Part shown: one piece after another, positions 1 to 64,000 of the stretch
How the letters are laid out: every line of letters starts with the position of its first letter
How positions within the stretch are numbered: the first letter of the stretch is position 1
DNA from: Octopus vulgaris
Lineage: Eukaryota
DNA: 64,000 bases
Direction of reading: 5' to 3'
Assembly (NCBI GenBank): GCA_951406725.2
Contig: OX597820.1
Coordinates: 101,680,001-101,744,000, forward strand
Notes under the pieces: model-generated
Told to the model about the DNA's origin: nothing
What the model saw: only the letters and a program-made list of their open reading frames with translations
The model's database searches: none
Translations under genes and position numbers: made by a program

Positions 1-45
<45 letters not shown>

Positions 46-600
46 GAGTGAGAGAACAGTGCATGGCATCAAAGTTACACTGGGGTAAAATATACGAAGC
101 CCAGTATACCCATCATAACTACCCGTCTGATAAGGGTACACTAGGCACATGCATCGCAACCATATGTGCGCGACATGGTGATCTCATATCAAGATAAACA
201 GCGTATGACCTTGCAGGTGGGGCCCAGTTAGAATTTTCTTCTGGTCGAGTAGCCCATCCCGCTCAAACGGTCCCTGAATAAGGATTATTTAAGGATGTTG
301 AACAAAACACCCATGTTTCCAAAGGTGAATTATCCAAACCTCTAAAAATTCCTTTTAACACACGGCTATGATGCTCCCCCACTACGTCTGCTCGAGATCA
401 GAGATGCACATATCGTCAGCCACTAAGGGACATGGTCAACTGGTTAAGGTCAAACAACTGACAAGCAAATCTGTGGTATTGAGCAGAATATTTGCCGTAG
501 CCCATCTTTTATACCAAGACAAAACAATGTACATAACACTTCCAATCAGTCCAGACGAGAAGCCATGAGAGCCGCTGTCTGGTACTGCGTCAGGGCATTT
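46..600 (-). mobile_element. Interspersed non-autonomous retroelement-like repeat embedded in (ATT)n
   Basis: ~550 bp of higher-GC sequence flanked on both sides by (ATT)n; no meaningful ORF; family assignment uncertain. Confidence 0.45.
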
Positions 601-646
601 ATTATTATTATTATTGATGTTGTTGTTGTTATTGTTGTTGTTGTTG

Positions 647-710
<64 letters not shown>

Positions 711-1146
711 CTGTTGTAGCAATAGCGCTGTGACTTTCGTTTGCTTCGAAAGCTTTGCTTATCGAAGGGAAAAAAGAAGATATTTAGTAGCCTAAAGTGT
801 GTTTATGTGTGGGTGTGTGGGTGTGTATCAGTGTTGACTCTAACAAGACAAGTAATACAGGTGTACAGCTCAAAAGCGAGGTGAATAACTATGAATGACA
901 AATAGAAAGGAAATTGGATTTTAGCAACATGCCTAATGATAATAGAATCGTGACAACAGCCACAGTAATAACTTACCGTTCAATATTCCCCTCACCCACC
1001 CAAAGAGCTTCCCATCACTTCCATTTCTAAGGAGGAAAAGCAGCAGTGACAACATCAACCACAATAGCAACAACAGCACTGCTGAAGACAGAAATGTGAG
1101 TAACAACAATAGTAACGTCTCCAGCAACAGCATTACCAACAACAGT

Positions 1147-1561
1147 AGGCGCAGGAGTGGCTGTGTGGTAAGTAGCTTGCTTACCAACCACATGGTTCTG
1201 GGTTCAGTCCCACTGCGTGACACCTTGGGCAAGTGTCTTCTACTATAGCCTCGGGCCGAATAAAGCCTTGTGAGTGGACTTGGTAGATGGAAACTGAAAG
1301 AAGCCCGTCGTATATATGTATATATATATGTATGTATGTGTGTGTGCTTGTGTGTCTGTGTTTGTCCCCCTAGCATTGCTTGACAACCGATGCTGGTGTG
1401 TTTATCTCCCCGTCACTTAGGGGTTCGGCAAAAAAGACCGATAGAATAAGTACTGGGCTTACAAAGAATAAGTCCCGGGGTCGAGTTGCTCGATTAAAGT
1501 CGGTGCTCCAGCATGGCTGCAGTCAAATGACTGAAACAAGTAAAAGAGTAAAAGAGAGAGA
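1147..1561 (+). mobile_element. tRNA-derived SINE, family A (GGCGCAGGAGTGGCTGTGTGGTAAG... tail GAAACAAGTAAAAGAG)
   Basis: A/B-box-like head (TGGCTGTGTGGT...GGTTCAGTCCC); near-identical copies at ~20742, 23715, 38495, 39820, 49844. Confidence 0.85.
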
Positions 1562-2164
1562 GTAACAGTATACCAGGCGAAAATGAAAATAACAACGCTG
1601 CTTCTACCAGCTTAACAACTAATCGGACGACTACTATACTCACCAAAAACTCTACCACTGTCACCCACTCCAGAATAAATCAATGGACATAAAAATATAG
1701 GATCCAGGTCAATTAAAAGTAATATAACCTGCTAATCAACTTGCTACAACTGCAACAGAGGCAGCTACCACACCACCACTATCACTAGCTCTTTTTCGAC
1801 AATTTCGACAATTTCATAGGCAATAATAATAGCAATGGAGATAATAAAATGGCCGCAAAAAAGGCAGTGTTTTGCAAGCGCAGTAAGAGTCGCTGAGTGA
1901 ATAAACCGAGACAGAAAAAAAACAACAACAGTAAACTCAAAGACTATGAAATGAGGACAGGATAGTTACTCTGATCGTACTGTAACGAGTGATAGAGAAT
2001 ACCAACAGAGTCACAGTGACAAAACTAGTACAGAAGCACTAAATGTTGGCGAATAGAAAAAATTAACGCATGCGCAGATGGTAAAGTGTCTGTAAGCGAT
2101 ATGTAAGCTGAAAACTTTCGTTGCCTGCGGCAGACCATGTGGGAAGATAGGGACTAACTCCATT

Positions 2165-2634
2165 GGATTTTTCGGTTTGAACGGCACTTTGTAACATAAT
2201 TTCTACGTAACTAAAAAATTCCATTTTCTGTAGCGGTGTCGTATGAAATTGTCATCCATAATTATTACCCTAGTATCGATCTATTGCATTTCAATCTATT
2301 TTAGATTTAGGGTTAGAGTTAGGGTTAGGGTTAGGGGTGGGGGAAGGGTATCTTTTTTTTCTTCACAAATGTAAATAAACCCAATCTGTTTCTTAAACGA
2401 GGGACATATTGATGCGGCACAGAATGCTTTCTCCTCAATGGACGGTCAGCGATTGGTTAAAATTGCCGAAATGCAAGAAATTTTAGACGAAATATGTTAC
2501 AAACTATAGAATTTTCTCAATAAAGCCAAGAGAAAATGATGTTTTATAAACACATTCTACCAGTATACGAAGTTTAAAATTTTTTAGTTACCTAGAAATT
2601 ATGTTACAAACTGCCGTTCAAACCGAAAAGATCC
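2165..2634. mobile_element. MITE, Merlin-like, with internal (TTAGGG)n
   Basis: ~55-bp TIRs GGATTTTTCGGTTTGAACGGCA.../...TGCCGTTCAAACCGAAAAGATCC; 8-bp TSD ACTCCATT at 2157-2164 and 2635-2642. Confidence 0.85.
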
Positions 2635-2724
2635 ACTCCATTAATCCGTCAAATGGAAAAAAAAAATTTCTAAGAGGGGAATTCATTTTGATTGTTCTTT
2701 TGCTTTTTGCTTTCATCTCAACAG

Positions 2725-2822
2725 GTGTACTGGCGAAAGCAACAGTTCAGTATGGCATGAGATAATGAAAGTTCTCAAAGGAAATAGTTACAATCGTTAT
2801 TTCAGACCTGAAAAAGAATCAG
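2725..2822 (+). CDS. Cys-loop ligand-gated anion channel-like subunit, exon A (N-terminal helix)
   Basis: caacag|...|gtaagt; reads CTGESNSSVWHEIMKVLKGNSYNRYFRPEKESG, containing the Y-x-x-x-x-RP motif; phase joins next exon. Confidence 0.85.
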
Positions 2823-3060
2823 GTAAGTGTATGAATATTTGTAAGTGTACCAGGGCAACTTCTTGAAGAGGCTCATTTTAAAAAAAAAAAACACGTATCT
2901 CACTCAAAATGTCTGTTCCGAGTTAAACTTTCGCTTAGGTTTACCTGGATGGTAGACTTAATCATTCACACAGTTTAACGCCACCAACTGGCATCTTGAA
3001 TACTTTTAGGGAAGTCCACTCCGTTTGAGGATACCTTTCTCTCTCTTCCTTCGGTTACTC

Positions 3061-3127
3061 TTGGATGAAGCTTTGTATATGGTCATGAGATAGGCAATCT
3101 CATGACCATATACAAAGCTTCATCCAA
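3061..3127. repeat. Perfect 31-bp-arm palindrome in intron
   Basis: TTGGATGAAGCTTTGTATATGGTCATGAGAT-aggca-ATCTCATGACCATATACAAAGCTTCATCCAA. Confidence 0.9.
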
Positions 3128-3402
3128 TTCTCGTGGCTAAAAGATTTTTAAAAATTAACATTTCCGATTTTGAGAAAACAGAGATATGTTCTATTCTTCA
3201 TTTCTCTTATCTCGATGAATTCCTCTGATAAAAAGGAAGTTTTGTGACTTACTTCTCCCAAGTGCTGATCCATATTTAGTGTTTCTCTTTGGATCGCAAC
3301 ACTAGCGTTGTTGACTTTTATATTATTAAATTAATAAAAACTATCACAATGTTTTCCATTCATTAAATGATTTCTTACACAGTCTATTTTGCTTTCTTGC
3401 AG

Positions 3403-3467
3403 GAAATATTACAGTTGTCTTTGTGAACGTGTATGTTGAAGCTGTTGGAATGATGGATTCCAGTAAG
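3403..3467 (+). CDS. Cys-loop channel exon B (beta1)
   Basis: ttcttgcag|...|gtataa; 65 bp; NITVVFVNVYVEAVGMMDSSK. Confidence 0.88.
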
Positions 3468-4260
3468 GTATAAAATTTATTAAATGTTTCTTGTTAACTA
3501 CTCACAAAAGCCCTGTATTTTAAGAAGAAAATGTGTAAAGAAACATGCAGAGTTAAGTCGTTGCAAGCGGATGTAACACACAAAAAAAAAAGCTTCAATT
3601 GAGGATTGAAACTGTACCGTCCTTGGTCATGACTCAATGATATTTCATTGTACAGCATGTGACAAATTTAAGTAGAATACTGAGTTGTTAGAGTAGAAGG
3701 GTAACAGATTTTACTAGCATACAAAAGTATTAGGACCAAGTAGAAACAAGCATAGTCGTGATACCGTTGGTAAGTGTCATCCTGAGTAAGACAGATGTTA
3801 CACGGGAGGAGTATTTCTTCTTGTGAGCAAATTCTAATCACAATACCGTCTGATTAGAATTTAGTAGACGGAAATTATGCGGAAGCCTACTTCCTATCTA
3901 TCTACCTCTATGATAAAAACATGCACAAATACGCGCGCGCATATGCATCAATACACACGCATACACACATATATATACATACATACACACACAACTAGTT
4001 TTGGGCGCTATAAAGCATTTAAAAACATCTGGTTACGTGAATTACTTTGACGTTTGAGTGCCTCATAACTTAACAGAAAAAAAAACTTAATAGAGCACAT
4101 TTCCATCGATGAGTCTCTGCTCAAAACAAAAATTACCCATTTTTGAAAATAATGATCACGTGTGATGAGAAATGGATTATTTACAACATAAAATGAGAAA
4201 GGTCCTGGGTAAAACGAGTTGAAACGCCTTCAATCTCTCCAGAAGCTGGTCTGTATCTGA

Positions 4261-4370
4261 TGAGATTGGAAGGGTATTGTGTATTAAGGACTATTTCCAC
4301 AAAAGCCGACGTTAATTTAACGCCTGCTTTTGTAGAAATAGTCCGTAATACACAATGCCCTTCCAATCTC
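4261..4370. repeat. Imperfect fold-back (~50-bp arms)
   Basis: TGAGATTGGAAGGGTATTGTGTATTAAGGACTATTTCCACAAAAGC vs GCTTTTGTAGAAATAGTCCGTAATACACAATGCCCTTCCAATCTCA. Confidence 0.85.
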
Positions 4371-4764
4371 AGAATTTCATTGTTCCCGATTAGGCTGATT
4401 AAAGGAGGCAATTGAAGAAAAACGTCCAGGCAATTGATGCAAAAAGTTCAGAATTGGCCAACCGAAAGGGTGCCGTCTTACAGACAACGCTAGACCGGAC
4501 GTTTCGAAGCAGTTTGGGTGGGATGTTCTACTCTACCCGCCGTACCTTTGGATTATCATTTATTACGATCACTGCAAAATTCTCTTTATGCGAAGAACTT
4601 CGATTCTTTAAAAGCATGTAAAAACCACTTAGACCAGTTCATGACCCAGAAAGATGCCAAGTTCTAGGAGGGTGGGATCATGAAGATGTCTCAAAGGTAG
4701 CGAAAGGTAGTGGAACAAAATGGGAAACATGTAGTTCAATAAAGGTATGTGATCGTATTCATTC

Positions 4765-4800
<36 letters not shown>

Positions 4801-4811
4801 AAACAATAACA

Positions 4812-4851
<40 letters not shown>

Positions 4852-5017
4852 AACATATACACACACACGCACACACATACACGCATACACATATATCGTT
4901 TCTAAGTATAAATTGAAATGGTTCTATGGTTTCCATTCCCCAAACTCCATTATCCCATTTCATGAAACATTTATTTATATTTCTCCTAGAATTCTATTTC
5001 TCTTTTCTCACCACTAG

Positions 5018-5235
5018 GAAATGCCGTTATTTCTTGTGGTCACAGAAACCTGGACAGATAAACAACTCGTTCCAAATGAGGGGTCCCAAGGTAATTTGCT
5101 TTTTGAAGAGAGATTGGTGCCTTTGTTCTGGACACCTAAATTGTTGCTGGGCAATGCCGGAACCCAACAAGATGTTAAGGTTTATTCAAAGAAGATTGTC
5201 CTTAAACCAAATGGTAAACTAACACTAAGTTATAG
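5018..5235 (+). CDS. Cys-loop channel exon C (loops D, A, E)
   Basis: ccactag|...|gtaaga; 218 bp; EMPLFLVVTETWTDKQL...LFWTPKLLLGN...IVLKPNGKLTLSY matches the WxDxRL / WxP / RIxxxG pattern. Confidence 0.92.
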
Positions 5236-7923
5236 GTAAGAATTGTCTTTATATTTCGTTTAAAATCCATTTGAATATATGGAAAGCTTACTTTCAAATC
5301 TAGATATACGCATCGGAATGACATTTGAGTAATTGTTTAAAACAACTATTTGAATATATCTGATTTTAATTGGAAGCCTAAGATTCGCCCACTGTCTCTA
5401 CGACGTTTATTCCAGTTTGACTGGAAAAAAATTTCACGTGTGTGAAGCCAGCAGTTTGCAGATTGTGTTTTAATGATTATCATGAAATCGACCAAATATG
5501 CTTTTATACCGGATTTGAAAGTAAGCTCCTCATATATCAAGGCGGCGAGCTGACAGAATCGTTAGCACGCCGGGGTAAAATACTAGTAAATTTCGATAAT
5601 TTCGCCCGCACGATTTTTACTAGGAAAAAATCGGATTTTTTGCGCGGTATCAAGTACCCTGTCCTCTTAATATGCCGCCAACCCCTTATTTTTGTTTGGA
5701 AAAACGTAGGGTTGGAAACCGGACCCCCTTCCTCTCCCTGAACCACTGGATTTTTTTTTCATTGAATGAATTACGGTGACCTAATATTCCACAAAAGCCT
5801 TTTGGGGTCCGAAAAACGGGGTGGGTGGGGTGGAACCCTCGGAAATTTCACCACCAACCTCCCAACATTTTACAGAAATACGTTTTCCAGAGTGTAGATT
5901 ACATTGTTCATTATTAAATACATAGAGAATTCTAACATTTATAGTGTGTATATTTTAAGCTGAAGATATTTTTTCTGAAGGCGTAGTGTATGCAAATATA
6001 TATACTGCTTCCTCCACTCTCGCCTCCAATACACCACATCTTGCCCACGCCACACACCACCACACCACACACCACCATGCCACACCACACCTTTCCGTAC
6101 ACACTAGCACTGACCACTTCCCAGCACCCACACCATCATCCACACACCTACACATGCACACACGTACACGTCAAGGTCACCAGCCCCCATCCACACCGCA
6201 CCTTCGCTTTGGGATCACCACTACTTTATTATTTCTCCTTCTTCCTAGCTCTCCTGTGTGACCCCTCTGTCTAGCATTCGCTATGATAGATCGCTAGCCA
6301 CTAAACCCTTTTTTAAAATTTTATCTCCCCGTTTGTTTCTGTGCTCCTTTCTGTCGAAGAGCGTAGGCTCGAAAAGTAAAAGACTTTCTCACTTCCCGAG
6401 CGTTAAACTAATACATCTGTTTGTTGTTTAGACACCCGTTTTCGTCTTTTGTTTTTTTTTGTAAATTCTCACTATATATATATATACATATACGCATATA
6501 TATAAGAGTGTGTATGTAGATGCAGACGAAGTAACTTATTTAATTACTTTTTGCTGTCAACTCGTTAGATTAATCCCAGTTTCACATCTTTCTTTGCAGG
6601 GTTTGTGTGTGTGTGTATGAGTGAGATCGTGTTTTCCTCTTGTCTTTACGTGTGTTCCCTGACTGTAAACAAAACAACACCCACACTATCAGTACAAGCG
6701 GTGTTGTATACTTGCAAGTCAGCTATGAAAGCATATTCGCGCTTCTTGATATATCCTGAAATGTTGAAAGGTTTTGTAAACAAAACCACTCATAACTACA
6801 TGCAGATTATTTGATATTCGATAGACTATGAGATTATAATCTTACTTGGAAACAGGTGAAGGTTGGTGACAGAAAGAGCATCCAACCATAGAAGATCTGC
6901 CTCAGCAAATTCTATCTGGTAATGCAAACGTGGAAAAGTGGACGTTAAAACGCTGATAATGATGATGATGATGATGATGATATTCTGTCTTCTATGAAAT
7001 TTAACCAGCTAACAACACACAAAACTGATATTTTATGAAGTGTCAAAAATGTTGTCTAAGCACTGAGAAACATCATATACCACATCATAGCCATGTCCTA
7101 AAATTTCGATGCCTCAAGAAATTAATTAAAAGTTAATTTATCAGTTTGTGTGTATTGTTAAATTGATAATTAACATTAATGAATATGTGTTAGTCACCTT
7201 TTTGTACAGCTAAAAAAATGGAAAGATATGAGAGAACTAATCACTCATTTTCAGTTCTTCATCTGTTTTAATGTATGGAATGTGACGACCCAAAGAAAAG
7301 AAACCACCTGAGTAACGTCGGAAAGTTCTTCTCATATTAGTTATTTATTTGAACAGATTGTGTGATTGAATGTAGATAAGAAAGAGAGAGAGAGAGGGGG
7401 GAAAGAAGGGTGAGCGAATGTCAGCATCCATAGCGTTGTCACAGTGCTAATAGGAGTTAGTTCCCGTTATGTGCACTCTTCATATCTGGCCCGTGCACAT
7501 TAGCTGAAAGAGCAATTTCTCCTCTGCTTGTTACTACCTGTTCATTTGTAGTTGGTGCCTGTCTTTATATGAAGAGTTGGCCCAATGAAAACTTGACTGA
7601 TTAGAAATCAACAGTTTTTGATTCATAAGTATTTTTGCTGACGTTAGTCAAACGAATCCCAATGAAACTGTTGGATGCCATCCGTTTGTTGTTTACTTTA
7701 TGACATCACCACTCAGTCTGAAAGATGTAGTTTTTGTTTACGAAAACTTTCTAACTCGAAACAAAACAACATGGGTTCAAACTGAGACAAACACTTGCTA
7801 CACTTCGAGTAGTTTTTCCATAACATAATTGCTGATCTTCCATAAAGTAATTTCAAAATTTCTTTTCTTATTTTCATGTATGCTTGTATTTTTATCGTTA
7901 TATATTTTCCCCTGATATTTCAG

Positions 7924-8006
7924 AGTAATTTTTCCTGTTTCATGCCAAAAACATATCAACTTATTTCCCCTGGATGGACAAATTTGTAGCATCAAGATAA
8001 AAAGCT
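7924..8006 (+). CDS. Cys-loop channel exon D (Cys-loop, loop B)
   Basis: atttcag|...|gtaagt; 83 bp; (R)VIFPVSCQKHINLFPLDGQICSIKIKS = C-x13-C with FPxDxQxC; absent from the ORF track. Confidence 0.95.
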
Positions 8007-8056
8007 GTAAGTATGAAAAATGGTGTGAATGATATATATATATATATATATACATG

Positions 8057-8096
<40 letters not shown>

Positions 8097-8153
8097 CATA
8101 CATACATACATACATACATACATACATACATACATACTTATACACACATACAC

Positions 8154-8215
<62 letters not shown>

Positions 8216-8392
8216 GTATATATAATATATTCATATATATATATATACATATGCATACATATATATAGATATAGATATATGAATATATTATATATACATA
8301 TATATATATGTACATCTAATACAGGATAAAATTTTTCGAAACAATTCTATCAATGGCCAGCATATTAAAAAAATACCTTTAAAGGTTAAATT

Positions 8393-8662
8393 TATAAACA
8401 ACTTATAAACAAGGGCAAAAGAAAAAATTTCTAATGCCAAATATGGCGAAAATAGACACTTCGACAATAGAGAAGGTTCTTATGAATTAACTCTGAAATC
8501 GGGTCCGATATGGTAATAACGGAATTTTTTAGAAATTTCTTTCGGCTTTCTTCGAGACGCGTACTTATAGTGATGAATTATATGGTTATTGACGAAGTGT
8601 CTATTTTCGGCATATTTGGGATTAGATATATTTTCCTTTGCCCTTGTTTATAAGTTGTTTAT
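8393..8662. repeat. Inverted repeat, ~75-bp arms (TE-derived)
   Basis: TATAAACAACTTATAAACAAGGGCAAA...ATAGACACTTCGACAATA and its reverse complement at ~8587-8662. Confidence 0.8.
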
Positions 8663-8932
8663 ATATATATATATATATATATATACGATGAATAGCCTTC
8701 GCGTAAACCACCGGTTCGTTTTGTTCTCTTACTTTATTATCATCTTATAATCATCTCATAATAATGACCTTTATGACTCGTATTACTACCTCAGTCAATC
8801 TAAAGGTATATATTTGTCACTACCTGTCATAAATAGCCTTTTTCTATTTGCAATATGCATTTTCATTGATTTTTCATATTTTACACTTACATTTCCACGT
8901 GTATTTTATATTTTCTTTTCGTAACATATTTC

Positions 8933-8969
<37 letters not shown>

Positions 8970-9502
8970 AATTTAGAAACTCAAACAGATATATGGTAAA
9001 TCGTTTTTAGCGGTTGAACGCGAAAGTTAACAATGCTAGAAATAACAGCATGTAGAATATGGAAAAACCGTCGAGAGGCCTTTGCCTTTTCTTTTTTTAA
9101 CCCAATTCTCTCCATGCTATTGTTTATAGAGTTATCGACTCTTAGTGTCAACGTAACGCAATGGGTGTGTGTGTGCGTGTGTTTATGTGTGTGCGCGCGT
9201 ACGGTGTGTACTCACTTTTATTCTATTATTCCTTTACATGCTTCAGCAATTCGCCCGTGGCCATTCTGAAGCACTACCTTTGAGCGTTTAGTCAATCAAA
9301 CTGGCCCCAGTACTTACTTTACGTTTGATATTTATTCTCTCAATCTGTTTATGTTTAACTACTAAATTATAAGGACATAACCAAACCAACTCTGGCTGTC
9401 AATAACTGAAAGACATACATACACACGTAGATAAATACTCCTTGCATGTATACATATATACATACATACACTCATGCATGCATACATACATACATACATA
9501 CA

Positions 9503-9535
<33 letters not shown>

Positions 9536-9595
9536 TCTTTTATTCGTTTCTGCTATGCGGCTGTGGTCATGCTGGAGCACCACCATGAGTGTGAG

Positions 9596-9702
9596 ATGCT
9601 TACAGCACCTAGGTTTCCCAAGTGGTCAACCATCTAATTACTCACTAAGCTCGATGTTGCTTAACTTCTGAGATCGGACATGAACCGATGCCTTCAACGT
9701 GA

Positions 9703-9706
<4 letters not shown>
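9596..9706 (-). pseudogene. 5S rRNA pseudogene / 5S-derived fragment
   Basis: Minus strand reads CACGTTGAAGGCATCGGTTCATGTCCGATCTCAGAAGTTAAGCAACATCGAGC...GATGGTTGACCACTTGGGAAACCTAGGTGCTGTAAGCAT, a degenerate metazoan 5S. Confidence 0.85.
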
Positions 9707-9780
<74 letters not shown>

Positions 9781-9785
<5 letters not shown>

Positions 9786-9911
9786 ATTAGAGCTTAGTAA
9801 AATAAATTACTTTGCCACATACTGAACTTTCTAGAAATAGCAGCCAAAAAGTTTTTTAGCCATTTCCACTACTGTGGCAAAGTAATTTATTTTACTAAGC
9901 CCTAATTATAT
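9781..9911. repeat. Inverted repeat (~38-bp arms) between (TA)n tracts
   Basis: ATATAATTAGAGCTTAGTAAAATAAATTACTTTGCCACA vs TGTGGCAAAGTAATTTATTTTACTAAGCCCTAATTATAT. Confidence 0.8.
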
Positions 9912-10008
9912 AATGTAATATTTTGAATATGCCTTAAATGGTCCTTTTACATACTGAACACTACTTGGTGAAATTGATTAATAACTAATTAATTTTACCC
10001 TCAATTAT

Positions 10009-10074
<66 letters not shown>

Positions 10075-10077
<3 letters not shown>

Positions 10078-10274
10078 GGAGTTCAATATAATCGGTGGAC
10101 CCACGCAGTTGTCGAGTGGTACCCACGCGAGCGGAAAAGACCACCCGGAAGACCTCCACGACGGTGGAGTTACGATTTCAGGAGGACGTGGATGAGAAAG
10201 ACGCGATCCAGAGAGGAGTGGACAGCGTGCTGTGACCATCGGTGTCAAATGGACGCCTGGCGGACTGGTCGGTC

Positions 10275-10279
<5 letters not shown>
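10075..10279 (+). mobile_element. RTE-type LINE 3' fragment
   Basis: Translates NRWTHAVVEWYPRERKRPPGRPPRRWS...W, the typical RTE ORF C-terminus; flanked by (TA)n. Confidence 0.7.
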
Positions 10280-10310
<31 letters not shown>

Positions 10311-10352
10311 TATATTAAATTAGAGATAAAACCACTATTAGGCAAATCAAAC

Positions 10353-10409
<57 letters not shown>

Positions 10410-10752
10410 TGTACGTGTGTGTGTGTGTGTGTGTGCGCGCGCGTTGGAAAGTTAAATGCTATGACCATTGATTTCGCACCTATAAAGCGTTGAGTTGTAG
10501 AGAGGTTATGCGCCTTCGACCATTTGAGTAATGGGATGCCTATACTGTTGAGCGTTTTAAAGGTGTGAAACCAACGATCATTCAATGACTGGCCATAACC
10601 TTTAACTCCCTAAAAAATATATTACTGCACTAATGCTTTAGAGTGTGCTTCTTTTTCAGCTATATAAACTACTGACGATATGTGGGTGTGTGTGCATGCG
10701 TGTGTATGTATGTATGTATGTATGTATGTATGTATGTATGTATGTATGTATG

Positions 10753-10783
<31 letters not shown>

Positions 10784-11166
10784 GGTTCAAAATATAATGA
10801 AAATACAAAGAGAATGTTAAAGAACAACAAGCGGGGTGTATTAGGTTGATGCTCATGAAAAATGGAAGAAATCCTTAACGTTTCGAGCCTATGCTCTTCT
10901 ACGGAAAGAATAGATGAAGAGAGAAAAAAATGTAGTTTCCATCTTCCAAGAAATAGAGAGGATCTGTTTGGCCGACCTTTGACACATAATATTACATCAA
11001 ATTGAGGGAAACTGCAGTTGTGTTCTATGTTTTGATAATGTGACAAAATAGCTTTTGGTACCAACCATCAACATGAAAATTATAGCTTAATTTTCTTACA
11101 TGAAATTTTAAAAATGAATGGCATTCTGATTGTAAGCCATATTTCTCCTTATTCTTGTGTTTCCAG

Positions 11167-11304
11167 TTTATTATCCTGTTGAAGAAGTACAAGTTAAATG
11201 GGAATCAAACACAGACTGGCAGAAATCTTTGGATAAACTGGAAATATTTAATTTTGATTTGGCGAAAATTAAACTAACGGAAGAAAATACCACTCAGTTT
11301 GGAC
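11167..11304 (+). CDS. Cys-loop channel exon E (beta8-beta9, start of loop C)
   Basis: tttccag|...|gtacgt; 138 bp; (F)YYPVEEVQVKWESNTDWQKSLDKLEIFNFDLAKIKLTEENTTQFG. Confidence 0.92.
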
Positions 11305-11661
11305 GTACGTTTTTCTTTCTTTTATTTTTCGATTTTAAAATTGCTGAGGTGACTTTGTAGAATGTGGGTTATAAGTTGTGATACCTAGGTGGTGTGGTAA
11401 GCTTGTAGTAAACTATGTTTGTAAGACAGGTTTATTTCATGTTTCTTGCTATTTGACTTAATTCACTAACGGCAGTGGGAAACATATGGACACTACAATC
11501 CCAATTTCCATTCCCCCAATCTTGTACTAAATATGACGGATCAGCAGTTGAGAAATCCTTCTATTTATGAAAAAAGCTACATAAGTTATCTATGACCATG
11601 TCATCAAATCTCTTTTTTTTTATAATACATACATACATACATACATACATACATACATACA

Positions 11662-11689
<28 letters not shown>

Positions 11690-11693
<4 letters not shown>

Positions 11694-12640
11694 ATAAGGT
11701 TGGCTTATAGCCTATGATTATCGTATTACTTCCTAGATAGATAAATAATTACCCCGTATTTATCTAGGTTATATCATAGCTGATTGAAGTGGATTCAGTA
11801 ATAAAAGAAAGTGAGTAGAGTGGGTGAGGGTTGAAAGAATATAAGAGAATTTCTACTATTGGTGGTAACAAAAGAGTTTTGTCGTCAAATAAAAGATAGT
11901 CTAGATGGGATGTGTACACACACACACAAAAGCAAACAAACAAGATACTACTCCGGCAATATATGTATATATAGCAAAGAAGGATAGTCTGTGAAACCAT
12001 AAATATGCAACAGATAAAGTTGAATAAAGTCACTTTCATTAGTTGAATAAATCAGCAGTTAACTGAATGAGATTAATTTTATTATCGTTTGTATTTAGTA
12101 TAATTAATTAAGACAATGGTTAAATCTTTCCCGTCTGTCCTCGACAAGAAGAATCATTACAGCTGATATCTAAAAGAAAGTGTACTTATGACAAAGGTTA
12201 CAGAAGATCGCAAAGCAAATGAAGTAGTATTAGAAAAATAGTTTTGTACAAGGCGCAAATCATTTGTTACTGCTTTTGTTTCTTCTTGTATATATATATA
12301 GTTTAGTTCCTAGGTCAGCCCTATGAAAAGCATTCCAACTATAACCAACATGTCTTGTCATGAGTTTGTAAAGTAAGGTAAAGTTACCTTCTCGGGTCAT
12401 CATACTCATAAGGGCCGGTTTCCAGGTTTCATGGCGTATATATTCCGCACCTGAACAGGACGCGGGTCCGTCGCAGGATTACTCATTTTTGCCAGCTGAG
12501 TGGAATGGAGCAACATGAAATGAAGTGCTTTGCTCAAGAACGGTCCAGGAATCGGAACCACAATCTTACGATCATGAGTCCAACACCCTAACCATTAAGC
12601 CACGCGCCTCCACTGTCATGAGTTTTGGAGGCTCTAGGAC

Positions 12641-12672
<32 letters not shown>

Positions 12673-12686
12673 CATACATACATACA

Positions 12687-12718
<32 letters not shown>

Positions 12719-13068
12719 ATAAGGTTGGCTTATAGCCTATGATTATCGTATTACTTCCTAGATAGATAAATAATTACCCCGTATTTATCTAGGTTATATC
12801 ATAGCTGATTGAAGTGGATTCAGTAATAAAAGAAAGTGAGTAGAGTGGGTGAGGGTTGAAAGAATATAAGAGAATTTCTACTATTGATGGTAACAAAATA
12901 GTTTTGTCGTCAAATAAAAGATAGTCTAGATGGGATGTGTACACACACACACACAAAAGCAAACAAACAAGATACTACTCCGGCAATATACGTATATATA
13001 GCAACGAAGGATAGTCTGTGAAACCATAAATATGCAACAGATAAAGTTGAATAAATCAGCAGTTAACT
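11690..13068. repeat. Direct duplication of ~370 bp (11690-12063 and 12716-13068)
   Basis: Both copies follow (CATA)n and start ATAATAAGGTTGGCTTATAGCC; near identical, second lacks ~23 bp. Confidence 0.85.
12368..12613 (-). mobile_element. tRNA-derived SINE with TSD
   Basis: Minus-strand head GGAGGCGCGTGGCTTAATGGTTAGG; 12-bp TSD TGTCATGAGTTT at 12356 and 12614. Confidence 0.8.
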
Positions 13069-13599
13069 TAAATCCTTACCTATTTTGAGAAAGATGATTA
13101 AGATTTGATGGAAATTTAACTGCTAATTCTAGAAGGTCAAGTAATCTTAAACAGATGTTCCCTTGTTAGATAGTATGAGGGTTGTTAAGGATGCAAGTGA
13201 AAGACACGAAGATGGGCCTAGTACACATCTACTTAGTTCCGAAAAACTAGAATCACTGTCGCAGATGTATAAGCAGAGGAATTCAGTGCATTGGATTTTT
13301 GTATCTGCTACTTGCTTCACTCAATGGACTGCAGCCAAGCTGGGACTCCACCTTAAAGAGTGTTCTAGAATAAATCGATTCAAGTAATTATTTTTTAAAG
13401 TCTGGTACTTATTTATCTTTCACTTTTGCCAGACCGCTTAGTTACGGGAAGGTAAGCGAGTCAGCACCGATTGTCGAGATATGGCATGGGGAGAAGCACA
13501 AATACAAACACACACACAAAGAAACAATAGAAAGTAAAAGAAATATTAAGTTACAGAGGATGGATAGTCTTATGGATAGGTGCTCCAATATCTGTGAAT

Positions 13600-14070
13600 A
13601 AATTTTGTCTCATGTGTGCAAGGACTGAAATTCCCCGTTTTAGCATTGAAGTATAATCCCGCATTCCTTGAGATCTTCAGGATTGTACTCTTTCTCAGCA
13701 ATCTTCTCGGTGATATAATATACTATTTCATTCTCCTTTAACTATCACGTATAATTTGCAAGCTTTATGATGTTACATTTATCAATGTCTCTGCACGAGG
13801 CGATACGGCCGCTGAATCTTGGCTCCAAGGATTGCTCTGCGAGACCTCCATATAATAGTGTGTTAGTATCTGTCAATATGCTCTCAGCCTTGTAAATGCA
13901 GGCCTCAATATAACAAGCTTTATTCAGTGGGGCTCGCTCCATGATCTCTACATAAATAACTATCTTCAGATGATGTATTTAATTAGAGTGAAAGGGTCTT
14001 CTTCGTGCTAAGGGTGCAGTTATAACCAATTTTAACTGTATGTTATTAAGCCATTTCCGGTAAGGGATTT
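13600..14070 (-). mobile_element. Penelope-like element fragment (GIY-YIG region, degenerate)
   Basis: Frameshifted remnants PYRK..HTVKIGYNC and APLNKACYIEACIYKAE..LLYGGLAEQSLEPRF resemble the TVKVSYSC / CPL..C...IYxA...YIG motifs of PLEs. Confidence 0.65.
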
Positions 14071-15239
14071 TGATTGTAAAATGCTTTTGTGTATTTATGA
14101 GTGGGTGTGTGCGTGCCTGCATGTGTGCGTGCCTGCGTGTGTGTGTGTTTTTGTCATTGTGTGTGTGTGTTGGTGTGTGTGTGTTTGTGTGTGTGCGTGT
14201 TTGTGTATGTGTGTGTGTGTGTGTGTGTGCGTGCGTGTGTATGCATCTCATATCAGGTCACTTTTAGTGCTACTGGCAACATGCAACACAGTACAAACTG
14301 TTCATGGCCACGCTGACGATGACTAAACTGGCAACCCGAAATGCATCTTGGTAACAAGGATGATTTTCGTTGGACAACCTGCATTTTGAAACACAAAACC
14401 AACCTATCAAAGGACGGATGAATAGAGTAGAGCTAACAATCACCCAACAGCTGAAGAGACTCTTAGTCTTTATGTAGATATATCCCTCTTGGAGAAGGAA
14501 ATTTCGAAATAACATCCGCCTCATTTGCAAAGCCACAAACCTGTTAGAGATTTTAAGTTGCAGCATGGACATACGATGACAACCATCATCTTTAACATTT
14601 ACGATACGACAATTTACCAGTGATGGTCATACTCTTGATGAGTTGAAAGCTACCATGTATGCATGCATGTATGTATGCGTACGTACGTATGTATGTATGT
14701 ATGTATGTACGTATGTATGTATCTATGTATGTATGTATGTATGTATGTATGTATGTATGTATGTATGTATGTATGTATGTATGTACGTATGTACGTATGC
14801 ATGTATGTATGTATGTATTTATGTATGTATGTATGTATGTATGTGTATGTATGTATATATGTATGTATGAATGAATGAATATAAGTACGTACGTACGTAT
14901 GTATGTATGTATGTATGTATGTATGTATGTATGTATGTATGTATGTATGTATGTATGCATGAATGTATGTAAGTATGTATGTGGATGTATGGATGGATGG
15001 ATGAATGGATGGATGGATGGATGCATGCATGCATGCATGCATGGATGGATGGATGCATGCATGCATGGATGGATGGTCGCTAACAAAGCGACAAGACTTT
15101 TCGAGTAAAGAGATTTCCTGGTGTTTGTAAACATGTGGTTGAGTTTGTGGGTTGGTTGAACAATTGATGCACACACTCAGGTGTGGGCATCAATTCACGA
15201 AAAGAATCTCAGACAAAGAATATTTGGAATGTCTTACAA

Positions 15240-15560
15240 ATCGTCACTGAGTCACTAATAGTTTGGATTCGTAGAATCTGCATCAGTTTCTATTGCTCTT
15301 TCTTTGAAAAACCTAATATTTCTAGGGCTTGGTGTAACTCTGTAGGCACATAATCTAGTGCACATATGATGATGACTACAAATGAGAACGTATATTCAGG
15401 GTACAAGAGCTGTAAGTTCCGCATTAATTCGTCATAAATGCATTCTTTTTCCTGGAGTTTTTTTTTTGTACACTCACATCTGCTGGGCAGCTTACCTCTA
15501 CATTGCATGACTTATGTTCCTTGTCCCACGAAAAAAAATTAGATCTGGTCTGTCTGTTTG
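15240..15560 (-). mobile_element. RLE-clade non-LTR retrotransposon fragment (endonuclease C-terminus)
   Basis: EKECIYDELMRNLQLLYPEYTFSFVVIIICALDYVP resembles the K...Y..L...PIIIGALG motif of R2/R4/NeSL-like elements. Confidence 0.65.
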
Positions 15561-15670
15561 CCTGTACGTACGTATGGATGTATGTGTATGTATGCTTCTA
15601 TGTATAAATATATGTATGCATGCATGTATCTATATCTATCTTCACACACATACACACACACTTACATATG

Positions 15671-15718
<48 letters not shown>

Positions 15719-15743
15719 TTAATCAATATAAGGGTAGCATTAT

Positions 15744-15798
<55 letters not shown>

Positions 15799-16005
15799 AG
15801 ATGTACTTGCATAGCAAGTGATTTGATCTGAGATCGTGTGATGAAACGAAAACAATTGCAGCGTGCTACGGATTTTTGTCAGTGAACAGGTCGCGGTCTT
15901 AAAGCGACGAAAATATTTTGACAAATTAAACTTAAATGTTGGAGTGAATCGAACGGCTTTTGTGTGTTTCTTAAATGACTTACAAACATCTTCCACGCTG
16001 CAATT

Positions 16006-16055
<50 letters not shown>

Positions 16056-16252
16056 TTGAAATTTACTGAAGAACAAAAGAAGACAGGTGTATAAACAACA
16101 AGCGGGTGTTTTAGTTTGACGCTCGGAAAGGAGAGAAAGTCTTTTAAGTTTCGCGCCTACGCTCTTCAACAGAAAGGAACACAGAGAAATAAACGGAGAC
16201 AGAAATTATATATATACACACATATGCATGCACACAAGCCCGTGCACGCATG

Positions 16253-16308
<56 letters not shown>

Positions 16309-16310
16309 TG

Positions 16311-16381
<71 letters not shown>

Positions 16382-16615
16382 GTTTTTACTGACGGAATTC
16401 ACCTCTCTGTCTATATACCTACCATCTTTGTAATGTTGGCAAATGGAATAAGTATAAAAATGAACATTGTCAATTTAATTTTTTTTAAATTCCATATGTG
16501 GCTGAAGATTGCTCTACATTTTAAAAGTGATGTAATACTTACATTGTTTAATTAAATGAAGTAGCATGAAACGATTGTACTACACTACCTTTGGATATCC
16601 TTGTTGGTTATTTTA

Positions 16616-16707
<92 letters not shown>

Positions 16708-16724
16708 CTAATGTCCTTTTTCAG

Positions 16725-17089
16725 AGAACTGGTCCCAGATTGAAGCCTCTTTGCATTTACAAAGGAAATTCAGTTTACAAATCTTGGCAATCTATTTTAC
16801 CAGCACTATCTTAGTGGTTGTTGGCGGTTTGTCATTTTGGATTGACACTGAAAGCACTGCAGCCCGTATGTCCCTCGGTTTGATCACCTTACTCACTCTT
16901 ATAACTCATAACTCCAGCCTACATCCAGCAAAACACTATTTTGCAACAGGAATGCTTGGAATTGATATATGGCTTATTATATGTCTCATCTTCGTCTTCT
17001 CAGCCTTAATCGAATTCATTTTACTTAACCATTCAAGAACTTCCAATGCAAAATTAAAAACTACTAACAACCAAACATCACACGATTCA
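16725..17089 (+). CDS. Cys-loop channel exon F (loop C end, M1-M3)
   Basis: Branch point TACTAAT, tttttcag|...|gtaagt; NWSQIEASLHLQRKFSLQILAIYFTSTILVVVGGLSFWIDTESTAARMSLGLITLLTLIT...IDIWLIICLIFVFSALIEF. Confidence 0.96.
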
Positions 17090-17124
17090 GTAAGTAAAAA
17101 TTTGAATCTAAATTTTGATTTGTA

Positions 17125-17345
17125 ACTCTTTAGCATTTAAACCGGGTATATCTGATCCAAACTATTCTATCTGTTTTATGTTAAAATTGGTCAGATCAGG
17201 ACCCTCATAACTGCTCTGCAAAGTTATTCTAAGAAGTAGTCTCGTTATCAGAATTTCGAAGCTACAAGATAATGCATGATTAATTCAAAACAACGTGAAT
17301 AAATGAGCATTACATTTGGCAGAGTAATCTGAATGCTAAAGAGTA
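17125..17345. mobile_element. piggyBac-type MITE (degenerate)
   Basis: Ends CTCTTTAGCATT.../...AATGCTAAAGAG; same family as 56112-56320 and ~58560-58780. Confidence 0.65.
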
Positions 17346-18044
17346 GTTCTATCCATCCAACCATCCATTTTATCTGCTTACTATTCCTGGGAAAGTTATG
17401 GGAGTATCTCTTCCATGTCGTCCTATCAGAAACAGCCATCATTACACGCATTCTTTGTGCTTTTTAATTAAGAAATAAAAATCACAAAAATAATTTTGTA
17501 TTAAATATATAAAAATTGGAGTGATACGGTTTCATGTTCTAGTTTGATTTGTTCTGTTTGTTGAAAATGAGTTTCATATTACAAGGATCAGCGAATGGAG
17601 AGGCAGATGTATTGATAGAAAGGACGAGTGATCTAAGGAAACTGTCAGTCCTGAGAGAAATATATACTACCATGTGATTATAGTGGAAAGAGAATACGGT
17701 AGAAGTGAGGGGGATGGGAAGAGGAAGGGGAATACAATGATGATGATGATGATGACTATCAATTAATTTGGAGTCACTAAAAGGGAAACGTATATTTTGA
17801 TACTGAATTTTATTGTCTGTCAAAAAGAGACAAGGAAAACAATCACGTATCCAATAAATGTGGTGGACAAAATCCAATCAAGGGCTATTAATTTGGTTGT
17901 CTCTAAACTCAACAACAAATCACAATCTAAATGTTGTACCTTCGCCTTCTAGAAAACATTTCAATGTCTAAACCAATACCTAGGATATTTTTATAAATTT
18001 TTAATTCGTTTTTATTGCTGTTGTTGTTATTATTATTATTCCAG

Positions 18045-18266
18045 TTGCCAATGAGTGAACATGCAAACACGAGTTACAAAGAAGATAGCTTTTCAAACAG
18101 AATGGTTACAGAAAGAGATGTTGATGAATACAAAATAACTGCTGCTGCTGCTGACAATAAAAACGTTGGTAAAAAAATTAACAAAGCTGATCAATACTGC
18201 AAAATTATCTTCCCTGTAGCTTTCATATTTAGTAATATTATCTACTGGATGTGGCATTTCTACTAA
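18045..18266 (+). CDS. Cys-loop channel terminal exon G (intracellular loop end, M4, stop)
   Basis: attccag| in phase 0; ...KINKADQYCKIIFPVAFIFSNIIYWMWHFY* matches the D..xxxxFP..F..xN..YW M4 consensus. Confidence 0.95.
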   Translation: MPMSEHANTSYKEDSFSNRMVTERDVDEYKITAAAADNKNVGKKINKADQYCKIIFPVAFIFSNIIYWMWHFY

Positions 18267-18379
18267 CCACTATTAGCGCTCTCTCTCTCTCTCTGAAATA
18301 TTCATATTTAAGACATTTATTATATAACTTTTAAAATATTTTTTTATTAAGCATGGCCACTGCTCGTGAGCTGAAACTA

Positions 18380-18390
18380 AATAAAATAAA
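18380..18390 (+). terminator. Candidate polyadenylation signals of the Cys-loop gene
   Basis: Overlapping AATAAA hexamers ~115 nt after the stop, followed by T-rich sequence. Confidence 0.5.
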
Positions 18391-18656
18391 TGACTACATC
18401 AATATTTTTATTTATTCTGTACTGAGTGCTATTTCATTCATGTAGAGAAAGTCATGAACATCATACTGTCACTTTAAAACATGTGATTTTGTGCCTAGCT
18501 AAAAGGAAACAACACACACACACACACACACATACATACATGAATATAATTTATAGCAAATTATATACATGAAGCAAATGTTCGGAAAGTAAATTATGAA
18601 AACAGGTTTCAATTCATGGTTGAAACCGATTCACTTCTTTTAATATTCTAAGAAGT

Positions 18657-18993
18657 GATGGTAACAGAACTAACGAAGCTGATCGTTACTGCAGACTTAT
18701 TGACCCTCTAGCTTTCGTATTTACCAACAGAGCCGGCTTTAAGCCAATCAGGCAGAATCAAATTGGGCCCCGCGCACACGGTCGAGCGAAGGATGCTATG
18801 AGGACATTTTGTATATCATTGTGGCTAACAGTCGAGCTTCAAGCCCTCAACACTTTTTGGCCGAAACTGACATTCTACACGAAGCATAAAACACCAATCT
18901 TCAGCTTTTGTAGAGTAGAGGGCCCCACTGACAATTCTTTAATTTGTCCCTGCTCTGCTTATCAATATCATGTATTGGATGTGGCATTTCTAA
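18657..18993 (+). pseudogene. Duplicated M4-coding segment split by a MITE
   Basis: GNRTNEADRYCRLIDPLAFVFTN [insertion] IMYWMWHF* vs GKKINKADQYCKIIFPVAFIFSNIIYWMWHFY* in the intact exon. Confidence 0.85.
18728..18957. mobile_element. hAT-like MITE
   Basis: Termini CAGAGCCGG.../...CCTGCTCTG; imperfect 8-bp TSD TTTACCAA / CTTATCAA. Confidence 0.7.
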
Positions 18994-20741
18994 AAATCAC
19001 TATCGTCTCCTGTAAATATGCAGTCTGGTTTTATAAAAAAAAAATCCGATTTGGTGATGTGCAATAAGATGTAGGAACATTTACTAACTCTTTGAAAGAC
19101 ATAATGCTCACAGCATATTCTACCCACTGAATATCTGATTAACTACAGCGAAAATTCCATTTTCATGACTAACAGTAATAGACTTGATTTTAAGGACAAC
19201 AGGGGAGAGAACTCACATTTTTCATGCCTTTCTCAAAGTAAGTGACCGTATGTGTCTTATAAGTATCTACTGACTTTGTATTTTAATTTTCAAAATTGTC
19301 AAGAATTAAAGAATCAAATGAAATAATCATCAACTTAATAAACGACAACAGTTTACCTCTTGAAATATTATAATATCTGTCGTGTCATACTGAAATCTTC
19401 AGTCCAAGATTTGTAGTAATATTTCATTTTTAACATTGCAATACAAGCAGTTTTAGGCAAGTTACTGTTCAAAGGGTCGACCTCAAGCAAGCCCCATGAT
19501 GACAAGCATACCAGCCGTGACCATCCCGCTCGTTCTTTTTTCAGACTTATCTAAATCTACATTGTCCAATATCTTTACTAATTTTAAGAAAGTTGGGTGT
19601 CATTTGGATGTTATTTCCAGCAGGTCAAGTAGCTATGCTGAGATTCTCCCTCATTGTAAATTTGTAATAAATAAAAATCTTTAAAATGTCTTCTTCTATC
19701 AGGTAAAAGAATATTTCGTCAAACTGTTGTAAATTAAACGCATTCATAATTCCATGTCGGTAAGTAAAAGTTCATAAGATAAGAGGCTTTGACAATAAAC
19801 ATTAGAGCCACACGGTAATAATTCAAGGGAGATAACTCTAAAGTATAATGCAGTTTTCACACATAGCAACAATCCAGCCGCTATACACTGCTTATAAAGT
19901 GTCAAAATGAGAAAATAAATTATTTTTTTTAATATTCTTTTCTAAATAAGGAATTGAACTACTACTGAAGTTCATTTTTTTTTTATTAGTAATAAATTAA
20001 GAATGAATTTCATTCACCGGAGTCTGCAAATCTGATGGAGTAGCTTTATTTTACATCCACTGTCATTGGCTACAAGACACCTATGGGTCATTCACTGAAT
20101 TTCTGATGATTAGAATAGCAAGGGAGTGCTCTGTAACTCGATGCAGAGCAAATATGTCGAGGACTTTTTAAGTTATTGTTTTTTGTTTTTTTTTGCTTTT
20201 TTTTTTTTGTGGTGAGGATGGTCCAATTTTCTTTACATAAACATAGTTTCTGTTTTGACATTTTCACTCACAAGGCCTCGGTCAACCCAAAGCAATGGAT
20301 GAATTCATTTGTCCAACATGTCTTGCAGTGGGAACTATGTGATTGTTTAGTAAACTTCTTAACTACAGAACCATAACTATAAAATAAAAACAAAACAACA
20401 GTTCTTTACAGTTCAGCTGTGATTTACACCTATTTTATGTATTCACTTCTATGTGGATAGAACCATAATGCTGTGAGAGCAATGTTCTATCAACGATAAA
20501 TAACAACTTAGAAAGATTCTACTGACTTAGTTCATATTGTAAGAGTGTCTTTCCTGCCTGTCACTAAAGTCTTATGCTAAAAGAGTCATAAATGCAAGAA
20601 TTGCTGTGTAATTAAAAAGTTCACTTCCCAAATATATAGTTCCAGTTTCAATCCCACAATGTGACCCCTTGGGCAAGTATTAACTACTATTAGCCCAAGG
20701 CCAACCAAAGCCTTGTGAGCAGATTTGGAATAGGGAAACTG

Positions 20742-21043
20742 AGGAGTGGCTGTGTGGTAAGTAGCCTGCTTACCAACCACACGGTTCCAGGTTCAGTCCC
20801 ACTGCGTGGCACCTTGGGAAAGTGTCTTCTACTATTGCCTCGGGCCGACCAAAGACTTGTGAGTGGATTTGGTAGACAGAAACTGAAAAGAAGCCTGTTG
20901 TATATATATATATATATATGTCTGTGTTTGTCCCCAACACTAGGCTTACAAAGAATAAGACCTAGGGTCGATTTGCTCGGCTAAAAGGCGGTGCTCCAGC
21001 ATGGCCGCAGTCAAATGACTGAAACAAGTAAAAAAAAAAAAAA
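20742..21043 (+). mobile_element. SINE family A (preceded by an older decayed copy from ~20583)
   Basis: Similarity to 1147-1561. Confidence 0.8.
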
Positions 21044-21511
21044 GCCTGTCATATTTATGCTTGCTTTTCATTTTCTCTTTTTAATTGGATTAAATTTTGA
21101 CTGATCATCTGCTTGATAGCAAGTTTGAGAAGGAAAGCATCTTGTTTTGTTTATCATTCTGTGAATCTTTAAGGTCTTGCAGACTTTGATTGTCCCAGAT
21201 AACATTACTTATAATGTATGAATTAAATTGTAATCCTTTCCTAAGAACTGAAGTTATGCCATACTTTGTTCCAGATAGTTTTTACAGGTATGAAACGGAA
21301 AATGGAACTTGGGGACCAGATCTACAAACTCTTTATCAATGGCCCATAGACGTTCTTTTAGTCTTGAAGTTTTCTAACCAAACTGGTATCAAGAGGGCAG
21401 CTGAATTCCACAACAGACATGTTTTTTTTTTCTTGTGCACTGCTCCCAAGAATATTTGGCCAATTGTTTTAATTTTTAAGTTACACCAATATTCTTTTAA
21501 CCATTAGTAAT

Positions 21512-21825
21512 GAAGGCACATGGCTTAGTGGTTAGGGTGTTCAACTCATGATCTTAAGATCATGAGTTCGATTCCTGATGGCACATTGAGTCCTTGAGCT
21601 AAGCACTTTATTTTACATTGTTCCAGTTTGTCCAACTGGAAAATGAGTAGTACCTGTAATTCAAAGGGCCACCCTCGTCACATTGTCATGCTGAATCTTC
21701 CTAAGAAGTATGTGAAGGGGTATGCGTGTCTGTGGAGTGCTCAGCCACTTACACATTAATCTCATGAGCAGGCTGTTCCATTGATCAGATCAACTGGAAC
21801 CCTTGTCATAACTGACCAAATGCAA
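21512..21825 (+). mobile_element. tRNA-derived SINE (family also at ~27875-28240)
   Basis: TGGCTTAGTGG...GAGTTCGATTCC A/B boxes; body shared with 27875-28240. Confidence 0.7.
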
Positions 21826-23020
21826 GTCTTTGTTTGACTCATTGCTCATCTTTTTATTTTGTTCTAAACTGTTCTGACTACAGCATCACAAGAAGATATC
21901 TAAAAGACATTCTCCCACAGTTGGCAATTATGCTGTCAAGCTTTAATTTTGCACAGCCTTCATTTGCTCTGTTAATGTTTTCTGCCTTTTATGCTGCTGG
22001 TATTTATTGGGGATCTCTTGTTTTCAAATTGCATGGGTCTTCAAAGTGGAATGTCATAAACTTCTTGATACCCCATGCCAAGCTTTATTTCCTCTATGGT
22101 TGGGTCCTTCATACCAAGTACCCATACAGATCTGTCACAGTGAATTTGTTCCCCCATTTTTCTTTCCATTTAATAGAATTTACCAATGTTCCACAAGGAA
22201 AGATCAGGATCAGCTCTCTTTTCATTAGCTATTCAAATATGTCCTTTTGTGCTGGCAAACTTCAGCAAAATGTTACAAGCCCCTTTTCTCTGCTTCATTT
22301 CATGCCTTCATACATATTTAACACGGCATGGGAAGAATAGCCAGTCTGCAACTCTACTGATGTTGAATTTTTCAGTAACACTAAACAGCCTGTGAGTTTG
22401 TATTTATATCTCATTGAGTCCTTGCAGTGACCAGTTTAGAAAGTCATCAGTAGGCAGTTGGGAAGGCATTGAAAAGTTGTTTTGGACAATATACTTCTTG
22501 TAAGCTGAAAGTTCAGAAAACCAAAATTCTTTTGAGCTCTTTTGTAGCTTTCACCAGAAAATAAACATTGTATATTGAGGTCATTCATGTTTAATGTCTT
22601 GGAGTAAAGCTTGTTTACCATGTTTTACCAGCAAAAATGCACATTGGAACTCACCATATTTTATTCCAAAGTCTTTAGAAAATTGAATTATAAGAATACG
22701 TTTTTTTTTTTTGATGTGGTTAATACTTGGCAACATCCAGTTTCATGACATCAACTAAGAAAAGGTGAGAGATATTACTGGACTCATTTCTATAACAATG
22801 TTTTTGTGATCAGATGTGATAAGGGATTTAATGAGAACAAAGTGCAGTACTGACAAGCAATCACCTTGAAGAGTGCCCTTTTGGTAATGTATGGTGTCAG
22901 ATTTGGTATGTTCGTTGTTAACTGTAAGTAGGAGGTTTACCTGTTTTTGGTAGAAGGTAGTTAAGAGTTGTGAAACTGGCTAATTGCAGGGCTTTGATAA
23001 TCTGCCTATGTAGTATGTTA

Positions 23021-23445
23021 TCATCATCATCATCATCGTTTAACGTCCGCTTTCCATGCTAGCATGGTTTGGACGGTTCAACTGGGGTCTGGGAAACCAG
23101 AAGGCTGCAACAGGCCCAGTCTGATCTGGCAGTGTTTCTACAGCTGGATGCCCTTCCTAATGCCAACCACTCCGTGAGTGTAGTGGGTGCTTTTTACGTG
23201 CCACCGGCACACTGTTTCCTTATTACCCACAAGGGGCTAAACATAGAGGGAACAAACAAGGACAGACAAACAGATTAAGTCCATCACATCAACCCCAGTG
23301 CATAACTGGTACTTAATTTATTGACCCCGAAAGGATGAAAGGCAAAGTTGACCTAGGCAGAATTTGAACTCAGAACGTAACAACAAACGAAATACGGCTA
23401 CACATTTCGTCCGGCATGCTAACGGTTCTGCCAGCTCGCTGCCTT
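23021..23445 (-). mobile_element. RTE 3'-tail repeat plus SINE family B
   Basis: (CAT)n tail + TTTAACGTCCGCTTTCCATGCTAGC unit, then reverse complement of the 27316-27540 family. Confidence 0.8.
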
Positions 23446-23714
23446 CCTATGTAGTTTGTTATCAAAGGCTTTCTGGTAGTCTAACCACACCAAAGTCACA
23501 TTTCTGCAGCTTTTTATTACATCATTTTATGAATTAGTAGATGTTTGACACTTGCTTCTTTCCCCACCGTTGTTCAGGAGCTATAATACAGCTGGTGGTA
23601 CAGGTTAAAGCACCCGGTGTACATCTTATACATGATGTTTTGGCAAGCTACTGGGTGGTAATTTTTTGCAATGGTTTTATTATCTTTAAGGATGAGAAGG
23701 CTGACAGATATACT

Positions 23715-24108
23715 CTTTCTCTTTACTCTTTTACTTGTTTCAGCCATCCGACTGTGGCCATGCTGGAGCACCGCCTTTAATCGAGCAAATCGACCCCACG
23801 ACTTATTCCTTTATAAGCCCAGTACTTATTCTATCGGTCTCTTTTGCCAAGCTGCTAAGTAACAGGGACATAAACACACCAGCATCGGTTGTCAAGCAAT
23901 GCTAAGGGGACAAACACATACACGCATATATATATATATATATACATATATACGATGGGCTTCTTTCAGTTTCCGTCTACCAAATCCACTCACAAGGCTT
24001 TGGTCGGCCCGAGGCTATAGTAGAAGACAGTTGCCCAAGGTGCCACGCAGTGGGACTGAACCCGGAACCAGGTGGTTGGTAAACAAGCTACTTACCACAC
24101 AGCCACTC
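23715..24108 (-). mobile_element. SINE family A
   Basis: Reverse complement of 1147-1561. Confidence 0.85.
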
Positions 24109-25091
24109 TTGTTTAACATTCCCTTGATACTCATTACATACATTGCATTTAAATCTCAGAGATAAAAGTTGAGATTTTGAACCAATAACCTTTAATAAGA
24201 GCCAGGCCTGGGGAATTTCCTGATTGGTTTGTTTTAGGGGGAGGGGGGGTCCAGTATTAAAGGTTTCTAGTACTTCACCATTGATTTCATAAAGCTTTTG
24301 TTCAACATGCTTGAAGTATCCCTATTCTAATTCTATCCATTCAACTTTTTTCATTGAATTTATCATTACTTTCATACATATGCATACATGTATGTGCACA
24401 CATGTATGCATGTCCATATACATAAGTATGCATATGTATACAAACATAATTATTATTATATATGCTTGTAAAGGCAGCGGGCTGGCAGAATCGTTAGTGC
24501 ACTGGACGAAATGCTTAGCAGTATTTTGCCAATCACTATGTTCTGAGTTCAAATTCTGCCTTGGTCGACTTTGCCTTTCAACCTTTTGGGGTCAATAAAT
24601 TAAGTACCAGTTGAACCCTGGGGTCGATGTAATCAACTAACACCCCCACCCAACAATTTCAGACCTTGTGTCTGTAGTAGTATATGTGCCTGTATGTATC
24701 TGAGTGCATTTGCATTTGTGCTTCTCTAAAAATTGCCAAGCTACAAACAGTGGTGTTGTAATTGACATGGTCACCAAATTTTCAGCTGCCTTTGTGCCTT
24801 CAAAGATGAGAAGAAAAGAATCCCTTACTTGAAACGCAGGAAAATGTTAGTGACGGAAACAGCATTCAATAATATACTGGTTTGATCCATGCTAGCATGG
24901 AAAAACGGACAAAATGCATGAACAAACCATACAGTTTAACCTCACTATAGACAATTTAAAATGGGCTTCAACAACTAAACAAAATAATGATGAAACTTGT
25001 AGTGGAAATTTTCAGTAAAATATAAAGAATACCAAATGCAAGACTTAAGTCACACATGAAATGAAAGAAGAAAAAGACTTTAACAAGAGGA

Positions 25092-25097
25092 TTTATT
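25092..25097 (-). terminator. Candidate polyA signal of UQCRQ
   Basis: AATAAA on minus strand ~33 nt after the stop codon. Confidence 0.5.
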
Positions 25098-25129
25098 CTA
25101 AATAGTAAAACTTCAATTTTTGTATTTCA

Positions 25130-25224
25130 TTATTCATCATTTTCAAAATCCTTAGGGTTCTTCTTCAAGGAATCACTGTGTAGTTTCTCTCCATAGTCAT
25201 AGACCAAGTAACAAAAAATCAATG
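25130..25224 (-). CDS. UQCRQ: Cytochrome b-c1 complex subunit 8 (QCR8), last coding exon
   Basis: ttttcag| (P)LIFCYLVYDYGEKLHSDSLKKNPKDFENDE*, matching the conserved KNP..xEND C-terminus; phase fits the upstream exon. Confidence 0.95.
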
Positions 25225-26282
25225 CTGAAAATAACAAAATGGAAAATTTAAAAATTGTAAAAAATGATAATGAAAATTTTACAACAAGGAAAAAATTCAA
25301 CATGTTAAAACAAAAATATATTTACAAAATACAGTTTTACAAACTATATATCAGTTTCAAATTCTGATATAGGGTCAGCAAGTTCAGGGAATAGAGTAGG
25401 TCCATTACATTGAACACCAGTACCCAACTTATTTTATTGAACCCAAAAGAGTGAAAGGCAAAAATCGACCATGGCAGAATTTGAACTCAGAACATAAAGA
25501 CAGACAAAATGCTTAGCAGCATTTCACAGCATTTCATTTGGTGTGCTCACAATTCTGCCAGCTTGCCACCTTAGTTTTACAAACCATATATCAAAACAAA
25601 TATAACAGCTGAACATTTTTAGGTTGAAATGTATTAGGTTACAGCAGTCAATAAGGTCAATCTATATAGGCGATAGGATTTGATCAGCTGAGGAATTAAA
25701 ATATCAAGTTGCTTTAATCACATCATTGTCTTTACTCCTGTTATGCACTGGATGGCAGCCAAGCTGGAGCACAACCTTGAAGGCCTAACAGAATGAACCC
25801 AGTACTTTTCCTTTCTCTTTTTACAGTTGGTACTAATCCTATCAAGTCATTCTTTTTTTGTTAATGAACCACTAAGTTACAGGGATGTAAACAAGCCAAC
25901 ACTGGTTGTCAAAAGGTGGGGTGAGGGATAAATACATACACATATATGTATATATTTGTGTGGACGCATGTGTGTATGTGTGTCCAGTTTCTGACTACCA
26001 AATCTACTCACAAGGCTATATATGTCTGTCTGTCTCTCTATAAATACACACACACACAGATACACATATATAGTTCCCAACATGATTGTTAAAAACATTT
26101 GGTTAACTTACTGAGCTAACTTATTACATGGAAACAATAAGAATTTCAATACGAATAAGCATTCCTTTTCCCTTGTTTACTTTTCAAGGTCTATCAGTGT
26201 GCTTATCTGTGTATCTACCTATCTGTTTCTGACTATCTGTGTGTGTGTGTTTCAGTTTACTTACCTCCCCACATATCTCACT

Positions 26283-26673
26283 TGTGCCCGTGCAAGTACG
26301 GTGCCAAGAGCACCATCCGAGTGTGATCGTTGCCAGAGCAGTCAACTGGCTTCCATGCCAGTGGCACGTAAAAGGGCACCATTCGAGCGTGATCATTACC
26401 AACGTCGCCTTACTGGCACCTGTGCTGGTGGCATGTGTAAAAAGATTCGAGCGAGGTCATTGCCAGCACCGCCTGACTGGCCCCCGTGCCGGTAGCATGT
26501 AAAAAGCACCCACTACACTCTCGGAGTGGTTGGCGTTAGGAAGGGCATCCAGCTGTAGAAACTCTGCCAAATCAAGATTGGAGCCTGGCGCAGCCATCTG
26601 GTTTGCCAGCCCTCAGTCAAAATCGTCTAACCCATGCTAGCATGGAAAGCGGACGTTAAACGATAATGATGAT
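26283..26673 (+). mobile_element. RTE LINE 3' UTR fragment with (GAT)n tail
   Basis: Similarity to 61290-61800. Confidence 0.8.
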
Positions 26674-26855
26674 GTTTGTGCCTGTCTACCTGTCTTTCTG
26701 TTTAAGTGTATCTATTTGTCTGCCTTTCTGTCTGTATTTGTCTATCGATCTACATGTATCTGTTTAACTATCAATCAATTTATCGCAGTTTTTATATTTT
26801 ATTTTCATAATTGATATAGTTTTAACATCCCCAACTCAAATACACACACACATAC

Positions 26856-26891
<36 letters not shown>

Positions 26892-27055
26892 TGTAAAGTA
26901 TATTTGCCACCTAAATGTGGTTGACCCATAGGGGACAATGCTACTGTTGTTTATAGCTCCAGAAAGACATCTCCTGCTGACTAATGACACACAGTCTGTG
27001 TCCGATCAGTATTTGCAAGGGGAAAATCATCGTTCCCATCTCTATCCTTAAGTGA

Positions 27056-27102
27056 TACACACAGACCCAAGTTTCTGGGTAGTAACTCGTCATCAGCATG
27101 TG
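27056..27102 (-). ncRNA. Type I hammerhead ribozyme (weakened stem II)
   Basis: CACATG-CTGATGA-CGAGTTACTACCCA-GAAA-CTTGG-GTC-TGTGTG on minus strand. Confidence 0.65.
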
Positions 27103-27315
27103 ACAATCACCAGCTAGGGATGGGAAATGATTCCAAACACAAATTACTATATGCTTTTTCCTGTGACAAACTGATCTCGAAAAAAGAGAAACATGCAATA
27201 AGAAATCTCTGAGCAAGATGTAAACAGTAGCAGCATGATATTGTGAAGTACATTAGCCACCAAAAGGTGGCTGACCCACAGGGGATGAGATCAGCGACGG
27301 TTTGTCACTGGAAAA

Positions 27316-27540
27316 TAAGGCGGCGAGCTGGCAGAAACGTTAGCACGCCGGGTGAAATGCTTAGCGGTATTTCGTCTGCGTTACGTTGTGAGTTCAAATT
27401 CCGCCAAGGTCGACTTTGCCTTTCATCCTTTCGGGGTCGATAAATTAAGTACCAGTTACGCGCTGGGGTCGATGTAATCGACTTAATACCTATGTCTGTC
27501 CCCTCTGTGTTTAGCCCCTAGTGGGTAATAAAGAAATAGG
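27316..27540 (+). mobile_element. SINE family B with TSD
   Basis: AAGGCGGCGAGCTGGCAGAAACGTTAGC...GAGTTCAAATTCC...CCTTTCATCCTTTCGGGGTCGATAAA; TSD TTTGTCACTGGAAAA at 27301 and 27541. Confidence 0.9.
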
Positions 27541-27608
27541 TTTGTCACTGGAAAAAGCATATAGTATTTTGCGTTTGGAATCAGTTCCCATCCCTAGCTG
27601 GTAACTGT

Positions 27609-27653
27609 CACACGCTGATGACGGGTTACTACCCAGAAACCCAGGTCCATGTG
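27609..27653 (+). ncRNA. Type I hammerhead ribozyme
   Basis: CACACG-CTGATGA-CGGGT(TACT)ACCCA-GAAA-CCCAG-GTC-CATGTG; predicted cleavage after C27647. Confidence 0.75.
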
Positions 27654-29117
27654 TATCACGTAAGGCTAGAGATGGGAACAATGATTTCCATTTGCAAATA
27701 CTGATCGAACATAGTGTGTTGTTTGCCATGGAGGAGATGTCTTGCAGGGGCTATAAACAACAGTAGCATCATCCCCTATGGGTCAGCCACATTGAGGTGG
27801 CAAATATACTTCACAATGTCGTTCTGCTACTGTTTACATCTCGCTCAGAGATATATATATTGCTATATATTGCAATGGCCCAGTGGCTAGGGCAGCAGAC
27901 TTGCAGTTTTAGGATCGTGGTTTCGATTCCCAGACCAAGTGTTGTGAGTGTTTATTGAGCGAAAACACCTAAAGCTCCACAAGGCTCTGGCAAGGGATAG
28001 TGGTGAACCCTGCAGTACTCTTTCACCACAACTTTCTCTCACTCTTTCTTCCTGTTTCTGTCATATCTGTATTTCAAAAGGCCAGCCTTGTCACACATTG
28101 TGTCACGCTGAATCTCCCCGAGAACTACGTTAAAGGTACATGTGTCTGTGGAGAGCTCAGCCACTTGCACGTTAATTTCACAAGCAGGCTGTTGCATTGA
28201 TTGGATCAACTGGAACACTCATCATCGTAACCGATGGAGTGCTCTCTCTCTCTCTCTAAATATGTGTGTGTGCTTGCCAAGTCAAGCAGAGTTGTTCACC
28301 TTGGACGATAAAATGTGTCACATTTTGAGGTAGAACTAGTTTTTCTCAGCATACAACAGCTGACAAACGAAGTCACAGGTGTTTACCAATCAGCAATTGA
28401 ACAACTTCATGCCCGTGGCTTGCCAGGTAACATGGAGTGTTGTATGTGAACCTTCCATATCCTAAAACAAAGATGCCACATAAAAAGCATTGGTGTGGGT
28501 GCTGGGGTCCACATAAAAAACACAGGTGCTGGCACCAGGTAAAAAGCATTGGTGATGGTGCATAAAAGAACCCAGTACACTTTGTAAAGTGAGTGGCATA
28601 GGGAATGGCATCCAGCTGTAGAAACCATGCAAAAACAGACTATGGAACTTGGTGTGACCTCTGACCTTGCCAGCTCCTGTCAAGTTGTCCAACCCACACC
28701 AGCATGGAAAATGAACATGAAATGTTGATGATTCCTCTAATTCAATGATATTGAGGTCTACTTCTTTTGTTGTCACACACGTGTGTATGCACATGCATGT
28801 GTGTATGCACATGCATGTATGTGTGTGAGAGAGAGAGGGGAGGGAGGGAGAGAGAGAGATTGTATGAAGATGGAGATTCTCTTCTTCAACCTCGTATAAA
28901 TATACTTACAACATATATAAAGTATTATTCTCTAATTTGTTAAACTTATGTGCATGTGTGTGGGTATCCTCCTTTTACCACTTCAACAAAAACTAGAACA
29001 GAAATTTTGTTCTATGCAGAGAAGGTGAGTACAAGTGAAAGTCTGAAGAAGGATGCATCCCAGCACGTTGTAGTATATCACTCTAAGTAGATAAAATTTT
29101 AAGTGATTTTTTTTATT

Positions 29118-29625
29118 ATCATCATCATTGTTTAACGTCTGCTTTCCATGCTAGCATGGGTTGGATGATTTGACTGAGGTCTGGCAAACCAGATGGCTGA
29201 ACCAGGCTCCAATACTGATCTGGCAGAGTTTCTAAAGCTGCATGCCCTTCCTAACACCAACCACTTCGTTTGTGTAGTGGGTGCTTTTACATGCCACTGG
29301 CACGAGGGCCAGTCAGGTGGTACTGGCAACGGCAACGCTCAAATGATGCTTTTTACGTGCCACCTGCACAGGAGCCAGTCCAGCGGCACAGGCAACGACC
29401 TCGCACAAATGTTTTTTTCACATGCCACCAGCACAAGTGCCAGTAAGGCAATGCAGGTAACGATCACACTCGAATGGTGCTTTTTACATGCCACCGGCAT
29501 AGAAGCCAGTTTGTTGCTCTGGCAACAATCACGCTCAGATAGTGCTCTTAGTGCTCCACTAGCATGGATGCCTGTCATCGAATTAGATTTCGATTTCACT
29601 TGCCTCAACAGGTCTTCACAAGCCA
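29118..29625 (-). mobile_element. RTE LINE 3' UTR fragment
   Basis: Reverse complement similarity to 61290-61800. Confidence 0.8.
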
Positions 29626-30264
29626 ATATAAAAAGCAGATTCAGTAACAATTCTTAAGACCTAAGCAGTGAACTTGTTTTCAACAGTTACATTCCTATAA
29701 ATTTTCAATTCCTCAACACACATCTAGATTTCTCTAGCTTTTCAGAAGGTTGCTCTCAGACTGTTAAGATACCAGGAGTTCCAAAGGGGTAAGTAAATAA
29801 CACAAAATATACTATAGATTAAGTTTATAAACTACTATACAAGTTATCTAGACTGCAACATTGATTAATATCTTTTACTTGTTTCAGTCATTAGACTGTG
29901 GCCATGCTGGGGCATAGACTTAAAGTATTTTTAGTTGAATTAATTGATCCAGTATTTTTTTAAAAACCTGGTACTTATTCTTTGATCCTTTTGGCCAAAC
30001 TGCTAAGTTACAGGAACGTAAACACACCAACACTGGCTGTCAAGCGATGGTTGGGGACAAATACAGACACATACACAAATGCATACATATATGTATATAT
30101 AAATGGACTTCTGTCAGTTTTCATCTACCAAATCTACTCATAAGGCTTTGGTTGACCCAAGGCTATAGTAGAATACACTTGCTCAAAGCACCACACAGTA
30201 GGACTGAACCTGGAACCATTTGGTTGGGAAGCAAGCTTCTTACCATACAACCACACCAGAACCT

Positions 30265-31167
30265 ATCATCATCATCATCATCATTTAACGTCCGCTTTCC
30301 ATGCTAGCATGGGTTGGACGGTTCAACTGGAGTCTGGGGAGCCCGAAGGCTGCACCAGGCCAGTCAGATCTGGCAGTGTTTCTACAGCTGGATGCCCTTC
30401 CTAACGCCAACCACTCCGAGAGTGTAGTGGGTGATTTTATGTGCCACCGACACAGGTGCCAGACGAGGCTGGCGAACGGCCACGCTCGGATGGTGTTTTT
30501 TTTTATGTGCCACCGACACAGGTGCCAGACGAGGCTGGCAGACGGCCACGCTCGGATGGTGTTTTTATGTGCCACCGATACAAGTGCCAGATGAGGCTGG
30601 CGAACGGCCACGATCGGATGGTGTTTGTTACGTGCCCGGATGGTGTTTGTTACGTGCCCACAGCACGGAGGCCAGTCGATGCGGTACTGGCTACGGCCAC
30701 GTTCGGATGGTTTTCTTGTGTGCCACCGGCACTGGTACCACAAAGATACAAATTCCATTGATGTTCATCTATTTTGATTTGGTTTGATTTTCACTTGCCT
30801 CAACAGGTCTTCACAAGTGTCACATACTTGCCTCAACAGGTCTTCACAAGTGTCATAAGAAGGAAGGTATGCACAGGTAGACTGACTACGTCCCAGGTAG
30901 GGGCCACGGGTTATGGCCTGACTAGTCTTGCCGGGTCTTTGGATGGTGTTTTTATGTGCCACCAACACAGGTGCCAGATGAGGCTGGCGAACGGCCACGA
31001 TCGGATGGTGTTTGTTACGTGCCCACAGCACGGAGGCCAGTCGATGTGGTACTGGCTACCGCCACGTTCGGATGGTTTTCTTGTGTGCCACCGGCATTGG
31101 TACCACAAAGATACAAATTCCATTGATGTTCATCTATTTTGATTTGTTTTGATTGGATTTGATTATG

Positions 31168-31202
<35 letters not shown>

Positions 31203-33245
31203 CACTTGCCTCAACAGGTCTTCACAAGTGTCATTTGATTTGATTAGATTAGCACTTGCCTCAACAGGTCTTCACAAGTGTCATTTGATTTGATTAGCAC
31301 TTGCCTCAACAGGTCTTCACAAGTGTCATAAGAAGGAAGGTATGCACAGGTGGACTGACTACGTCCCAGGAAGGGGCCACGGGCTATGGCCTGACTAGTC
31401 TTGCCGGGTCTTCGGACAGGTGCCAGATGAGGCTGGCGAACGGCCACGACCGGATGGCGTTTGTTATGTGCCCACAGCACGGAGGCCAGTCGATGCGGTA
31501 CTGGCTACAGCCACGTTCGGATGGTTTTCTTGTGTGCCACCGGCACTGGTACCACTGAGATACAGATTCCATTGATGTTCATCTATTTTGATTTGTTTTG
31601 ATTTTTTTGATTTGTTGATTTGTTGATTTGTTGATTTGTTGATTTGTTGATTTTCACTTGCCTCAACAGGTCTTCACAAGTGTCACAAGAAGGAAGGTAT
31701 GCACAGGTGGACTCCCAGGTAGGGGCCACCACGATCGGATGGTGTTTGTTATGTGCCCACATCACAGAGGCCAGTCGATGCGGTACTGGCTACGGCCACG
31801 TTCGGATGGTTTTCTTGTGTGCCACCGGCACTGGTACCACAAAGATACAAATTCCATTGATGTTCATCTATTTTGATTTGTTTTGATTTTTTTGATTTGT
31901 TGTTCATTTGTTGATTTTCACTTGCCTCAACAGGTCTTCACAAGTGTCATAAGAAGGAAGGTATGCACAGGTGGACTCCCAGGTAGGGGCCACCACGATC
32001 GGATGGTGTTTGTTGTGCCCACAGCACGGAGGCCAGTCGATGCGGTACTGGCTACGGCCACGTTCGGATGGTTTTCTTGTGTGCCACCGGTACTGGTACC
32101 ACAAAGATACAAATTCCATTGATGTTCATCTATTTTGATTTGGTTTGATTTGATTTTCACTTGCCTCAACAGGTCTTCATAAGTGTCACACACTTGCCTC
32201 TGCCTCAACAGGTCTTCACAAAGTGTCACACACTTGCCTCTGCCTCAACAGGTCTTCACAAGTGTCACACACTTGCCTCAACAGGTCTTCACAAGTGTCA
32301 TAAGAGGGAAGGTATGCACAGGTGGATTGACTACGTCGCCGGGTCTTCGGATGGTGTTTTTATGTGCCACCGACACAGGTGCCAGATGAGGCTGGCGAAC
32401 GGCCACGATCGGATGGTGTTTGTTGTGCCCACAGCACGGAGGCCAGTCGATGCGGTACTGGCTACGGCCACGTTCGGGTGGTTTTCTTGTGTGCCACCGG
32501 CACTGGTACCACAAAGAATACAATTCCATTGATGTTCATCTATTTTGATTTGTTTTGATTTGATTTTCACTTGCCTCAACAGGTCTTCATAAGTGTCACA
32601 AGAATGAAGGTATGCACAGGTGGACTGACTACGTCCCAGGTAGGGGCCACGGGTTATGGCTTGACTAGTCTTGCCGGGTCTTCTCACGCACAGCATACTT
32701 CCATAGGTCTCGGTCTCTAGACATTTCCTTAGTGAGACCTAAAGTTCGAAGGTCGTGCTTCACCACCTCGTCCCAGGTTTTCCTGGGTCTACCTCTTCCA
32801 CAGGTTCCCTCAACTGCTAGGGTGTAGCACTTTTGCACACAACTATCTTCAGCCTTTCTCGTCACATGACCATACCAGCGCAGCCGTCTCTCTTGCACAC
32901 CACAACTGACGCTTCTTAGGTTCAACTTTTCTCTCAAGGAACTTACACTCTGACGATTATGAACACTGACATTACACATCCATCGGAGCATACTGGCTTC
33001 ATTTCTTGCGAGCTTACGCATATCCTCAGCAGTCACGGCCCATGTTTCACTACCATGTAGCATGGCTGTACGTACACATGCATCATACAGTCTGCCTTTT
33101 ACTCTGAGCGAGAGGCCTTTTGTCACCAGCAGGGGTAAGAGCTCTCTAAACTTTGCCCAGGCTATTCTTACTCTAGCAGTTACACTTTCAGCACACCCAC
33201 CCCCGCTACTGACTTGGTCTCCTAGGTAGCGGAAGCTATCAACTA
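30265..33245 (-). mobile_element. 5'-truncated RTE-clade LINE with tandemly amplified 3' UTR
   Basis: ORF 32665-33126 (LYDACVRTAMLHGSETW...RWYGHV...GRGRPRKTW) is the RTE RT C-terminus; 30265-32660 is repeated 3' UTR modules ending in (CAT)n. Confidence 0.88.
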
Positions 33246-33882
33246 AAATTAATATAAAGACAAACTTTACAGCAAAGGTAGAACTATATCTTCACCGTTA
33301 AATAAGTGTTGTAATAGATATATCAAAACAAACTTTGTTCAAACAAAACATTCTATAATTGCTATGTATAAACTTTATACTTATTTTTGCCTCAGTAAAT
33401 AATAAAAAGTTTTCATTTAATATTTTTAATTATTTACTTTTTTAAATTCAATATTACATTTCTCAATAGGTCAGCAAACTTTTGGAATCATTAGCATGCT
33501 GAGCAAAATGCTTAGTGGCATTTCATCTGTCTTTTCATTCTGAGTTCACATTCCAGAGGTTGACTTTGCCTTTCATCTTTTTGGGGTCAATAAAATTGGT
33601 ACCAATTGAGCACTGGGGTTGATGTAATCAACTTACCCCATCACTAAAATTGCTTTTTATCATTATATTTATATTTTGTCTGTCTATGCAATAGGATTAA
33701 ATTTTAATGTAATCAAAACTTCGGAGGGATTTTATAAAATATTACAGAAATAATATGCATATTACACAGCAATCACCACATTGTGAGAGAGAATACAGTA
33801 GTCATCATTAAAAAGCAGTTACTTTCAAGCTTGCTTTTAAATGTTCTTTATAAATTTAAAGTTTTTGATTAATAATACTTAC

Positions 33883-34036
33883 GAGGCAAAACTCGGAAGG
33901 CTTGGCCTTTGAAGCGATTCCACATATTTGGGACTCCATGAGAAATAGCTCCAGCAAATGCCTTCTGTTCAAATGGAGATAGACTGTAGGTAATGACACC
34001 ACTAATGTGGTGGAGATTTCCAAACATTTTACCCAT
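33883..34036 (-). CDS. UQCRQ: Cytochrome b-c1 complex subunit 8 (QCR8), first coding exon
   Basis: tttgctag|CCATG...|gtaagt; MGKMFGNLHHISGVITYSLSPFEQKAFAGAISHGVPNMWNRFKGQAFRVLP contains the MGxxFGNL and YSLSPFEQ hallmarks; total 82 aa. Confidence 0.97.
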
Positions 34037-35119
34037 GGCTAGCAAAAGAAAAAGAAATATTTCATTAAAATTTGTTTTTTCAATGACAACCTTAGTTAAA
34101 CTTCAACTAGTACATATGACAGACTTGATCTAGTAAATACTATCAACTGAGGAGCTCCAGAAATATGAAAGTTAGAAGACAAGTTTAAGTCTATAGATGA
34201 ACATAGATATTTTAGTTCAACAGGCTCAAAACATGAGGCAATGTAATCAGTTCTAAGAAGAAAATGTCTACACAGTGATGTATAACATAGATGATGCTTG
34301 AGAAGAAATAATATAATGAGCAGTGTGAATTTAAAAGAAAATGAACTGTGATGGATCTAAAAACACAGTCGTATATTTAAGAATGCTGTTTTACAATCGC
34401 TTGGTTCTGAATTATGATCCCTTTACTTGGTACCTTGGGTAAATGTCTTCCACTACAGCCTAAAGTCAACCAAAGCCTTGAATGGAATTGGATAAATAAA
34501 AATTGTATGGAAGCTCATGAGACATCTTAATTTACAGCACAAAAACATAAAAGTGCTCAACAAACTTAGTTGAAAGAGTTTAGGGGCCTGATATATGTTA
34601 ATTTTTGTGAGATAAACAGGGATCAAATATTCCTGAACCATGATTTCATGTGATCAGTTGGCCATACAGGTAAGTAATAGGATGATTCTGGGAATGTCCC
34701 AACATACATCAGATCATTTTTGATGAGAAATGTGGGCAAGTTCAAACGAGTTTGTTTTTATTTAACTCTTAAATTCTTGTCGTGCTTCATCATCGTTTAA
34801 CATCTTGCCTCCATGCCAACATGAGTTGGACAGTTTCACAGGAGCTAGAAAGCCAGAGGACTGTGCCAAACTCCACTGTCAACTTTGGTATGGTTTTTAC
34901 AGTTACATGTCCTTCCTATCACCAACCACTTTACAGAGTGGACTGAGTGCTTTAAATAAATCTCCCAATCCTTTTAGAACTACAGATTTTGATGAAAATG
35001 CAGTTAGTCTACTATAAATATATAACTATTGCATGAATTTGGGTGAAACTTGATGATCAGATGTAAAGATTGTTGGTGTATATTGTGAGTGTGGTTTTTA
35101 CTTGCTGTTATGTCCTTAG

Positions 35120-35529
35120 TACCTATTTCTATACTACCCACAAGGGGCTAAACACAGAGAGGACAAACAAGGACAGACAACGGATTAAGTCGATTACATC
35201 GACCCCAGTGCGTAACTGGTACTTATTTAATCAACCCCGAAAGGATGAAAGGCAAAGTCGACTTCGGCGGAATTTGAACTCAGAACGTAAAAACAAACGA
35301 AATACCTATTTCTTTACTACCCACAAGGGGCTAAACACAGAGAGGACAAACAAACGGATTAAGTCGAATATATTTACCCCAGTGCGTAACTGGTACTTAT
35401 TTAATTGACCCCGAAAGGATGAAAGGCAAAGTCAACCTCGGCGGAATTTGAACTCAGAACGTAGCAGCAGACGAAATACCGGTAAGCATTTCGCCCGGCG
35501 TGCTAACGACTCTGCCAGCTCACCGCCTT
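35120..35529 (-). mobile_element. SINE family B with internal duplication
   Basis: Two successive ~190-bp copies of the family B body. Confidence 0.8.
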
Positions 35530-37314
35530 TATGTCCTTAGTACCTGCCTGGGTAAGTTAAAGTTATATACTGGTTAAGTTGATTACAGGATGGTGTTTTC
35601 ACATATATTTACAAGATATTGATTCTTGGGCATCACTTTCAGTCTCAGAGCTGAATTTGTGTGATACTTAGTCTTTGTAACTTGGAAGCTGCACCAATAT
35701 TTTCAGAAAAAACATTCCAAGACATGCTATCAACTCCTCCAGTGATGCAATGAAGGTGGGGTTGCCACAGTTATGAATATACCTCGTGGTCTCATCACTA
35801 ATTCCCTCACAATTAAAGCTGAAGAAAATACTCAATGGATTTTCCTTACATTCATAAGGTTTTGCTGGACCCAAATCACTATCAAAAGCACAGACGCAAT
35901 AATCAACGATGTAATCACACTACTCCTGTCCAAAAACAACTTCACCATCAAATACTCAACAAATTCAGATATTAATTCCACTCAGAATCACTTAAATAGC
36001 TGATGTGTACAAACAACACTGAAATATTACTGCTTTCTCCAAGTCTAAATTGTGTGTCTCTCTCTCTCTCTCTCTACATTGATTATCGATAATATAACTA
36101 CATTCTAACCCATTGCCTGCCATGATGCTTGAAAATTGAAGCAAGAAAAAGCCTGAAGAAATTCACTGAAGAAATATCAAACTGAAATGCATATGATCTA
36201 AGCAGTAAGTCTTTTGATAGGAAGTTTTTGCTAAAATGAGGCTAAACATTGTTTCTTTGACAGAATTTCCGTTTTCAAGCCCCTAACGACATTTCTTGAA
36301 TTGTGGTTATGTGTCATTCAGAGATAGGTGACAGTCGAAGTTATTTGCAGTACAGGACTTAAAGGGACAGGATAAGGCAATGAGCCAGCAGAATTGTTAG
36401 CCCACTGAGCAAACTGCTTAGTAGCATTTCATCTATTTTTATGTTGAGTTCAAATGCCATTGGAGTTGATAAAATAATAATTGAGTACGGGGTCGAAATT
36501 CCTGGCCTTGTGGCAAAATTTGAAACCCATACTGGGACAAGATGCTGTGAAGTTTCTCTGTGAGACAGAACTCACAAGGATTTAACTTATTTGTAATCAT
36601 CTATGCCTTAACCAATACTGGCCACCAGATGCTGATGAGGTCAAAGTCTTTTATATACTCAAGTAATGGGATTGAAAGAACGGATTTAAATCTCTTAAAG
36701 GTGGAGCTCTTAACACAGCCATATAACAATAACTGAAACCAAAAGAAAACAAAGGGCTACACTATGCTTCCTAAATGCAAACGTGAAATAGCTAAAGTTT
36801 AACCTGTGTTTACCAGTTTTAGAACGATTGAGAGAATAGTTTTTTTGTTTTGTTTTTTGCTAAAAATTATCCATTGATTAGGCAGATTCAAATAATGACA
36901 TTGGAAAATTTTGTTTAGTTTGTAGTATTTGCCTAACTTTGAAAATACCATATTTCTTATTTTGAATTTAATTGTGAAATGTCTAAATGCTTGAAATGAG
37001 TTAAATTAAAATCTTAGGAATATTATTTTACGGACATTTAATTACGATTGGTCAGATCTTCGATGGAAATGGAGTATGGATATAAAATGTTTCATCCCTA
37101 AATGATTGTTAATAATAGGCTGTTTTATAGCTCTATTTCCAAAAATTCAACAAAATTGAGAAAATAACATTATTACTTCAGGAAATTGAAAAGTTAAATA
37201 TTAGTTTCATTCACAACAGTGATGAGGGTATATGTTGTTTAATCCCAGAGTATCCCTTGAAATAAAAAGTTGTTTCCCTTCATGATAAAGACTGAAATAA
37301 GAAGTCACTGTCCA

Positions 37315-37517
37315 GCCGGGCGAAATGCTTTGCGGTATTTCGACTGTCGTTACGTTCTGAGTTCAAATTCCGCCGAGGTCGACTTTACCGTTCATCCTTT
37401 CGGGGGTCGATAAATAAAGTACCAGTTTCGCACTGAGGTCGATGTAATCGGCTCAATCCGTTTGTCTGTCCTTGTTTGTCCCCTCTATGTTTAGCCCCTT
37501 GTGGGTAGTAAAGAAAT
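37315..37517 (+). mobile_element. SINE family B (5'-truncated)
   Basis: Similarity to 27316-27540. Confidence 0.8.
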
Positions 37518-38126
37518 ATACACTCTTATTTATGCAACAACGAAGGTGTGATTTGATTACTATTTCTAGCAGGTCGAACGAACAAGTAGAAAATGGTTAT
37601 GCTTCCTTGTTGACTCGGGAAAGGAGTATTATTTAGTAAATAGAGTAGAAAAACTAAGGTATTAAGTAGAAAGATAAATGATTAATCTCAGGACGAGGAA
37701 CACATTTTGTAGAAGAAAATATAGTTTTCAAAAACTGCTTTAAAATAACATTGAAAGCAACTCGAGAGAAAGAGTTTAACCTTCTTCGTAAATGATACAT
37801 TTGAAAGTCAGCAGTGAAATAAAATCGAAAAATTAAATTGTCTTTATTTATAAAACATCAAAACTATTAGTAAATTTAATATTTTATTAAAATTCGATAA
37901 AATAAATATCAATTTGTTAATGCAAAAAGAATTTTATTTTATAAAGATACACGAATGTAGTGGTTAAGTTAATGACATTTTTAGTTCTCGGGACGAAAAA
38001 ACACAGGGAAACAAGTCACGGAAATAAATTTAAAAATTTATATTTTCGGGTGAAAAACACTGTTGAAAGAAAAATGATTTTACCTTAAAATATGTGGAAA
38101 ATATATTTAATTAAACACAAACTTAC

Positions 38127-38200
38127 TGCTTCTTCTCTTCTGACCTTCGTCAAGTACAGGACAGGTGATAACACGAGAGAAAATCTGAGGTTATATCTTA
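38127..38200 (-). promoter_or_regulatory. UQCRQ: Candidate non-coding first exon / promoter region of UQCRQ
   Basis: The ATG exon starts with an acceptor, so an upstream exon is needed; minus-strand donor GCA|GTAAGT at 38126 lies in a repeat-free region with more CpG; 5' end unknown. Confidence 0.4.
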
Positions 38201-38494
38201 GTTTCGTATCTTAAATATATTGATGATAAGACGAGGAAACCCCGTAAATTTAAGATTATTGCTGTGAATTATTTCTTAATATGAATTAATAAAATCTTAT
38301 TATTGTGAAATTTAAATCTTATTTATTTTCTACTTGTCCGAATACGACTCGCTTCCTTTAGTTAAGGTACGAACCTAAAGCTATTTCTGCTTGATGTTTC
38401 ACGTTCTGTACTAGCAAGGCTTATGGGACAAGTACACGCGACCAAGTCCGTTTTCGGGATCTTGCGCTGTGTCCTTTATATCGGTGGAACAGCT

Positions 38495-38876
38495 CTCTCT
38501 TTACTCTTTTACTTGTTTCAGTCATTTGACTGCGGCCATGCTGGAGCACCGCCTTTAGTCGAGCAAATCGACCCCAGGACTTATTCTTTGTAAGCCTAGT
38601 ACTTATTCTATCGGTCTTTTGCCGAACCGCTAAGTTACGGGGACGTAAACACACCAGCATCGGTTGTCAAGCAATGCTAGGGGGACAAACACAGACACAC
38701 AAACATATACATATATACGATGGGCTTCTTTCAGTTTCCATCTACCAAATCCACTCACAAGGCATTGGTCGGCCCGGGGCTATAGCAGAAGACACTTGCC
38801 CAAGATGCCACGCAGTGGGACTGAACCCGTAACCATGTGGTTGGTATGCAAGCTACTTACCACACAGCCACTCCTA
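38495..38876 (-). mobile_element. SINE family A
   Basis: Reverse complement of 1147-1561. Confidence 0.85.
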
Positions 38877-39291
38877 TGAATTGAATTGCTATCATTTTAT
38901 AATGTCGTTACTCATCGTCATAAAACAGTCTAGAATTACTGCGTTTTCTATCTTATTGATTTTAGAACAACTTTGAAAAAATCGTGATGTTGTGTAGTAT
39001 GAATGTTTCTGTAACCCTGTGCAACTATAATGTGTTAATGACCTTTAATAACAAACAACGAAAATAACACCATGCTACACATATTGTAAATACAGTACTT
39101 ACTCAAAAATGATTTATGTTGATGCAAGGTTGTGCTTAATTCAGCTAAAACCAACCTTATATGACCCTGCTAAGTCTGTCCTAGCAGGATATAACCACAT
39201 CATTAATTGTTAGAGGTATATACAATAGCTCGCTACTCTTCTAGATAAGCCACATCGGAATCTTTTCAAAAAAAAAAAATTAAAAAATCTA

Positions 39292-39443
39292 GGCGTAACT
39301 TCGGTATAGGTACCGGATACATTTCAAGAAAGTGTTTTATATATATATATATATATGGGGGGTTAGGGGTGGGAGAAAAGGGTTTCTGTTATCTTCAGAA
39401 ATGTAAACAAAGCCACTTACGGTACCTATACCGAAGGATCGCC
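39292..39443. mobile_element. Merlin-like MITE
   Basis: TIRs GGCGTAACTTCGGTATAGGTACCG / CGGTACCTATACCGAAGGATCGCC; 8-bp TSD AAAATCTA. Confidence 0.85.
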
Positions 39444-40226
39444 AAAATCTATGACAGATTGAAAAGATCTAAACAGTTTGATTTGGGTGGTAGATCTAAT
39501 ATTTTGCCCGGTTTATCTCCACCATGAGAGCCACTCTGTTTAACACTACGGTGGTGCACTGTCGTATCTCATACCACAGGTGATGTTTGTATATATGTAT
39601 CTTACATCTGGCAGCAGTGGTAGAGCTATCCAACCATGTAATTTCTTGACACACTCCACTGAGTTAATGCACATCTCCACTCCGTTGTTTGCTGAAGGCT
39701 GAGACGTGTACATGTGTTATTTGTATCTGGGATTGTGCATACATCATACTATTCACTGTACTATTTATTGACAGACACAGTTTTGTTCCCTATTCTTTAT
39801 TGTTTATTTTATTCTTATATTCTTGCTTACCAACCACATGGCTCCGGGTTCATTACCACTGCGTGGCACCTTGGGCATCTGTCTTCTGCTATAGCCTCAG
39901 GCTGACCAAAGCCTTTTGAGTGGATTTGTTAGACGGAAACTGAAAGAAGCCCGTTGTATATATATATATATATATATATATGAGTGTGTGTGGGTGTGTC
40001 TGTGTTTGTCCCCCCAACATCGCTTGACAACCGATGCTGGTGTGTTTAAGTCCCCATAACTTAGCGGTTCGGCAAAAGAGACCGATAGAATAAGTACTAG
40101 GCTTACAAAGAATAAGTCCTGTGGTCGATTTGCTCAACTAAAGGCGGTGCTACAGCATGACCGCAGTCAAATAACTGAAACAAGTAAAAGAGTATCTAAC
40201 CCCAATTTTTTTTTTTTTTTTATTAG

Positions 40227-43149
40227 ATGGTTCTGAATGCTATAAAAGTGAGAAATCTTTCCTTTCAGATTCACAATGGACTACAAAAGGCAGATGGAAA
40301 AACTGAGAGAGAATTAGACATAAAAGAATCAGGATCATTTCTTGATGAAGAACCAGATGAAAAAGAATCTGAAGTGGAAGAAGAGAGTATAGCTGAGGAA
40401 AAAACAGATGAAGAGGGAGAAACTGAAGCAGATGGCATGTTGCAGACTTCACCAGATGATCCTTTAGAAGAAACAGATGACGCTAATGATGAAAATGAAC
40501 AACAGACCACAAGGAACAGTTTATAGAACATCATCCTCATCATCATCATTTAACGTCTGCTTTCCATGCTAGCATGGGTTGGACGATTTGACTGAGGTCT
40601 GGTGAACCAGGCTCCAATCTGATCTGGCAGAGTTTCTACAGCTGGATGCCCTTCCTAACGCCAACCACTCCGAGAGTGTAGTGGGTGCTTTTACGTGCCA
40701 TCATCACAAGGGCCAGTCAGGTGGTACTGGCAATGGCAATGCTCAAATGGTGTTTTTTATGTGCCACCTGCACAGGAGCCAGTCCAGCGGCACTGGCAAT
40801 GACCTCGCTCAAAAGTTTTTCCCATGCCACCAGCACAAGTGCTAGTAAGGCGATGCAGGTAATGATCACGCTCAAATGGTGCTTTTTACGTGCCACCAGC
40901 ATCGAAGCCAGTTTGTTGCTCTGGCAATGATCACGCTCGGATGGTGCTCTTAGCGCTCCACTCGCATGGATGCCAGTCATCGAATTTGATTTCAATTTCA
41001 CTTGCCTCAACAGGTTTTCATAAGCAGAGTTTGGTGTCCAACGAAGGAAAGGTACGCATAAGTGGGCTGGTTACACCCCTGGCATAGGCCACGAGGTTAT
41101 GGTCTCACTTGGCTTGCCGAGTCTTCTCAAGCACAGCATATTTCCAAAGGTCCCAGTCACTAGTCATTGCCTCGATGGGGCCCAATGTTCAAAGGTCATG
41201 CTTCACCACCTCATCCCAGGAAACCTCTGGAAAGAAGTTCTCCATGTCTTCCACAGCATATATCAGGATTCACCAGGACCAAGAGTAGCAGCAAAACATG
41301 TGTACACTGCAAAGGACTGCTGGTCTTTGTTTCTCACTCAAGAACTTCTGAATGAATTAGTAGCTTGTACTAATAGATACATGGACAGTAAACAAGGAAA
41401 GCATAAAGATAAGTCAAAAGAGAGACATACTAATGAAAGGGAGAGGAAAGTTGCAATAGGACTGCTTTATCTATTAGGAGTTTTCAGAGCTAACTGAATG
41501 AATATGGAAGATGTTTGGGTGACCAATGGTACAGGAATTCAGATTTTTCTGGCAACGATGTCTTTGCAGCGATTTCGTTTCCTGCTGAGGTCTATGAGGT
41601 TTGATGGCATCCACACCCAGGCTGAAAGGAGGCTAGAAGATAAGTTTGCACCTTTTAGAAAGTTCTTTGGGAAATTTGTTAATAATTGTATCTCCAATTA
41701 TAATCTTCATCATCATCATTTAACATCCATTTTACATGCTGTCATAGGTTGGATGGTTTGACTGAGGACTGGCAAGCCAATAGGCTGCACCAGGCTCCAG
41801 TCTGATCTGGCAAGGCTTCTACAGCTTGATGCCAATGCCAACCACTCCAAGAGTGTAGTGAGTGCTTTTTATGTGTGACCAGCACAGGAGCTAGTCAAGC
41901 TGTTCTGGCTTCAATCATGTTCGGATGGTGCTTTTTACATACCACTGGCACAAGAGCCAGTTAGGAGGCACTAGTTTTGACCACATTCAGAAGGTGATTT
42001 TTATGTGCCACCGGCACAAGAGCCAGTCGGGAGCACTGGCATTGACCATGTTTGGATGGTGCTTTTTACATGCCACCAGCACGGGGAGCCAGTCAGGCAG
42101 CACTGACATTGACCCACACTTGAATGATGCTTATTACATGCCGCTAGCATGTCGGTCAGGCAGTACTGGTATTGGCCCCAACTACAATTTCATTTGACTG
42201 TCTCAGAGTAGATGAAATACTGGCTGCCAGAACTGTCCATTCTGGATCTACATGCCAAGTAAACCAGCCAAATATGGCATAAAAATATTTATTTTAGCAG
42301 ATGCTAAAACTTTCTGTGTCATGCCCTTCTGTAGTAGATAATTCAGGAGCAGCACTGGTAAAACAGTTGGTGTCTCATACAAATGGGTCTGGAAGAAATA
42401 TTACAATGAACAATTGGTTTACAAGTTATGGACTTGCAGTCGATCTCTTGAAGAATTATAGATTAACATTAGTTGGCAATCTGAGAAAGAACAAGATAGG
42501 ACTTCCTCCTCAGTTTGTAGCCACAAGAGGCAGAACTGAAAACACAAGCTTGTTTGGTTTCCAGAAGAATGTTACACTGACCTCATATGTTCCCAAGGAA
42601 GGTAAAAATGTCCCACTGAGCACAATGCAACATGATGCTGCAATTGATGAAAGTACAAAAGAAAACCAGAGATTAATATCTTCAACTACTAAAGGCGGGG
42701 TAGAAACTGTGGATCAGTTGCGTTCCATCTACAATGTTTCCAAAAATACTCGACATTGGCCACTTACAGTTTTCTACACCATACTCAATGTTGCAGGAAT
42801 AAATGCATACAATATATTCATGGCAAACTCTCAAACAGCTATCAGGCGCCAAAAGTTTTGGAGGGAATTGGGATTCAAATTGGTAGAGGACCATATCCAT
42901 CAGCACAAGACAAACCTATATTTGAGGAAAGACTTGATGCAATATTTCTCAGCATCTAAGGGATTACCTCCAAAACATCATCATGAAGATTCCATGCAAA
43001 GATGCTCATTGTTCCTCAGGTCAAAAGATCGTAAGACTAGAAATTGCTGCCAGAAGTGCTATAAGCCCATCTGCTTGGAACATGCCATGCACATTTGCAT
43101 TGACTGCTTTGCTCAGAGTGATGAAGATGATAGTACAAACAATGAGTAA
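40227..43149 (+). pseudogene. piggyBac transposase pseudogene (PGBD-like)
   Basis: Acidic N-terminus (40227-40526); MSLQRFRFLLRSMRFD..DKFAPFR; VDE and YMPSKPAKYGIK (~42210-42290); NITMNNWFTS, TKGGVETVDQ, RHWP, C-terminal Cys-rich domain; stops and inserts at ~40528-41220 and ~41706-42195. Confidence 0.92.
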
Positions 43150-43324
43150 ATAGTAAATATGAAAGGAGTACTCTCCCCACCAAAAAATAGTTTTATTTTG
43201 TTTGACCTTCATTTTCAAAGAGTACTTGTTTCTTTTTGTTTACGGTAACTAGTGAATAGATTTCACTGTAAATATATATATTTGTGAAGGCTGGACGGGC
43301 ACCTCAGTCAGCAGATCTCACTAT

Positions 43325-43371
43325 CCTGGGCTGATGATGGGTTAAGACCCAGAAACATGCATGTCCTCAGG
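43325..43371 (+). ncRNA. Type I hammerhead ribozyme, intact core
   Basis: CCTGGG-CTGATGA-TGGGT(TAAG)ACCCA-GAAA-CATGCAT-GTC-CTCAGG; palindromic helix III; stem I extends to 43277/43418. Confidence 0.9.
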
Positions 43372-45526
43372 TGTGAATCTTGGCTGGTGGGGGTGCTTGC
43401 CTCCCCTTCACAAATATAAGGACACAGAAAATGTGTCAAAGCCAACAGGAAGTGTTCGATGCTTCCTAGGGCTAAACAGCGGTGGTGTAATTCCCATACG
43501 GGACTGTCACGTTAAGTTGACAGTATACAACCACTCTAAATAAATACCTTATATCAAAATGTTTTTTGGTAATATTATCACTTAAGAACACATATAAAAT
43601 ACTAAAAATAGCTAAAAGTATGAGTAGGGTTCTCCATATGCTACCATACTAACCATGAGAAATACAGAACTGCACCACTGGAGGGTTAATGCATTCACAC
43701 TGGGTCACTAGTTATGTTATTTTGGTGTGCGCATTCTACAACACCTTCCCTTTCTTGTGTAATGCCACTGTTTTTTTGCTGGTTACAGGTGCTAAATAAA
43801 ACAAGGGGACAGAGATGTATTGTGAAAGAATTACGCATGTGGTGTAGTGCTTTGAGCCCATACAGTAGTGGTTGTGGTAGTGGTAAAGCAGTAAGATCCC
43901 CAGAAAAATTTTTTGAAATTGGACCTGAATCTGGGGCAGTGGGGGTGGACATCAACTTTGGAGACAATAGTGATTCTTGACTGACCTTTGCACAAGTTTA
44001 ATCATTCAGTTCTGATTTCAATAACAAACCGTCCCTTACTTTTGGAGGAAATTCCTAAAAGACAAGGTGAAATTCCTAGATCCCTATACTGTACTAAACA
44101 TGCAGGTAACATTGTTACCCTTCCTTTTCATTTTAATACAAAACCCTACTTCATAATGGTGATGCATATAACATGATTCATACTCTGTAAGCCATACAGT
44201 TTATTCAAAACAATTTTCTAAATAATTTATTTTGGCTCCCTTGAACTTTTGCACATGCAGGAATATGTAACAGAATTTCTAAACTTTGTTATGAGTCCTT
44301 GGACTTCACAATTCATGTCTGTGTATAAGTTGCTGAATGATGGCACCCAAGCTATTTGTGTACATAGTTGCTTGGTTTCCAGATTGAAACTGATGGATCA
44401 TAATTTTTTCAGCTTTTGTCAATAGAATGTTGAGAGGGAAACAAATGAAAAGGGCAATGGAATTGGTTATAGAAATGCTGTTGAACAACATTTCTGTAAC
44501 CAACCAATAACTACAGCATTATCTTAGCATTGAGATCTAGTTTTATAATGGCATTTCATCTTTTACAAGTTGATCCAAAAATATTTCTATCATGTTTTCA
44601 GTGCCTATTTGTCTTTTGGATAAACCCAAGATGATAAGTCTCCAGTTAATGATAAATTGTCTCCTTACTAACCAATATCATCATCATCATCGTTTAACGT
44701 CCGTTCTCCATGGGTTGGACAGTTTGACCGGGGATCTGGGAAGCCAGAAGGCTGTACCAACCAGGCTCCAGTCTGATCTGGCAGTGTTTCTACAACTGGA
44801 TGCCCTTCCTAACACCAACCACTCCGAGAGTGTAGTGGGTGCTTTTTACGTGCCACCAGCACAGGTGCCAGGCGAGGCTGGCAATGGCCACAATCAGATT
44901 GGTGCCTTTTACGTGCCATCAGCACGGAAGCCAGTCAAGGCGGCACTGGCATCGTTTATATATCAGTATAATAAAACGTTCTTACCATTTGTTGTCGATG
45001 TGCTTGATCTTGAGTAGAGTCAAACAGGAGATCAAAATGGGCCTAATGAACAAATGCCATATAGCAATTTGTGTTGAACAACTGAAAATATTCATTAACA
45101 CTAACAGAAAGAAATATAATATTGTTCCAAGGTTACTTTTCACATTAACGAGTTCACTTCCATGAGAGTATCAAACTTTGTCAACAGTTTTAGTAATCCT
45201 CACAAAACTTTTGAAATTAGATTTGGATTTGCACAAATTTTAACATTCTTTCTATGCTTTACAGATTTCTCATAATTTAGAACAGACTAACACATATTTG
45301 TCAGTGACATTTTCAAGTTTCGTTTAGAAAGGAAAGAAATGCACCCCCCCCACTCCAGTAAATTTGTGAAATGGTTGGTAAATGTAGTGAGAATGGCACA
45401 AAAGAATATAACTACTTTAAGCGCGCACTTGTAGGCTGAAGATTACAAGTGTACTTACCATGGTACTCTTGTTGAGCAGAGTGAATCAGGGTCTGTAAGC
45501 TTCCTTGATATATATATATATATATA

Positions 45527-46746
45527 TCAGGTCATCCCATATGTAATGTTTCTTGTAGACTTTGAAGAAATAAAAAAAACAAGTAATGTAACAATTTAAT
45601 CAACTATGTAATCCCCATCTGAAACAATAACATTCTTCCAATGCTGTAAAAGGTTTTTTACGTCAGCCTTATCGAAATCAGTTGGCTTAGAAGAGAAAAA
45701 CTCCTGAAGGTCTATTTCAAGGGCATCTAAGGAATTGTATTCTGTTCCACCAATAAAATTTTCCAGGCTTTGGAATAAGTGATAATCTGAAGGAGCAAGG
45801 TCAGGAGAATATGGAGGATGTGGAAGCGTTTCCTAACCTAGCTCTTCAATCTTGGAACATGTGGTTCTTGCACCACGAGGTCTGGCATTGTCATGGTGGA
45901 AATGACACCCTTTCACTTGACTGGAAAGTACCATTTTTCTGTAAGTTTTTCATTCAGTCTAACAATTTGTTCACAGTACACTTGAGCTGTAATTGTTTGG
46001 TTTTGTGACAAGGTTTCAAAGTCCCACCAAATGCTTAGCAAAACTTTCTGATGATGAAGAGCTTGTTTTGGATGGAGTTTTACTTGTTCTCCTGGCTGAA
46101 CCTATTGATGTCAGTGTTTAACATTCTTTTGGAGTATCCACTTTCCATCACCAGTCACTTGGCAGTTTAAAAATGGAAATTTTTTCTCATAGATAAAGAG
46201 TAGTACAGATGCTTTCTGTCATTGTTTTCACTCAGCTTATGTGAAACCCACTTGCCAAACTTAGACATGCTTCCAAGTTCTTGCAAATGGCAGTGGACAG
46301 TAGATGACAACTGCTAACTCTTCAATAGTTGCATCTGAGGTTCTTCCAGTAGCAGCTTTCAACACATCCTTACCAAAAGAGACAGGGTGCCCAGACATCT
46401 TCCAAGCTGAAATCCCTTTGTCAAAATTTATGGAACCAATTATAGCGCTTATGAATATTCAAACCACCTTTAGTATACACTTCTTGTACATTTTTTACAA
46501 TATTTGTTGCATTTTTGTCATTTTTATGCTTATGTCTTAAGAGCTCTTCTGTGACCTTTATTGTCATGAGGGGCTATCAAAGCAACAAATTATTATTTGA
46601 GTGTCTGCAAGTTAAAATCTATCTAACTGAAGCTTTCCTTGCTCTGTGGTATTCATGCACTCATGAAAAAAACCTTGTTTAAACATGTTAGAGCATGTTT
46701 CAACAAACAAGTAAAGTATAAAAAAGCAACATTACTTATGGAATGA

Positions 46747-46751
<5 letters not shown>
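45527..46751 (-). mobile_element. mariner element (decayed)
   Basis: 22-bp TIRs TCAGGTCATCCCATATGTAATG / CATTACTTATGGAATGATCTGA within (TA)n; minus strand HPPYSPDLAPSDYHLF at ~45775-45822. Confidence 0.9.
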
Positions 46752-46808
<57 letters not shown>

Positions 46809-46930
46809 CAAAATAAGAAAATGGAGAAATACACCTTAATCAATAATCAACTACCAGATAATACCCAATCACATAATTTATTAACCCACTACATATGAAC
46901 ATCAAGTTCAAACATAATAGTATAGAACAA

Positions 46931-46961
<31 letters not shown>

Positions 46962-46991
46962 CATACACACCCCCACACATATAAACATATA

Positions 46992-47885
46992 CGAGGTAAT
47001 ATCAAAAGGTTCCTGGACTAGTTATGTTTAATAAAAAATAACTTATTTACCTAAGTTTTAACATCATGTCCTTTGAAATTGTCAACTTGCACAGCAGTAC
47101 ACTGGTCCCAGTGTTCCTGCCACCTTTGGAATCTGGCCTGGAAGTCATTTCCGTAAGCATGTCAAGGACTTCTGTGATTCACTCTGGATCTCAACAGTGG
47201 AGTTAAAATGGTAACCTTTGAGCTACATTTCGATCTTGGGGAAGAGATAGAAGTTCACAAATGCTAAATTTGGCAAATAGGGCAGGTGCAGAAATGAAAC
47301 CATGTTGTTTTTGGTGAGAAACTCCTGAGTAAGGAGAGTTCGGTGACAGGGTGCATTGTCATCGTGAAGAGTCCATTTCTTTGTGCTCCACAGATCTGGT
47401 CGCTTTCACCAAATGCTTCAAAACATTAGAGTAGAACTCTCGATTAATAGTCAGGCCTGGAGAATGCATTCTTCATGCACAATAACACATTCTGGAGGGT
47501 GATGCTCATGGCAGGTCTTCCAGAGCATTCATCACCTTCCAGGGACTTCTTCTGCATTTGAAGCGTCTGCACCACTCAAAACATTGTGTATGACCCATTG
47601 CCTCATTGCTCACTGTAAGCTTGCCAAAGCATGCTCAATGTCTCTAGAAGACTTCCCAAGTTTGATGCAAAATTTCACATTGGCTTTTTGTACCTGTCCA
47701 TGACAAAATTACAGACTACATGTGATCACAAAAACACAAATTTCACAATTTGCAAAGTAAACAGCAATGTCACTCAGCACACTGCCTCGTAAAGGTCCCT
47801 GCTAGCTGTCACTGTACATGCAACCATGTGCTGCCATCTATTGGCTCACCACCGAACTAGTTTGGGAACTTTTTGATACCACCTG
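46992..47885 (-). mobile_element. Second mariner-like element (internally deleted)
   Basis: TIRs GAGGTAATATCAAAAGGTTCCTGGACTAGTT / AACTAGTTTGGGAACTTTTTGATACCACCT; minus-strand HDDNAPCH remnant near 47345-47365. Confidence 0.75.
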
Positions 47886-48256
47886 TGTGTGTATGTGTCT
47901 TTGTGTTTGTTCTCCACACTACTTGACCATTGGTGTGAGCTTGTTCATGTCCCCATAATGTATCAGTTTGACAAAAATGTCTCATAGAATATTTACCAAA
48001 CATAAAAAATAAGTACTTGGGTTGATTTATTTTATTAAACCTTTCCAGGCAGTGCTCCAGTATGGCTGCTGTCCAATGACTCAAACAAGATATATGAATA
48101 CACAAATAAGTGTATGTTGTGAGAGAATATGTATTTGTGTTTGTGTGTGTATATAGTGACACTGCTTCTACCATCAGCAGGTTCTTTTCATCTTTCATGA
48201 CAAGCCTTTGAAACTGATTCCACCAAATCAGTAAAGTTCATTTTCTATATATATAA

Positions 48257-48644
48257 CTAGCGGTATCGCCCAGCGTTGCTCGGGTTTGTAAGGGAAATAA
48301 CTATATAAGCATGTTTAGAGAGTTATAGCCAAAAAATGCATTAAAAATGGAAAAAAAATTATGGTAAATTTTTTTTTAAATCGTTGACTCATCGTAGACA
48401 TTTTTAGAGAGTTATTTCCCTTATATAATAGCGAAAAAAATGCATTAAAATGGAAAAAAATGATGGTAAATTTTTTTTTTAATCGTAGACTCATCGTAGA
48501 CACGCGCTAATACCCAGAAGGGCTCGATATGAATCACGACTATAAGATACCCGGTTTTTGTTAAACTGCACTGCAAAATGTGGGAGTAGTTAGGAATCTA
48601 AATTGTAGGAGACAGACACACAACTTCACTTTTATATATAAAGA
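48257..48644 (-). mobile_element. Non-autonomous Helitron
   Basis: Minus strand 5'-TC...hairpin CCCGAGCAACGCTGGG...CTAG-3', inserted between A and T; second copy at 58813. Confidence 0.85.
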
Positions 48645-48939
48645 TTTGATATTTCTCTTGACAGATTTTGTATATAATCTTAAAGAGTAACTTGTTATAT
48701 TAAATTTCATTAGTCACATGATCTTGTTTTCATGATTGCAACAGCAAACATTTAATGATGTTACATGTTTAGCTATTTTGTTTTTTCTGCAGACAGTCTG
48801 TTTCCTTTTGGTGCCATTTGACTTTGCAGACAGATCGTCTTGTACCTACTGTTCATTACAAAATATCACATATTCATGCTCTAATCAGAGATTGTCGCAG
48901 TGTAGTCTGTTAGTATACAAAACCACATAACAGAAATGA

Positions 48940-48988
<49 letters not shown>

Positions 48989-49399
48989 TCTCTCTCTTTC
49001 TCTCTCTCTCTCTTTCTCTTTCCTTCTCTCTCTTTCTCTCTCTCTCTCTTGCTCTTTCCCTCTCTCTCTCTTTCTCTCTCTCTCTTTCTCTTGCTCTCTC
49101 CCCCTCTCTCTCACTCTTATACACACACACACCACACATTCTCTTTTTCTCTCATTCTTTCAAAAGAGAAGTAACTTGTATTTATTCCATGTCAGCTGGT
49201 ATAAGTCAGCAAAGACGTTCTCTCATATAAACATAGACATACTGACACACAGAGAAAATGAGAAGGGGACACACTCATTCATACACACACACACACACAC
49301 ACCTGCATGTGCTCTTTGCTGTACATACATGCACATTGAGTTTAAAACACAAATTGTTTGAAATATGTTGTACTCATGTAACCATATTCTTTGCCTATT

Positions 49400-49716
49400 C
49401 CTAGGAGAGTTATTCAGATAGGGTCCTTAGGCAGCTCCTCCATAGGGCCCTATCAGAAGCAACGATCAACCATTAGACTTTCTAGTTGGATTTCCAAGTG
49501 TGACTGAGACTATGGATTTTATCCAATCATCTCATTCTTGGTTGACCCCTAGATCTTCTGCCTGTAAGCTTGTCTTGAAAAAACTGCCTTGCAGTTCTTT
49601 CCTATGACGTTCTAATCACATGTCTGTAATACCTTATCTGTGACTTCTCTGTGTGGAGAAGTATTGGTATAATGTGGAGAAACTCTTTGTTCTCCAACCT
49701 ATGCAACCTGTTGAGC
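49400..49716 (-). mobile_element. Decayed RTE-like LINE 3' fragment
   Basis: Minus strand GRRSRGQPRMR*LD motif. Confidence 0.5.
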
Positions 49717-49843
49717 AGGGCCGGATTCAGACCCATAGAGGCCCCATGCACTTAAAAGATTTTGGTATCCCCATATATATGTATTCAAAATATAAACAAT
49801 AAAATGAATTTTAATTTTTCAAAAGGAAACAAAACTAACAGTA

Positions 49844-50272
49844 AGGCGCAGGAGTTGCTGTGTGGTAAGTAGCTTGCTTACTAACCACATGGTTCTTGTT
49901 TCAGTCCCACTGCATGGCACCTTGGGCAAGTGTCTTCTACTATAGCCTCGGGTTGATCAAAGCCTTGTGAGTGGATTTGGTAGACAGAAGCTGAAAGAAG
50001 CCCATCGTATATATATATACATATATATACATGTATGTGTGTGTATATGTTTGTGTGTCTGAGTTTGTCCCCCTCCCCCGACATCGCTTGACAACTGATG
50101 CTGTTGTGTTTACGTCCCCATAGGTGTTGTGTTAGTGGTTCAACAAAAGAGACCAATAGAATAAGTACTAGGCTTACAAAGAATAAGTCCTGGGATCGAT
50201 ATGCTTGACTAAAGGCGGTGCTCCAGCATGGCCACAGTCAAATGACTAAAACAAGTAAAAGAGTAAAGAGAG
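49844..50272 (+). mobile_element. SINE family A
   Basis: Similarity to 1147-1561. Confidence 0.85.
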
Positions 50273-51611
50273 TAAGATGGAAAATAAAGGCCTATATATA
50301 CTTCCACTTTAATTATATTTAAGTTGTCTCCCACTTTTTTTTTAATTGCAATGTCTTTAATCAGATTCGCATTATGACACCATGAATACTTTGAAATTAT
50401 ATTTCCAATCATATAAACTGCTTTGAAAATTATTTCAGCAAGTTTAAAGGGATTTCATTTGTATTGTAAACCATTTACCATTTCTGTGATGCCCCCTTTC
50501 CTTTGATGCTCTAAGCACATGCTCATTTTGTTTAATGGTTTATCCTGTACTGTTGTTGAGTAACGTTACTCCAGGGATATTTTGGAGGAACCCCATTTCA
50601 TGCACTTTCAACCCATTATCCATCCTTCATGTTGTACTCTATGAAGAAAAGTAATATGTTTACTTGAACTCAGCCATATTTTTTATATGAACCATTTGAA
50701 GATATTTTGTGGTGCATTATTTTGCAGTAATCATTTACTTTAATTTCTTCTGCTTTGACCCATTGGAATCATCTTCATCTTTTTGACAGAATAAAAGTTT
50801 GTAATGGGCAATTTTTAAGGAATTATGAGTGCCAAACTACTCACTAAAACAAGACTCCAATAGTCAAAAATTATAGCTCCCCTAATTACAGAACCTGTAT
50901 CAACCTTAGAGAAATTATATCTCAAATTTAAATCAGGATGTATCTTCACTATAAAAAAAAGATCCATCTGTTCATCCAAACATTTTTGCATAGACCAAAC
51001 AAAACTTTCTTTGAGAACCAAACTCACAATTCATTTGCAATAAATATGAGATTCTAATAATAAACAGATTTCACTAAGTGAACATTTAGCTGTATGTGCA
51101 ATAATTAATCACCAAAAGTTCTGGTCTTCCCACTATTATTGTTCTGATAAAACCACAGACCAAATAGAGACAAATAAAGAAATAATTTTATTAAAAAATG
51201 TTAATCATGACTGATGGAATAGATATGTAACAGGTATGTATCTAAAATTTGTAACTAGACCTTCCAAATTGATTAATGACAACATCAAGGGACTGACCAA
51301 TAGCTCTCTTTTGACAAACACCATTTGCAATAATATAAAAAAAATGTCTGGAATGAAGAAGAACAAGAAGACTTCCTAGAAGAGTTAACTACATTTACAT
51401 GTGCAATTTGAGTGACCTATGTCACTTAATAAAAATGTTGTGCCCACTTATGCATTACTTTCAGTACAACCCTTGCATGTATATGGCGATAGGGAGATGT
51501 ATGTATGCATATACACGCACATATGCAATTATACTTTACTTAATGGCCTCTCACATTAATCTACTTTTGTTATATTAGGAAAATAGAATTTAAATAATAA
51601 GCAATAATAAA

Positions 51612-51891
51612 TCTCTGAACGAGATGTAAACAGTAGCCGCTCAACAACGTAAAGTATACTCAGCCATCTCAATATGGCTAACCACTAAGAGTGGATGTTA
51701 CTGTAGCTTTTAGCCCCAGGAGGTCATCGTCTCCAGCTGGCTTTGGGCACACTTTCTGTGCCCTTTGCAAATATCATAAGGGCACAGAAAGTGTGCCTAA
51801 AGCCAGCTGGAAACGATGATCTCCTGGGGCTAAAAGCTACAGTAACATCCACCCTTAGTGGTTAGCCATATTGAGATGGCTAGTATACTTT
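51612..51891. repeat. Fold-back of the structured-RNA element family (~115-bp arms)
   Basis: 51651-51765 is a near-perfect reverse complement of 51778-51891; terminus ATCTCTGAACGAGATGTAAACAGTAGC shared with 27204 and 27853. Confidence 0.85.
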
Positions 51892-54449
51892 AGAATTTAA
51901 ATATAATTACAGAAAATGTATGCTAAATATTTGTAATGACAGTTTTAAAAGTTTTCAATTCAGCCATTCAGCTAGTTTACACATTGATGACATGTGTACA
52001 TGCTGTGGTAACAATCTCTCCACTACTCCTCTATCAGGATACCTTTGCATTAATTCACCCCCGACAACTCAAAAGGAGTGGTTCGTAGTGACAAGTGTAG
52101 TTGATAATATAAAGAAATGGAAAATAATCAGTTTACAAACAAAATATTAAATCTTCAATGAATAAAAGGAACTGGAAATACCATAAAAGATTTTGCTTCA
52201 AAATTTTATTTTCTGTCAGTCAACAGTATCTATGAGTTCAATATTTTAACAAACAGTATTTGAATGAAACTGAAACTGTGCACTCCTAGCAATCTCTGAT
52301 GGTGTAATGATGGAGTCACCAGTTATAATTTCAATTTGCATTGGATAAATGATTGAAGATGAACAATATTAATTGCATGTTGAGATGGCCATTTTATATA
52401 TATGATTTTTATCATAGTTGTTACAATATAGAAAATACAACTACTTCAAGTTGTTTGTGTACACAGTTTCTATGTCATTACAGGAAACAAATTGCCTTTA
52501 GTTCTACAGTCCATTGTGTAGATAGTAAATTCATCTGTGTGTGACTACTAGAGATAGAGTAAGAAGGTCTTAGCAAATAGAGACTATAAGTAGTGTGTCG
52601 TCCCACATATAAAGGTATTACTTCTCCATCAGTACGGGAATAAAGTTAGATGTGCTCTTTGATCAGAAGCAGCAACAAAAGAGAATGAAAGCAGTTTGGC
52701 TTTACTTATTTATATTATTCCTAACCACACTAGGCCAAGGTAAAACAAAGGAATTTTCCCCTTTAATCAGTTTTGACCCTAGTATGCTTCATGAAGGTCT
52801 AAGAGGTCAGCTTATTCTCATTAATCTCTAAGTGCAACAGGTGAGAACAATAGGCTGAGGATTTGTAGGAAAATGTGGATTCAATTTTGAATCTTGGCTT
52901 AGACATTTGGTAGCCATCCACTACAAAGGTAATACAGGTGTGGTTAGCCTTATCCTCACATTTAACAACTTGGATTACTACTCAACTGCAATGGTTGAAG
53001 ATGCCTCTCAATCAAACTATTATTTGCTATGAATCTATATTTATTCTCAAGATGCTTAATGCTGGAGTGAAGGTAACTATGATGACACATTTATTATAAG
53101 TTTACTATATATAGAAATTGAACAGATTGGCATAATGTAAAAGTGCAAAAAGCTGGGAGTGCAGGTACTGGAACAGTGAATTTGTTCCAAAGCATTAAAT
53201 ATATTTGATAAAAGAATATGGTTGCAAATGATTTCAAATTGTTCACAGCTTGTGCTCTTCCACGTTTGTACACACATTATAAATGTTAAATATTTTAAAT
53301 TACATTTGCTTTGAAGTGCATGTCAACAAATGTAACCTCACAAAAGCTAAATCATTGATGCTGGGCTTCAAAAATGTTGAAGACTGATTAATATTACTGA
53401 GTGGCACTAGTGCCCTTGAACTTTCATACCAGAAGTCCAAGGGCACTGATATTCTTGTGGCTCATAAAAAATGAGTTGGTTTTTGAAATGCTTTCTGCTG
53501 TAGCTGTTGTGTTCCTGTTGTCGTTCTGGTGGCCACAGTGAATATGGCTGTGACAGCAGTGGTTGCAGTAATTATGGAACAACTGTTACTTTTGGTGGTG
53601 GTGGTGGTGGTGGTGGTGACAGTGGTTGTTGCTTTTGTTGGTGGTGGTGGTGATGGTGGTAGTGACTGGTGGTGGTGGCAGTTATTGACAGAATGGTATT
53701 GCCGGTCAACATCACAGTGGTCACATCATCTGCTACTGTCTCAGTTACCTTTCTTGAATCATTGGTCATTAAAGAAAGGTAATTCAGGTATTGTTATCAT
53801 TGTTGTTGCTGTTTTTTTTTACTGCTCAGCATGTTGTTATTATTAATGTACTCATAGTTGCTGGACATGCAACTGTCTCTGTTGTTATTGTTGGTATTGT
53901 TGCTCTTCTTATTTCCATGTTTGTTTTTTGTTTTTGTTTTTTCATTGTTATTCTTGCAATTTGGTATGTTGCTGTTGCTGCTGTTTTTGTTATTGTTGTT
54001 TTACTGCTGTCCTTTTCCTCCTCAACAGAACTCATTGTATTGTTGATGGGGCTGGCTGCATTGACAACTGGCAAAAGAGAAGCTTTCATCAGCATATGTA
54101 ATGAAGAGAAAGATCTGGATAGCAGCTGAATCATCTCCAACTTCCACCTTTTGTTACTGGCCACACACATATTGATGTCCTGTTTGTGCTTTTTTGGATT
54201 TTTTCAGATAAAATCTTGAGAAAAAAAAAATTTTTTAAGTTTACCCCTACTCCATGGGATGTGAAAACAAAGGAATTGACCAGCCACTTGCAGCTTTGCT
54301 GATGTTTTGCAAACAAAAGAACACAATAAACCAACAATAACAAATCTTTAAAAGGAGCAAATTTTCAATGAAGTTATTTTTTATTGTTCAATTTTCAAAA
54401 CAAAATGAAACTTGCTTGAAAAGAAAAGTATTAAAATAATAATAATAAA

Positions 54450-54490
<41 letters not shown>

Positions 54491-54515
54491 CAATGATGAT
54501 GATAATAATATAATG

Positions 54516-54567
<52 letters not shown>

Positions 54568-56111
54568 TGATAATATAATAATAGTCGTCTTCCACATCAT
54601 TATCCCACACAGTTTGAACAAGACAAAAGTAAAAAGAAAGCAATACTGCTATGGTTATATCTTTCCACAATACAGAATTCAAGGCGACATTGTAAAGGAC
54701 AGCCTGTGAGTATTCAAGCCTGCAAGCTATAATCTATTTGTTTTTAACAATTAACAAAGCTGAAACATAATATCAATGTGAATGAAGTATTTTAAAAGCA
54801 AGCTGTCCTCAAGGCTTGTAAAATTGCTATTGTCGCTCACATCCTTGAATTCTTCCTTTTCAAAGAATCTGATTTGATTTTGCTCAAAGCATAACCCATA
54901 TGAATTGCATCCCGGGGACAAACAACAGCAAAAGTACGTTCTGTAACTTTTTCTCTGTTTTGTATTTCATATTTTGTATTTGGCAATTACTAATGGTGAA
55001 AACACTTAGATAGCTTTCCTATTGTTTGAAGATCCATTCCAAATGCATCGTATATATTTATTTTACTTGGCTGTCTTTTTATGCAAGAAAGGAAAGTTTT
55101 GTTATTCCATCACGGGATATATGCGTTTGTATTGGTTAATATTTTTCTCTTTTGTTAATTAAAGAAATTAATCTAAAAGATTAGATTGGTAGTTGATATT
55201 GGGTTCCAAAGTAGTGATGGGTGAGAAATAAATTTGTTAGCCAATGAGAGAGGATGCAGTATATTGGTAGATAAATGCTTATAGTGTGTTTGTAAATGAA
55301 AATGAATTAAGTTGGATGGGCATATTCAAATGTATCTTTATGTTAAACTTCTCATATTTGTCCTATAGTTTGGAGAAGGTATTTAATCAAATAGTCCATC
55401 ATATGTATCACTCCATCAGGAGGTTTTGAACTTAGAAGCTAAGGAGGCAGAACGAATATGGCAAGGCATTGATTGCTATGATCTAACCATTCTGTTAGTC
55501 TACTGGACCTCTCTGCTCTAAAGATTATAAAAAAAAGCAACTACAACAAAAAATATGATTTGTGCAAAAGTAACCAACACAATTTATATGATTTGTGCAA
55601 AAGTAACCAACACAATTTATAAATTCCCTACTTCTATGATTGCTGCAAACCTCAATAATACAGCTACAGCAAAGAATATTAGAAAACCAGTACATAGAAA
55701 ATTTTCCAAACTTTTAATTCCATAAACCCCATAAATTTCAAGAAAGTTTAAAAGAATTTTTTACATGGGCTTTTCTTTCCAGTCAGTTACAATGGTCCTA
55801 TTCACTATGACATGGATAAATGTTCATTCAATCAACATAAGTAATAATTGAATGAATTTTAATTAGTGAAAGCCATGTCAACTGAACTTGACACTAAAAT
55901 TAATTAATCTTAATTACGCTTCTGGTTTTATTTTTTCATTGCCTGTGAAAGAAATCTTACCTTCAGGGAGTTATAGGATTTCTATTTTTGGTATCACACA
56001 TGTTCTGTCATTCCTGGATTTGTCATTTCACCTTTATTTTGGCTTTTCACTTGTAACATGCACATATACATCATATATAAAGCAAGTGCATTTGATTCTT
56101 TGACAGCTTAA

Positions 56112-56320
56112 CCCTTTAGCATTCGGATTACTCTGTCAAATGTAATGTTTATTTATTCACATTGTTTTGAATTAATCATGAATTATCTCTTAGCTTGAAG
56201 ATTTCAATGACATGACTGTTTATTTTTAGAATAACCTTGTAGGATAGGTGTGAGAAGCTGGATCTGGTCAGTTTGAACAGAATATTTTAGCAGGATATGG
56301 CTGATATAAATGCTAGAGGG
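56112..56320. mobile_element. piggyBac-type MITE
   Basis: TTAA-CCCTTTAGCATT...AATGCTAGAGGG-TTAA. Confidence 0.85.
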
Positions 56321-57899
56321 TTAATGAGGAGGAGGAGAAGAAAAAAGAAATGCAGTGTCCATGAAGTTTTGCTGAGTTTACAAGACTGGTGGTGGTTGTG
56401 GTGGTGGGGTAAGTGAAGAAGAAAATATGAATCATGTGTTGTAGCAATAGGAAGCAGTGCATCATTGTATTAGGCTATTACAGACCAAAGGTCTTATCTG
56501 AATGTTCTGAAATGGGATAGGCTCTATATTAACAAACTACATCAGTCAAACAGTGGTGTAAAGCAATTTAGTGGATTAGGTCTACCACCAAAAGGACCCA
56601 AACCCAGTGTATCTCCACACATTTTCCAAATACTCAAGGCTGTTCCTCAGGCTTGAACTTACTATTGTAAAATACTCTCTTGTTCAAAATACAGACAATG
56701 AAAGAGAACATGGAATGGCTAGATTAGGAACCAAAGTTCACAGCTATGGAATTACACTTGTGTTTGTCTGCAGATATAAAAAAAAATATTTGTGTTTTAC
56801 AAAAAGACAAGAGTTTCTCAACTAAAGTATCTAAATATAACAAGTACTTCTAGTTTTACATAATAAGCATAGCTGTATAGTATAAACAAATGATTTCTCT
56901 TAAGTAGGGAAACACCTAAGTTCTTCTTCACATATGAATTGTTCTTTTGCTACAATTATACAATATGTCTGTTAATGCCATACACTTTATTGAAGCCATA
57001 TAATTACTCTAGATTATGATCTGCTTTCTTTAATTCATTAAACATTAAAGATCTAGACATCATTCTGTTTAGTATAAAAATACTGTCCTTTCTTTCCACT
57101 CGATCTAGACTAACATAAAAATGATTATACAAAATAAAATAATAACAGAAACATCAATAAAGTCATTGACACCAGCTCCCTTCCTCCACCACCACCACAC
57201 CACCATCACCATTGCCAAAGTACTGCGCTAGGATGGAAACTGCCAATGGTAAGTATAGAGGAAGAACAACTGCTGTGCTTTGACTGAGTTGCATCTCCAT
57301 GCCATGGCAATGTGGATGTTCGCTCAGGACATGAGGCATGGTGGACATAAAACCGCACAGGAGAAGAAAACTCTGATTTCAAATGCCAGGTAGATGGAGC
57401 CCATGAGTAATCGTGCAGGGAAAGGAAAACCCTGGCAGAAAACCAACCCCCATTCAGGTCTTTAAGTTAGGGCATTGAGCTAATTACCAGACCATCATCA
57501 TCATCATCATCATCATCATTTAACATCCGTTGTCCATGCTGGCATGGGTTGGATGGTTTGACCAGGCTGGCACACTGGAAGGCTGCACCAGACTCCAGTC
57601 TGATCTGGCATGGTTTTCTACAGCTTGATGCCTTTCCTAACACTAATCACTCCTAGAGTGTAATGGGTGCTTTTACATGTTAAAAAAACCCTAAAAAAAT
57701 TTTTTTTTAAACTTCTGATTACAGAAACTTCAAACACTTAGAACAATCCACAACACCTTGGAAAGGCAGTGGTTCCTAACCTGGTAAAAAGAACAAGACA
57801 TGAAATACTTGAGTGAAAGCTGAGAGGAAACTCAAAGAAATTAGAACGCTAGAACTCAGCATGCTGTTGGTAAAGCTGCCCAGATCATTAGGGAGATGG

Positions 57900-58355
57900 A
57901 AAGAGTAAAACTATCTCTTATGATAAAGGAATATGTCTGAATATACAGGCATAACAAAGGTATACTTGAAGCCAAGGATAAATTGATTGTAGACACAGGT
58001 TATTATTAATGCTGTTTGATAAGAGGAGGACTGAGGATTTGATGGGATTACTAGGGTTGGAGGAATCGGTGGAATGGTTGACAAGGGCAAATGGAGTGAG
58101 GTGGTATGGGCATGTGTTGAGGATGAATGAAGAGTACGTTCTGAGGAGGGTGATTGCATTTGAGGTAAATGGAGCATGAAAGCAAGGTAGACCAAGGAAA
58201 GGGTGGAGGAGGAGATTGGGAGAGTTGGTTTGAAAAAGGAGGACACCCAAAAACTGGGCAGGATGGTGAGATGGTATGAGGACAGTTGCTATGGCATTGA
58301 GGTAGATCCAGCCACTCACATTTACGGGGACAAAACCTGGATTTAAAACACTGGA

Positions 58356-58375
<20 letters not shown>
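57900..58375 (+). mobile_element. Decayed RTE-like LINE 3' end
   Basis: ANGVRWYGHVLRM...GRPRKGW remnant followed by (GAT)n tail. Confidence 0.65.
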
Positions 58376-58389
<14 letters not shown>

Positions 58390-58812
58390 GGTGGTGGTGG
58401 TGGTAGTGATGGTTATCTGGATTAATTGAGAATTCTTGCTCAAAGCTTACCTCTGTTGCTTTGACCATGCACTCCATCATCCATGATGCATTTGTGCCAG
58501 AACCCCTCCTAGTATGGTGCAAATAACAAGGTGAAAAGCTGACAATGTGGATTAATATGACCCTTTAGTATTCTAACCAACCATATCACACCCAAGTATT
58601 CTGCCCGTTCTACAATCAAACTGATTAGAAGCAGGCTCTCACTCCTATCCCACAATCTCATTCTAAAAATAAACAAACACCTAATTGAAATCTCAAAGCT
58701 ATATGATAATGCATGATTAATTCAAAACAATATAAATAAATAAGGAATATATTTGATTGAGTAACCTGAATGTTAAAGGTTTAATTGATATCTGGTCATC
58801 ATTTATATGGTA

Positions 58813-59119
58813 CTAGCAGTATCGCCCGGCGTTGCTTGGGTTTGTAAGGGAAATAACTAGATAAGCATTTTTAGAGAGTTACTTCCCTTATATAACCCGA
58901 GCAAAAATCATTAAAAATGCGGAAAAATGATGGTAAATTTCTTTTAAAATCGTAGACTCATCGTAGACATGCGCTAATACCCAGAAGGGCTCAATATGAA
59001 TGACGACTATAAGATACCCGGTTTTGTTTAAACTGCACCGCAAAATGTGGGAGTAGTTAGGAATCTAATTCGGAGGAGACAGAGTCTCACATACACAACT
59101 TCAATTTTATATATAAAGA
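58813..59119 (-). mobile_element. Non-autonomous Helitron
   Basis: TC...hairpin-CTAG ends, A/T insertion site; same family as 48257-48644. Confidence 0.85.
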
Positions 59120-59855
59120 TTTTTCATTGAAATTGTGTCCGGTTGAAGAGCACCATGTCAGAAGATCATTATGTACCAAGCACGTTTGGCTTTTGTTTGC
59201 AAAGCTGTGGGTTCAGTGGCTGGCTCAATTCATCCTTAGCAAATGCATATGCATGTGTGCCGCACACACACACACACCGACACACACACACAAATGCTTA
59301 CACACACACACACGAATACATAGACATATGCACATATATGTACACGCATAAGTTTTAACAAAATCAAGATATTCTTTTTTATTTGTTTAATTAGAACTGA
59401 TCTATCTCTAAATATCAACAACAACAACATATACCAATGTAGGAATCCTTGTCTTTCAAAGAAAAAGTAATTGAGAAAGGAGAAAAATCAAATACTTATT
59501 TTAAAGTAGGATTAGAACAGGGAAACAAAATGCTGAACTCACTATATATATTGGGGTTGATTTGTTTGACTAAAGGCAGGGTTCCTGCATGGCCACAGTC
59601 AAATGGCTGAAACAAGTAAAAGAATAAATATATGTATTGACTCCAAATTTTTGCACGAGGCCAGCAACTTAGGGAAAGTGGGTAAGTCAATTACACTGAC
59701 CCCAGTACTCAATTGGTATTTATTTTATTGACCCTGTAAAGATGAAAAGCAATGTCGACCTTGGTGGAATTTGAACTCAGAGCATAAAGTCAGACAGAAT
59801 TGTTAGCATGCTGAGGAAAACTTGCTAAGTATTTTGCTTGGCATTCTAACAACTC

Positions 59856-60088
59856 TTATTTCTTTATTGCCCAGAAGGGGCTAAACATAGAGGGGACAAA
59901 CAAGGACAGACAAATGGATTAAGTCAATTACATCAACCCCAGTGAGTAACTGGTACTTAATTTATCGACCCCAAAAGGATGAAAGGCAAAGTCGACCTTG
60001 GCGGAATTTGAACTCAGAACGTAACGACAGACGAAATACCGCAAAGCATTTCGTCCAGCATGCTAACGTTTCTGCCAGCTCGCCACCT
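59856..60088 (-). mobile_element. SINE family B
   Basis: Reverse complement of 27316-27540. Confidence 0.8.
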
Positions 60089-60565
60089 TATAACAACTTA
60101 TAATAACGCATTCTAACAACACTGCCAGCTTGCCACCTTTATATATTAGAAATATCATACTCAATGAATGAACACGAACAGTAAATAGATTTATGACAAA
60201 ATTGATTAAATTATCCTTATCAGGAAAAATTTTGAAAATTGGACTGCCGGCCAACTCTCCATCCTTTATAACAATATCCATGAAAGTTAGTCTAACTTTC
60301 ACTCTCCTTTCTAACACATAAAGTTAGAAATTAGTGGTGCAAGTTAATAAAACATCTTGAAATTATGTTGTTGTTGCTGCTGTTGCTGTTGCTGTTGAGC
60401 AAACGGTCTTCATCCCAGAGCTCGCAAGATGGGAGAAGTCCGAAATGTGGTCCTTTGCTATTCGTAAGACCCGCAGAAGAGAAAGCAGGTCAATCTCCGA
60501 CACTGAGAGCATCGACAGGTGGATGAATGTGCATCCAGGCTCAGCGGTTGCGTAGGAAGTCGGGA

Positions 60566-61803
60566 GCAATAAACTCTGAAAATGCGCAGAGAACAACTTC
60601 TGCCACATTCCAGGAAGGAAAACTAGAATTAGTTGACAGCTTCCGTTACCTAGGTGACCAAGTCAGTAGCGGGGGAGGGTGCGCTGAAAGTGTAGCTGCT
60701 AGAATAAGAATAACCTGGGCAAAGTTCAGAGAGCTGTTACCTCTGCTAGTGACAAAGGGCCTCTCGCTCAGAGTAAAAGGCAGACTGTATGATGCATGTG
60801 TACGAACAGCCATGCTACATGGCAGTGAAACATGGGCTGTGACTGCTGAGAACATGAGTAAGCTCACAAGGAATGAAGCCAGTATGATCCAATGGATGTG
60901 TAATGTCAGTGTTCATACTCGACTGAGTGTAAGTACCTTGGGAGAAATGTTGGACCTAAGAAGCATCAGATGTGGGGTGCAAGAGAGACAACTACACTGG
61001 TATGGTCATGTGGCAAGAATGGACGAGGATAGCTGTGTGAAAAAGTGCCACACCCCAGCAGTTGAGGGAACCTGTGGAAAAGGTAGACCCAGGAAGACCT
61101 GGGATGAAGTGGTGAAGCACAACCTTCGAACTTTAGGCCTCACCAAGGAAATGACTAGTGACCGAGACTTTTGGAAATACACTCTGCGTGAAAAGACCTG
61201 GCAAGCCAAATGAGACCATAAGCTCATGGCCTATGCCAGGGGCGTAACCAGCCCACTTATGCATACCTTTTCCTTAGCAGGGTGCAAAGAGCACCATATG
61301 AGTGTGATCGTTGATAGAGTGGCTAACCGGCTTCTGTGCCAATGGCACATAAAAGGCACCATTCGAGCGTGATCATTACCAGCGTCACCTTACTGGCACT
61401 CGAGTCCCATGCTAGTAGTGTGCTAAGAGCACCATCCGAGCATGATCGTTGCCAGAACAGCTATCTGATTTCTGTGCTGGTGGCATGTAAAAGACACCAT
61501 TTGAGTGTGATCGTTACCAGCATCACCTTACTGGCACCTGTGCCGGTGGCATATGCAAAAGATTTGAGTGAGGTCGTTGCCAGTACCGCCTGACTGGCCC
61601 TGTGCCGGTGGCACGTAAAAGCACCCACTACACTCTCGGAGTGGCTGGCGTTAGGAATGGCATCCAGCTGTAGAAACTCTGCCAGATCAAGATTGAAGCC
61701 TGGTGCAGCCATCTGGTTCACCAGCCCTCAGTCAAATCGTCCAACCCATGCTAGCATGGAAAGTGGACGTTAAACGATGACGATGATGATGATGATGATG
61801 ATG
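60566..61803 (+). mobile_element. 5'-truncated RTE-clade LINE (RT C-terminus + 3' UTR)
   Basis: LELVDSFRYLGD...LYDACVRTAMLHGSETW...WYGHVARM...GRPRKTW; 3' UTR ending in (GAT)n. Confidence 0.9.
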
Positions 61804-62677
61804 ACATACATACAGTTGGTTTCTTTTAATTTCCCCTCTACAAAATCCACTCACAAGTCTCTGCTTGGCTCAAGGCTATAGTAGAACCATGTGGTTGAGA
61901 AGCAAGCTTCTTACCACACAGCCACACTTGTGCCTATATTAGTAAACAGAATTCTATTATTTTTTGGACAAATAACTGTCCTCACTTCAGCTAATCTCAA
62001 TTTTTATGAAGTCATTTTATTAAGTAATTGAATCAAACCCTTGGAATGAAGCTAGCACATTCAAATAAAAATTATATTCTAGTTTTAGTAAAATTAAAAT
62101 AAGGAATTTCAAAATTAATCATTTGTTAAGTAAAAGACACAAATATTAGGTGCAGAAATGAAATGGCTGAATAGATATAATTTTGGTCTGCCTAACAAAC
62201 ACTTGAAATATTCCAGAATGCAAGACAGTATGTCACCATAAATCAAGACGTCATTGATGAAGAGTGTGTACAGATTCATAATAATACACTTGTCATCACA
62301 GACACTAAGACAAAATATGGCATAGAAATATTTCTACAAGCCATCGGTGAATGAGGAGAATCTGTGAGAGAATGAAAGAGAGAAAGGTGGGAAATACATG
62401 ATTTAGATCTAACAGGAACCTATTATTGAAGTCGAGAACTATGTGGTAAGAAGTGTGATTAAATATTAAAGAAGGTAGTTGTACCACTAGGAATAGTCAC
62501 TGAGATACTGAACATTTCCAGCAAAGTAGAATGTATGACAATTACCGACAAGTTTTAGGTTGTACAGGGAAGTATCATACTCAATGACTAATATAACACT
62601 ATCATCCTAGACAGTTACAAGAGCAATGGTTTTCTAGAAAAATATTGACTACTGAATTCACAAACTGATGGAATATA

Positions 62678-62895
62678 TGAGGGGGTGCTGAAAAGTTCCT
62701 GGCTTTAAGAGTATCATGAAAGGCCTGGCTGCAGGACCAACTTTCTGAGTTCTTTTACAGGGCTTAGAAAAATTGAAGGACTGCTGCAATAAGTGTGTGA
62801 ATCTGAGTGGGGAATATGTTGAATAAGATCATAATTAACTGATCTTCTTGTTTTTTTCTTTTACCCAAAGCCAGGAACTTTTCAGTGCCCCATTG
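62678..62895. mobile_element. mariner-derived MITE
   Basis: TIRs GGGGTGCTGAAAAGTTCCTGGCTTT / AAAGCCAGGAACTTTTCAGTGCCCC with TA flanks. Confidence 0.8.
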
Positions 62896-63075
62896 TATGT
62901 TAAGAAAGTAAGAGAAAGAGTTAACAAGAAGGAAATAAGGCTTAGTCAAGATGCAGTTTAAGTTTATGCCAGGACAGGGTGGCTTTGAGGACCTCATTCT
63001 AGTGAGACAACTAGAGAAATACTCTCAGATGGCTCTTGTAGTGAGCGACTATGCTTAGCATGTATTTATCTAGAG

Positions 63076-63294
63076 CAGTGGTTTTCAACAAGGGTTCCGC
63101 GGAACCTTAGGGTTCCCCCAGTACAGTCCAGGGGTTCCGCAAGAAGTTACAAAACTGCTAAAATCGGCAGTAATTTTTAATTCTCCTGTGCAGATATGTG
63201 TGCATAAGACAATTAAATTATTGCACAAGGGTTCCTCGAGCCAGTGGAATGTTTCCTTGGGGTTCTGCGCCAGCAAAATGTTTGAAAAGCACTG
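63076..63294. mobile_element. hAT (Charlie-like) MITE
   Basis: TIRs CAGTGGTTTTCAA / TTGAAAAGCACTG; perfect 8-bp TSD ATCTAGAG. Confidence 0.9.
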
Positions 63295-64000
63295 ATCTAG
63301 AGAAAACCTTTGGTAGGGTACTACTCTTTATTGTCTGGTGGATGCTAAGAAAACTAATCTTAGATAAATGGCTTGTGAGAACCATATAAGCCATATATAG
63401 GGATTCTGTCAGCAAAATGAGAGTTAGCAATGAATGAGTTCAGCCAAGAATTAAGGGTGTAGATAGAGATCCATCAGGGGTCAGTTCTCAATCTTTTCCT
63501 GCTTATTATAGTTCTTTTGATCTGTAACTGAAATATTTAAGTCTGGTTTCTCATGGGAATTCTTGTATACTAATGACATACCTAAATTTATTGAAGAATT
63601 AAAGATGAAATTCCAAACATGGAAGTAAAGTCTAGAATCAAAACACACCCCACCTCCATAGAAAAAAAGTCTAGCAAAGTCAGGTTTTAATTTGTAAGAG
63701 AGAAAATTGGATTCTACTGCCATTTGGGGAGTAGCCATGTTTATTGTGCCAAAAAGGAGTTCATAGAAACACTGTACTGTGTAAATAATAGGGGGTACAA
63801 GAAATGTAGTGAAATCACAGACAGGTTGAGAGATAAGGACTTCATATGTAGTATGACACTGGCCTAGGGTCAAAATCTGATATCAATAAAAATTGAATGA
63901 ATATCCAGAAAAACAAGGCCAAATAAAACATGGGAAGAAGTAGTTAAAGCTTATCTCAAGAGGTTAAATCTTATAAAATAGATGATAAAGGATTGTGATA

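Follow-up and report, generated by a model that had tools for sequence, protein, structure and literature searches.

Cys-loop subunits of the inhibitory branch, such as GlyR alpha, GABA-A beta and GluCl, share a common fold, the Cys-loop itself, exons of 83 and 138 bp, Ala-Arg at −1′/0′ and Leu at 9′ of M2. In the glycine receptor, a salt bridge between Asp97 and Arg119 is the mechanism that restrains the closed state. One source describes the human GlyR D97R mutant as "overactive" and refers to Beckstead 2002 for a constitutively open mutant (PMC3008964). What the aromatic box, the Arg of loop D, the Thr of loop C and the Glu of loop B contribute at the ligand site has been described (PMC4006026, PMC4338433), and GluCls are recognized by an AAA motif, consisting of the loop D Arg, the loop E Ser, the loop C Thr and three aromatics, together with an Arg in loop G or loop A (PMC4338433). 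Transmitter-free anion pLGICs have a precedent in SsCl (PMC13065796) and a further one in the non-neuronal anion pLGICs of Drosophila (PMC4938653). Cephalopods additionally possess the chemotactile receptors, which arose in the nAChR branch and are encoded by intronless genes in a C15 cluster.

Here, we analyzed a Cys-loop subunit gene of Octopus vulgaris in a window of 64,000 nucleotides (the whole stretch of DNA studied). Compared with GlyR alpha, GABA-A beta and GluCl, its protein has most agonist-binding determinants replaced and has lost the proline of M1 as well as the canonical linker between M2 and M3. Since the transmitter-binding residues are replaced, partly by lysines, the channel probably conducts chloride independently of any classical neurotransmitter.

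Coding exons 2 to 8 lie on the forward strand at window positions 2725..18266. Exon 2 (2725..2822, 98 bp) encodes the N-terminal helix; exon 3 (3403..3467, 65 bp) encodes beta1 with loop G and the beta1-beta2 loop, which is one residue shorter than in aligned relatives; and exon 4 (5018..5235, 218 bp) encodes loops D, A and E. The Cys-loop (C167-C181) and loop B are encoded by exon 5 (7924..8006, 83 bp), and loop F, beta9 and the start of loop C by exon 6 (11167..11304, 138 bp). Exon 7 (16725..17089, 365 bp) contributes the end of loop C, M1, M2, a lengthened M2-M3 linker and M3, while exon 8 (18045..18266, 222 bp) contributes a short M3-M4 loop, M4 and the TAA stop. Splicing and translation reproduced the seven exon lengths given in the preliminary description, with AG acceptors at 7/7 window exons and GT at 6/6 internal donors, and the in-frame join yielded 395 stop-free residues followed by the terminal TAA. 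The motifs quoted there (SFWI..AAR, IDIW, VVTETW, WTPK and KSF) were all found in this translation. With the signal-peptide exon, which supplies 98 coding bp 12 kb upstream and outside the window (G000:C7:101668056-101668153), the gene has eight coding exons and the complete protein has 428 residues. Contigs of runs X2 and X5, from two studies (labels coded, neither recorded as RNA), contain exon junctions joined across an intron. The subunit proved intact and spliced, as had been proposed.

The protein has a C-x13-C loop, the ligand-binding and membrane Pfam domains and four helices, and its AlphaFold model shows a complete Cys-loop fold (pLDDT 85, pTM 0.74). The fold matches listed for this model were all GABA-A, GlyR or GluCl chains, with 22-24% identity in the structural alignments, as were 60/60 of the listed PDB sequence matches; ESM Atlas returned generic GlyR/GABA-like clusters only. 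The 83- and 138-bp exons and the Ala-Arg at −1′/0′, without a −1′ Glu, agree with this placement, and the membership in the anion branch claimed beforehand was therefore upheld. M2 carries Ala-Ala-Arg at −2′ to 0′, Ile at 6′ and Leu at 9′ and is identical between octopus and cuttlefish at 17/20 positions, compared with 73/169 in the extracellular domain. Judged by these residues, the pore is predicted to be of the anion type. The marks of GABA-A subunits are absent: the GABA-type genes of genome G000 have an intron inside M2 in 4/4 cases, whereas M1-M3 is a single exon here, and neither the loop B Glu nor the loop C Thr is present.

We compared the ligand pocket with that of mammalian GlyR alpha1 (P0088), taking positions from the alignment and one predicted monomer and scoring residue rarity among 161 comparison rows. 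The octopus protein differs by F63V, R65T, D97K, E157K, Y202Q, T204G and F207W and has lost C198/C209, which reproduced the reported changes in loops D, A and B and the loss of the Tyr, the Thr and the second disulfide from loop C. In loop D, Thr96 (5042..5044, forward strand, as are the codons below) aligns with GlyR Arg65, where the cuttlefish has Ser. Three pocket or interface lysines are common to octopus and cuttlefish. Lys128 in loop A (5138..5140) replaces Asp97, turning WxPD into WTPK, and a basic residue at this position occurs in 0/161 comparison rows. Lys146 in loop E (5192..5194) replaces Leu117, where Lys occurs in 1/161 rows. Lys186 in loop B, within exon 5 (8000..8002), replaces Glu157; Lys is found there in nine of the 161 rows, all from three coleoid paralogue genes, which are the likely source of E157K. 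Neither the octopus nor the cuttlefish protein has the Arg of loop D or the Tyr, Thr or disulfide of loop C, and an N-x-T/S sequon at the start of loop C is common to octopus, argonaut and cuttlefish. Among the determinants checked (F63, R65, F99, S129, E157, F159, Y202, T204, F207 and the loop C disulfide), S129 and the loop B Phe159 are left in octopus, with Trp at 207, and F159 alone in cuttlefish, with Tyr at 99. This residue comparison bears out that, on both faces of the pocket, most of the known determinants of amino-acid binding are gone. The Trp at F207 had been regarded as the sole remnant of loop C; it is present in octopus, but the cuttlefish has Val there, and a Phe one position away from Y202 is also retained in both. 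The absence of the Arg from loop D is real but not special, since this Arg is missing in 60/161 rows, molluscan relatives have often lost it, and Aplysia GluClAc1, which lacks it, was reported to respond after long transfection (PMC4178172). Arg119 is likewise absent in many ordinary relatives, with a D/H pair in 42/161 rows, which speaks against the channel proposed below.

We propose, with a probability of roughly 0.4, that the gene encodes a non-synaptic chloride channel that opens to some degree at baseline and is tuned by pH or small non-amine anions and not by GABA, glycine or glutamate. With Lys in loop B, the amine of an agonist would be repelled, and contacts to carboxylates and aromatic contacts would disappear along with the Arg of loop D, the Ser of loop E (cuttlefish), the Thr of loop C and the Phe of loop A (octopus). 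Lys at position 97, in a protein without Arg119, may release the closed-state restraint as GlyR D97R does. Such a channel would work in a manner similar to the pH-sensitive and non-neuronal chloride channels of arthropods without belonging to them: SsCl, pHCl, secCl and Alka are likewise divergent anion-branch pLGICs without a classical agonist, and we link the octopus gene to them by analogy of function alone and not by orthology. The pH-sensing His/Glu residues of SsCl are non-conserved (PMC13065796); therefore, pH sensing by the octopus protein is not predictable from sequence. The coupling region is heavily altered (a loop 2 deletion, Cys-loop M140K, P230T and an M2-M3 insertion), and the Thr that replaces Pro230 of M1 stands at a position where Pro is absent in only 1/161 rows. 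These alterations could equally mean that the subunit cannot gate alone.

Two genome searches of G000 gave high identity only to the eight exons of the gene itself, and the next best membrane exon was 45% identical; the gene is single-copy, and a paralogue cluster was rejected. Like the chemotactile receptors, it is a fast-evolving pLGIC of the cephalopod lineage with an altered pocket, but it is an anion-branch gene with eight exons. Since it is single-copy, it does not represent a chemotactile-receptor-like radiation, and the earlier suggestion of an anion-branch counterpart is not supported by its introns either, as two chemotactile-receptor-like ORFs taken from the C15 cluster have none. 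The only orthologues found belong to octopuses, Argonauta and cuttlefish. Sequence searches, which can miss distant or unrepresented orthologues, identified no clear one in squid or nautilus and none outside cephalopods, where full-length identities below the cephalopod matches were ~23-33%. XP_036360849.1 of Octopus sinensis, "glycine receptor subunit beta-type 4-like", is the same gene (391/395 residues identical), and XP_014768139.1 (O. bimaculoides), GAB1608574.1 (Argonauta hians) and CAE1241720.1/CAE1241723.1 (Sepia pharaonis) are partial models of it; in the O. vulgaris model P0006, the membrane exon of 365 bp is missing. What is known so far is this automatic, uncharacterised RefSeq model and automatic names only, and literature searches for the gene, four of its model accessions or its RefSeq name with "octopus" found no paper, the supplements of bioRxiv 2025.04.02.646353 and 2025.06.15.659772 being outside their scope. 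Between close relatives, differences were fewer in coding (3/587) than in non-coding positions (33/1419, p=0.005), with 4 amino-acid changes observed against ~22 expected and a rough dN/neutral ratio of ~0.2 (0.18); the gene is under purifying selection. Extracellular identity between octopus and cuttlefish is 43% for this gene and 76-91% for its paralogues, and by this comparison it evolves much faster than they do.

The main rival explanation, already raised in the preliminary description and possible though less probable than our proposal, is a modulatory or structural subunit, silent alone, that joins GluCl-like paralogues such as C13:80.07, C13:79.45 and C5:54.61 and alters their pore, kinetics or pharmacology. 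The single copy, the conservation of M2 while the pocket and coupling region eroded, and the highest identity to the C13:80.07 group, in both the extracellular and membrane parts but by 1-3 points only, are consistent with this, as is the report of several octopus Cys-loop subunits without homomeric current in a screen of 41 O. vulgaris channels with 18 ligands (bioRxiv 2025.04.02.646353). The rare lysines, in contrast, lie on both the principal and complementary faces and are common to octopus and cuttlefish; they are kept despite 43% extracellular identity, which suggests a selected new interface and not decay. A decaying duplicate under relaxed selection would fit the very long branch, the many altered sites that are conserved family-wide and a degenerate and interrupted repeat of the final part of exon 8 (18651..18990, forward strand, outside the ORF). 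Octopus and cuttlefish, however, both have full-length proteins without stops; these, the spliced contigs and the rough ratio of 0.18 have largely refuted it already, and we consider it very improbable.

A classical transmitter, most plausibly glutamate, might still gate the channel through a rearranged site, with Lys146 and Lys186 standing in for the lost arginines. The Aplysia response, the shift of arginines between loops during GluCl evolution (PMC4338433), the presence in related molluscan subunits of a loop E Arg where that of loop D is lost, and the lack of the loop D Arg in amine-gated anion channels (PMC4006026) speak for it. However, the protein has neither the AAA motif nor a loop G or loop A Arg (the alignment places no Arg in loop G or at 129), it lacks the loop C Thr, GluCls appear to require a small uncharged residue where it has Lys, and the Lys that has replaced the Glu of loop B speaks against amines; we regard persistent classical gating as improbable. 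A homopentameric coleoid chloride channel from the inhibitory branch, its amine-binding pocket converted to a lysine-lined anion site, that would sense non-amine anions or pH at the periphery, in skin, sucker or gland, seems doubtful to us, and a peripheral chemosensor gated by a non-amine anion (carboxylate, sulfonate or phosphate) that is secreted or comes from the environment, in parallel to the chemotactile receptors, seems more doubtful still. The restriction to coleoids in the searches made, the very long stem branch, the fast-evolving extracellular domain and the cationic pocket that keeps the loop B Phe would suit such a chemosensor, but G000 has no expansion or cluster, and the pocket residues of octopus and cuttlefish differ at F99, S129 and F207.

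If our proposal of a transmitter-independent channel, or an anion-sensing role, holds, this gene would represent a second repurposing of Cys-loop receptors in cephalopods, here from the inhibitory branch, and a natural counterpart of the charge reversal at GlyR position 97 that is known to over-activate glycine receptors. The question can be tested directly, as it concerns a single gene for which two distant orthologues are at hand and three lysines are specified.

The gene may have originated by duplication from a coleoid GluCl-like group (C13:80.07, C13:79.45, C5:54.61 and their orthologues) bearing the loop B Lys and loop D Thr, followed by fast evolution. This group shares with it the loop B Lys, Ile/Val-x-Thr in loop D and a single M1-M3 exon, and C13:80.07 additionally shares the −2′ Ala at the pore entry. 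Unlike the octopus gene, the group has Asp97, Pro230, the loop C disulfide and an Arg at 129 and evolves slowly. A clade uniting them was not recovered in three trees but was not rejected by the AU test (p=0.19), and nor was a GABA-receptor placement (p=0.075). FastTree joined the octopus/cuttlefish pair to an unrelated long branch, and maximum-likelihood trees left it unplaced, in one case beside ecdysozoan GluCl-like rows with 31% bootstrap. For this slowly evolving three-gene group and its shared non-canonical pocket, our search found no functional report; it possibly corresponds to the "PSG unknown" groups of bioRxiv 2025.06.15.659772. CAE1241720.1 and CAE1241723.1 of Sepia pharaonis, near-identical wherever aligned apart from their N-termini, look like isoforms of one gene.

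Overall, we consider the gene to be a real, unusual, single-copy orphan, which was already known insofar as an automatic database model of it predates our analysis. Its seven exons in the window (2725-18266, plus strand) have the lengths given in the preliminary description (98, 65, 218, 83, 138, 365 and 222 bp), with AG at 7/7 acceptors and GT at 6/6 internal donors, and they splice in frame, as proposed, into 395 codons with zero internal stops. The window corresponds to C7:101680001-101744000 of the assembly, and searching that assembly with the complete protein recovered the first exon about 12 kb upstream of the rest; its end phase fits, its donor is GTAAGT, and the total protein is 428 aa. 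The automatically named O. sinensis RefSeq model (XP_036360849.1) differs from the octopus product at 4/395 residues, and the named O. vulgaris model (P0006) is without the membrane exon. Because splice joints are present in run contigs, transcription is shown, the RNA label of sequencing runs X1, X2 and X5 being itself only guessed. When contigs of four runs were compared with window 16708-19100, one contig each from X2 and X5, which belong to two studies, spanned the membrane exon (16725-17089) and resumed at 18049; the four-letter gap at this joint lies inside a stretch skipped as repeat. The X2 contig carries 560 further letters upstream, that of X1 is an exact match whose ends coincide with the splice sites, and that of X17 is unbroken across introns and DNA-like.

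Both Pfam domains scored above cut-off, and all 60 PDB sequence matches listed were GABA-A, GlyR or GluCl chains. The AlphaFold model (128-row alignment; pLDDT 85, pTM 0.74) retrieved the same receptors among the fold matches listed, so the anion-branch placement originally made stands. M2 resembles that of the C13:80.07 paralogue and of one aligned GABA-A beta-type sequence in having Ala-Ala-Arg at -2' to 0', Leu at 9' and Thr at 13'; the channel is therefore likely anion-selective. The idea of a counterpart to the chemotactile receptor radiation is not supported by the paralogue-cluster search of the assembly, in which the gene was single-copy and no close paralogue was found. Orthologues turned up in O. 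sinensis, O. bimaculoides, O. vulgaris, Argonauta and one cuttlefish cluster, some as full-length ORFs on 2-kb contigs; the remaining full-length matches among 1.84 billion representatives reach about 23-33% identity. In invertebrates, orphan anion-branch subunits are common, and what distinguishes this one among them is its evolutionary rate and three lysines. Octopus and cuttlefish agree at 73/169 extracellular, 55/84 M1-M3 and 17/20 M2 residues, compared with 76-91%, 98-100% and 20/20 for four paralogues in five comparisons, a contrast that is approximate because just one of the comparison partners is a named cuttlefish. Two Sepia pharaonis models (P0154, P0155) contain a short out-of-frame-looking stretch in M2, probably an assembly error, which is absent from the Logan-derived cuttlefish proteins.

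The pocket was compared, in GlyR alpha1 numbering, over a non-random sample of 161 rows (125 of 148 new representatives, 29 of 120 listed sequences and 7 spliced paralogues), representatives below 330 aa, above 640 aa or tandem-duplicated being left out. Octopus and cuttlefish share D97K (a basic residue in 0/161 rows), L117K (1/161), E157K (9/161, every one of them from three coleoid paralogue genes) and P230T (1/161), together with F63 to Val/Ile, R65 to Thr/Ser, Y202Q, T204G and loss of the loop C disulfide. The alignment bears out the substitutions first described in loops A to D. M140K occurs in none of the 125 representatives. F159 is retained, as is, in both animals, the Phe adjoining position 202; position 207 is Trp in octopus and Val in cuttlefish. 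An N-glycosylation sequon immediately precedes loop C in octopus, argonaut and cuttlefish. Arg65 is found in just 101/161 rows, so its loss alone carries little meaning; in many molluscan relatives an Arg stands at 129 instead, and the present gene has none there.

In GlyR, D97 pairs with R119, keeping the channel shut. The gene under study has Lys at 97 and Val/Ile at 119. PMC3008964 describes human GlyR D97R as overactive. Given that the pore is conserved, and with it three lysines surrounding the interface, we favor, with a probability of about 0.4, a non-synaptic chloride channel. Its pore would be open to some degree at rest, and pH or small anions would modulate this basal opening, similarly to SsCl (PMC13065796) and the insect non-neuronal channels (PMC4938653).

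A subunit that works in heteromers only is the next candidate and somewhat less likely. A chemosensor for anions is a good deal less probable than that. Residual transmitter gating is slightly more doubtful still. As first claimed, the channel is unlikely to bind GABA, glycine or glutamate in the conventional way, given the determinants published in PMC4006026 and PMC4338433, and the Lys that replaces the loop B Glu speaks against amines. One caution comes from Aplysia GluClAc1: despite missing the loop D Arg, it responded after long transfection (PMC4178172). Decay of the gene is very improbable: X17 differs from the window at 3/587 coding and 33/1419 non-coding bases (Fisher p=0.005). Relative to protein P0001, 4 amino-acid changes were seen and about 22 expected at the non-coding rate, a rough ratio of 0.18 that presumes X17 and P0001 to be about equally distant, two variants being common to both.

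The branch leading to the octopus-cuttlefish pair measures several substitutions per site, and no tree placed the pair. AU tests rejected none of three placements (with the coleoid C13:80.07, C13:79.45 and C5:54.61 group, p=0.19; with C13:80.07 alone, 0.15; with GABA receptors, 0.075). Therefore, the source of the gene is inferred: that three-gene group is indicated by the Lys in loop B, the Thr in loop D, the exon structure and identities that are highest by a slight margin. The assembly holds at least 13 anion-branch genes; M1-M3 lies on a single exon in ours and seven others, as well as in an eighth, on C5, whose assembled sequence has a frameshift, and an intron interrupts M2 in four GABA-type genes. 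The three slow-evolving GluCl-like paralogues (L003-L007, C13:80.07-80.12 Mb; L008-L009, C13:79.45 Mb; L015-L016, C5:54.61 Mb) have in common a Lys for the loop B Glu, a Thr for the loop D Arg, an Arg for the loop E Ser and two Glu in loop C, a conserved non-canonical pocket that makes the group a good deorphanisation target by itself. In L016 (C5, about 54630900), the frame of the single M1-M3 exon shifts after M2, likely an assembly indel; no such break is seen in the orthologues from O. bimaculoides, Argonauta and Sepia. C13 (39.46-80.12 Mb; L003-L009, L013-L014, L017-L030) carries five GluCl-like genes, two pairs within about 0.15 and 0.6 Mb, and 4/4 with a recovered loop D exon are without the loop D Arg. 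Clustered intronless Cys-loop ORFs of about 400 aa at C15:56.9-57.4 Mb (L052, L053) are consistent with the chemotactile receptor cluster; outside it, L042 (C25:41333348-41334292) is a divergent, intronless nAChR-like Cys-loop ORF with a 575-aa open frame.

Literature searches under its accessions and its name yielded nothing on the gene. For a screen of 41 O. vulgaris channels (bioRxiv 2025.04.02.646353), the parts available to us name hits in the nicotinic branch only. According to bioRxiv 2025.06.15.659772, venom glands contain two anion-branch groups that are cephalopod-specific and uncharacterised, and the gene may belong to one of them; PMC13174522, as far as its accessible text goes, covers the nAChR branch only.

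Just 3' of the stop codon lies a degenerate copy of the M4 region, the end of the last exon (18651-18990, interrupted by about 220 bases), probably a relic of local duplication. The intron between the 138- and 365-bp exons contains a direct duplication of about 400 bases (about 11640-12030 and 12650-13060). Transposon remnants, labelled by eye from six-frame translation as piggyBac-like transposase and LINE reverse-transcriptase-like fragments, lie at 41024-43146, 32668-33291, 60527-61210 and 10012-10320.

What the first reader, a model, noticed from the sequence alone, without database searches (positions are those of the whole stretch)
26892..51891. Shared multi-stem RNA domain 3' of the hammerheads, conserved in structure but not sequence
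Seen in sequence: three diverged families (26892-27010 on -, 27700-27853 on +; 43420-43540; 51778-51891) share one order of elements. First a hairpin (GACACA-GAAAA-TGTGTC; GGCACA-GAAAG-TGTGCC; GACACA-GACTG-TGTGTC). Next a GCC...GGGCT-closed bulged stem and an A-rich linker. Then an outer stem (AACAGTAGCA/TGCTACTGTT or AGCGGTGGTGTA/TACAACCACTCT) enclosing two hairpins (CCC-CTAT-GGG or TCCC-ATAC-GGGA; GCCAC/GTGGC, CTGTCA/TGACAG or AGCCAT/ATGGCT), followed by RTATAC. Compensatory differences imply selection on the fold. I do not recognise the motif. Inference: an RT-recognition element or an undescribed structured RNA module.
Basis: partly seen in the sequence, partly recalled or inferred. Interest (0 to 1): 0.75.

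Follow-up and report, generated by a model that had tools for sequence, protein, structure and literature searches.

The report
Conserved fold ending Penelope mini-elements
Short non-coding mobile repeats in this animal genome end in a set of predicted RNA hairpins whose sequence and base-pairing are both kept across three diverged families, and this stretch is likely the handle by which a Penelope-type reverse transcriptase would grip the RNA and start copying it.

Summary
The repeats are real, but the title is backwards. Six copies (three families, three insertion sites) are 3' ends of a 350-nt non-coding unit with the signature of Penelope-like elements (PLEs): type I hammerhead, head-to-head inverted truncated copies, a partial tandem, a 45-55-nt 'tail' at one end only, and a 13-bp target duplication. 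The 3' domain is 68-71% identical between families; it is the hammerhead-bearing rod that keeps its fold without detectable sequence identity. Compensatory changes exist (B vs C1: 4 among 21 pairs, P about 0.001, but helices were chosen on these same copies); hairpins H1, H4 and H5 are best supported, the outer stem is weak. Family C has no hammerhead here. 1,330-1,759 contigs per DNA run in three organisms show a high-copy family. No Rfam match; nine literature searches found no description of such a fold. Best reading: the domain is the cis-signal bound by the PLE RT next to its two start sites (inferred from Frangieh 2024; untested; autonomous partner not found). The scan found PLE mini-elements with hammerheads before on other DNA, not this domain. 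New variant of a known kind.

The parts
26890..27194 (-). Copy A1: one near-complete unit (linker, hammerhead rod, 3' domain), ending at the SHORT terminus against a (TA)n tract
27052..27110 (-). Type I hammerhead of A1 (helix I 6+5 bp with 3x1 loop, helix II 4 bp, short palindromic helix III); predicted cleavage after 27064
   Evidence: majority letters give the palindromic loop
26890..27002 (-). 3' domain of A1: H1 26986-27002, H2 26955-26982, H4 26925-26934, H5 26904-26923
27195..27288 (-). Copy A2: 5'-truncated (H4, H5, 45-nt tail), in partial tandem directly upstream of A1; unit length 350 nt
   Evidence: join bridged by diverged contigs
27289..27863 (+). Copy A3: head-to-head with A2/A1; hammerhead rod, 3' domain (H1 decayed) and 46-nt tail 27818-27863 (LONG terminus)
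27601..27659 (+). Type I hammerhead of A3; predicted cleavage after 27647
27316..27555 (.). Later, unrelated dispersed repeat (SINE-like; label recalled) inserted into the 5' part of A3, with 17-bp duplication 27299-27315 / 27539-27555
43277..43537 (+). Copy B: diverged family; hammerhead rod 43277-43418 plus 3' domain 43421-43537; lies 3' of a decayed transposase ORF; target duplication unclear
43317..43377 (+). Type I hammerhead of B; helix I differs from family A's by double changes; predicted cleavage after 43365
51597..51765 (-).
51761..51890 (+). Copy C2: 5'-truncated, head-to-head with C1, ends at the SHORT terminus; no hammerhead
51584..51596 (+). Left 13-bp target-site duplication of insertion C
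51891..51903 (+). Right 13-bp target-site duplication of insertion C

Best explanation
The copies are 3' ends of a 350-nt non-coding, hammerhead-bearing repeat that is likely mobilised in trans by a Penelope-like element, and the hairpin domain that ends them is likely the RNA signal that the element's reverse transcriptase would bind before starting cDNA at one of two nearby sites. SHOWN: unit anatomy; two termini 45-55 nt apart, one long and one short end per inverted insertion; partial tandem; 13-bp target duplication; high copy; sequence and pairing conservation of the domain. INFERRED: transcription through a tandem gives an RNA with hammerhead, domain and tail; the RT/GIY-YIG protein of an autonomous PLE binds H1-H5, nicks AT-rich DNA and primes cDNA at the short site (8-14 nt past H5) or the long site (end of the tail); early termination and fold-back give the 5'-truncated head-to-head copies. 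The hammerhead rod needs only its shape and drifts in sequence; the 3' domain is read by a protein and keeps both.
For: Insertion signature matches published PLE units (Craig 2021 and Arkhipova 2013 passages): A and C each have one tailed and one untailed arm; TSD 13 bp, reached by 3 of about 4,950 AT-rich random pairs. In other genomic copies: contigs run on from A1's short end into the tail (30, 29, 22 contigs in X1, X4, X14); at 27195 they leave into unlike AT-rich flanks (17 and 20 contigs, agreement about 0.5) and summed depth falls 3-9 fold; 7 of 15 listed joints (55 in all) are strand inversions at varied places; 6 of 32 listed pieces (4,647 in all) with 19-31 differences bridge the tail-to-start join. 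Domain identity 68-71% between families against 50-58% (shuffle level) for the hammerhead rod. Double changes: 4 of 21 pairs B vs C1, null mean 0.75, P 0.0006-0.0009; inner pairs only 3 of 13, P 0.0002; tool count 5 of 37 pairs, 90% of 157 cells paired against 25-47% when slid. Majority letters restore 2 of A1's 4 broken pairs and turn 2 G.U pairs into G-C. In the one PLE studied in vitro, the RNA needed for insertion lies between the hammerhead and two internal RT start sites that define the tail (Frangieh 2024). No reading frame is open through the domain in both A and C, so coding does not explain the conservation.
Against: Only three families and six copies; helices were defined on the same sequences that were tested. 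Shuffle control for the number of double-change pairs is 35/500, and one of the 5 is probably an alignment artefact of A3's decayed H1. RNAalifold recovers only H1, H4, H5. Pair probabilities of H2-H4 are low in A1, A3, C2, and H3 is about 0.4 in A3 and C1. No strand asymmetry of folding. Tail is 45-55 nt against 30-40 published. No autonomous partner found; the one octopus Hydra-clade element in Craig's supplement has another hammerhead, and the domain motifs searched were not found there. Higher identity of the 3' part could come from recent swapping of 3' ends. A related hammerhead in L002 is not followed by the domain. No binding, cleavage or expression data.
Confidence: 0.55

Rival explanations
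1. Same element class, but the hairpins are general self-pairing of a retrozyme-type (circular) RNA, kept for stability or ligation; the higher 3' identity reflects recent common ancestry or exchange of 3' ends, and RT reads only a short signal at the tail.
For: Retrozyme RNAs are described as highly self-paired, 170-400 nt (Cervera 2020 passages); the unit is 350 nt and folds with 63% of bases paired as a circle; the hammerhead rod folds more stably (z -3.3 to -5.9) than most domain copies.
Against: General pairing would not keep loop and linker sequence, yet the rod under such a constraint has lost all identity while the domain has not; short termini sit 8-14 nt past H5 in three families.
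Confidence: 0.25
2. The domain acts as DNA: recognition or homing site for the GIY-YIG endonuclease, or an internal promoter of the pLTR, with hairpins secondary.
For: The D. virilis tail was needed for endonuclease recognition (as cited in Frangieh 2024); pLTRs hold promoters; sequence is conserved; folding has no strand bias.
Against: Double changes that keep pairs are not expected of a duplex-DNA site; the adjoining hammerhead fixes an RNA strand.
Confidence: 0.1
3. The double changes are mutational, not selected: template switching during reverse transcription perfects quasi-palindromes (mechanism recalled), and the domain is a neutral passenger kept because 3' ends are always copied.
For: Fold-back junctions occur in these elements (palindromic C junction; inversions); few families; several pairs are broken at stem ends.
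Against: Does not explain why the domain is more conserved than the rod, nor the same helix lengths and order in three families.
Confidence: 0.07
4. A free-standing new structured RNA (for example a second ribozyme) carried by the repeat.
For: No Rfam match; multi-stem fold with double changes.
Against: Every copy ends at PLE-type termini; no catalytic-core-like invariant loop can be told from three families; no hit for domain patterns in viral, metagenome or prokaryote collections.
Confidence: 0.03

Closest known systems
pLTR plus 'tail' of endonuclease-bearing Penelope-like elements (Arkhipova 2013 PMC3846280; Craig 2021 PMC8557442)
   Same: Hammerhead in the terminal repeat, inverted 5'-truncated copy head to head, partial tandem, tail at one end only, short TSD in AT-rich DNA or (TA)n.
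   Different: No ORF: the tail runs into a short linker and the next unit; tail 45-55 nt rather than 30-40; TSD 13 bp rather than the 8-10 bp reported in rotifer; the passages read describe no conserved multi-stem fold 3' of the hammerhead.
PAc (Poseidon, Anolis) template RNA (Frangieh 2024 PMC11167929)
   Same: Region between hammerhead and two 3' termini; termini next to a stem-loop; AT-rich targets.
   Different: In PAc this region is coding (first 172 nt of the ORF), the binding motif is hypothesised but not mapped, and the first start site is about 85-92 nt past the hammerhead cut against 172-174 nt here. The PAc sequence file could not be read, so the folds were not compared.
Non-LTR retrozymes (Cervera and de la Pena 2020 PMC7229834; Li et al. 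2026 bioRxiv 10.64898/2026.07.22.740005)
   Same: Non-coding unit of 350 nt, type I hammerhead with short palindromic helix III, self-paired fold, proposed PLE origin and PLE-driven mobility.
   Different: Here dispersed, inverted and truncated insertions with tail and TSD rather than arrays of complete units; circular RNA and cleavage not tested.
Rfam families (release 15)
   Same: Nothing at the domain; the long C palindrome scores 68.8 bits on MIR3440, below its 105-bit cut-off.
   Different: No family reaches its threshold on any copy, and no hammerhead model is listed.

Membership tests
PLE insertion unit (endonuclease-bearing clades) | Type I hammerhead in the terminal repeat | tested here: met
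   A1, A3, B carry core, helices I-III and palindromic loop; C copies are truncated 3' of it
PLE insertion unit (endonuclease-bearing clades) | Inverted 5'-truncated copy head to head, and partial tandems | tested here: met
   Loci A and C; 7 of 15 listed joints in other copies are inversions
PLE insertion unit (endonuclease-bearing clades) | Optional 30-40-nt tail at one end only | tested here: met
   One tailed and one untailed arm in A and in C; lengths 45, 46, 55 nt, longer than published
PLE insertion unit (endonuclease-bearing clades) | Short target-site duplication in AT-rich DNA | tested here: met
   13 bp at C; B inconclusive (6 bp exact); A lies at a (TA)n tract. 1 of 3 insertions clear
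Autonomous PLE | ORF for RT plus GIY-YIG endonuclease | tested here: not met
   No such ORF in or beside the copies; not filed as autonomous
Non-autonomous PLE derivative | 3' end shared with an autonomous PLE of the same genome | not testable with these tools
   No genome held; motifs not found in Craig's Naiad/Hydra/Chlamys supplement, which holds no DNA set known to me for octopus Neptune or Poseidon families
Non-LTR retrozyme | Non-coding unit of about 170-400 nt with type I hammerhead | tested here: met
   350-nt unit, hammerhead, stops in the frames through the domain
Non-LTR retrozyme | Tandem of two or more complete hammerhead-bearing units | tested here: inconclusive
   Window has a partial tandem with one hammerhead; the tail-to-start join recurs in 6 of 32 listed pieces, none spanning two hammerheads
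Non-LTR retrozyme | Self-cleavage and circular RNA in vivo | not testable with these tools
   Only contigs were available
Any Rfam family | Score at the gathering threshold | tested here: not met
   cmscan of the whole window at E<=1, 62 matches; only a 5S match elsewhere passes its threshold

The most novel reading that the evidence does not exclude
H1-H5 is a portable, non-coding RT-docking scaffold shared by whole PLE lineages: the PLE counterpart of the protein-binding junction of telomerase RNA (PLE RT is TERT's sister group), which sets the two cDNA start sites by distance from H5 and lets any RNA that carries it be written into DNA by the PLE enzyme.
Probability: 0.15. Interest if true: 0.75.

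Novelty: new variant of a known kind. Interest (0 to 1): 0.42.

Why it matters
How a PLE reverse transcriptase picks its RNA and why it starts at two internal sites is open: the only in vitro study narrowed the signal to 172 coding nucleotides without mapping it. A non-coding, high-copy element in which that interval is conserved in sequence and pairing, while the neighbouring ribozyme rod drifts freely, gives a concrete helix-by-helix target for that question and for the claim that animal retrozymes ride on PLEs. If it is only general self-pairing, it is one more ordinary PLE-derived repeat family.

Tried and rejected
No whole genome held, so no genome-wide copy set or R-scape-type test. Rfam: nothing at the domain. 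Domain and tail patterns: 0 hits in viral contigs, metagenome contigs, prokaryote genomes. Hammerhead pattern: 0 in viral and prokaryote genomes; 3 in metagenomes, of which L001/L003 are one chance match inside a bacterial gene and L002 is a hammerhead without the domain. Loose hairpin-order descriptor: 133 hits, not discriminating. Strand test by folding energy: no difference. Covariance model R1 finds no further copy in the window or L001-L003 (next best E 0.1). Supplement motif searches: 0 informative hits in Craig 2021 (30; a short 8-mer hit unrelated places), Bonar 2026 (49; TE library is on Zenodo, unseen), Martelossi 2023 (71; 12 of 33 files searched), Marino 2022; Frangieh's figures and PAc sequence file could not be read. 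Coding explanation rejected (stops in A and C). Helitron/Helentron or MITE considered because of hairpin plus short end motif and inverted arms (features recalled); rejected because arms are unequal and variably truncated, carry a hammerhead, and C has a 13-bp duplication. A third terminus at the end of the tail arm was suspected from loose-end consensus letters but cannot be separated from contig ends. Scan look-ups by place and sequence gave nothing relevant.
Full report
1. Setting. The window is AT-rich animal DNA with microsatellites, dispersed short repeats, LINE remnants, a decayed DDE transposase (PF13843) and a ligand-gated channel exon. Its repeat content looks like an octopus genome; that label is my recall and no call names the host. 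No whole genome is held.

2. What is there. Self-comparison and alignment give six copies at three sites. Site A: A2 (27195-27288, -) runs straight into A1 (26890-27194, -) as a partial tandem of a 350-nt unit; A3 (27289-27863, +) faces them head to head and was later interrupted by another repeat with a 17-bp duplication. Site B: one diverged copy, 43277-43537. Site C: C1 (51597-51765, -) and C2 (51761-51890, +), head to head, 96% complementary over 104 nt, flanked by a 13-bp duplication (3 of about 4,950 AT-rich random pairs reach 13). A1, A3 and B hold type I hammerheads inside a long rod; C is truncated 3' of it. Each inverted insertion has one short end (A1, C2) and one end longer by 45-55 nt (A3, C1; A2 too).

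3. The family elsewhere. 20 of 24 listed runs hold part of 26892-27316 (five coded organisms, 11 studies); I laid 4 of them. 1,371, 1,759 and 1,330 contigs of three DNA runs from three organisms align, so this is a high-copy family (depth is no copy number). Contigs continue from A1's short end into the tail (30, 29, 22 contigs). At 27195 they leave into unlike AT-rich flanks (17, 20 contigs) and summed depth drops 6.5, 8.6 and 3.2 fold: the long end is a real terminus. 7 of 15 listed joints (55 in all) are strand inversions at different places. 6 of 32 listed pieces (4,647 in all), with 19-31 differences, bridge the tail-linker-start join, so the tandem join is a family trait; a seventh bridging piece is the locus itself. 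Majority letters (40 of 170 rows shown) repair 2 of A1's 4 broken pairs, turn 2 G.U pairs into G-C and make hammerhead loop 3 palindromic; the other two broken pairs (outer end of H5) and the partner of the H1 change are not among the rows shown.

4. Is the fold selected? On the unedited MAFFT alignment 90.4% of 157 cells pair, against 25-47% when slid; 5 of 37 pairs show double changes (35/500 shuffles; covariation score 2/500), one of them probably an artefact of A3's decayed H1. RNAalifold keeps H1, H4 and H5 only (B is one column off at H2). In a register set by hand the changes are: H1 A-U/G-C; inner H2 G.U/G-C/A-U; H5 A-U/U-A, C-G/U-A and C-G/U-A (the last broken in B); one extra A-U pair in C's H4. 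B against C1: 11 differing sites in 21 pairs give 4 double changes and 1 break; random placement gives 0.75 and 5.7 (P 0.0006-0.0009 and 0.004); with helix ends dropped, 3 of 13 pairs, P 0.0002. The helices were chosen on these sequences, so the P values are optimistic. Against: folding z is strong only for B and C1, and equal on both strands; pair probabilities of H2-H4 are low in A1, A3, C2; hairpin order alone is common (133 hits). The outer stem is weakest: 9 of 9 pairs in A3, 7 of 9 in C1, 7 of 9 in B only if B lacks about 17 nt; it cannot form in short-ended A1 and C2 (the H3 and one H6 row were out of register and are superseded).

5. The title is reversed. Between families the 3' domain is 68-71% identical (shuffles 52%, z 6.7-12.2), whereas the two arms of the hammerhead rod are 50-58% identical between A and B (z 0.0-1.3) although helix I and its 3x1 loop are kept by double changes. 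Shape-only constraint shows in the rod; the domain keeps sequence too, as expected of a protein-read signal (inference) or of recently exchanged 3' ends (rival).

6. Mechanism. Shown: anatomy, termini, duplication, abundance, conservation. From papers: PLE insertions are partial tandems with an inverted truncated copy and a 30-40-bp tail at one end (Craig 2021, passages; Arkhipova 2013, passages, where pLTR sequences sufficed for mobilisation in trans); the tail lies between two internal RT start sites, and the RNA from +20 to +172, 3' of the hammerhead, is needed and thought to hold the binding motif (Frangieh 2024, parts 1-2 of 4). Inferred: the domain here fills that interval and is the docking site; short ends lie 14 (A1), about 14 (B, end uncertain) and 8-10 nt (C2) past H5. 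I put PLE-driven non-autonomous mobility at about 0.9 and the RT-docking role at about 0.6 of that.

7. Comparison. It works like a pLTR without ORF, that is like the non-LTR retrozymes that Li et al. 2026 (parts 1-3 of 5; supplements closed) derive from PLEs and Cervera 2020 (passages) describe as 170-400-nt self-paired circles; the hammerhead fits Cervera 2014 (parts 1-2 of 4). It is not an autonomous PLE; retrozyme membership is inconclusive (no full tandem, no RNA data). O. vulgaris has 190 PLE families (6.8% of the genome), 31 recently active (Bonar 2026, parts 1-2 of 3 and supplement), so a partner is plausible if the host guess holds; its library was not visible and may already list this repeat. 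Hydra-1_Obim has a different hammerhead. Reviews seen as passages describe the hammerhead as the PLE terminal fold and no other.

8. Novelty. No Rfam match. Nine searches listed no paper on a conserved multi-stem fold 3' of PLE hammerheads or on octopus hammerhead elements; subscription papers, Repbase and Dfam were not searchable, and Frangieh's supplementary figures, which show an RNA fold, were unseen. The element class is known, the domain seems undescribed, its role is inferred. New variant of a known kind, interest 0.42.

Noticed in passing
window 42298-43149 (+), 43682-43690: Decayed piggyBac-type transposase (PF13843, E 1e-20) whose apparent end with TTAA lies near 43690; copy B sits in its 3' non-coding part.
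   Followed up: partly
window 27316-27555; related copies near 23212-23445, 24471-24638, 33485-33635, 35121-35529, 37315-37518, 59683-60091: High-copy short dispersed repeat (SINE-like, label recalled), 78-89% identical; inserted into A3 with a 17-bp duplication.
   Followed up: no
window 9597-9715 (-): 5S rRNA-like sequence above the Rfam threshold (58.1 bits) beside a (TA)n tract; pseudogene or 5S-derived SINE head.
   Followed up: no
window 32665-33291 (-) and 60527-61213 (+): Two related C-terminal remnants of a LINE reverse transcriptase (RTE-like by recall; no Pfam hit).
   Followed up: no
window 16712-17125 (+): Exon of a Cys-loop ligand-gated ion channel, transmembrane region (PF02932, E 7e-12).
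   Followed up: no
L002 576-625 (+) and 2-378 (-): Minimal hammerhead with the same helix II stem as families A/B, head to head with a broken RT whose motifs resemble Hydra-clade PLE proteins in Craig's supplement (compared by eye); no 3' domain follows.
   Followed up: partly
window 26899-26928 in run X14: The H5 block has about ten times the summed depth of the rest of the domain in organism E, as if another abundant family shares only this hairpin.
   Followed up: no
window 26935-26939 with 26890-26894 (-): In A1 five bases just 5' of H4 are complementary to the last five bases at the short end; with the tail-arm stem this could give alternative closing helices for short and long forms.
   Followed up: no
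hammerheads at 27064-27096, 27615-27647, 43331-43365: Helix II is closed by C.A (family A) or U-A (B) next to the core instead of the usual G-C; may lower activity.
   Followed up: no

What the first reader, a model, noticed from the sequence alone, without database searches (positions are those of the whole stretch)
43277..43545. Intact hammerhead ribozyme element inside a dead piggyBac
Seen in sequence: a complete type I core (CUGAUGA, 5-bp stem II, GAAA, GUC site at 43363-43365) with palindromic helix III ACAUGCAUGU. It caps a ~140-nt rod-like hairpin (TATATTTGTGAAGG pairs with CCTTCACAAATATA) and is followed by a multi-stem domain. Established: HHRs with palindromic helix III typify Penelope-like elements and retrozymes and can act as dimers. 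Inference: a ~270-nt non-autonomous self-cleaving retroelement that could give linear or circular small RNAs.
Basis: partly seen in the sequence, partly recalled or inferred. Interest (0 to 1): 0.7.

Follow-up and report, generated by a model that had tools for sequence, protein, structure and literature searches.

The report
Hammerhead-bearing Penelope-type mini-element insertion
A 300-base repeat with a predicted self-cutting RNA motif sits as a later insertion in the tail end of a dead DNA transposon, and relatives nearby carry the insertion marks of Penelope-like jumping genes, so it is likely a new example of a known kind of protein-less passenger element and not a part of the transposon.

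Summary
The hammerhead is real: core, helices and 142-nt rod are as described. Three corrections. (1) The unit is 43244-43538, a later insertion: other piggyBac copies skip it (11 contigs, 3 of 4 runs), with about 4 target bases lost and no duplication. (2) The '5-bp stem II' is private to this copy; relatives have C·A at its base. (3) One hammerhead cannot release a monomer circle here, and expression is not shown.

New: the window holds five copies of sister families (58-68% identical) at 26890-27863 and 51601-51892. Two keep the core with a compensated helix I. Both loci are head-to-head inverted, with a ~45-nt tail at one outer end only, and one shows a 349-nt period with no reading frame. 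These are Penelope-like (PLE) insertion marks. Best reading: a monomer of a non-coding, retrozyme-sized element moved by a PLE enzyme; rival: the solo end of a coding PLE. Cleavage is untested. The scan noted similar elements in other genomes. Known kind, new member.

The parts
43244..43538 (+). Inserted element, one tail-less monomer (43240-43243 TTAC is shared by target and element; 43537-43538 likewise)
   Evidence: Contigs that skip it and the letters of the empty site (tables 5 and 5c); GC 0.46 against 0.29 and 0.31 in the flanking UTR; no target duplication found
43244..43276 (+). Leader, with a weak hairpin and an (AT) run
   Evidence: Contigs X11 record 10 and X17 record 19 begin to align at 43240; aligns to leaders of sister copies; hairpin not significant, 14 of 200 shuffles as stable
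43277..43418 (+). Rod, closed by 14-bp arms, hammerhead at its tip
   Evidence: -65.1 kcal/mol, z -5.35; same architecture in sister copy A
43318..43376 (+). Type I hammerhead: helix I 6 bp plus URU/U internal loop and extension, core 43331-43337, helix II 43338-43351, GAAA, palindromic helix III 43355-43364, predicted cut after C43365
43419..43538 (+). 3' domain: two hairpins and a branched stem; ends in an A/C-rich stretch at the homologous no-tail end point
   Evidence: z -4.57; highest depth of the stretch; ends compared
40227..43689 (+). Host: decayed piggyBac (transposase pieces to stop at 43149, 3' UTR, right terminal repeat and TTAA); left end not found
26890..27194 (-). Sister copy B: leader, rod, hammerhead (core from 27096, C17 at 27064), 3' domain, no tail; ends in an (AT) run
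27195..27288 (-). Sister piece E: 5'-truncated 3' end with tail, directly upstream of B (partial tandem; 16 nt from tail end to B's leader; period 349 nt)
27287..27863 (+). Sister copy A, head-to-head with E/B: hammerhead core from 27615, C17 at 27647, tail 27818-27863; its leader is split by another repeat (27317-27541) with a 17-nt duplication
51601..51892 (.). Second sister locus: palindrome of two 3' domains cut at the base of the rod; minus arm with tail, plus arm without
   Evidence: (244 nt, 92.6% self-inverted)

Best explanation
This is one copy of an abundant repeat with an intact type I hammerhead motif that inserted into the 3' UTR of a piggyBac copy, and it is likely a protein-less unit of about 340-350 nt copied into DNA by the enzyme of a Penelope-like element (PLE). 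Shown: it is a later insertion, without target duplication, into AT-rich DNA; diverged relatives keep the ribozyme core and its helices; relatives in the window lie head-to-head, in partial tandem, and with a ~45-nt tail at one outer end. Inferred mechanism: the structured 3' domain and tail are the handle for the PLE protein; its endonuclease nicks AT-rich DNA; reverse transcription starts at one of two internal sites (before or after the tail, as shown in vitro for the anole PLE, PMC11167929); this copy started at the no-tail site and ran one full unit, whereas many copies stop at the base of the rod and some are completed by fold-back into palindromes. The hammerhead is predicted to be off in a monomer (core paired in the rod tip, helix III unstable) and to cut only when two copies pair through their palindromes, which would trim tandem transcripts to unit length; this solitary copy would be a dead-end passenger with no role in the piggyBac.
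For: Insertion: 6 contigs in X1, 4 in X8, 1 in X17 and 0 in X11 join 43184-43243 to 43558-43596; 4 of the 5 filler types match window 43537-43558 plus about 4 bases. Family: depth over the 3' domain is 7,000-16,000 times the unique flank in X1 and about 6,700 times in X8; over the hammerhead 130-300 and 135 times; piggyBac ORF 10-23 times (rough, the tool warns depth is no copy number). Core kept: 3 of 3 hammerheads in the window have CUGAUGA, GAAAC and GUC at 58% overall identity; 60 of 66 cells pair, 7 of 22 pairs change on both sides (4 of 6 in helix I), 2 of 500 shuffles reach this, slid controls 15-53%; internal loop URU/U and loop II UUA..A are shared. An X17 contig spans 43311-43408 with one difference, which by depth sum is 43338 (inference). 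PLE marks: 2 of 2 sister loci are head-to-head with the tail at exactly one outer end; tail 44-46 nt; the three tail-less ends (focal, B, D) fall within about 5 nt of one homologous point; in all 4 runs contigs go on past 43538 with a shared sequence, median 48, 52, 12 and 46 letters. These match PLE descriptions (PMC3846280 and 10.1101/2021.04.23.441226 passages). No ORF: period 349 nt at S1 with 16 nt between tail and next leader; focal 295 nt plus tail gives the same size; 5' ends of focal and A lie 33-37 nt before the rod (A measured without its inserted repeat); no frame is stop-free from the hammerhead to the 3' end in focal, A, B or C; the 60-codon frame at 43361 has no homologue. AT content of 5 of 6 flanks is 0.73-0.97 against 0.63 for the window.
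Against: The short period rests on one junction, in a sister family, and a template jump could make it. No tail-to-leader joint is among the 15 of 16 joints shown for the focal family. No PLE reverse transcriptase was found: 0 of 12 further window ORFs scanned gave one (12 of the 29 ORFs of 120 aa or more), and no genome is held. No tandem with two same-strand hammerheads is seen. Covariation rests on 3 sequences, in effect 2 lineages (A and B are 88% identical). Of 8 listed family differences inside the insert, 3 keep a predicted pair, 2 break one (43338, 43380), 3 are unpaired; 165 of 205 difference rows were hidden. The base of helix II departs from G10.1-C11.1, and in a recent test 8 of 9 Xenopus retrozyme dimers did not cleave, so activity is uncertain. 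The depth step at about 43400 mixes truncation with subfamily divergence (an X17 contig continues upstream with a diverged rod arm). Tail back-pairing is 10 bp in A (44 of 1000 shuffles) but only 6 in C (978 of 1000).
Confidence: 0.6

Rival explanations
1. Solo pseudo-LTR of a coding PLE: the 295 nt are the terminal repeat (promoter, hammerhead, 3' handle) of a 3-kb autonomous element, left by 5' truncation or by reverse transcription of the 5' repeat only.
For: All PLE marks fit equally; pLTRs of 193-218 bp with TATA-like runs and solo pLTRs are described; most PLE hammerheads are single and tied to truncated copies; a TATATATA run lies at the rod's 5' arm; one X17 contig runs 1.1 kb on beyond 43533 and another 590 nt before 43403, unread.
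Against: The one tandem junction has 16 nt, not an ORF, after the tail; no frame is conserved through the 3' domain, whereas in described PLEs the ORF starts in the pLTR; the ribozyme has the 6-bp helix I and looped architecture that PMC4209133 calls canonical, not the minimal PLE form.
Confidence: 0.3
2. A SINE-like short element moved by a LINE, the hammerhead only freeing its 5' end from a longer transcript.
For: Very high depth of the 3' 135 nt and 5' truncation; hammerhead-bearing SINE-like repeats exist in schistosomes (review passage).
Against: No tRNA or Rfam head; no poly(A) or repeat tail and no target duplication at this copy; optional tail, head-to-head inversion and partial tandem are PLE traits; copies extend 5' of the cut site.
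Confidence: 0.07
3. The ribozyme is a native part of this piggyBac's 3' UTR (for example to process the transposase message).
For: It lies in sense between the stop codon (43149) and the terminal repeat (43685).
Against: 11 contigs in 3 of 4 runs show piggyBac copies without it; its depth exceeds the transposase's by 13-fold (hammerhead) to 700-fold (3' domain) in X1; relatives occur outside piggyBac in the window.
Confidence: 0.02
4. A DNA-level inverted-repeat element (MITE) whose 14-bp arms are terminal repeats and whose hammerhead-like core is chance.
For: Perfect 14-bp arms beside TA runs.
Against: The arms are internal to the insert; arms differ in sequence between families while pairing holds; plus strand folds better than minus (-115.5 against -100.4 kcal/mol); core 0 of 300 by chance.
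Confidence: 0.01

Closest known systems
Animal non-LTR retrozymes (mussel 350-390 bp, axolotl 330/350 bp, coral 220-240 bp; PMC7229834; 10.64898/2026.07.22.740005)
   Same: Unit size about 340-350 nt, no ORF, canonical-type type I hammerhead with short palindromic helix III, highly paired RNA; dispersed monomers are described; axolotl HHR_Amex2 also has a mismatch at the base of helix II and cleaves better as a dimer.
   Different: No array with two same-strand hammerheads seen here; circles and expression not shown; C·A (here U-A) at the helix II base; copies carry the PLE tail and head-to-head inversions, which the parts of those papers I read do not report for retrozymes.
Terminal repeats (pLTRs) of endonuclease-bearing Penelope-like elements (PMC4209133; PMC3846280; PMC11167929)
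   Same: Hammerhead in a short terminal unit; optional tail at one end; inverted 5'-truncated partner with palindromic junction; partial tandem; microhomology junction without duplication; AT-rich target; A/C-rich end point.
   Different: No RT/GIY-YIG frame found; tail 44-46 nt against 30-40; helix II short and helix I long, unlike the minimal PLE hammerhead; an extra A stands before GAAA.
Rfam Hammerhead_1 and other Rfam hammerhead models
   Same: Core letters and three-helix topology by inspection; 235 Hammerhead_1 hits were reported in the giant squid genome (PMC6962438 passage).
   Different: No match at gathering score or at E up to 10.

Membership tests
Type I hammerhead ribozyme (canonical metazoan form) | Core CUGANGA, GAAA and UH cut triplet | tested here: met
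   3 of 3 copies in the window
Type I hammerhead ribozyme (canonical metazoan form) | Helix I of 6 bp with looped extension; helix II about 4 bp | tested here: met
   4 of 6 helix I pairs change on both sides
Type I hammerhead ribozyme (canonical metazoan form) | Short helix III with palindromic loop | tested here: met
   Perfect 10-nt palindrome here; B self-pairs with G·U, A has one mismatched pair
Type I hammerhead ribozyme (canonical metazoan form) | G10.1-C11.1 directly next to the core | tested here: not met
   U-A here, C·A in relatives, G-C is the next pair; natural active variants with a U·U mismatch there are reported, so this lowers the expected rate, not the class
Type I hammerhead ribozyme (canonical metazoan form) | Match to an Rfam hammerhead model | tested here: not met
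Type I hammerhead ribozyme (canonical metazoan form) | Self-cleavage after C17 | not testable with these tools
   Needs in vitro assay
Non-LTR retrozyme | Non-coding unit of 150-450 bp | tested here: met
   295 nt plus tail; 349-nt period at one sister junction; no conserved frame
Non-LTR retrozyme | Tandem array with at least two hammerheads | tested here: not met
   Not at this locus nor elsewhere in the window; genome not held, so open for the family. I therefore call it retrozyme-like, not a retrozyme
Non-LTR retrozyme | Expressed as unit-length linear and circular RNA | not testable with these tools
   Only contigs, none on record as RNA
Penelope-like element, EN+ | RT plus GIY-YIG reading frame | tested here: inconclusive
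   None beside the three loci or in 12 further ORFs scanned; genome not searchable
Penelope-like element, EN+ | Optional 3' tail at one end of the insertion | tested here: met
   2 of 2 sister loci; shared continuation past 43538 in 4 of 4 runs
Penelope-like element, EN+ | Head-to-head inverted 5'-truncated copy; partial tandem | tested here: met
   Inversion at 2 of 2 sister loci, partial tandem at 1 of 2; neither at the focal copy
Penelope-like element, EN+ | Hammerhead inside the terminal repeat | tested here: met
   173 nt upstream of the no-tail end in the focal copy; same place in A and B

The most novel reading that the evidence does not exclude
A whole superfamily of ORF-less, ~350-nt hammerhead RNAs (several families 58-68% alike, thousands of copies) parasitises Penelope-like enzymes in this genome, and its insertions record the reaction: two fixed start sites either side of a tail, arrest at the base of the ribozyme rod, fold-back palindromes, and longer-than-unit copies that run round through the tail into a second unit, as a circular or multimeric template would give. 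That would be direct genomic evidence for the proposed but unshown route by which animal retrozymes move.
Probability: 0.4. Interest if true: 0.6.

Novelty: new member of a known kind. Interest (0 to 1): 0.4.

Why it matters
Hammerheads in PLE ends and in short animal repeats are common and described, in molluscs too, so the find alone is ordinary, and its place in a piggyBac is an accident of insertion. What lifts it a little: mobilisation of animal retrozymes by PLE enzymes is proposed from co-occurrence and sequence trees, not shown. An ORF-less family with tails, inversions and a longer-than-unit copy offers a countable test in one assembly, and a defined RNA handle to try with a purified PLE protein. 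I found no paper on this family: searches (listings only); a 2026 octopus repeat annotation has 0 occurrences of 'ribozyme'. Subscription papers, repeat databases and the unread supplements of PMC7229834 and of the 2026 preprint may hold it.

Tried and rejected
Whole-genome search: no genome held. Rfam: no hammerhead in three searches. tRNA head: none. BLASTN of 39500-44500 against the window missed the sister copies; nhmmer found them, reversed-sequence control best E 7.6. My first descriptor also missed them, because it demanded a pair at the base of helix II. Collection scans for the exact element: 0 in viral contigs, 0 in metagenomes, 0 in prokaryote genomes. A relaxed core pattern gave 10 metagenome and 2 viral loci; none is homologous beyond the core (best E 0.05), 6 of 12 have a palindromic helix III, and the neighbours read at L003 and L005 look like ordinary eukaryotic housekeeping genes, not RTs (by eye). 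The focal family's continuation motif is not in the window. The 60-codon frame at 43361: 0 of 2 candidates scored (weak evidence). Expression: no RNA holder listed; two guessed-RNA runs show the DNA-like profile and also cover unique flank or piggyBac, which says nothing either way. Folding the 349-nt period as a circle gave no more stable fold than the linear one (-96.9 against -104.2). A two-sequence consensus fold of the 3' domains was uninformative. PMC5785218 not held; PMC10886601 irrelevant. Host identity not settled: nearest named transposase relatives are a prawn (79%) and an octopus (75%) protein; that the interspersed repeats look like octopus SINEs is my recall.

Full report
Observation. 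A simple descriptor hit once in the window, in 2 of 300 shuffles, and in 0 of 300 at this quality. The rod and the 3' domain each fold better than 200 of 200 shuffles. Rfam gives no hammerhead in three searches; I read this as model narrowness (inference). The motif lies between the transposase stop (43149) and the right terminal repeat plus TTAA (43670-43689) of a decayed piggyBac.

Is it part of the piggyBac? No. No genome is held, so I laid 4 of the 24 listed runs on 42700-43900 at 80% likeness. Six contigs in X1, four in X8, one in X17 and none in X11 skip the element. The best-supported joint is 43243 to 43559; four of the five filler types match window 43537-43558 with about four extra bases in front. 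So the insert is 43244-43538, with 4- and 2-base overlaps at the junctions, about four target bases lost and no duplication. Depth in X1 is about 900 on the transposase, 12,000-31,000 on leader, rod and hammerhead, and 436,000-666,000 on the 3' domain, against 41-92 on unique flank; X8 shows the same shape. The tool warns that this is no copy number; I use it only to say that the hammerhead half is in the hundreds and the 3' domain, with related subfamilies, in the thousands. The step near 43400 mixes truncation (loose ends at 43414 that share 9-13 letters and then disagree, X1 and X8) with divergence (an X17 contig with a diverged upstream arm). In 4 of 4 runs contigs continue past 43538 with a shared sequence; 8 X8 contigs end at 43537 in unrelated flanks.

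Family state of the ribozyme. Of 205 difference rows 40 were shown, 8 inside the insert, none in the core. Position 43338 is C in 2626 of 2931 depth units in X1 and in all four runs. One X17 contig covers 43311-43408 with a single difference, which by depth sum (6.06 + 4.16 = 10.2) is 43338; so the core is intact there and the base of helix II is C·A (inference). Of the 8 differences 3 keep a predicted pair, 2 break one and 3 are unpaired: mixed. In the monomer the active fold costs 3.1 kcal/mol over the minimum and helix III has probability 0.00-0.01, while two palindromes pair at -13.3 kcal/mol.

Sister families in the window. nhmmer found four more hits (E 1.4e-9 to 3.7e-5; reversed control best 7.6), which resolve to five pieces at two loci. 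Locus S1 (26890-27863): on the minus strand a short 3' piece with tail (E), 16 nt, then a whole unit without tail (B); head-to-head with them a whole unit with tail (A). Locus S2 (51601-51892): a palindrome of two 3' domains cut at the base of the rod, tail on the left arm only. Identity to the focal copy is 57-68%. A and B keep CUGAUGA, GAAAC, GUC, C·A at the helix II base, a six-base loop II starting UUA and ending A, and a URU/U internal loop, while helix I has a different sequence. On 22 named pairs 60 of 66 cells pair and 7 pairs change on both sides; 2 of 500 shuffles reach that, slid controls give 15-53%. This is three sequences and two lineages, so it supports but does not prove selection on structure. 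The tail is 44-46 nt; the tail-less ends of the focal copy, B and D fall within about 5 nt of one point. The period at S1 is 349 nt; the focal 295 nt plus a tail gives the same size. No frame is open from hammerhead to 3' end in four copies, and the 60-codon frame at 43361 has no homologue. Five of six flanks are more AT-rich than the window. A 10-base strand of the tail is complementary to the 5' arm of the branched stem in A (44 of 1000 shuffles) and, by eye, in the focal family's continuation, but only 6 bases in C.

How it most likely works. PLE insertions are described as 5'-truncated, in partial tandems, with an inverted copy at the 5' end and a 30-40-bp tail at one end (10.1101/2021.04.23.441226, passages; PMC3846280, passages, which also reports junctions by microhomology without duplication and palindromic centres). 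For the anole PLE, reverse transcription starts at two internal sites that bound the tail, in an A/C-rich stem-loop downstream of the hammerhead, at AT-rich targets, and uncut RNA is the main template (PMC11167929, parts 1-2 of 4; three supplement text files searched without hits). All of this fits: the copies here extend about 125 nt 5' of the cut site with the ribozyme whole. I infer that a PLE protein binds the 3' domain, starts at either side of the tail, often stops on entering the rod, and sometimes folds back to give a palindrome. With only 16 nt between tail and next leader, the mobile unit looks ORF-less, the size of animal retrozymes. The E-B pair is longer than one unit and has the tail inside, as a circular or multimeric template would give; a template jump would too. 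The ribozyme would act in tandem transcripts as a dimer (PMC4209133, parts 1-2 of 4; PMC7229834, passages and sections 14, 15, 17; PMC6765202, passages). A U·U mismatch at the helix II base is compatible with cleavage (PMC3088659, passages); C·A or U-A in this setting is untested, and 8 of 9 Xenopus dimers failed to cleave (10.64898/2026.07.22.740005, parts 1-3 of 5; its supplements are closed). This solitary copy has no same-strand partner in the window, so it could at most clip a read-through RNA.

Against, and open. The short period rests on one junction in a sister family; no tail-to-leader joint is among 15 of 16 joints shown for the focal family; no helper RT was found in the window (12 of 29 long ORFs scanned beyond the piggyBac pieces); no two-hammerhead array was seen; nothing on expression could be had. 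A solo end of a coding PLE therefore stays a live rival (0.3).

Comparison and novelty. It works like a PLE terminal unit and has the size and ribozyme type of a non-LTR retrozyme. It fails one defining retrozyme test at this locus (no tandem with two hammerheads) and lacks the PLE reading frame, so I file it as a retrozyme-like, PLE-dependent short element: a new member of a known kind. Mussel retrozymes and 235 hammerhead hits in giant squid (PMC6962438, passages) show that mollusc hammerheads are known. Searches (listings) and PMC13282606 (passages) showed no description of this family. The host is an animal with a multi-gigabase genome, probably an octopus (one search names an octopus relative at 75%, a prawn one at 79%; the rest is recall). 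Earlier notes of this scan describe similar PLE stumps and short units in other genomes (unchecked AI notes; one gave me the lead to PMC3846280); none matches this sequence.

Verdict. Observation confirmed; interpretation partly supported; interest 0.4.

Noticed in passing
   Followed up: yes
window 42298-43149: The piggyBac transposase piece is 79% identical to a prawn protein (P0001) and 75% to an octopus protein (P0126), while the next hits are at 45% or less: a candidate for horizontal transfer between a mollusc and a crustacean.
   Followed up: no
window 43242 / 43598: A joint on opposite strands with depth 460 in X1 and 33 in X8 suggests a piggyBac subfamily with a small inversion in its 3' UTR, or a spurious match of AT-rich DNA.
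   Followed up: no
L007 1-1468: Metagenome record with a 123-nt terminal repeat (a 1345-nt circle), one type I hammerhead at the tip of a long rod, two ORFs without Pfam match: looks like a viroid-like circular RNA, unrelated to the window.
   Followed up: partly
L003 2130-2160; L005 3960-4081: Hammerhead-like cores with palindromic helix III in intergenic DNA between eukaryotic housekeeping-like genes; in L005 at the centre of a 123-nt palindrome.
   Followed up: partly
L008 and L009, 338-nt repeats: A hammerhead with a 12-nt palindromic helix III inside a 338-nt direct repeat, the two copies 2.6 kb apart and flanking ORFs.
   Followed up: no
window 16712-17125: Exon of a Cys-loop ligand-gated anion channel (glycine/GluCl-receptor-like).
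   Followed up: partly
window 9597-9715: Single 5S rRNA-like copy on the minus strand, 58 bits, several broken pairs, beside an (AT) run; probably a pseudogene or SINE head.
   Followed up: no
window 40529-41220, 41700-42178, 29119-32777, 61098-61796: A CAT-repeat-headed interspersed repeat with internal ~66-nt subrepeats, many copies, two of them inside the piggyBac.
   Followed up: no
window 43404-43421 and 51761-51782: A small inverted repeat (CCTT...AAGG; CCCTT...AAGGG) lies where many copies are cut and forms the centre of the S2 palindrome; a candidate fold-back priming site. It is not present in copies A and B.
   Followed up: partly
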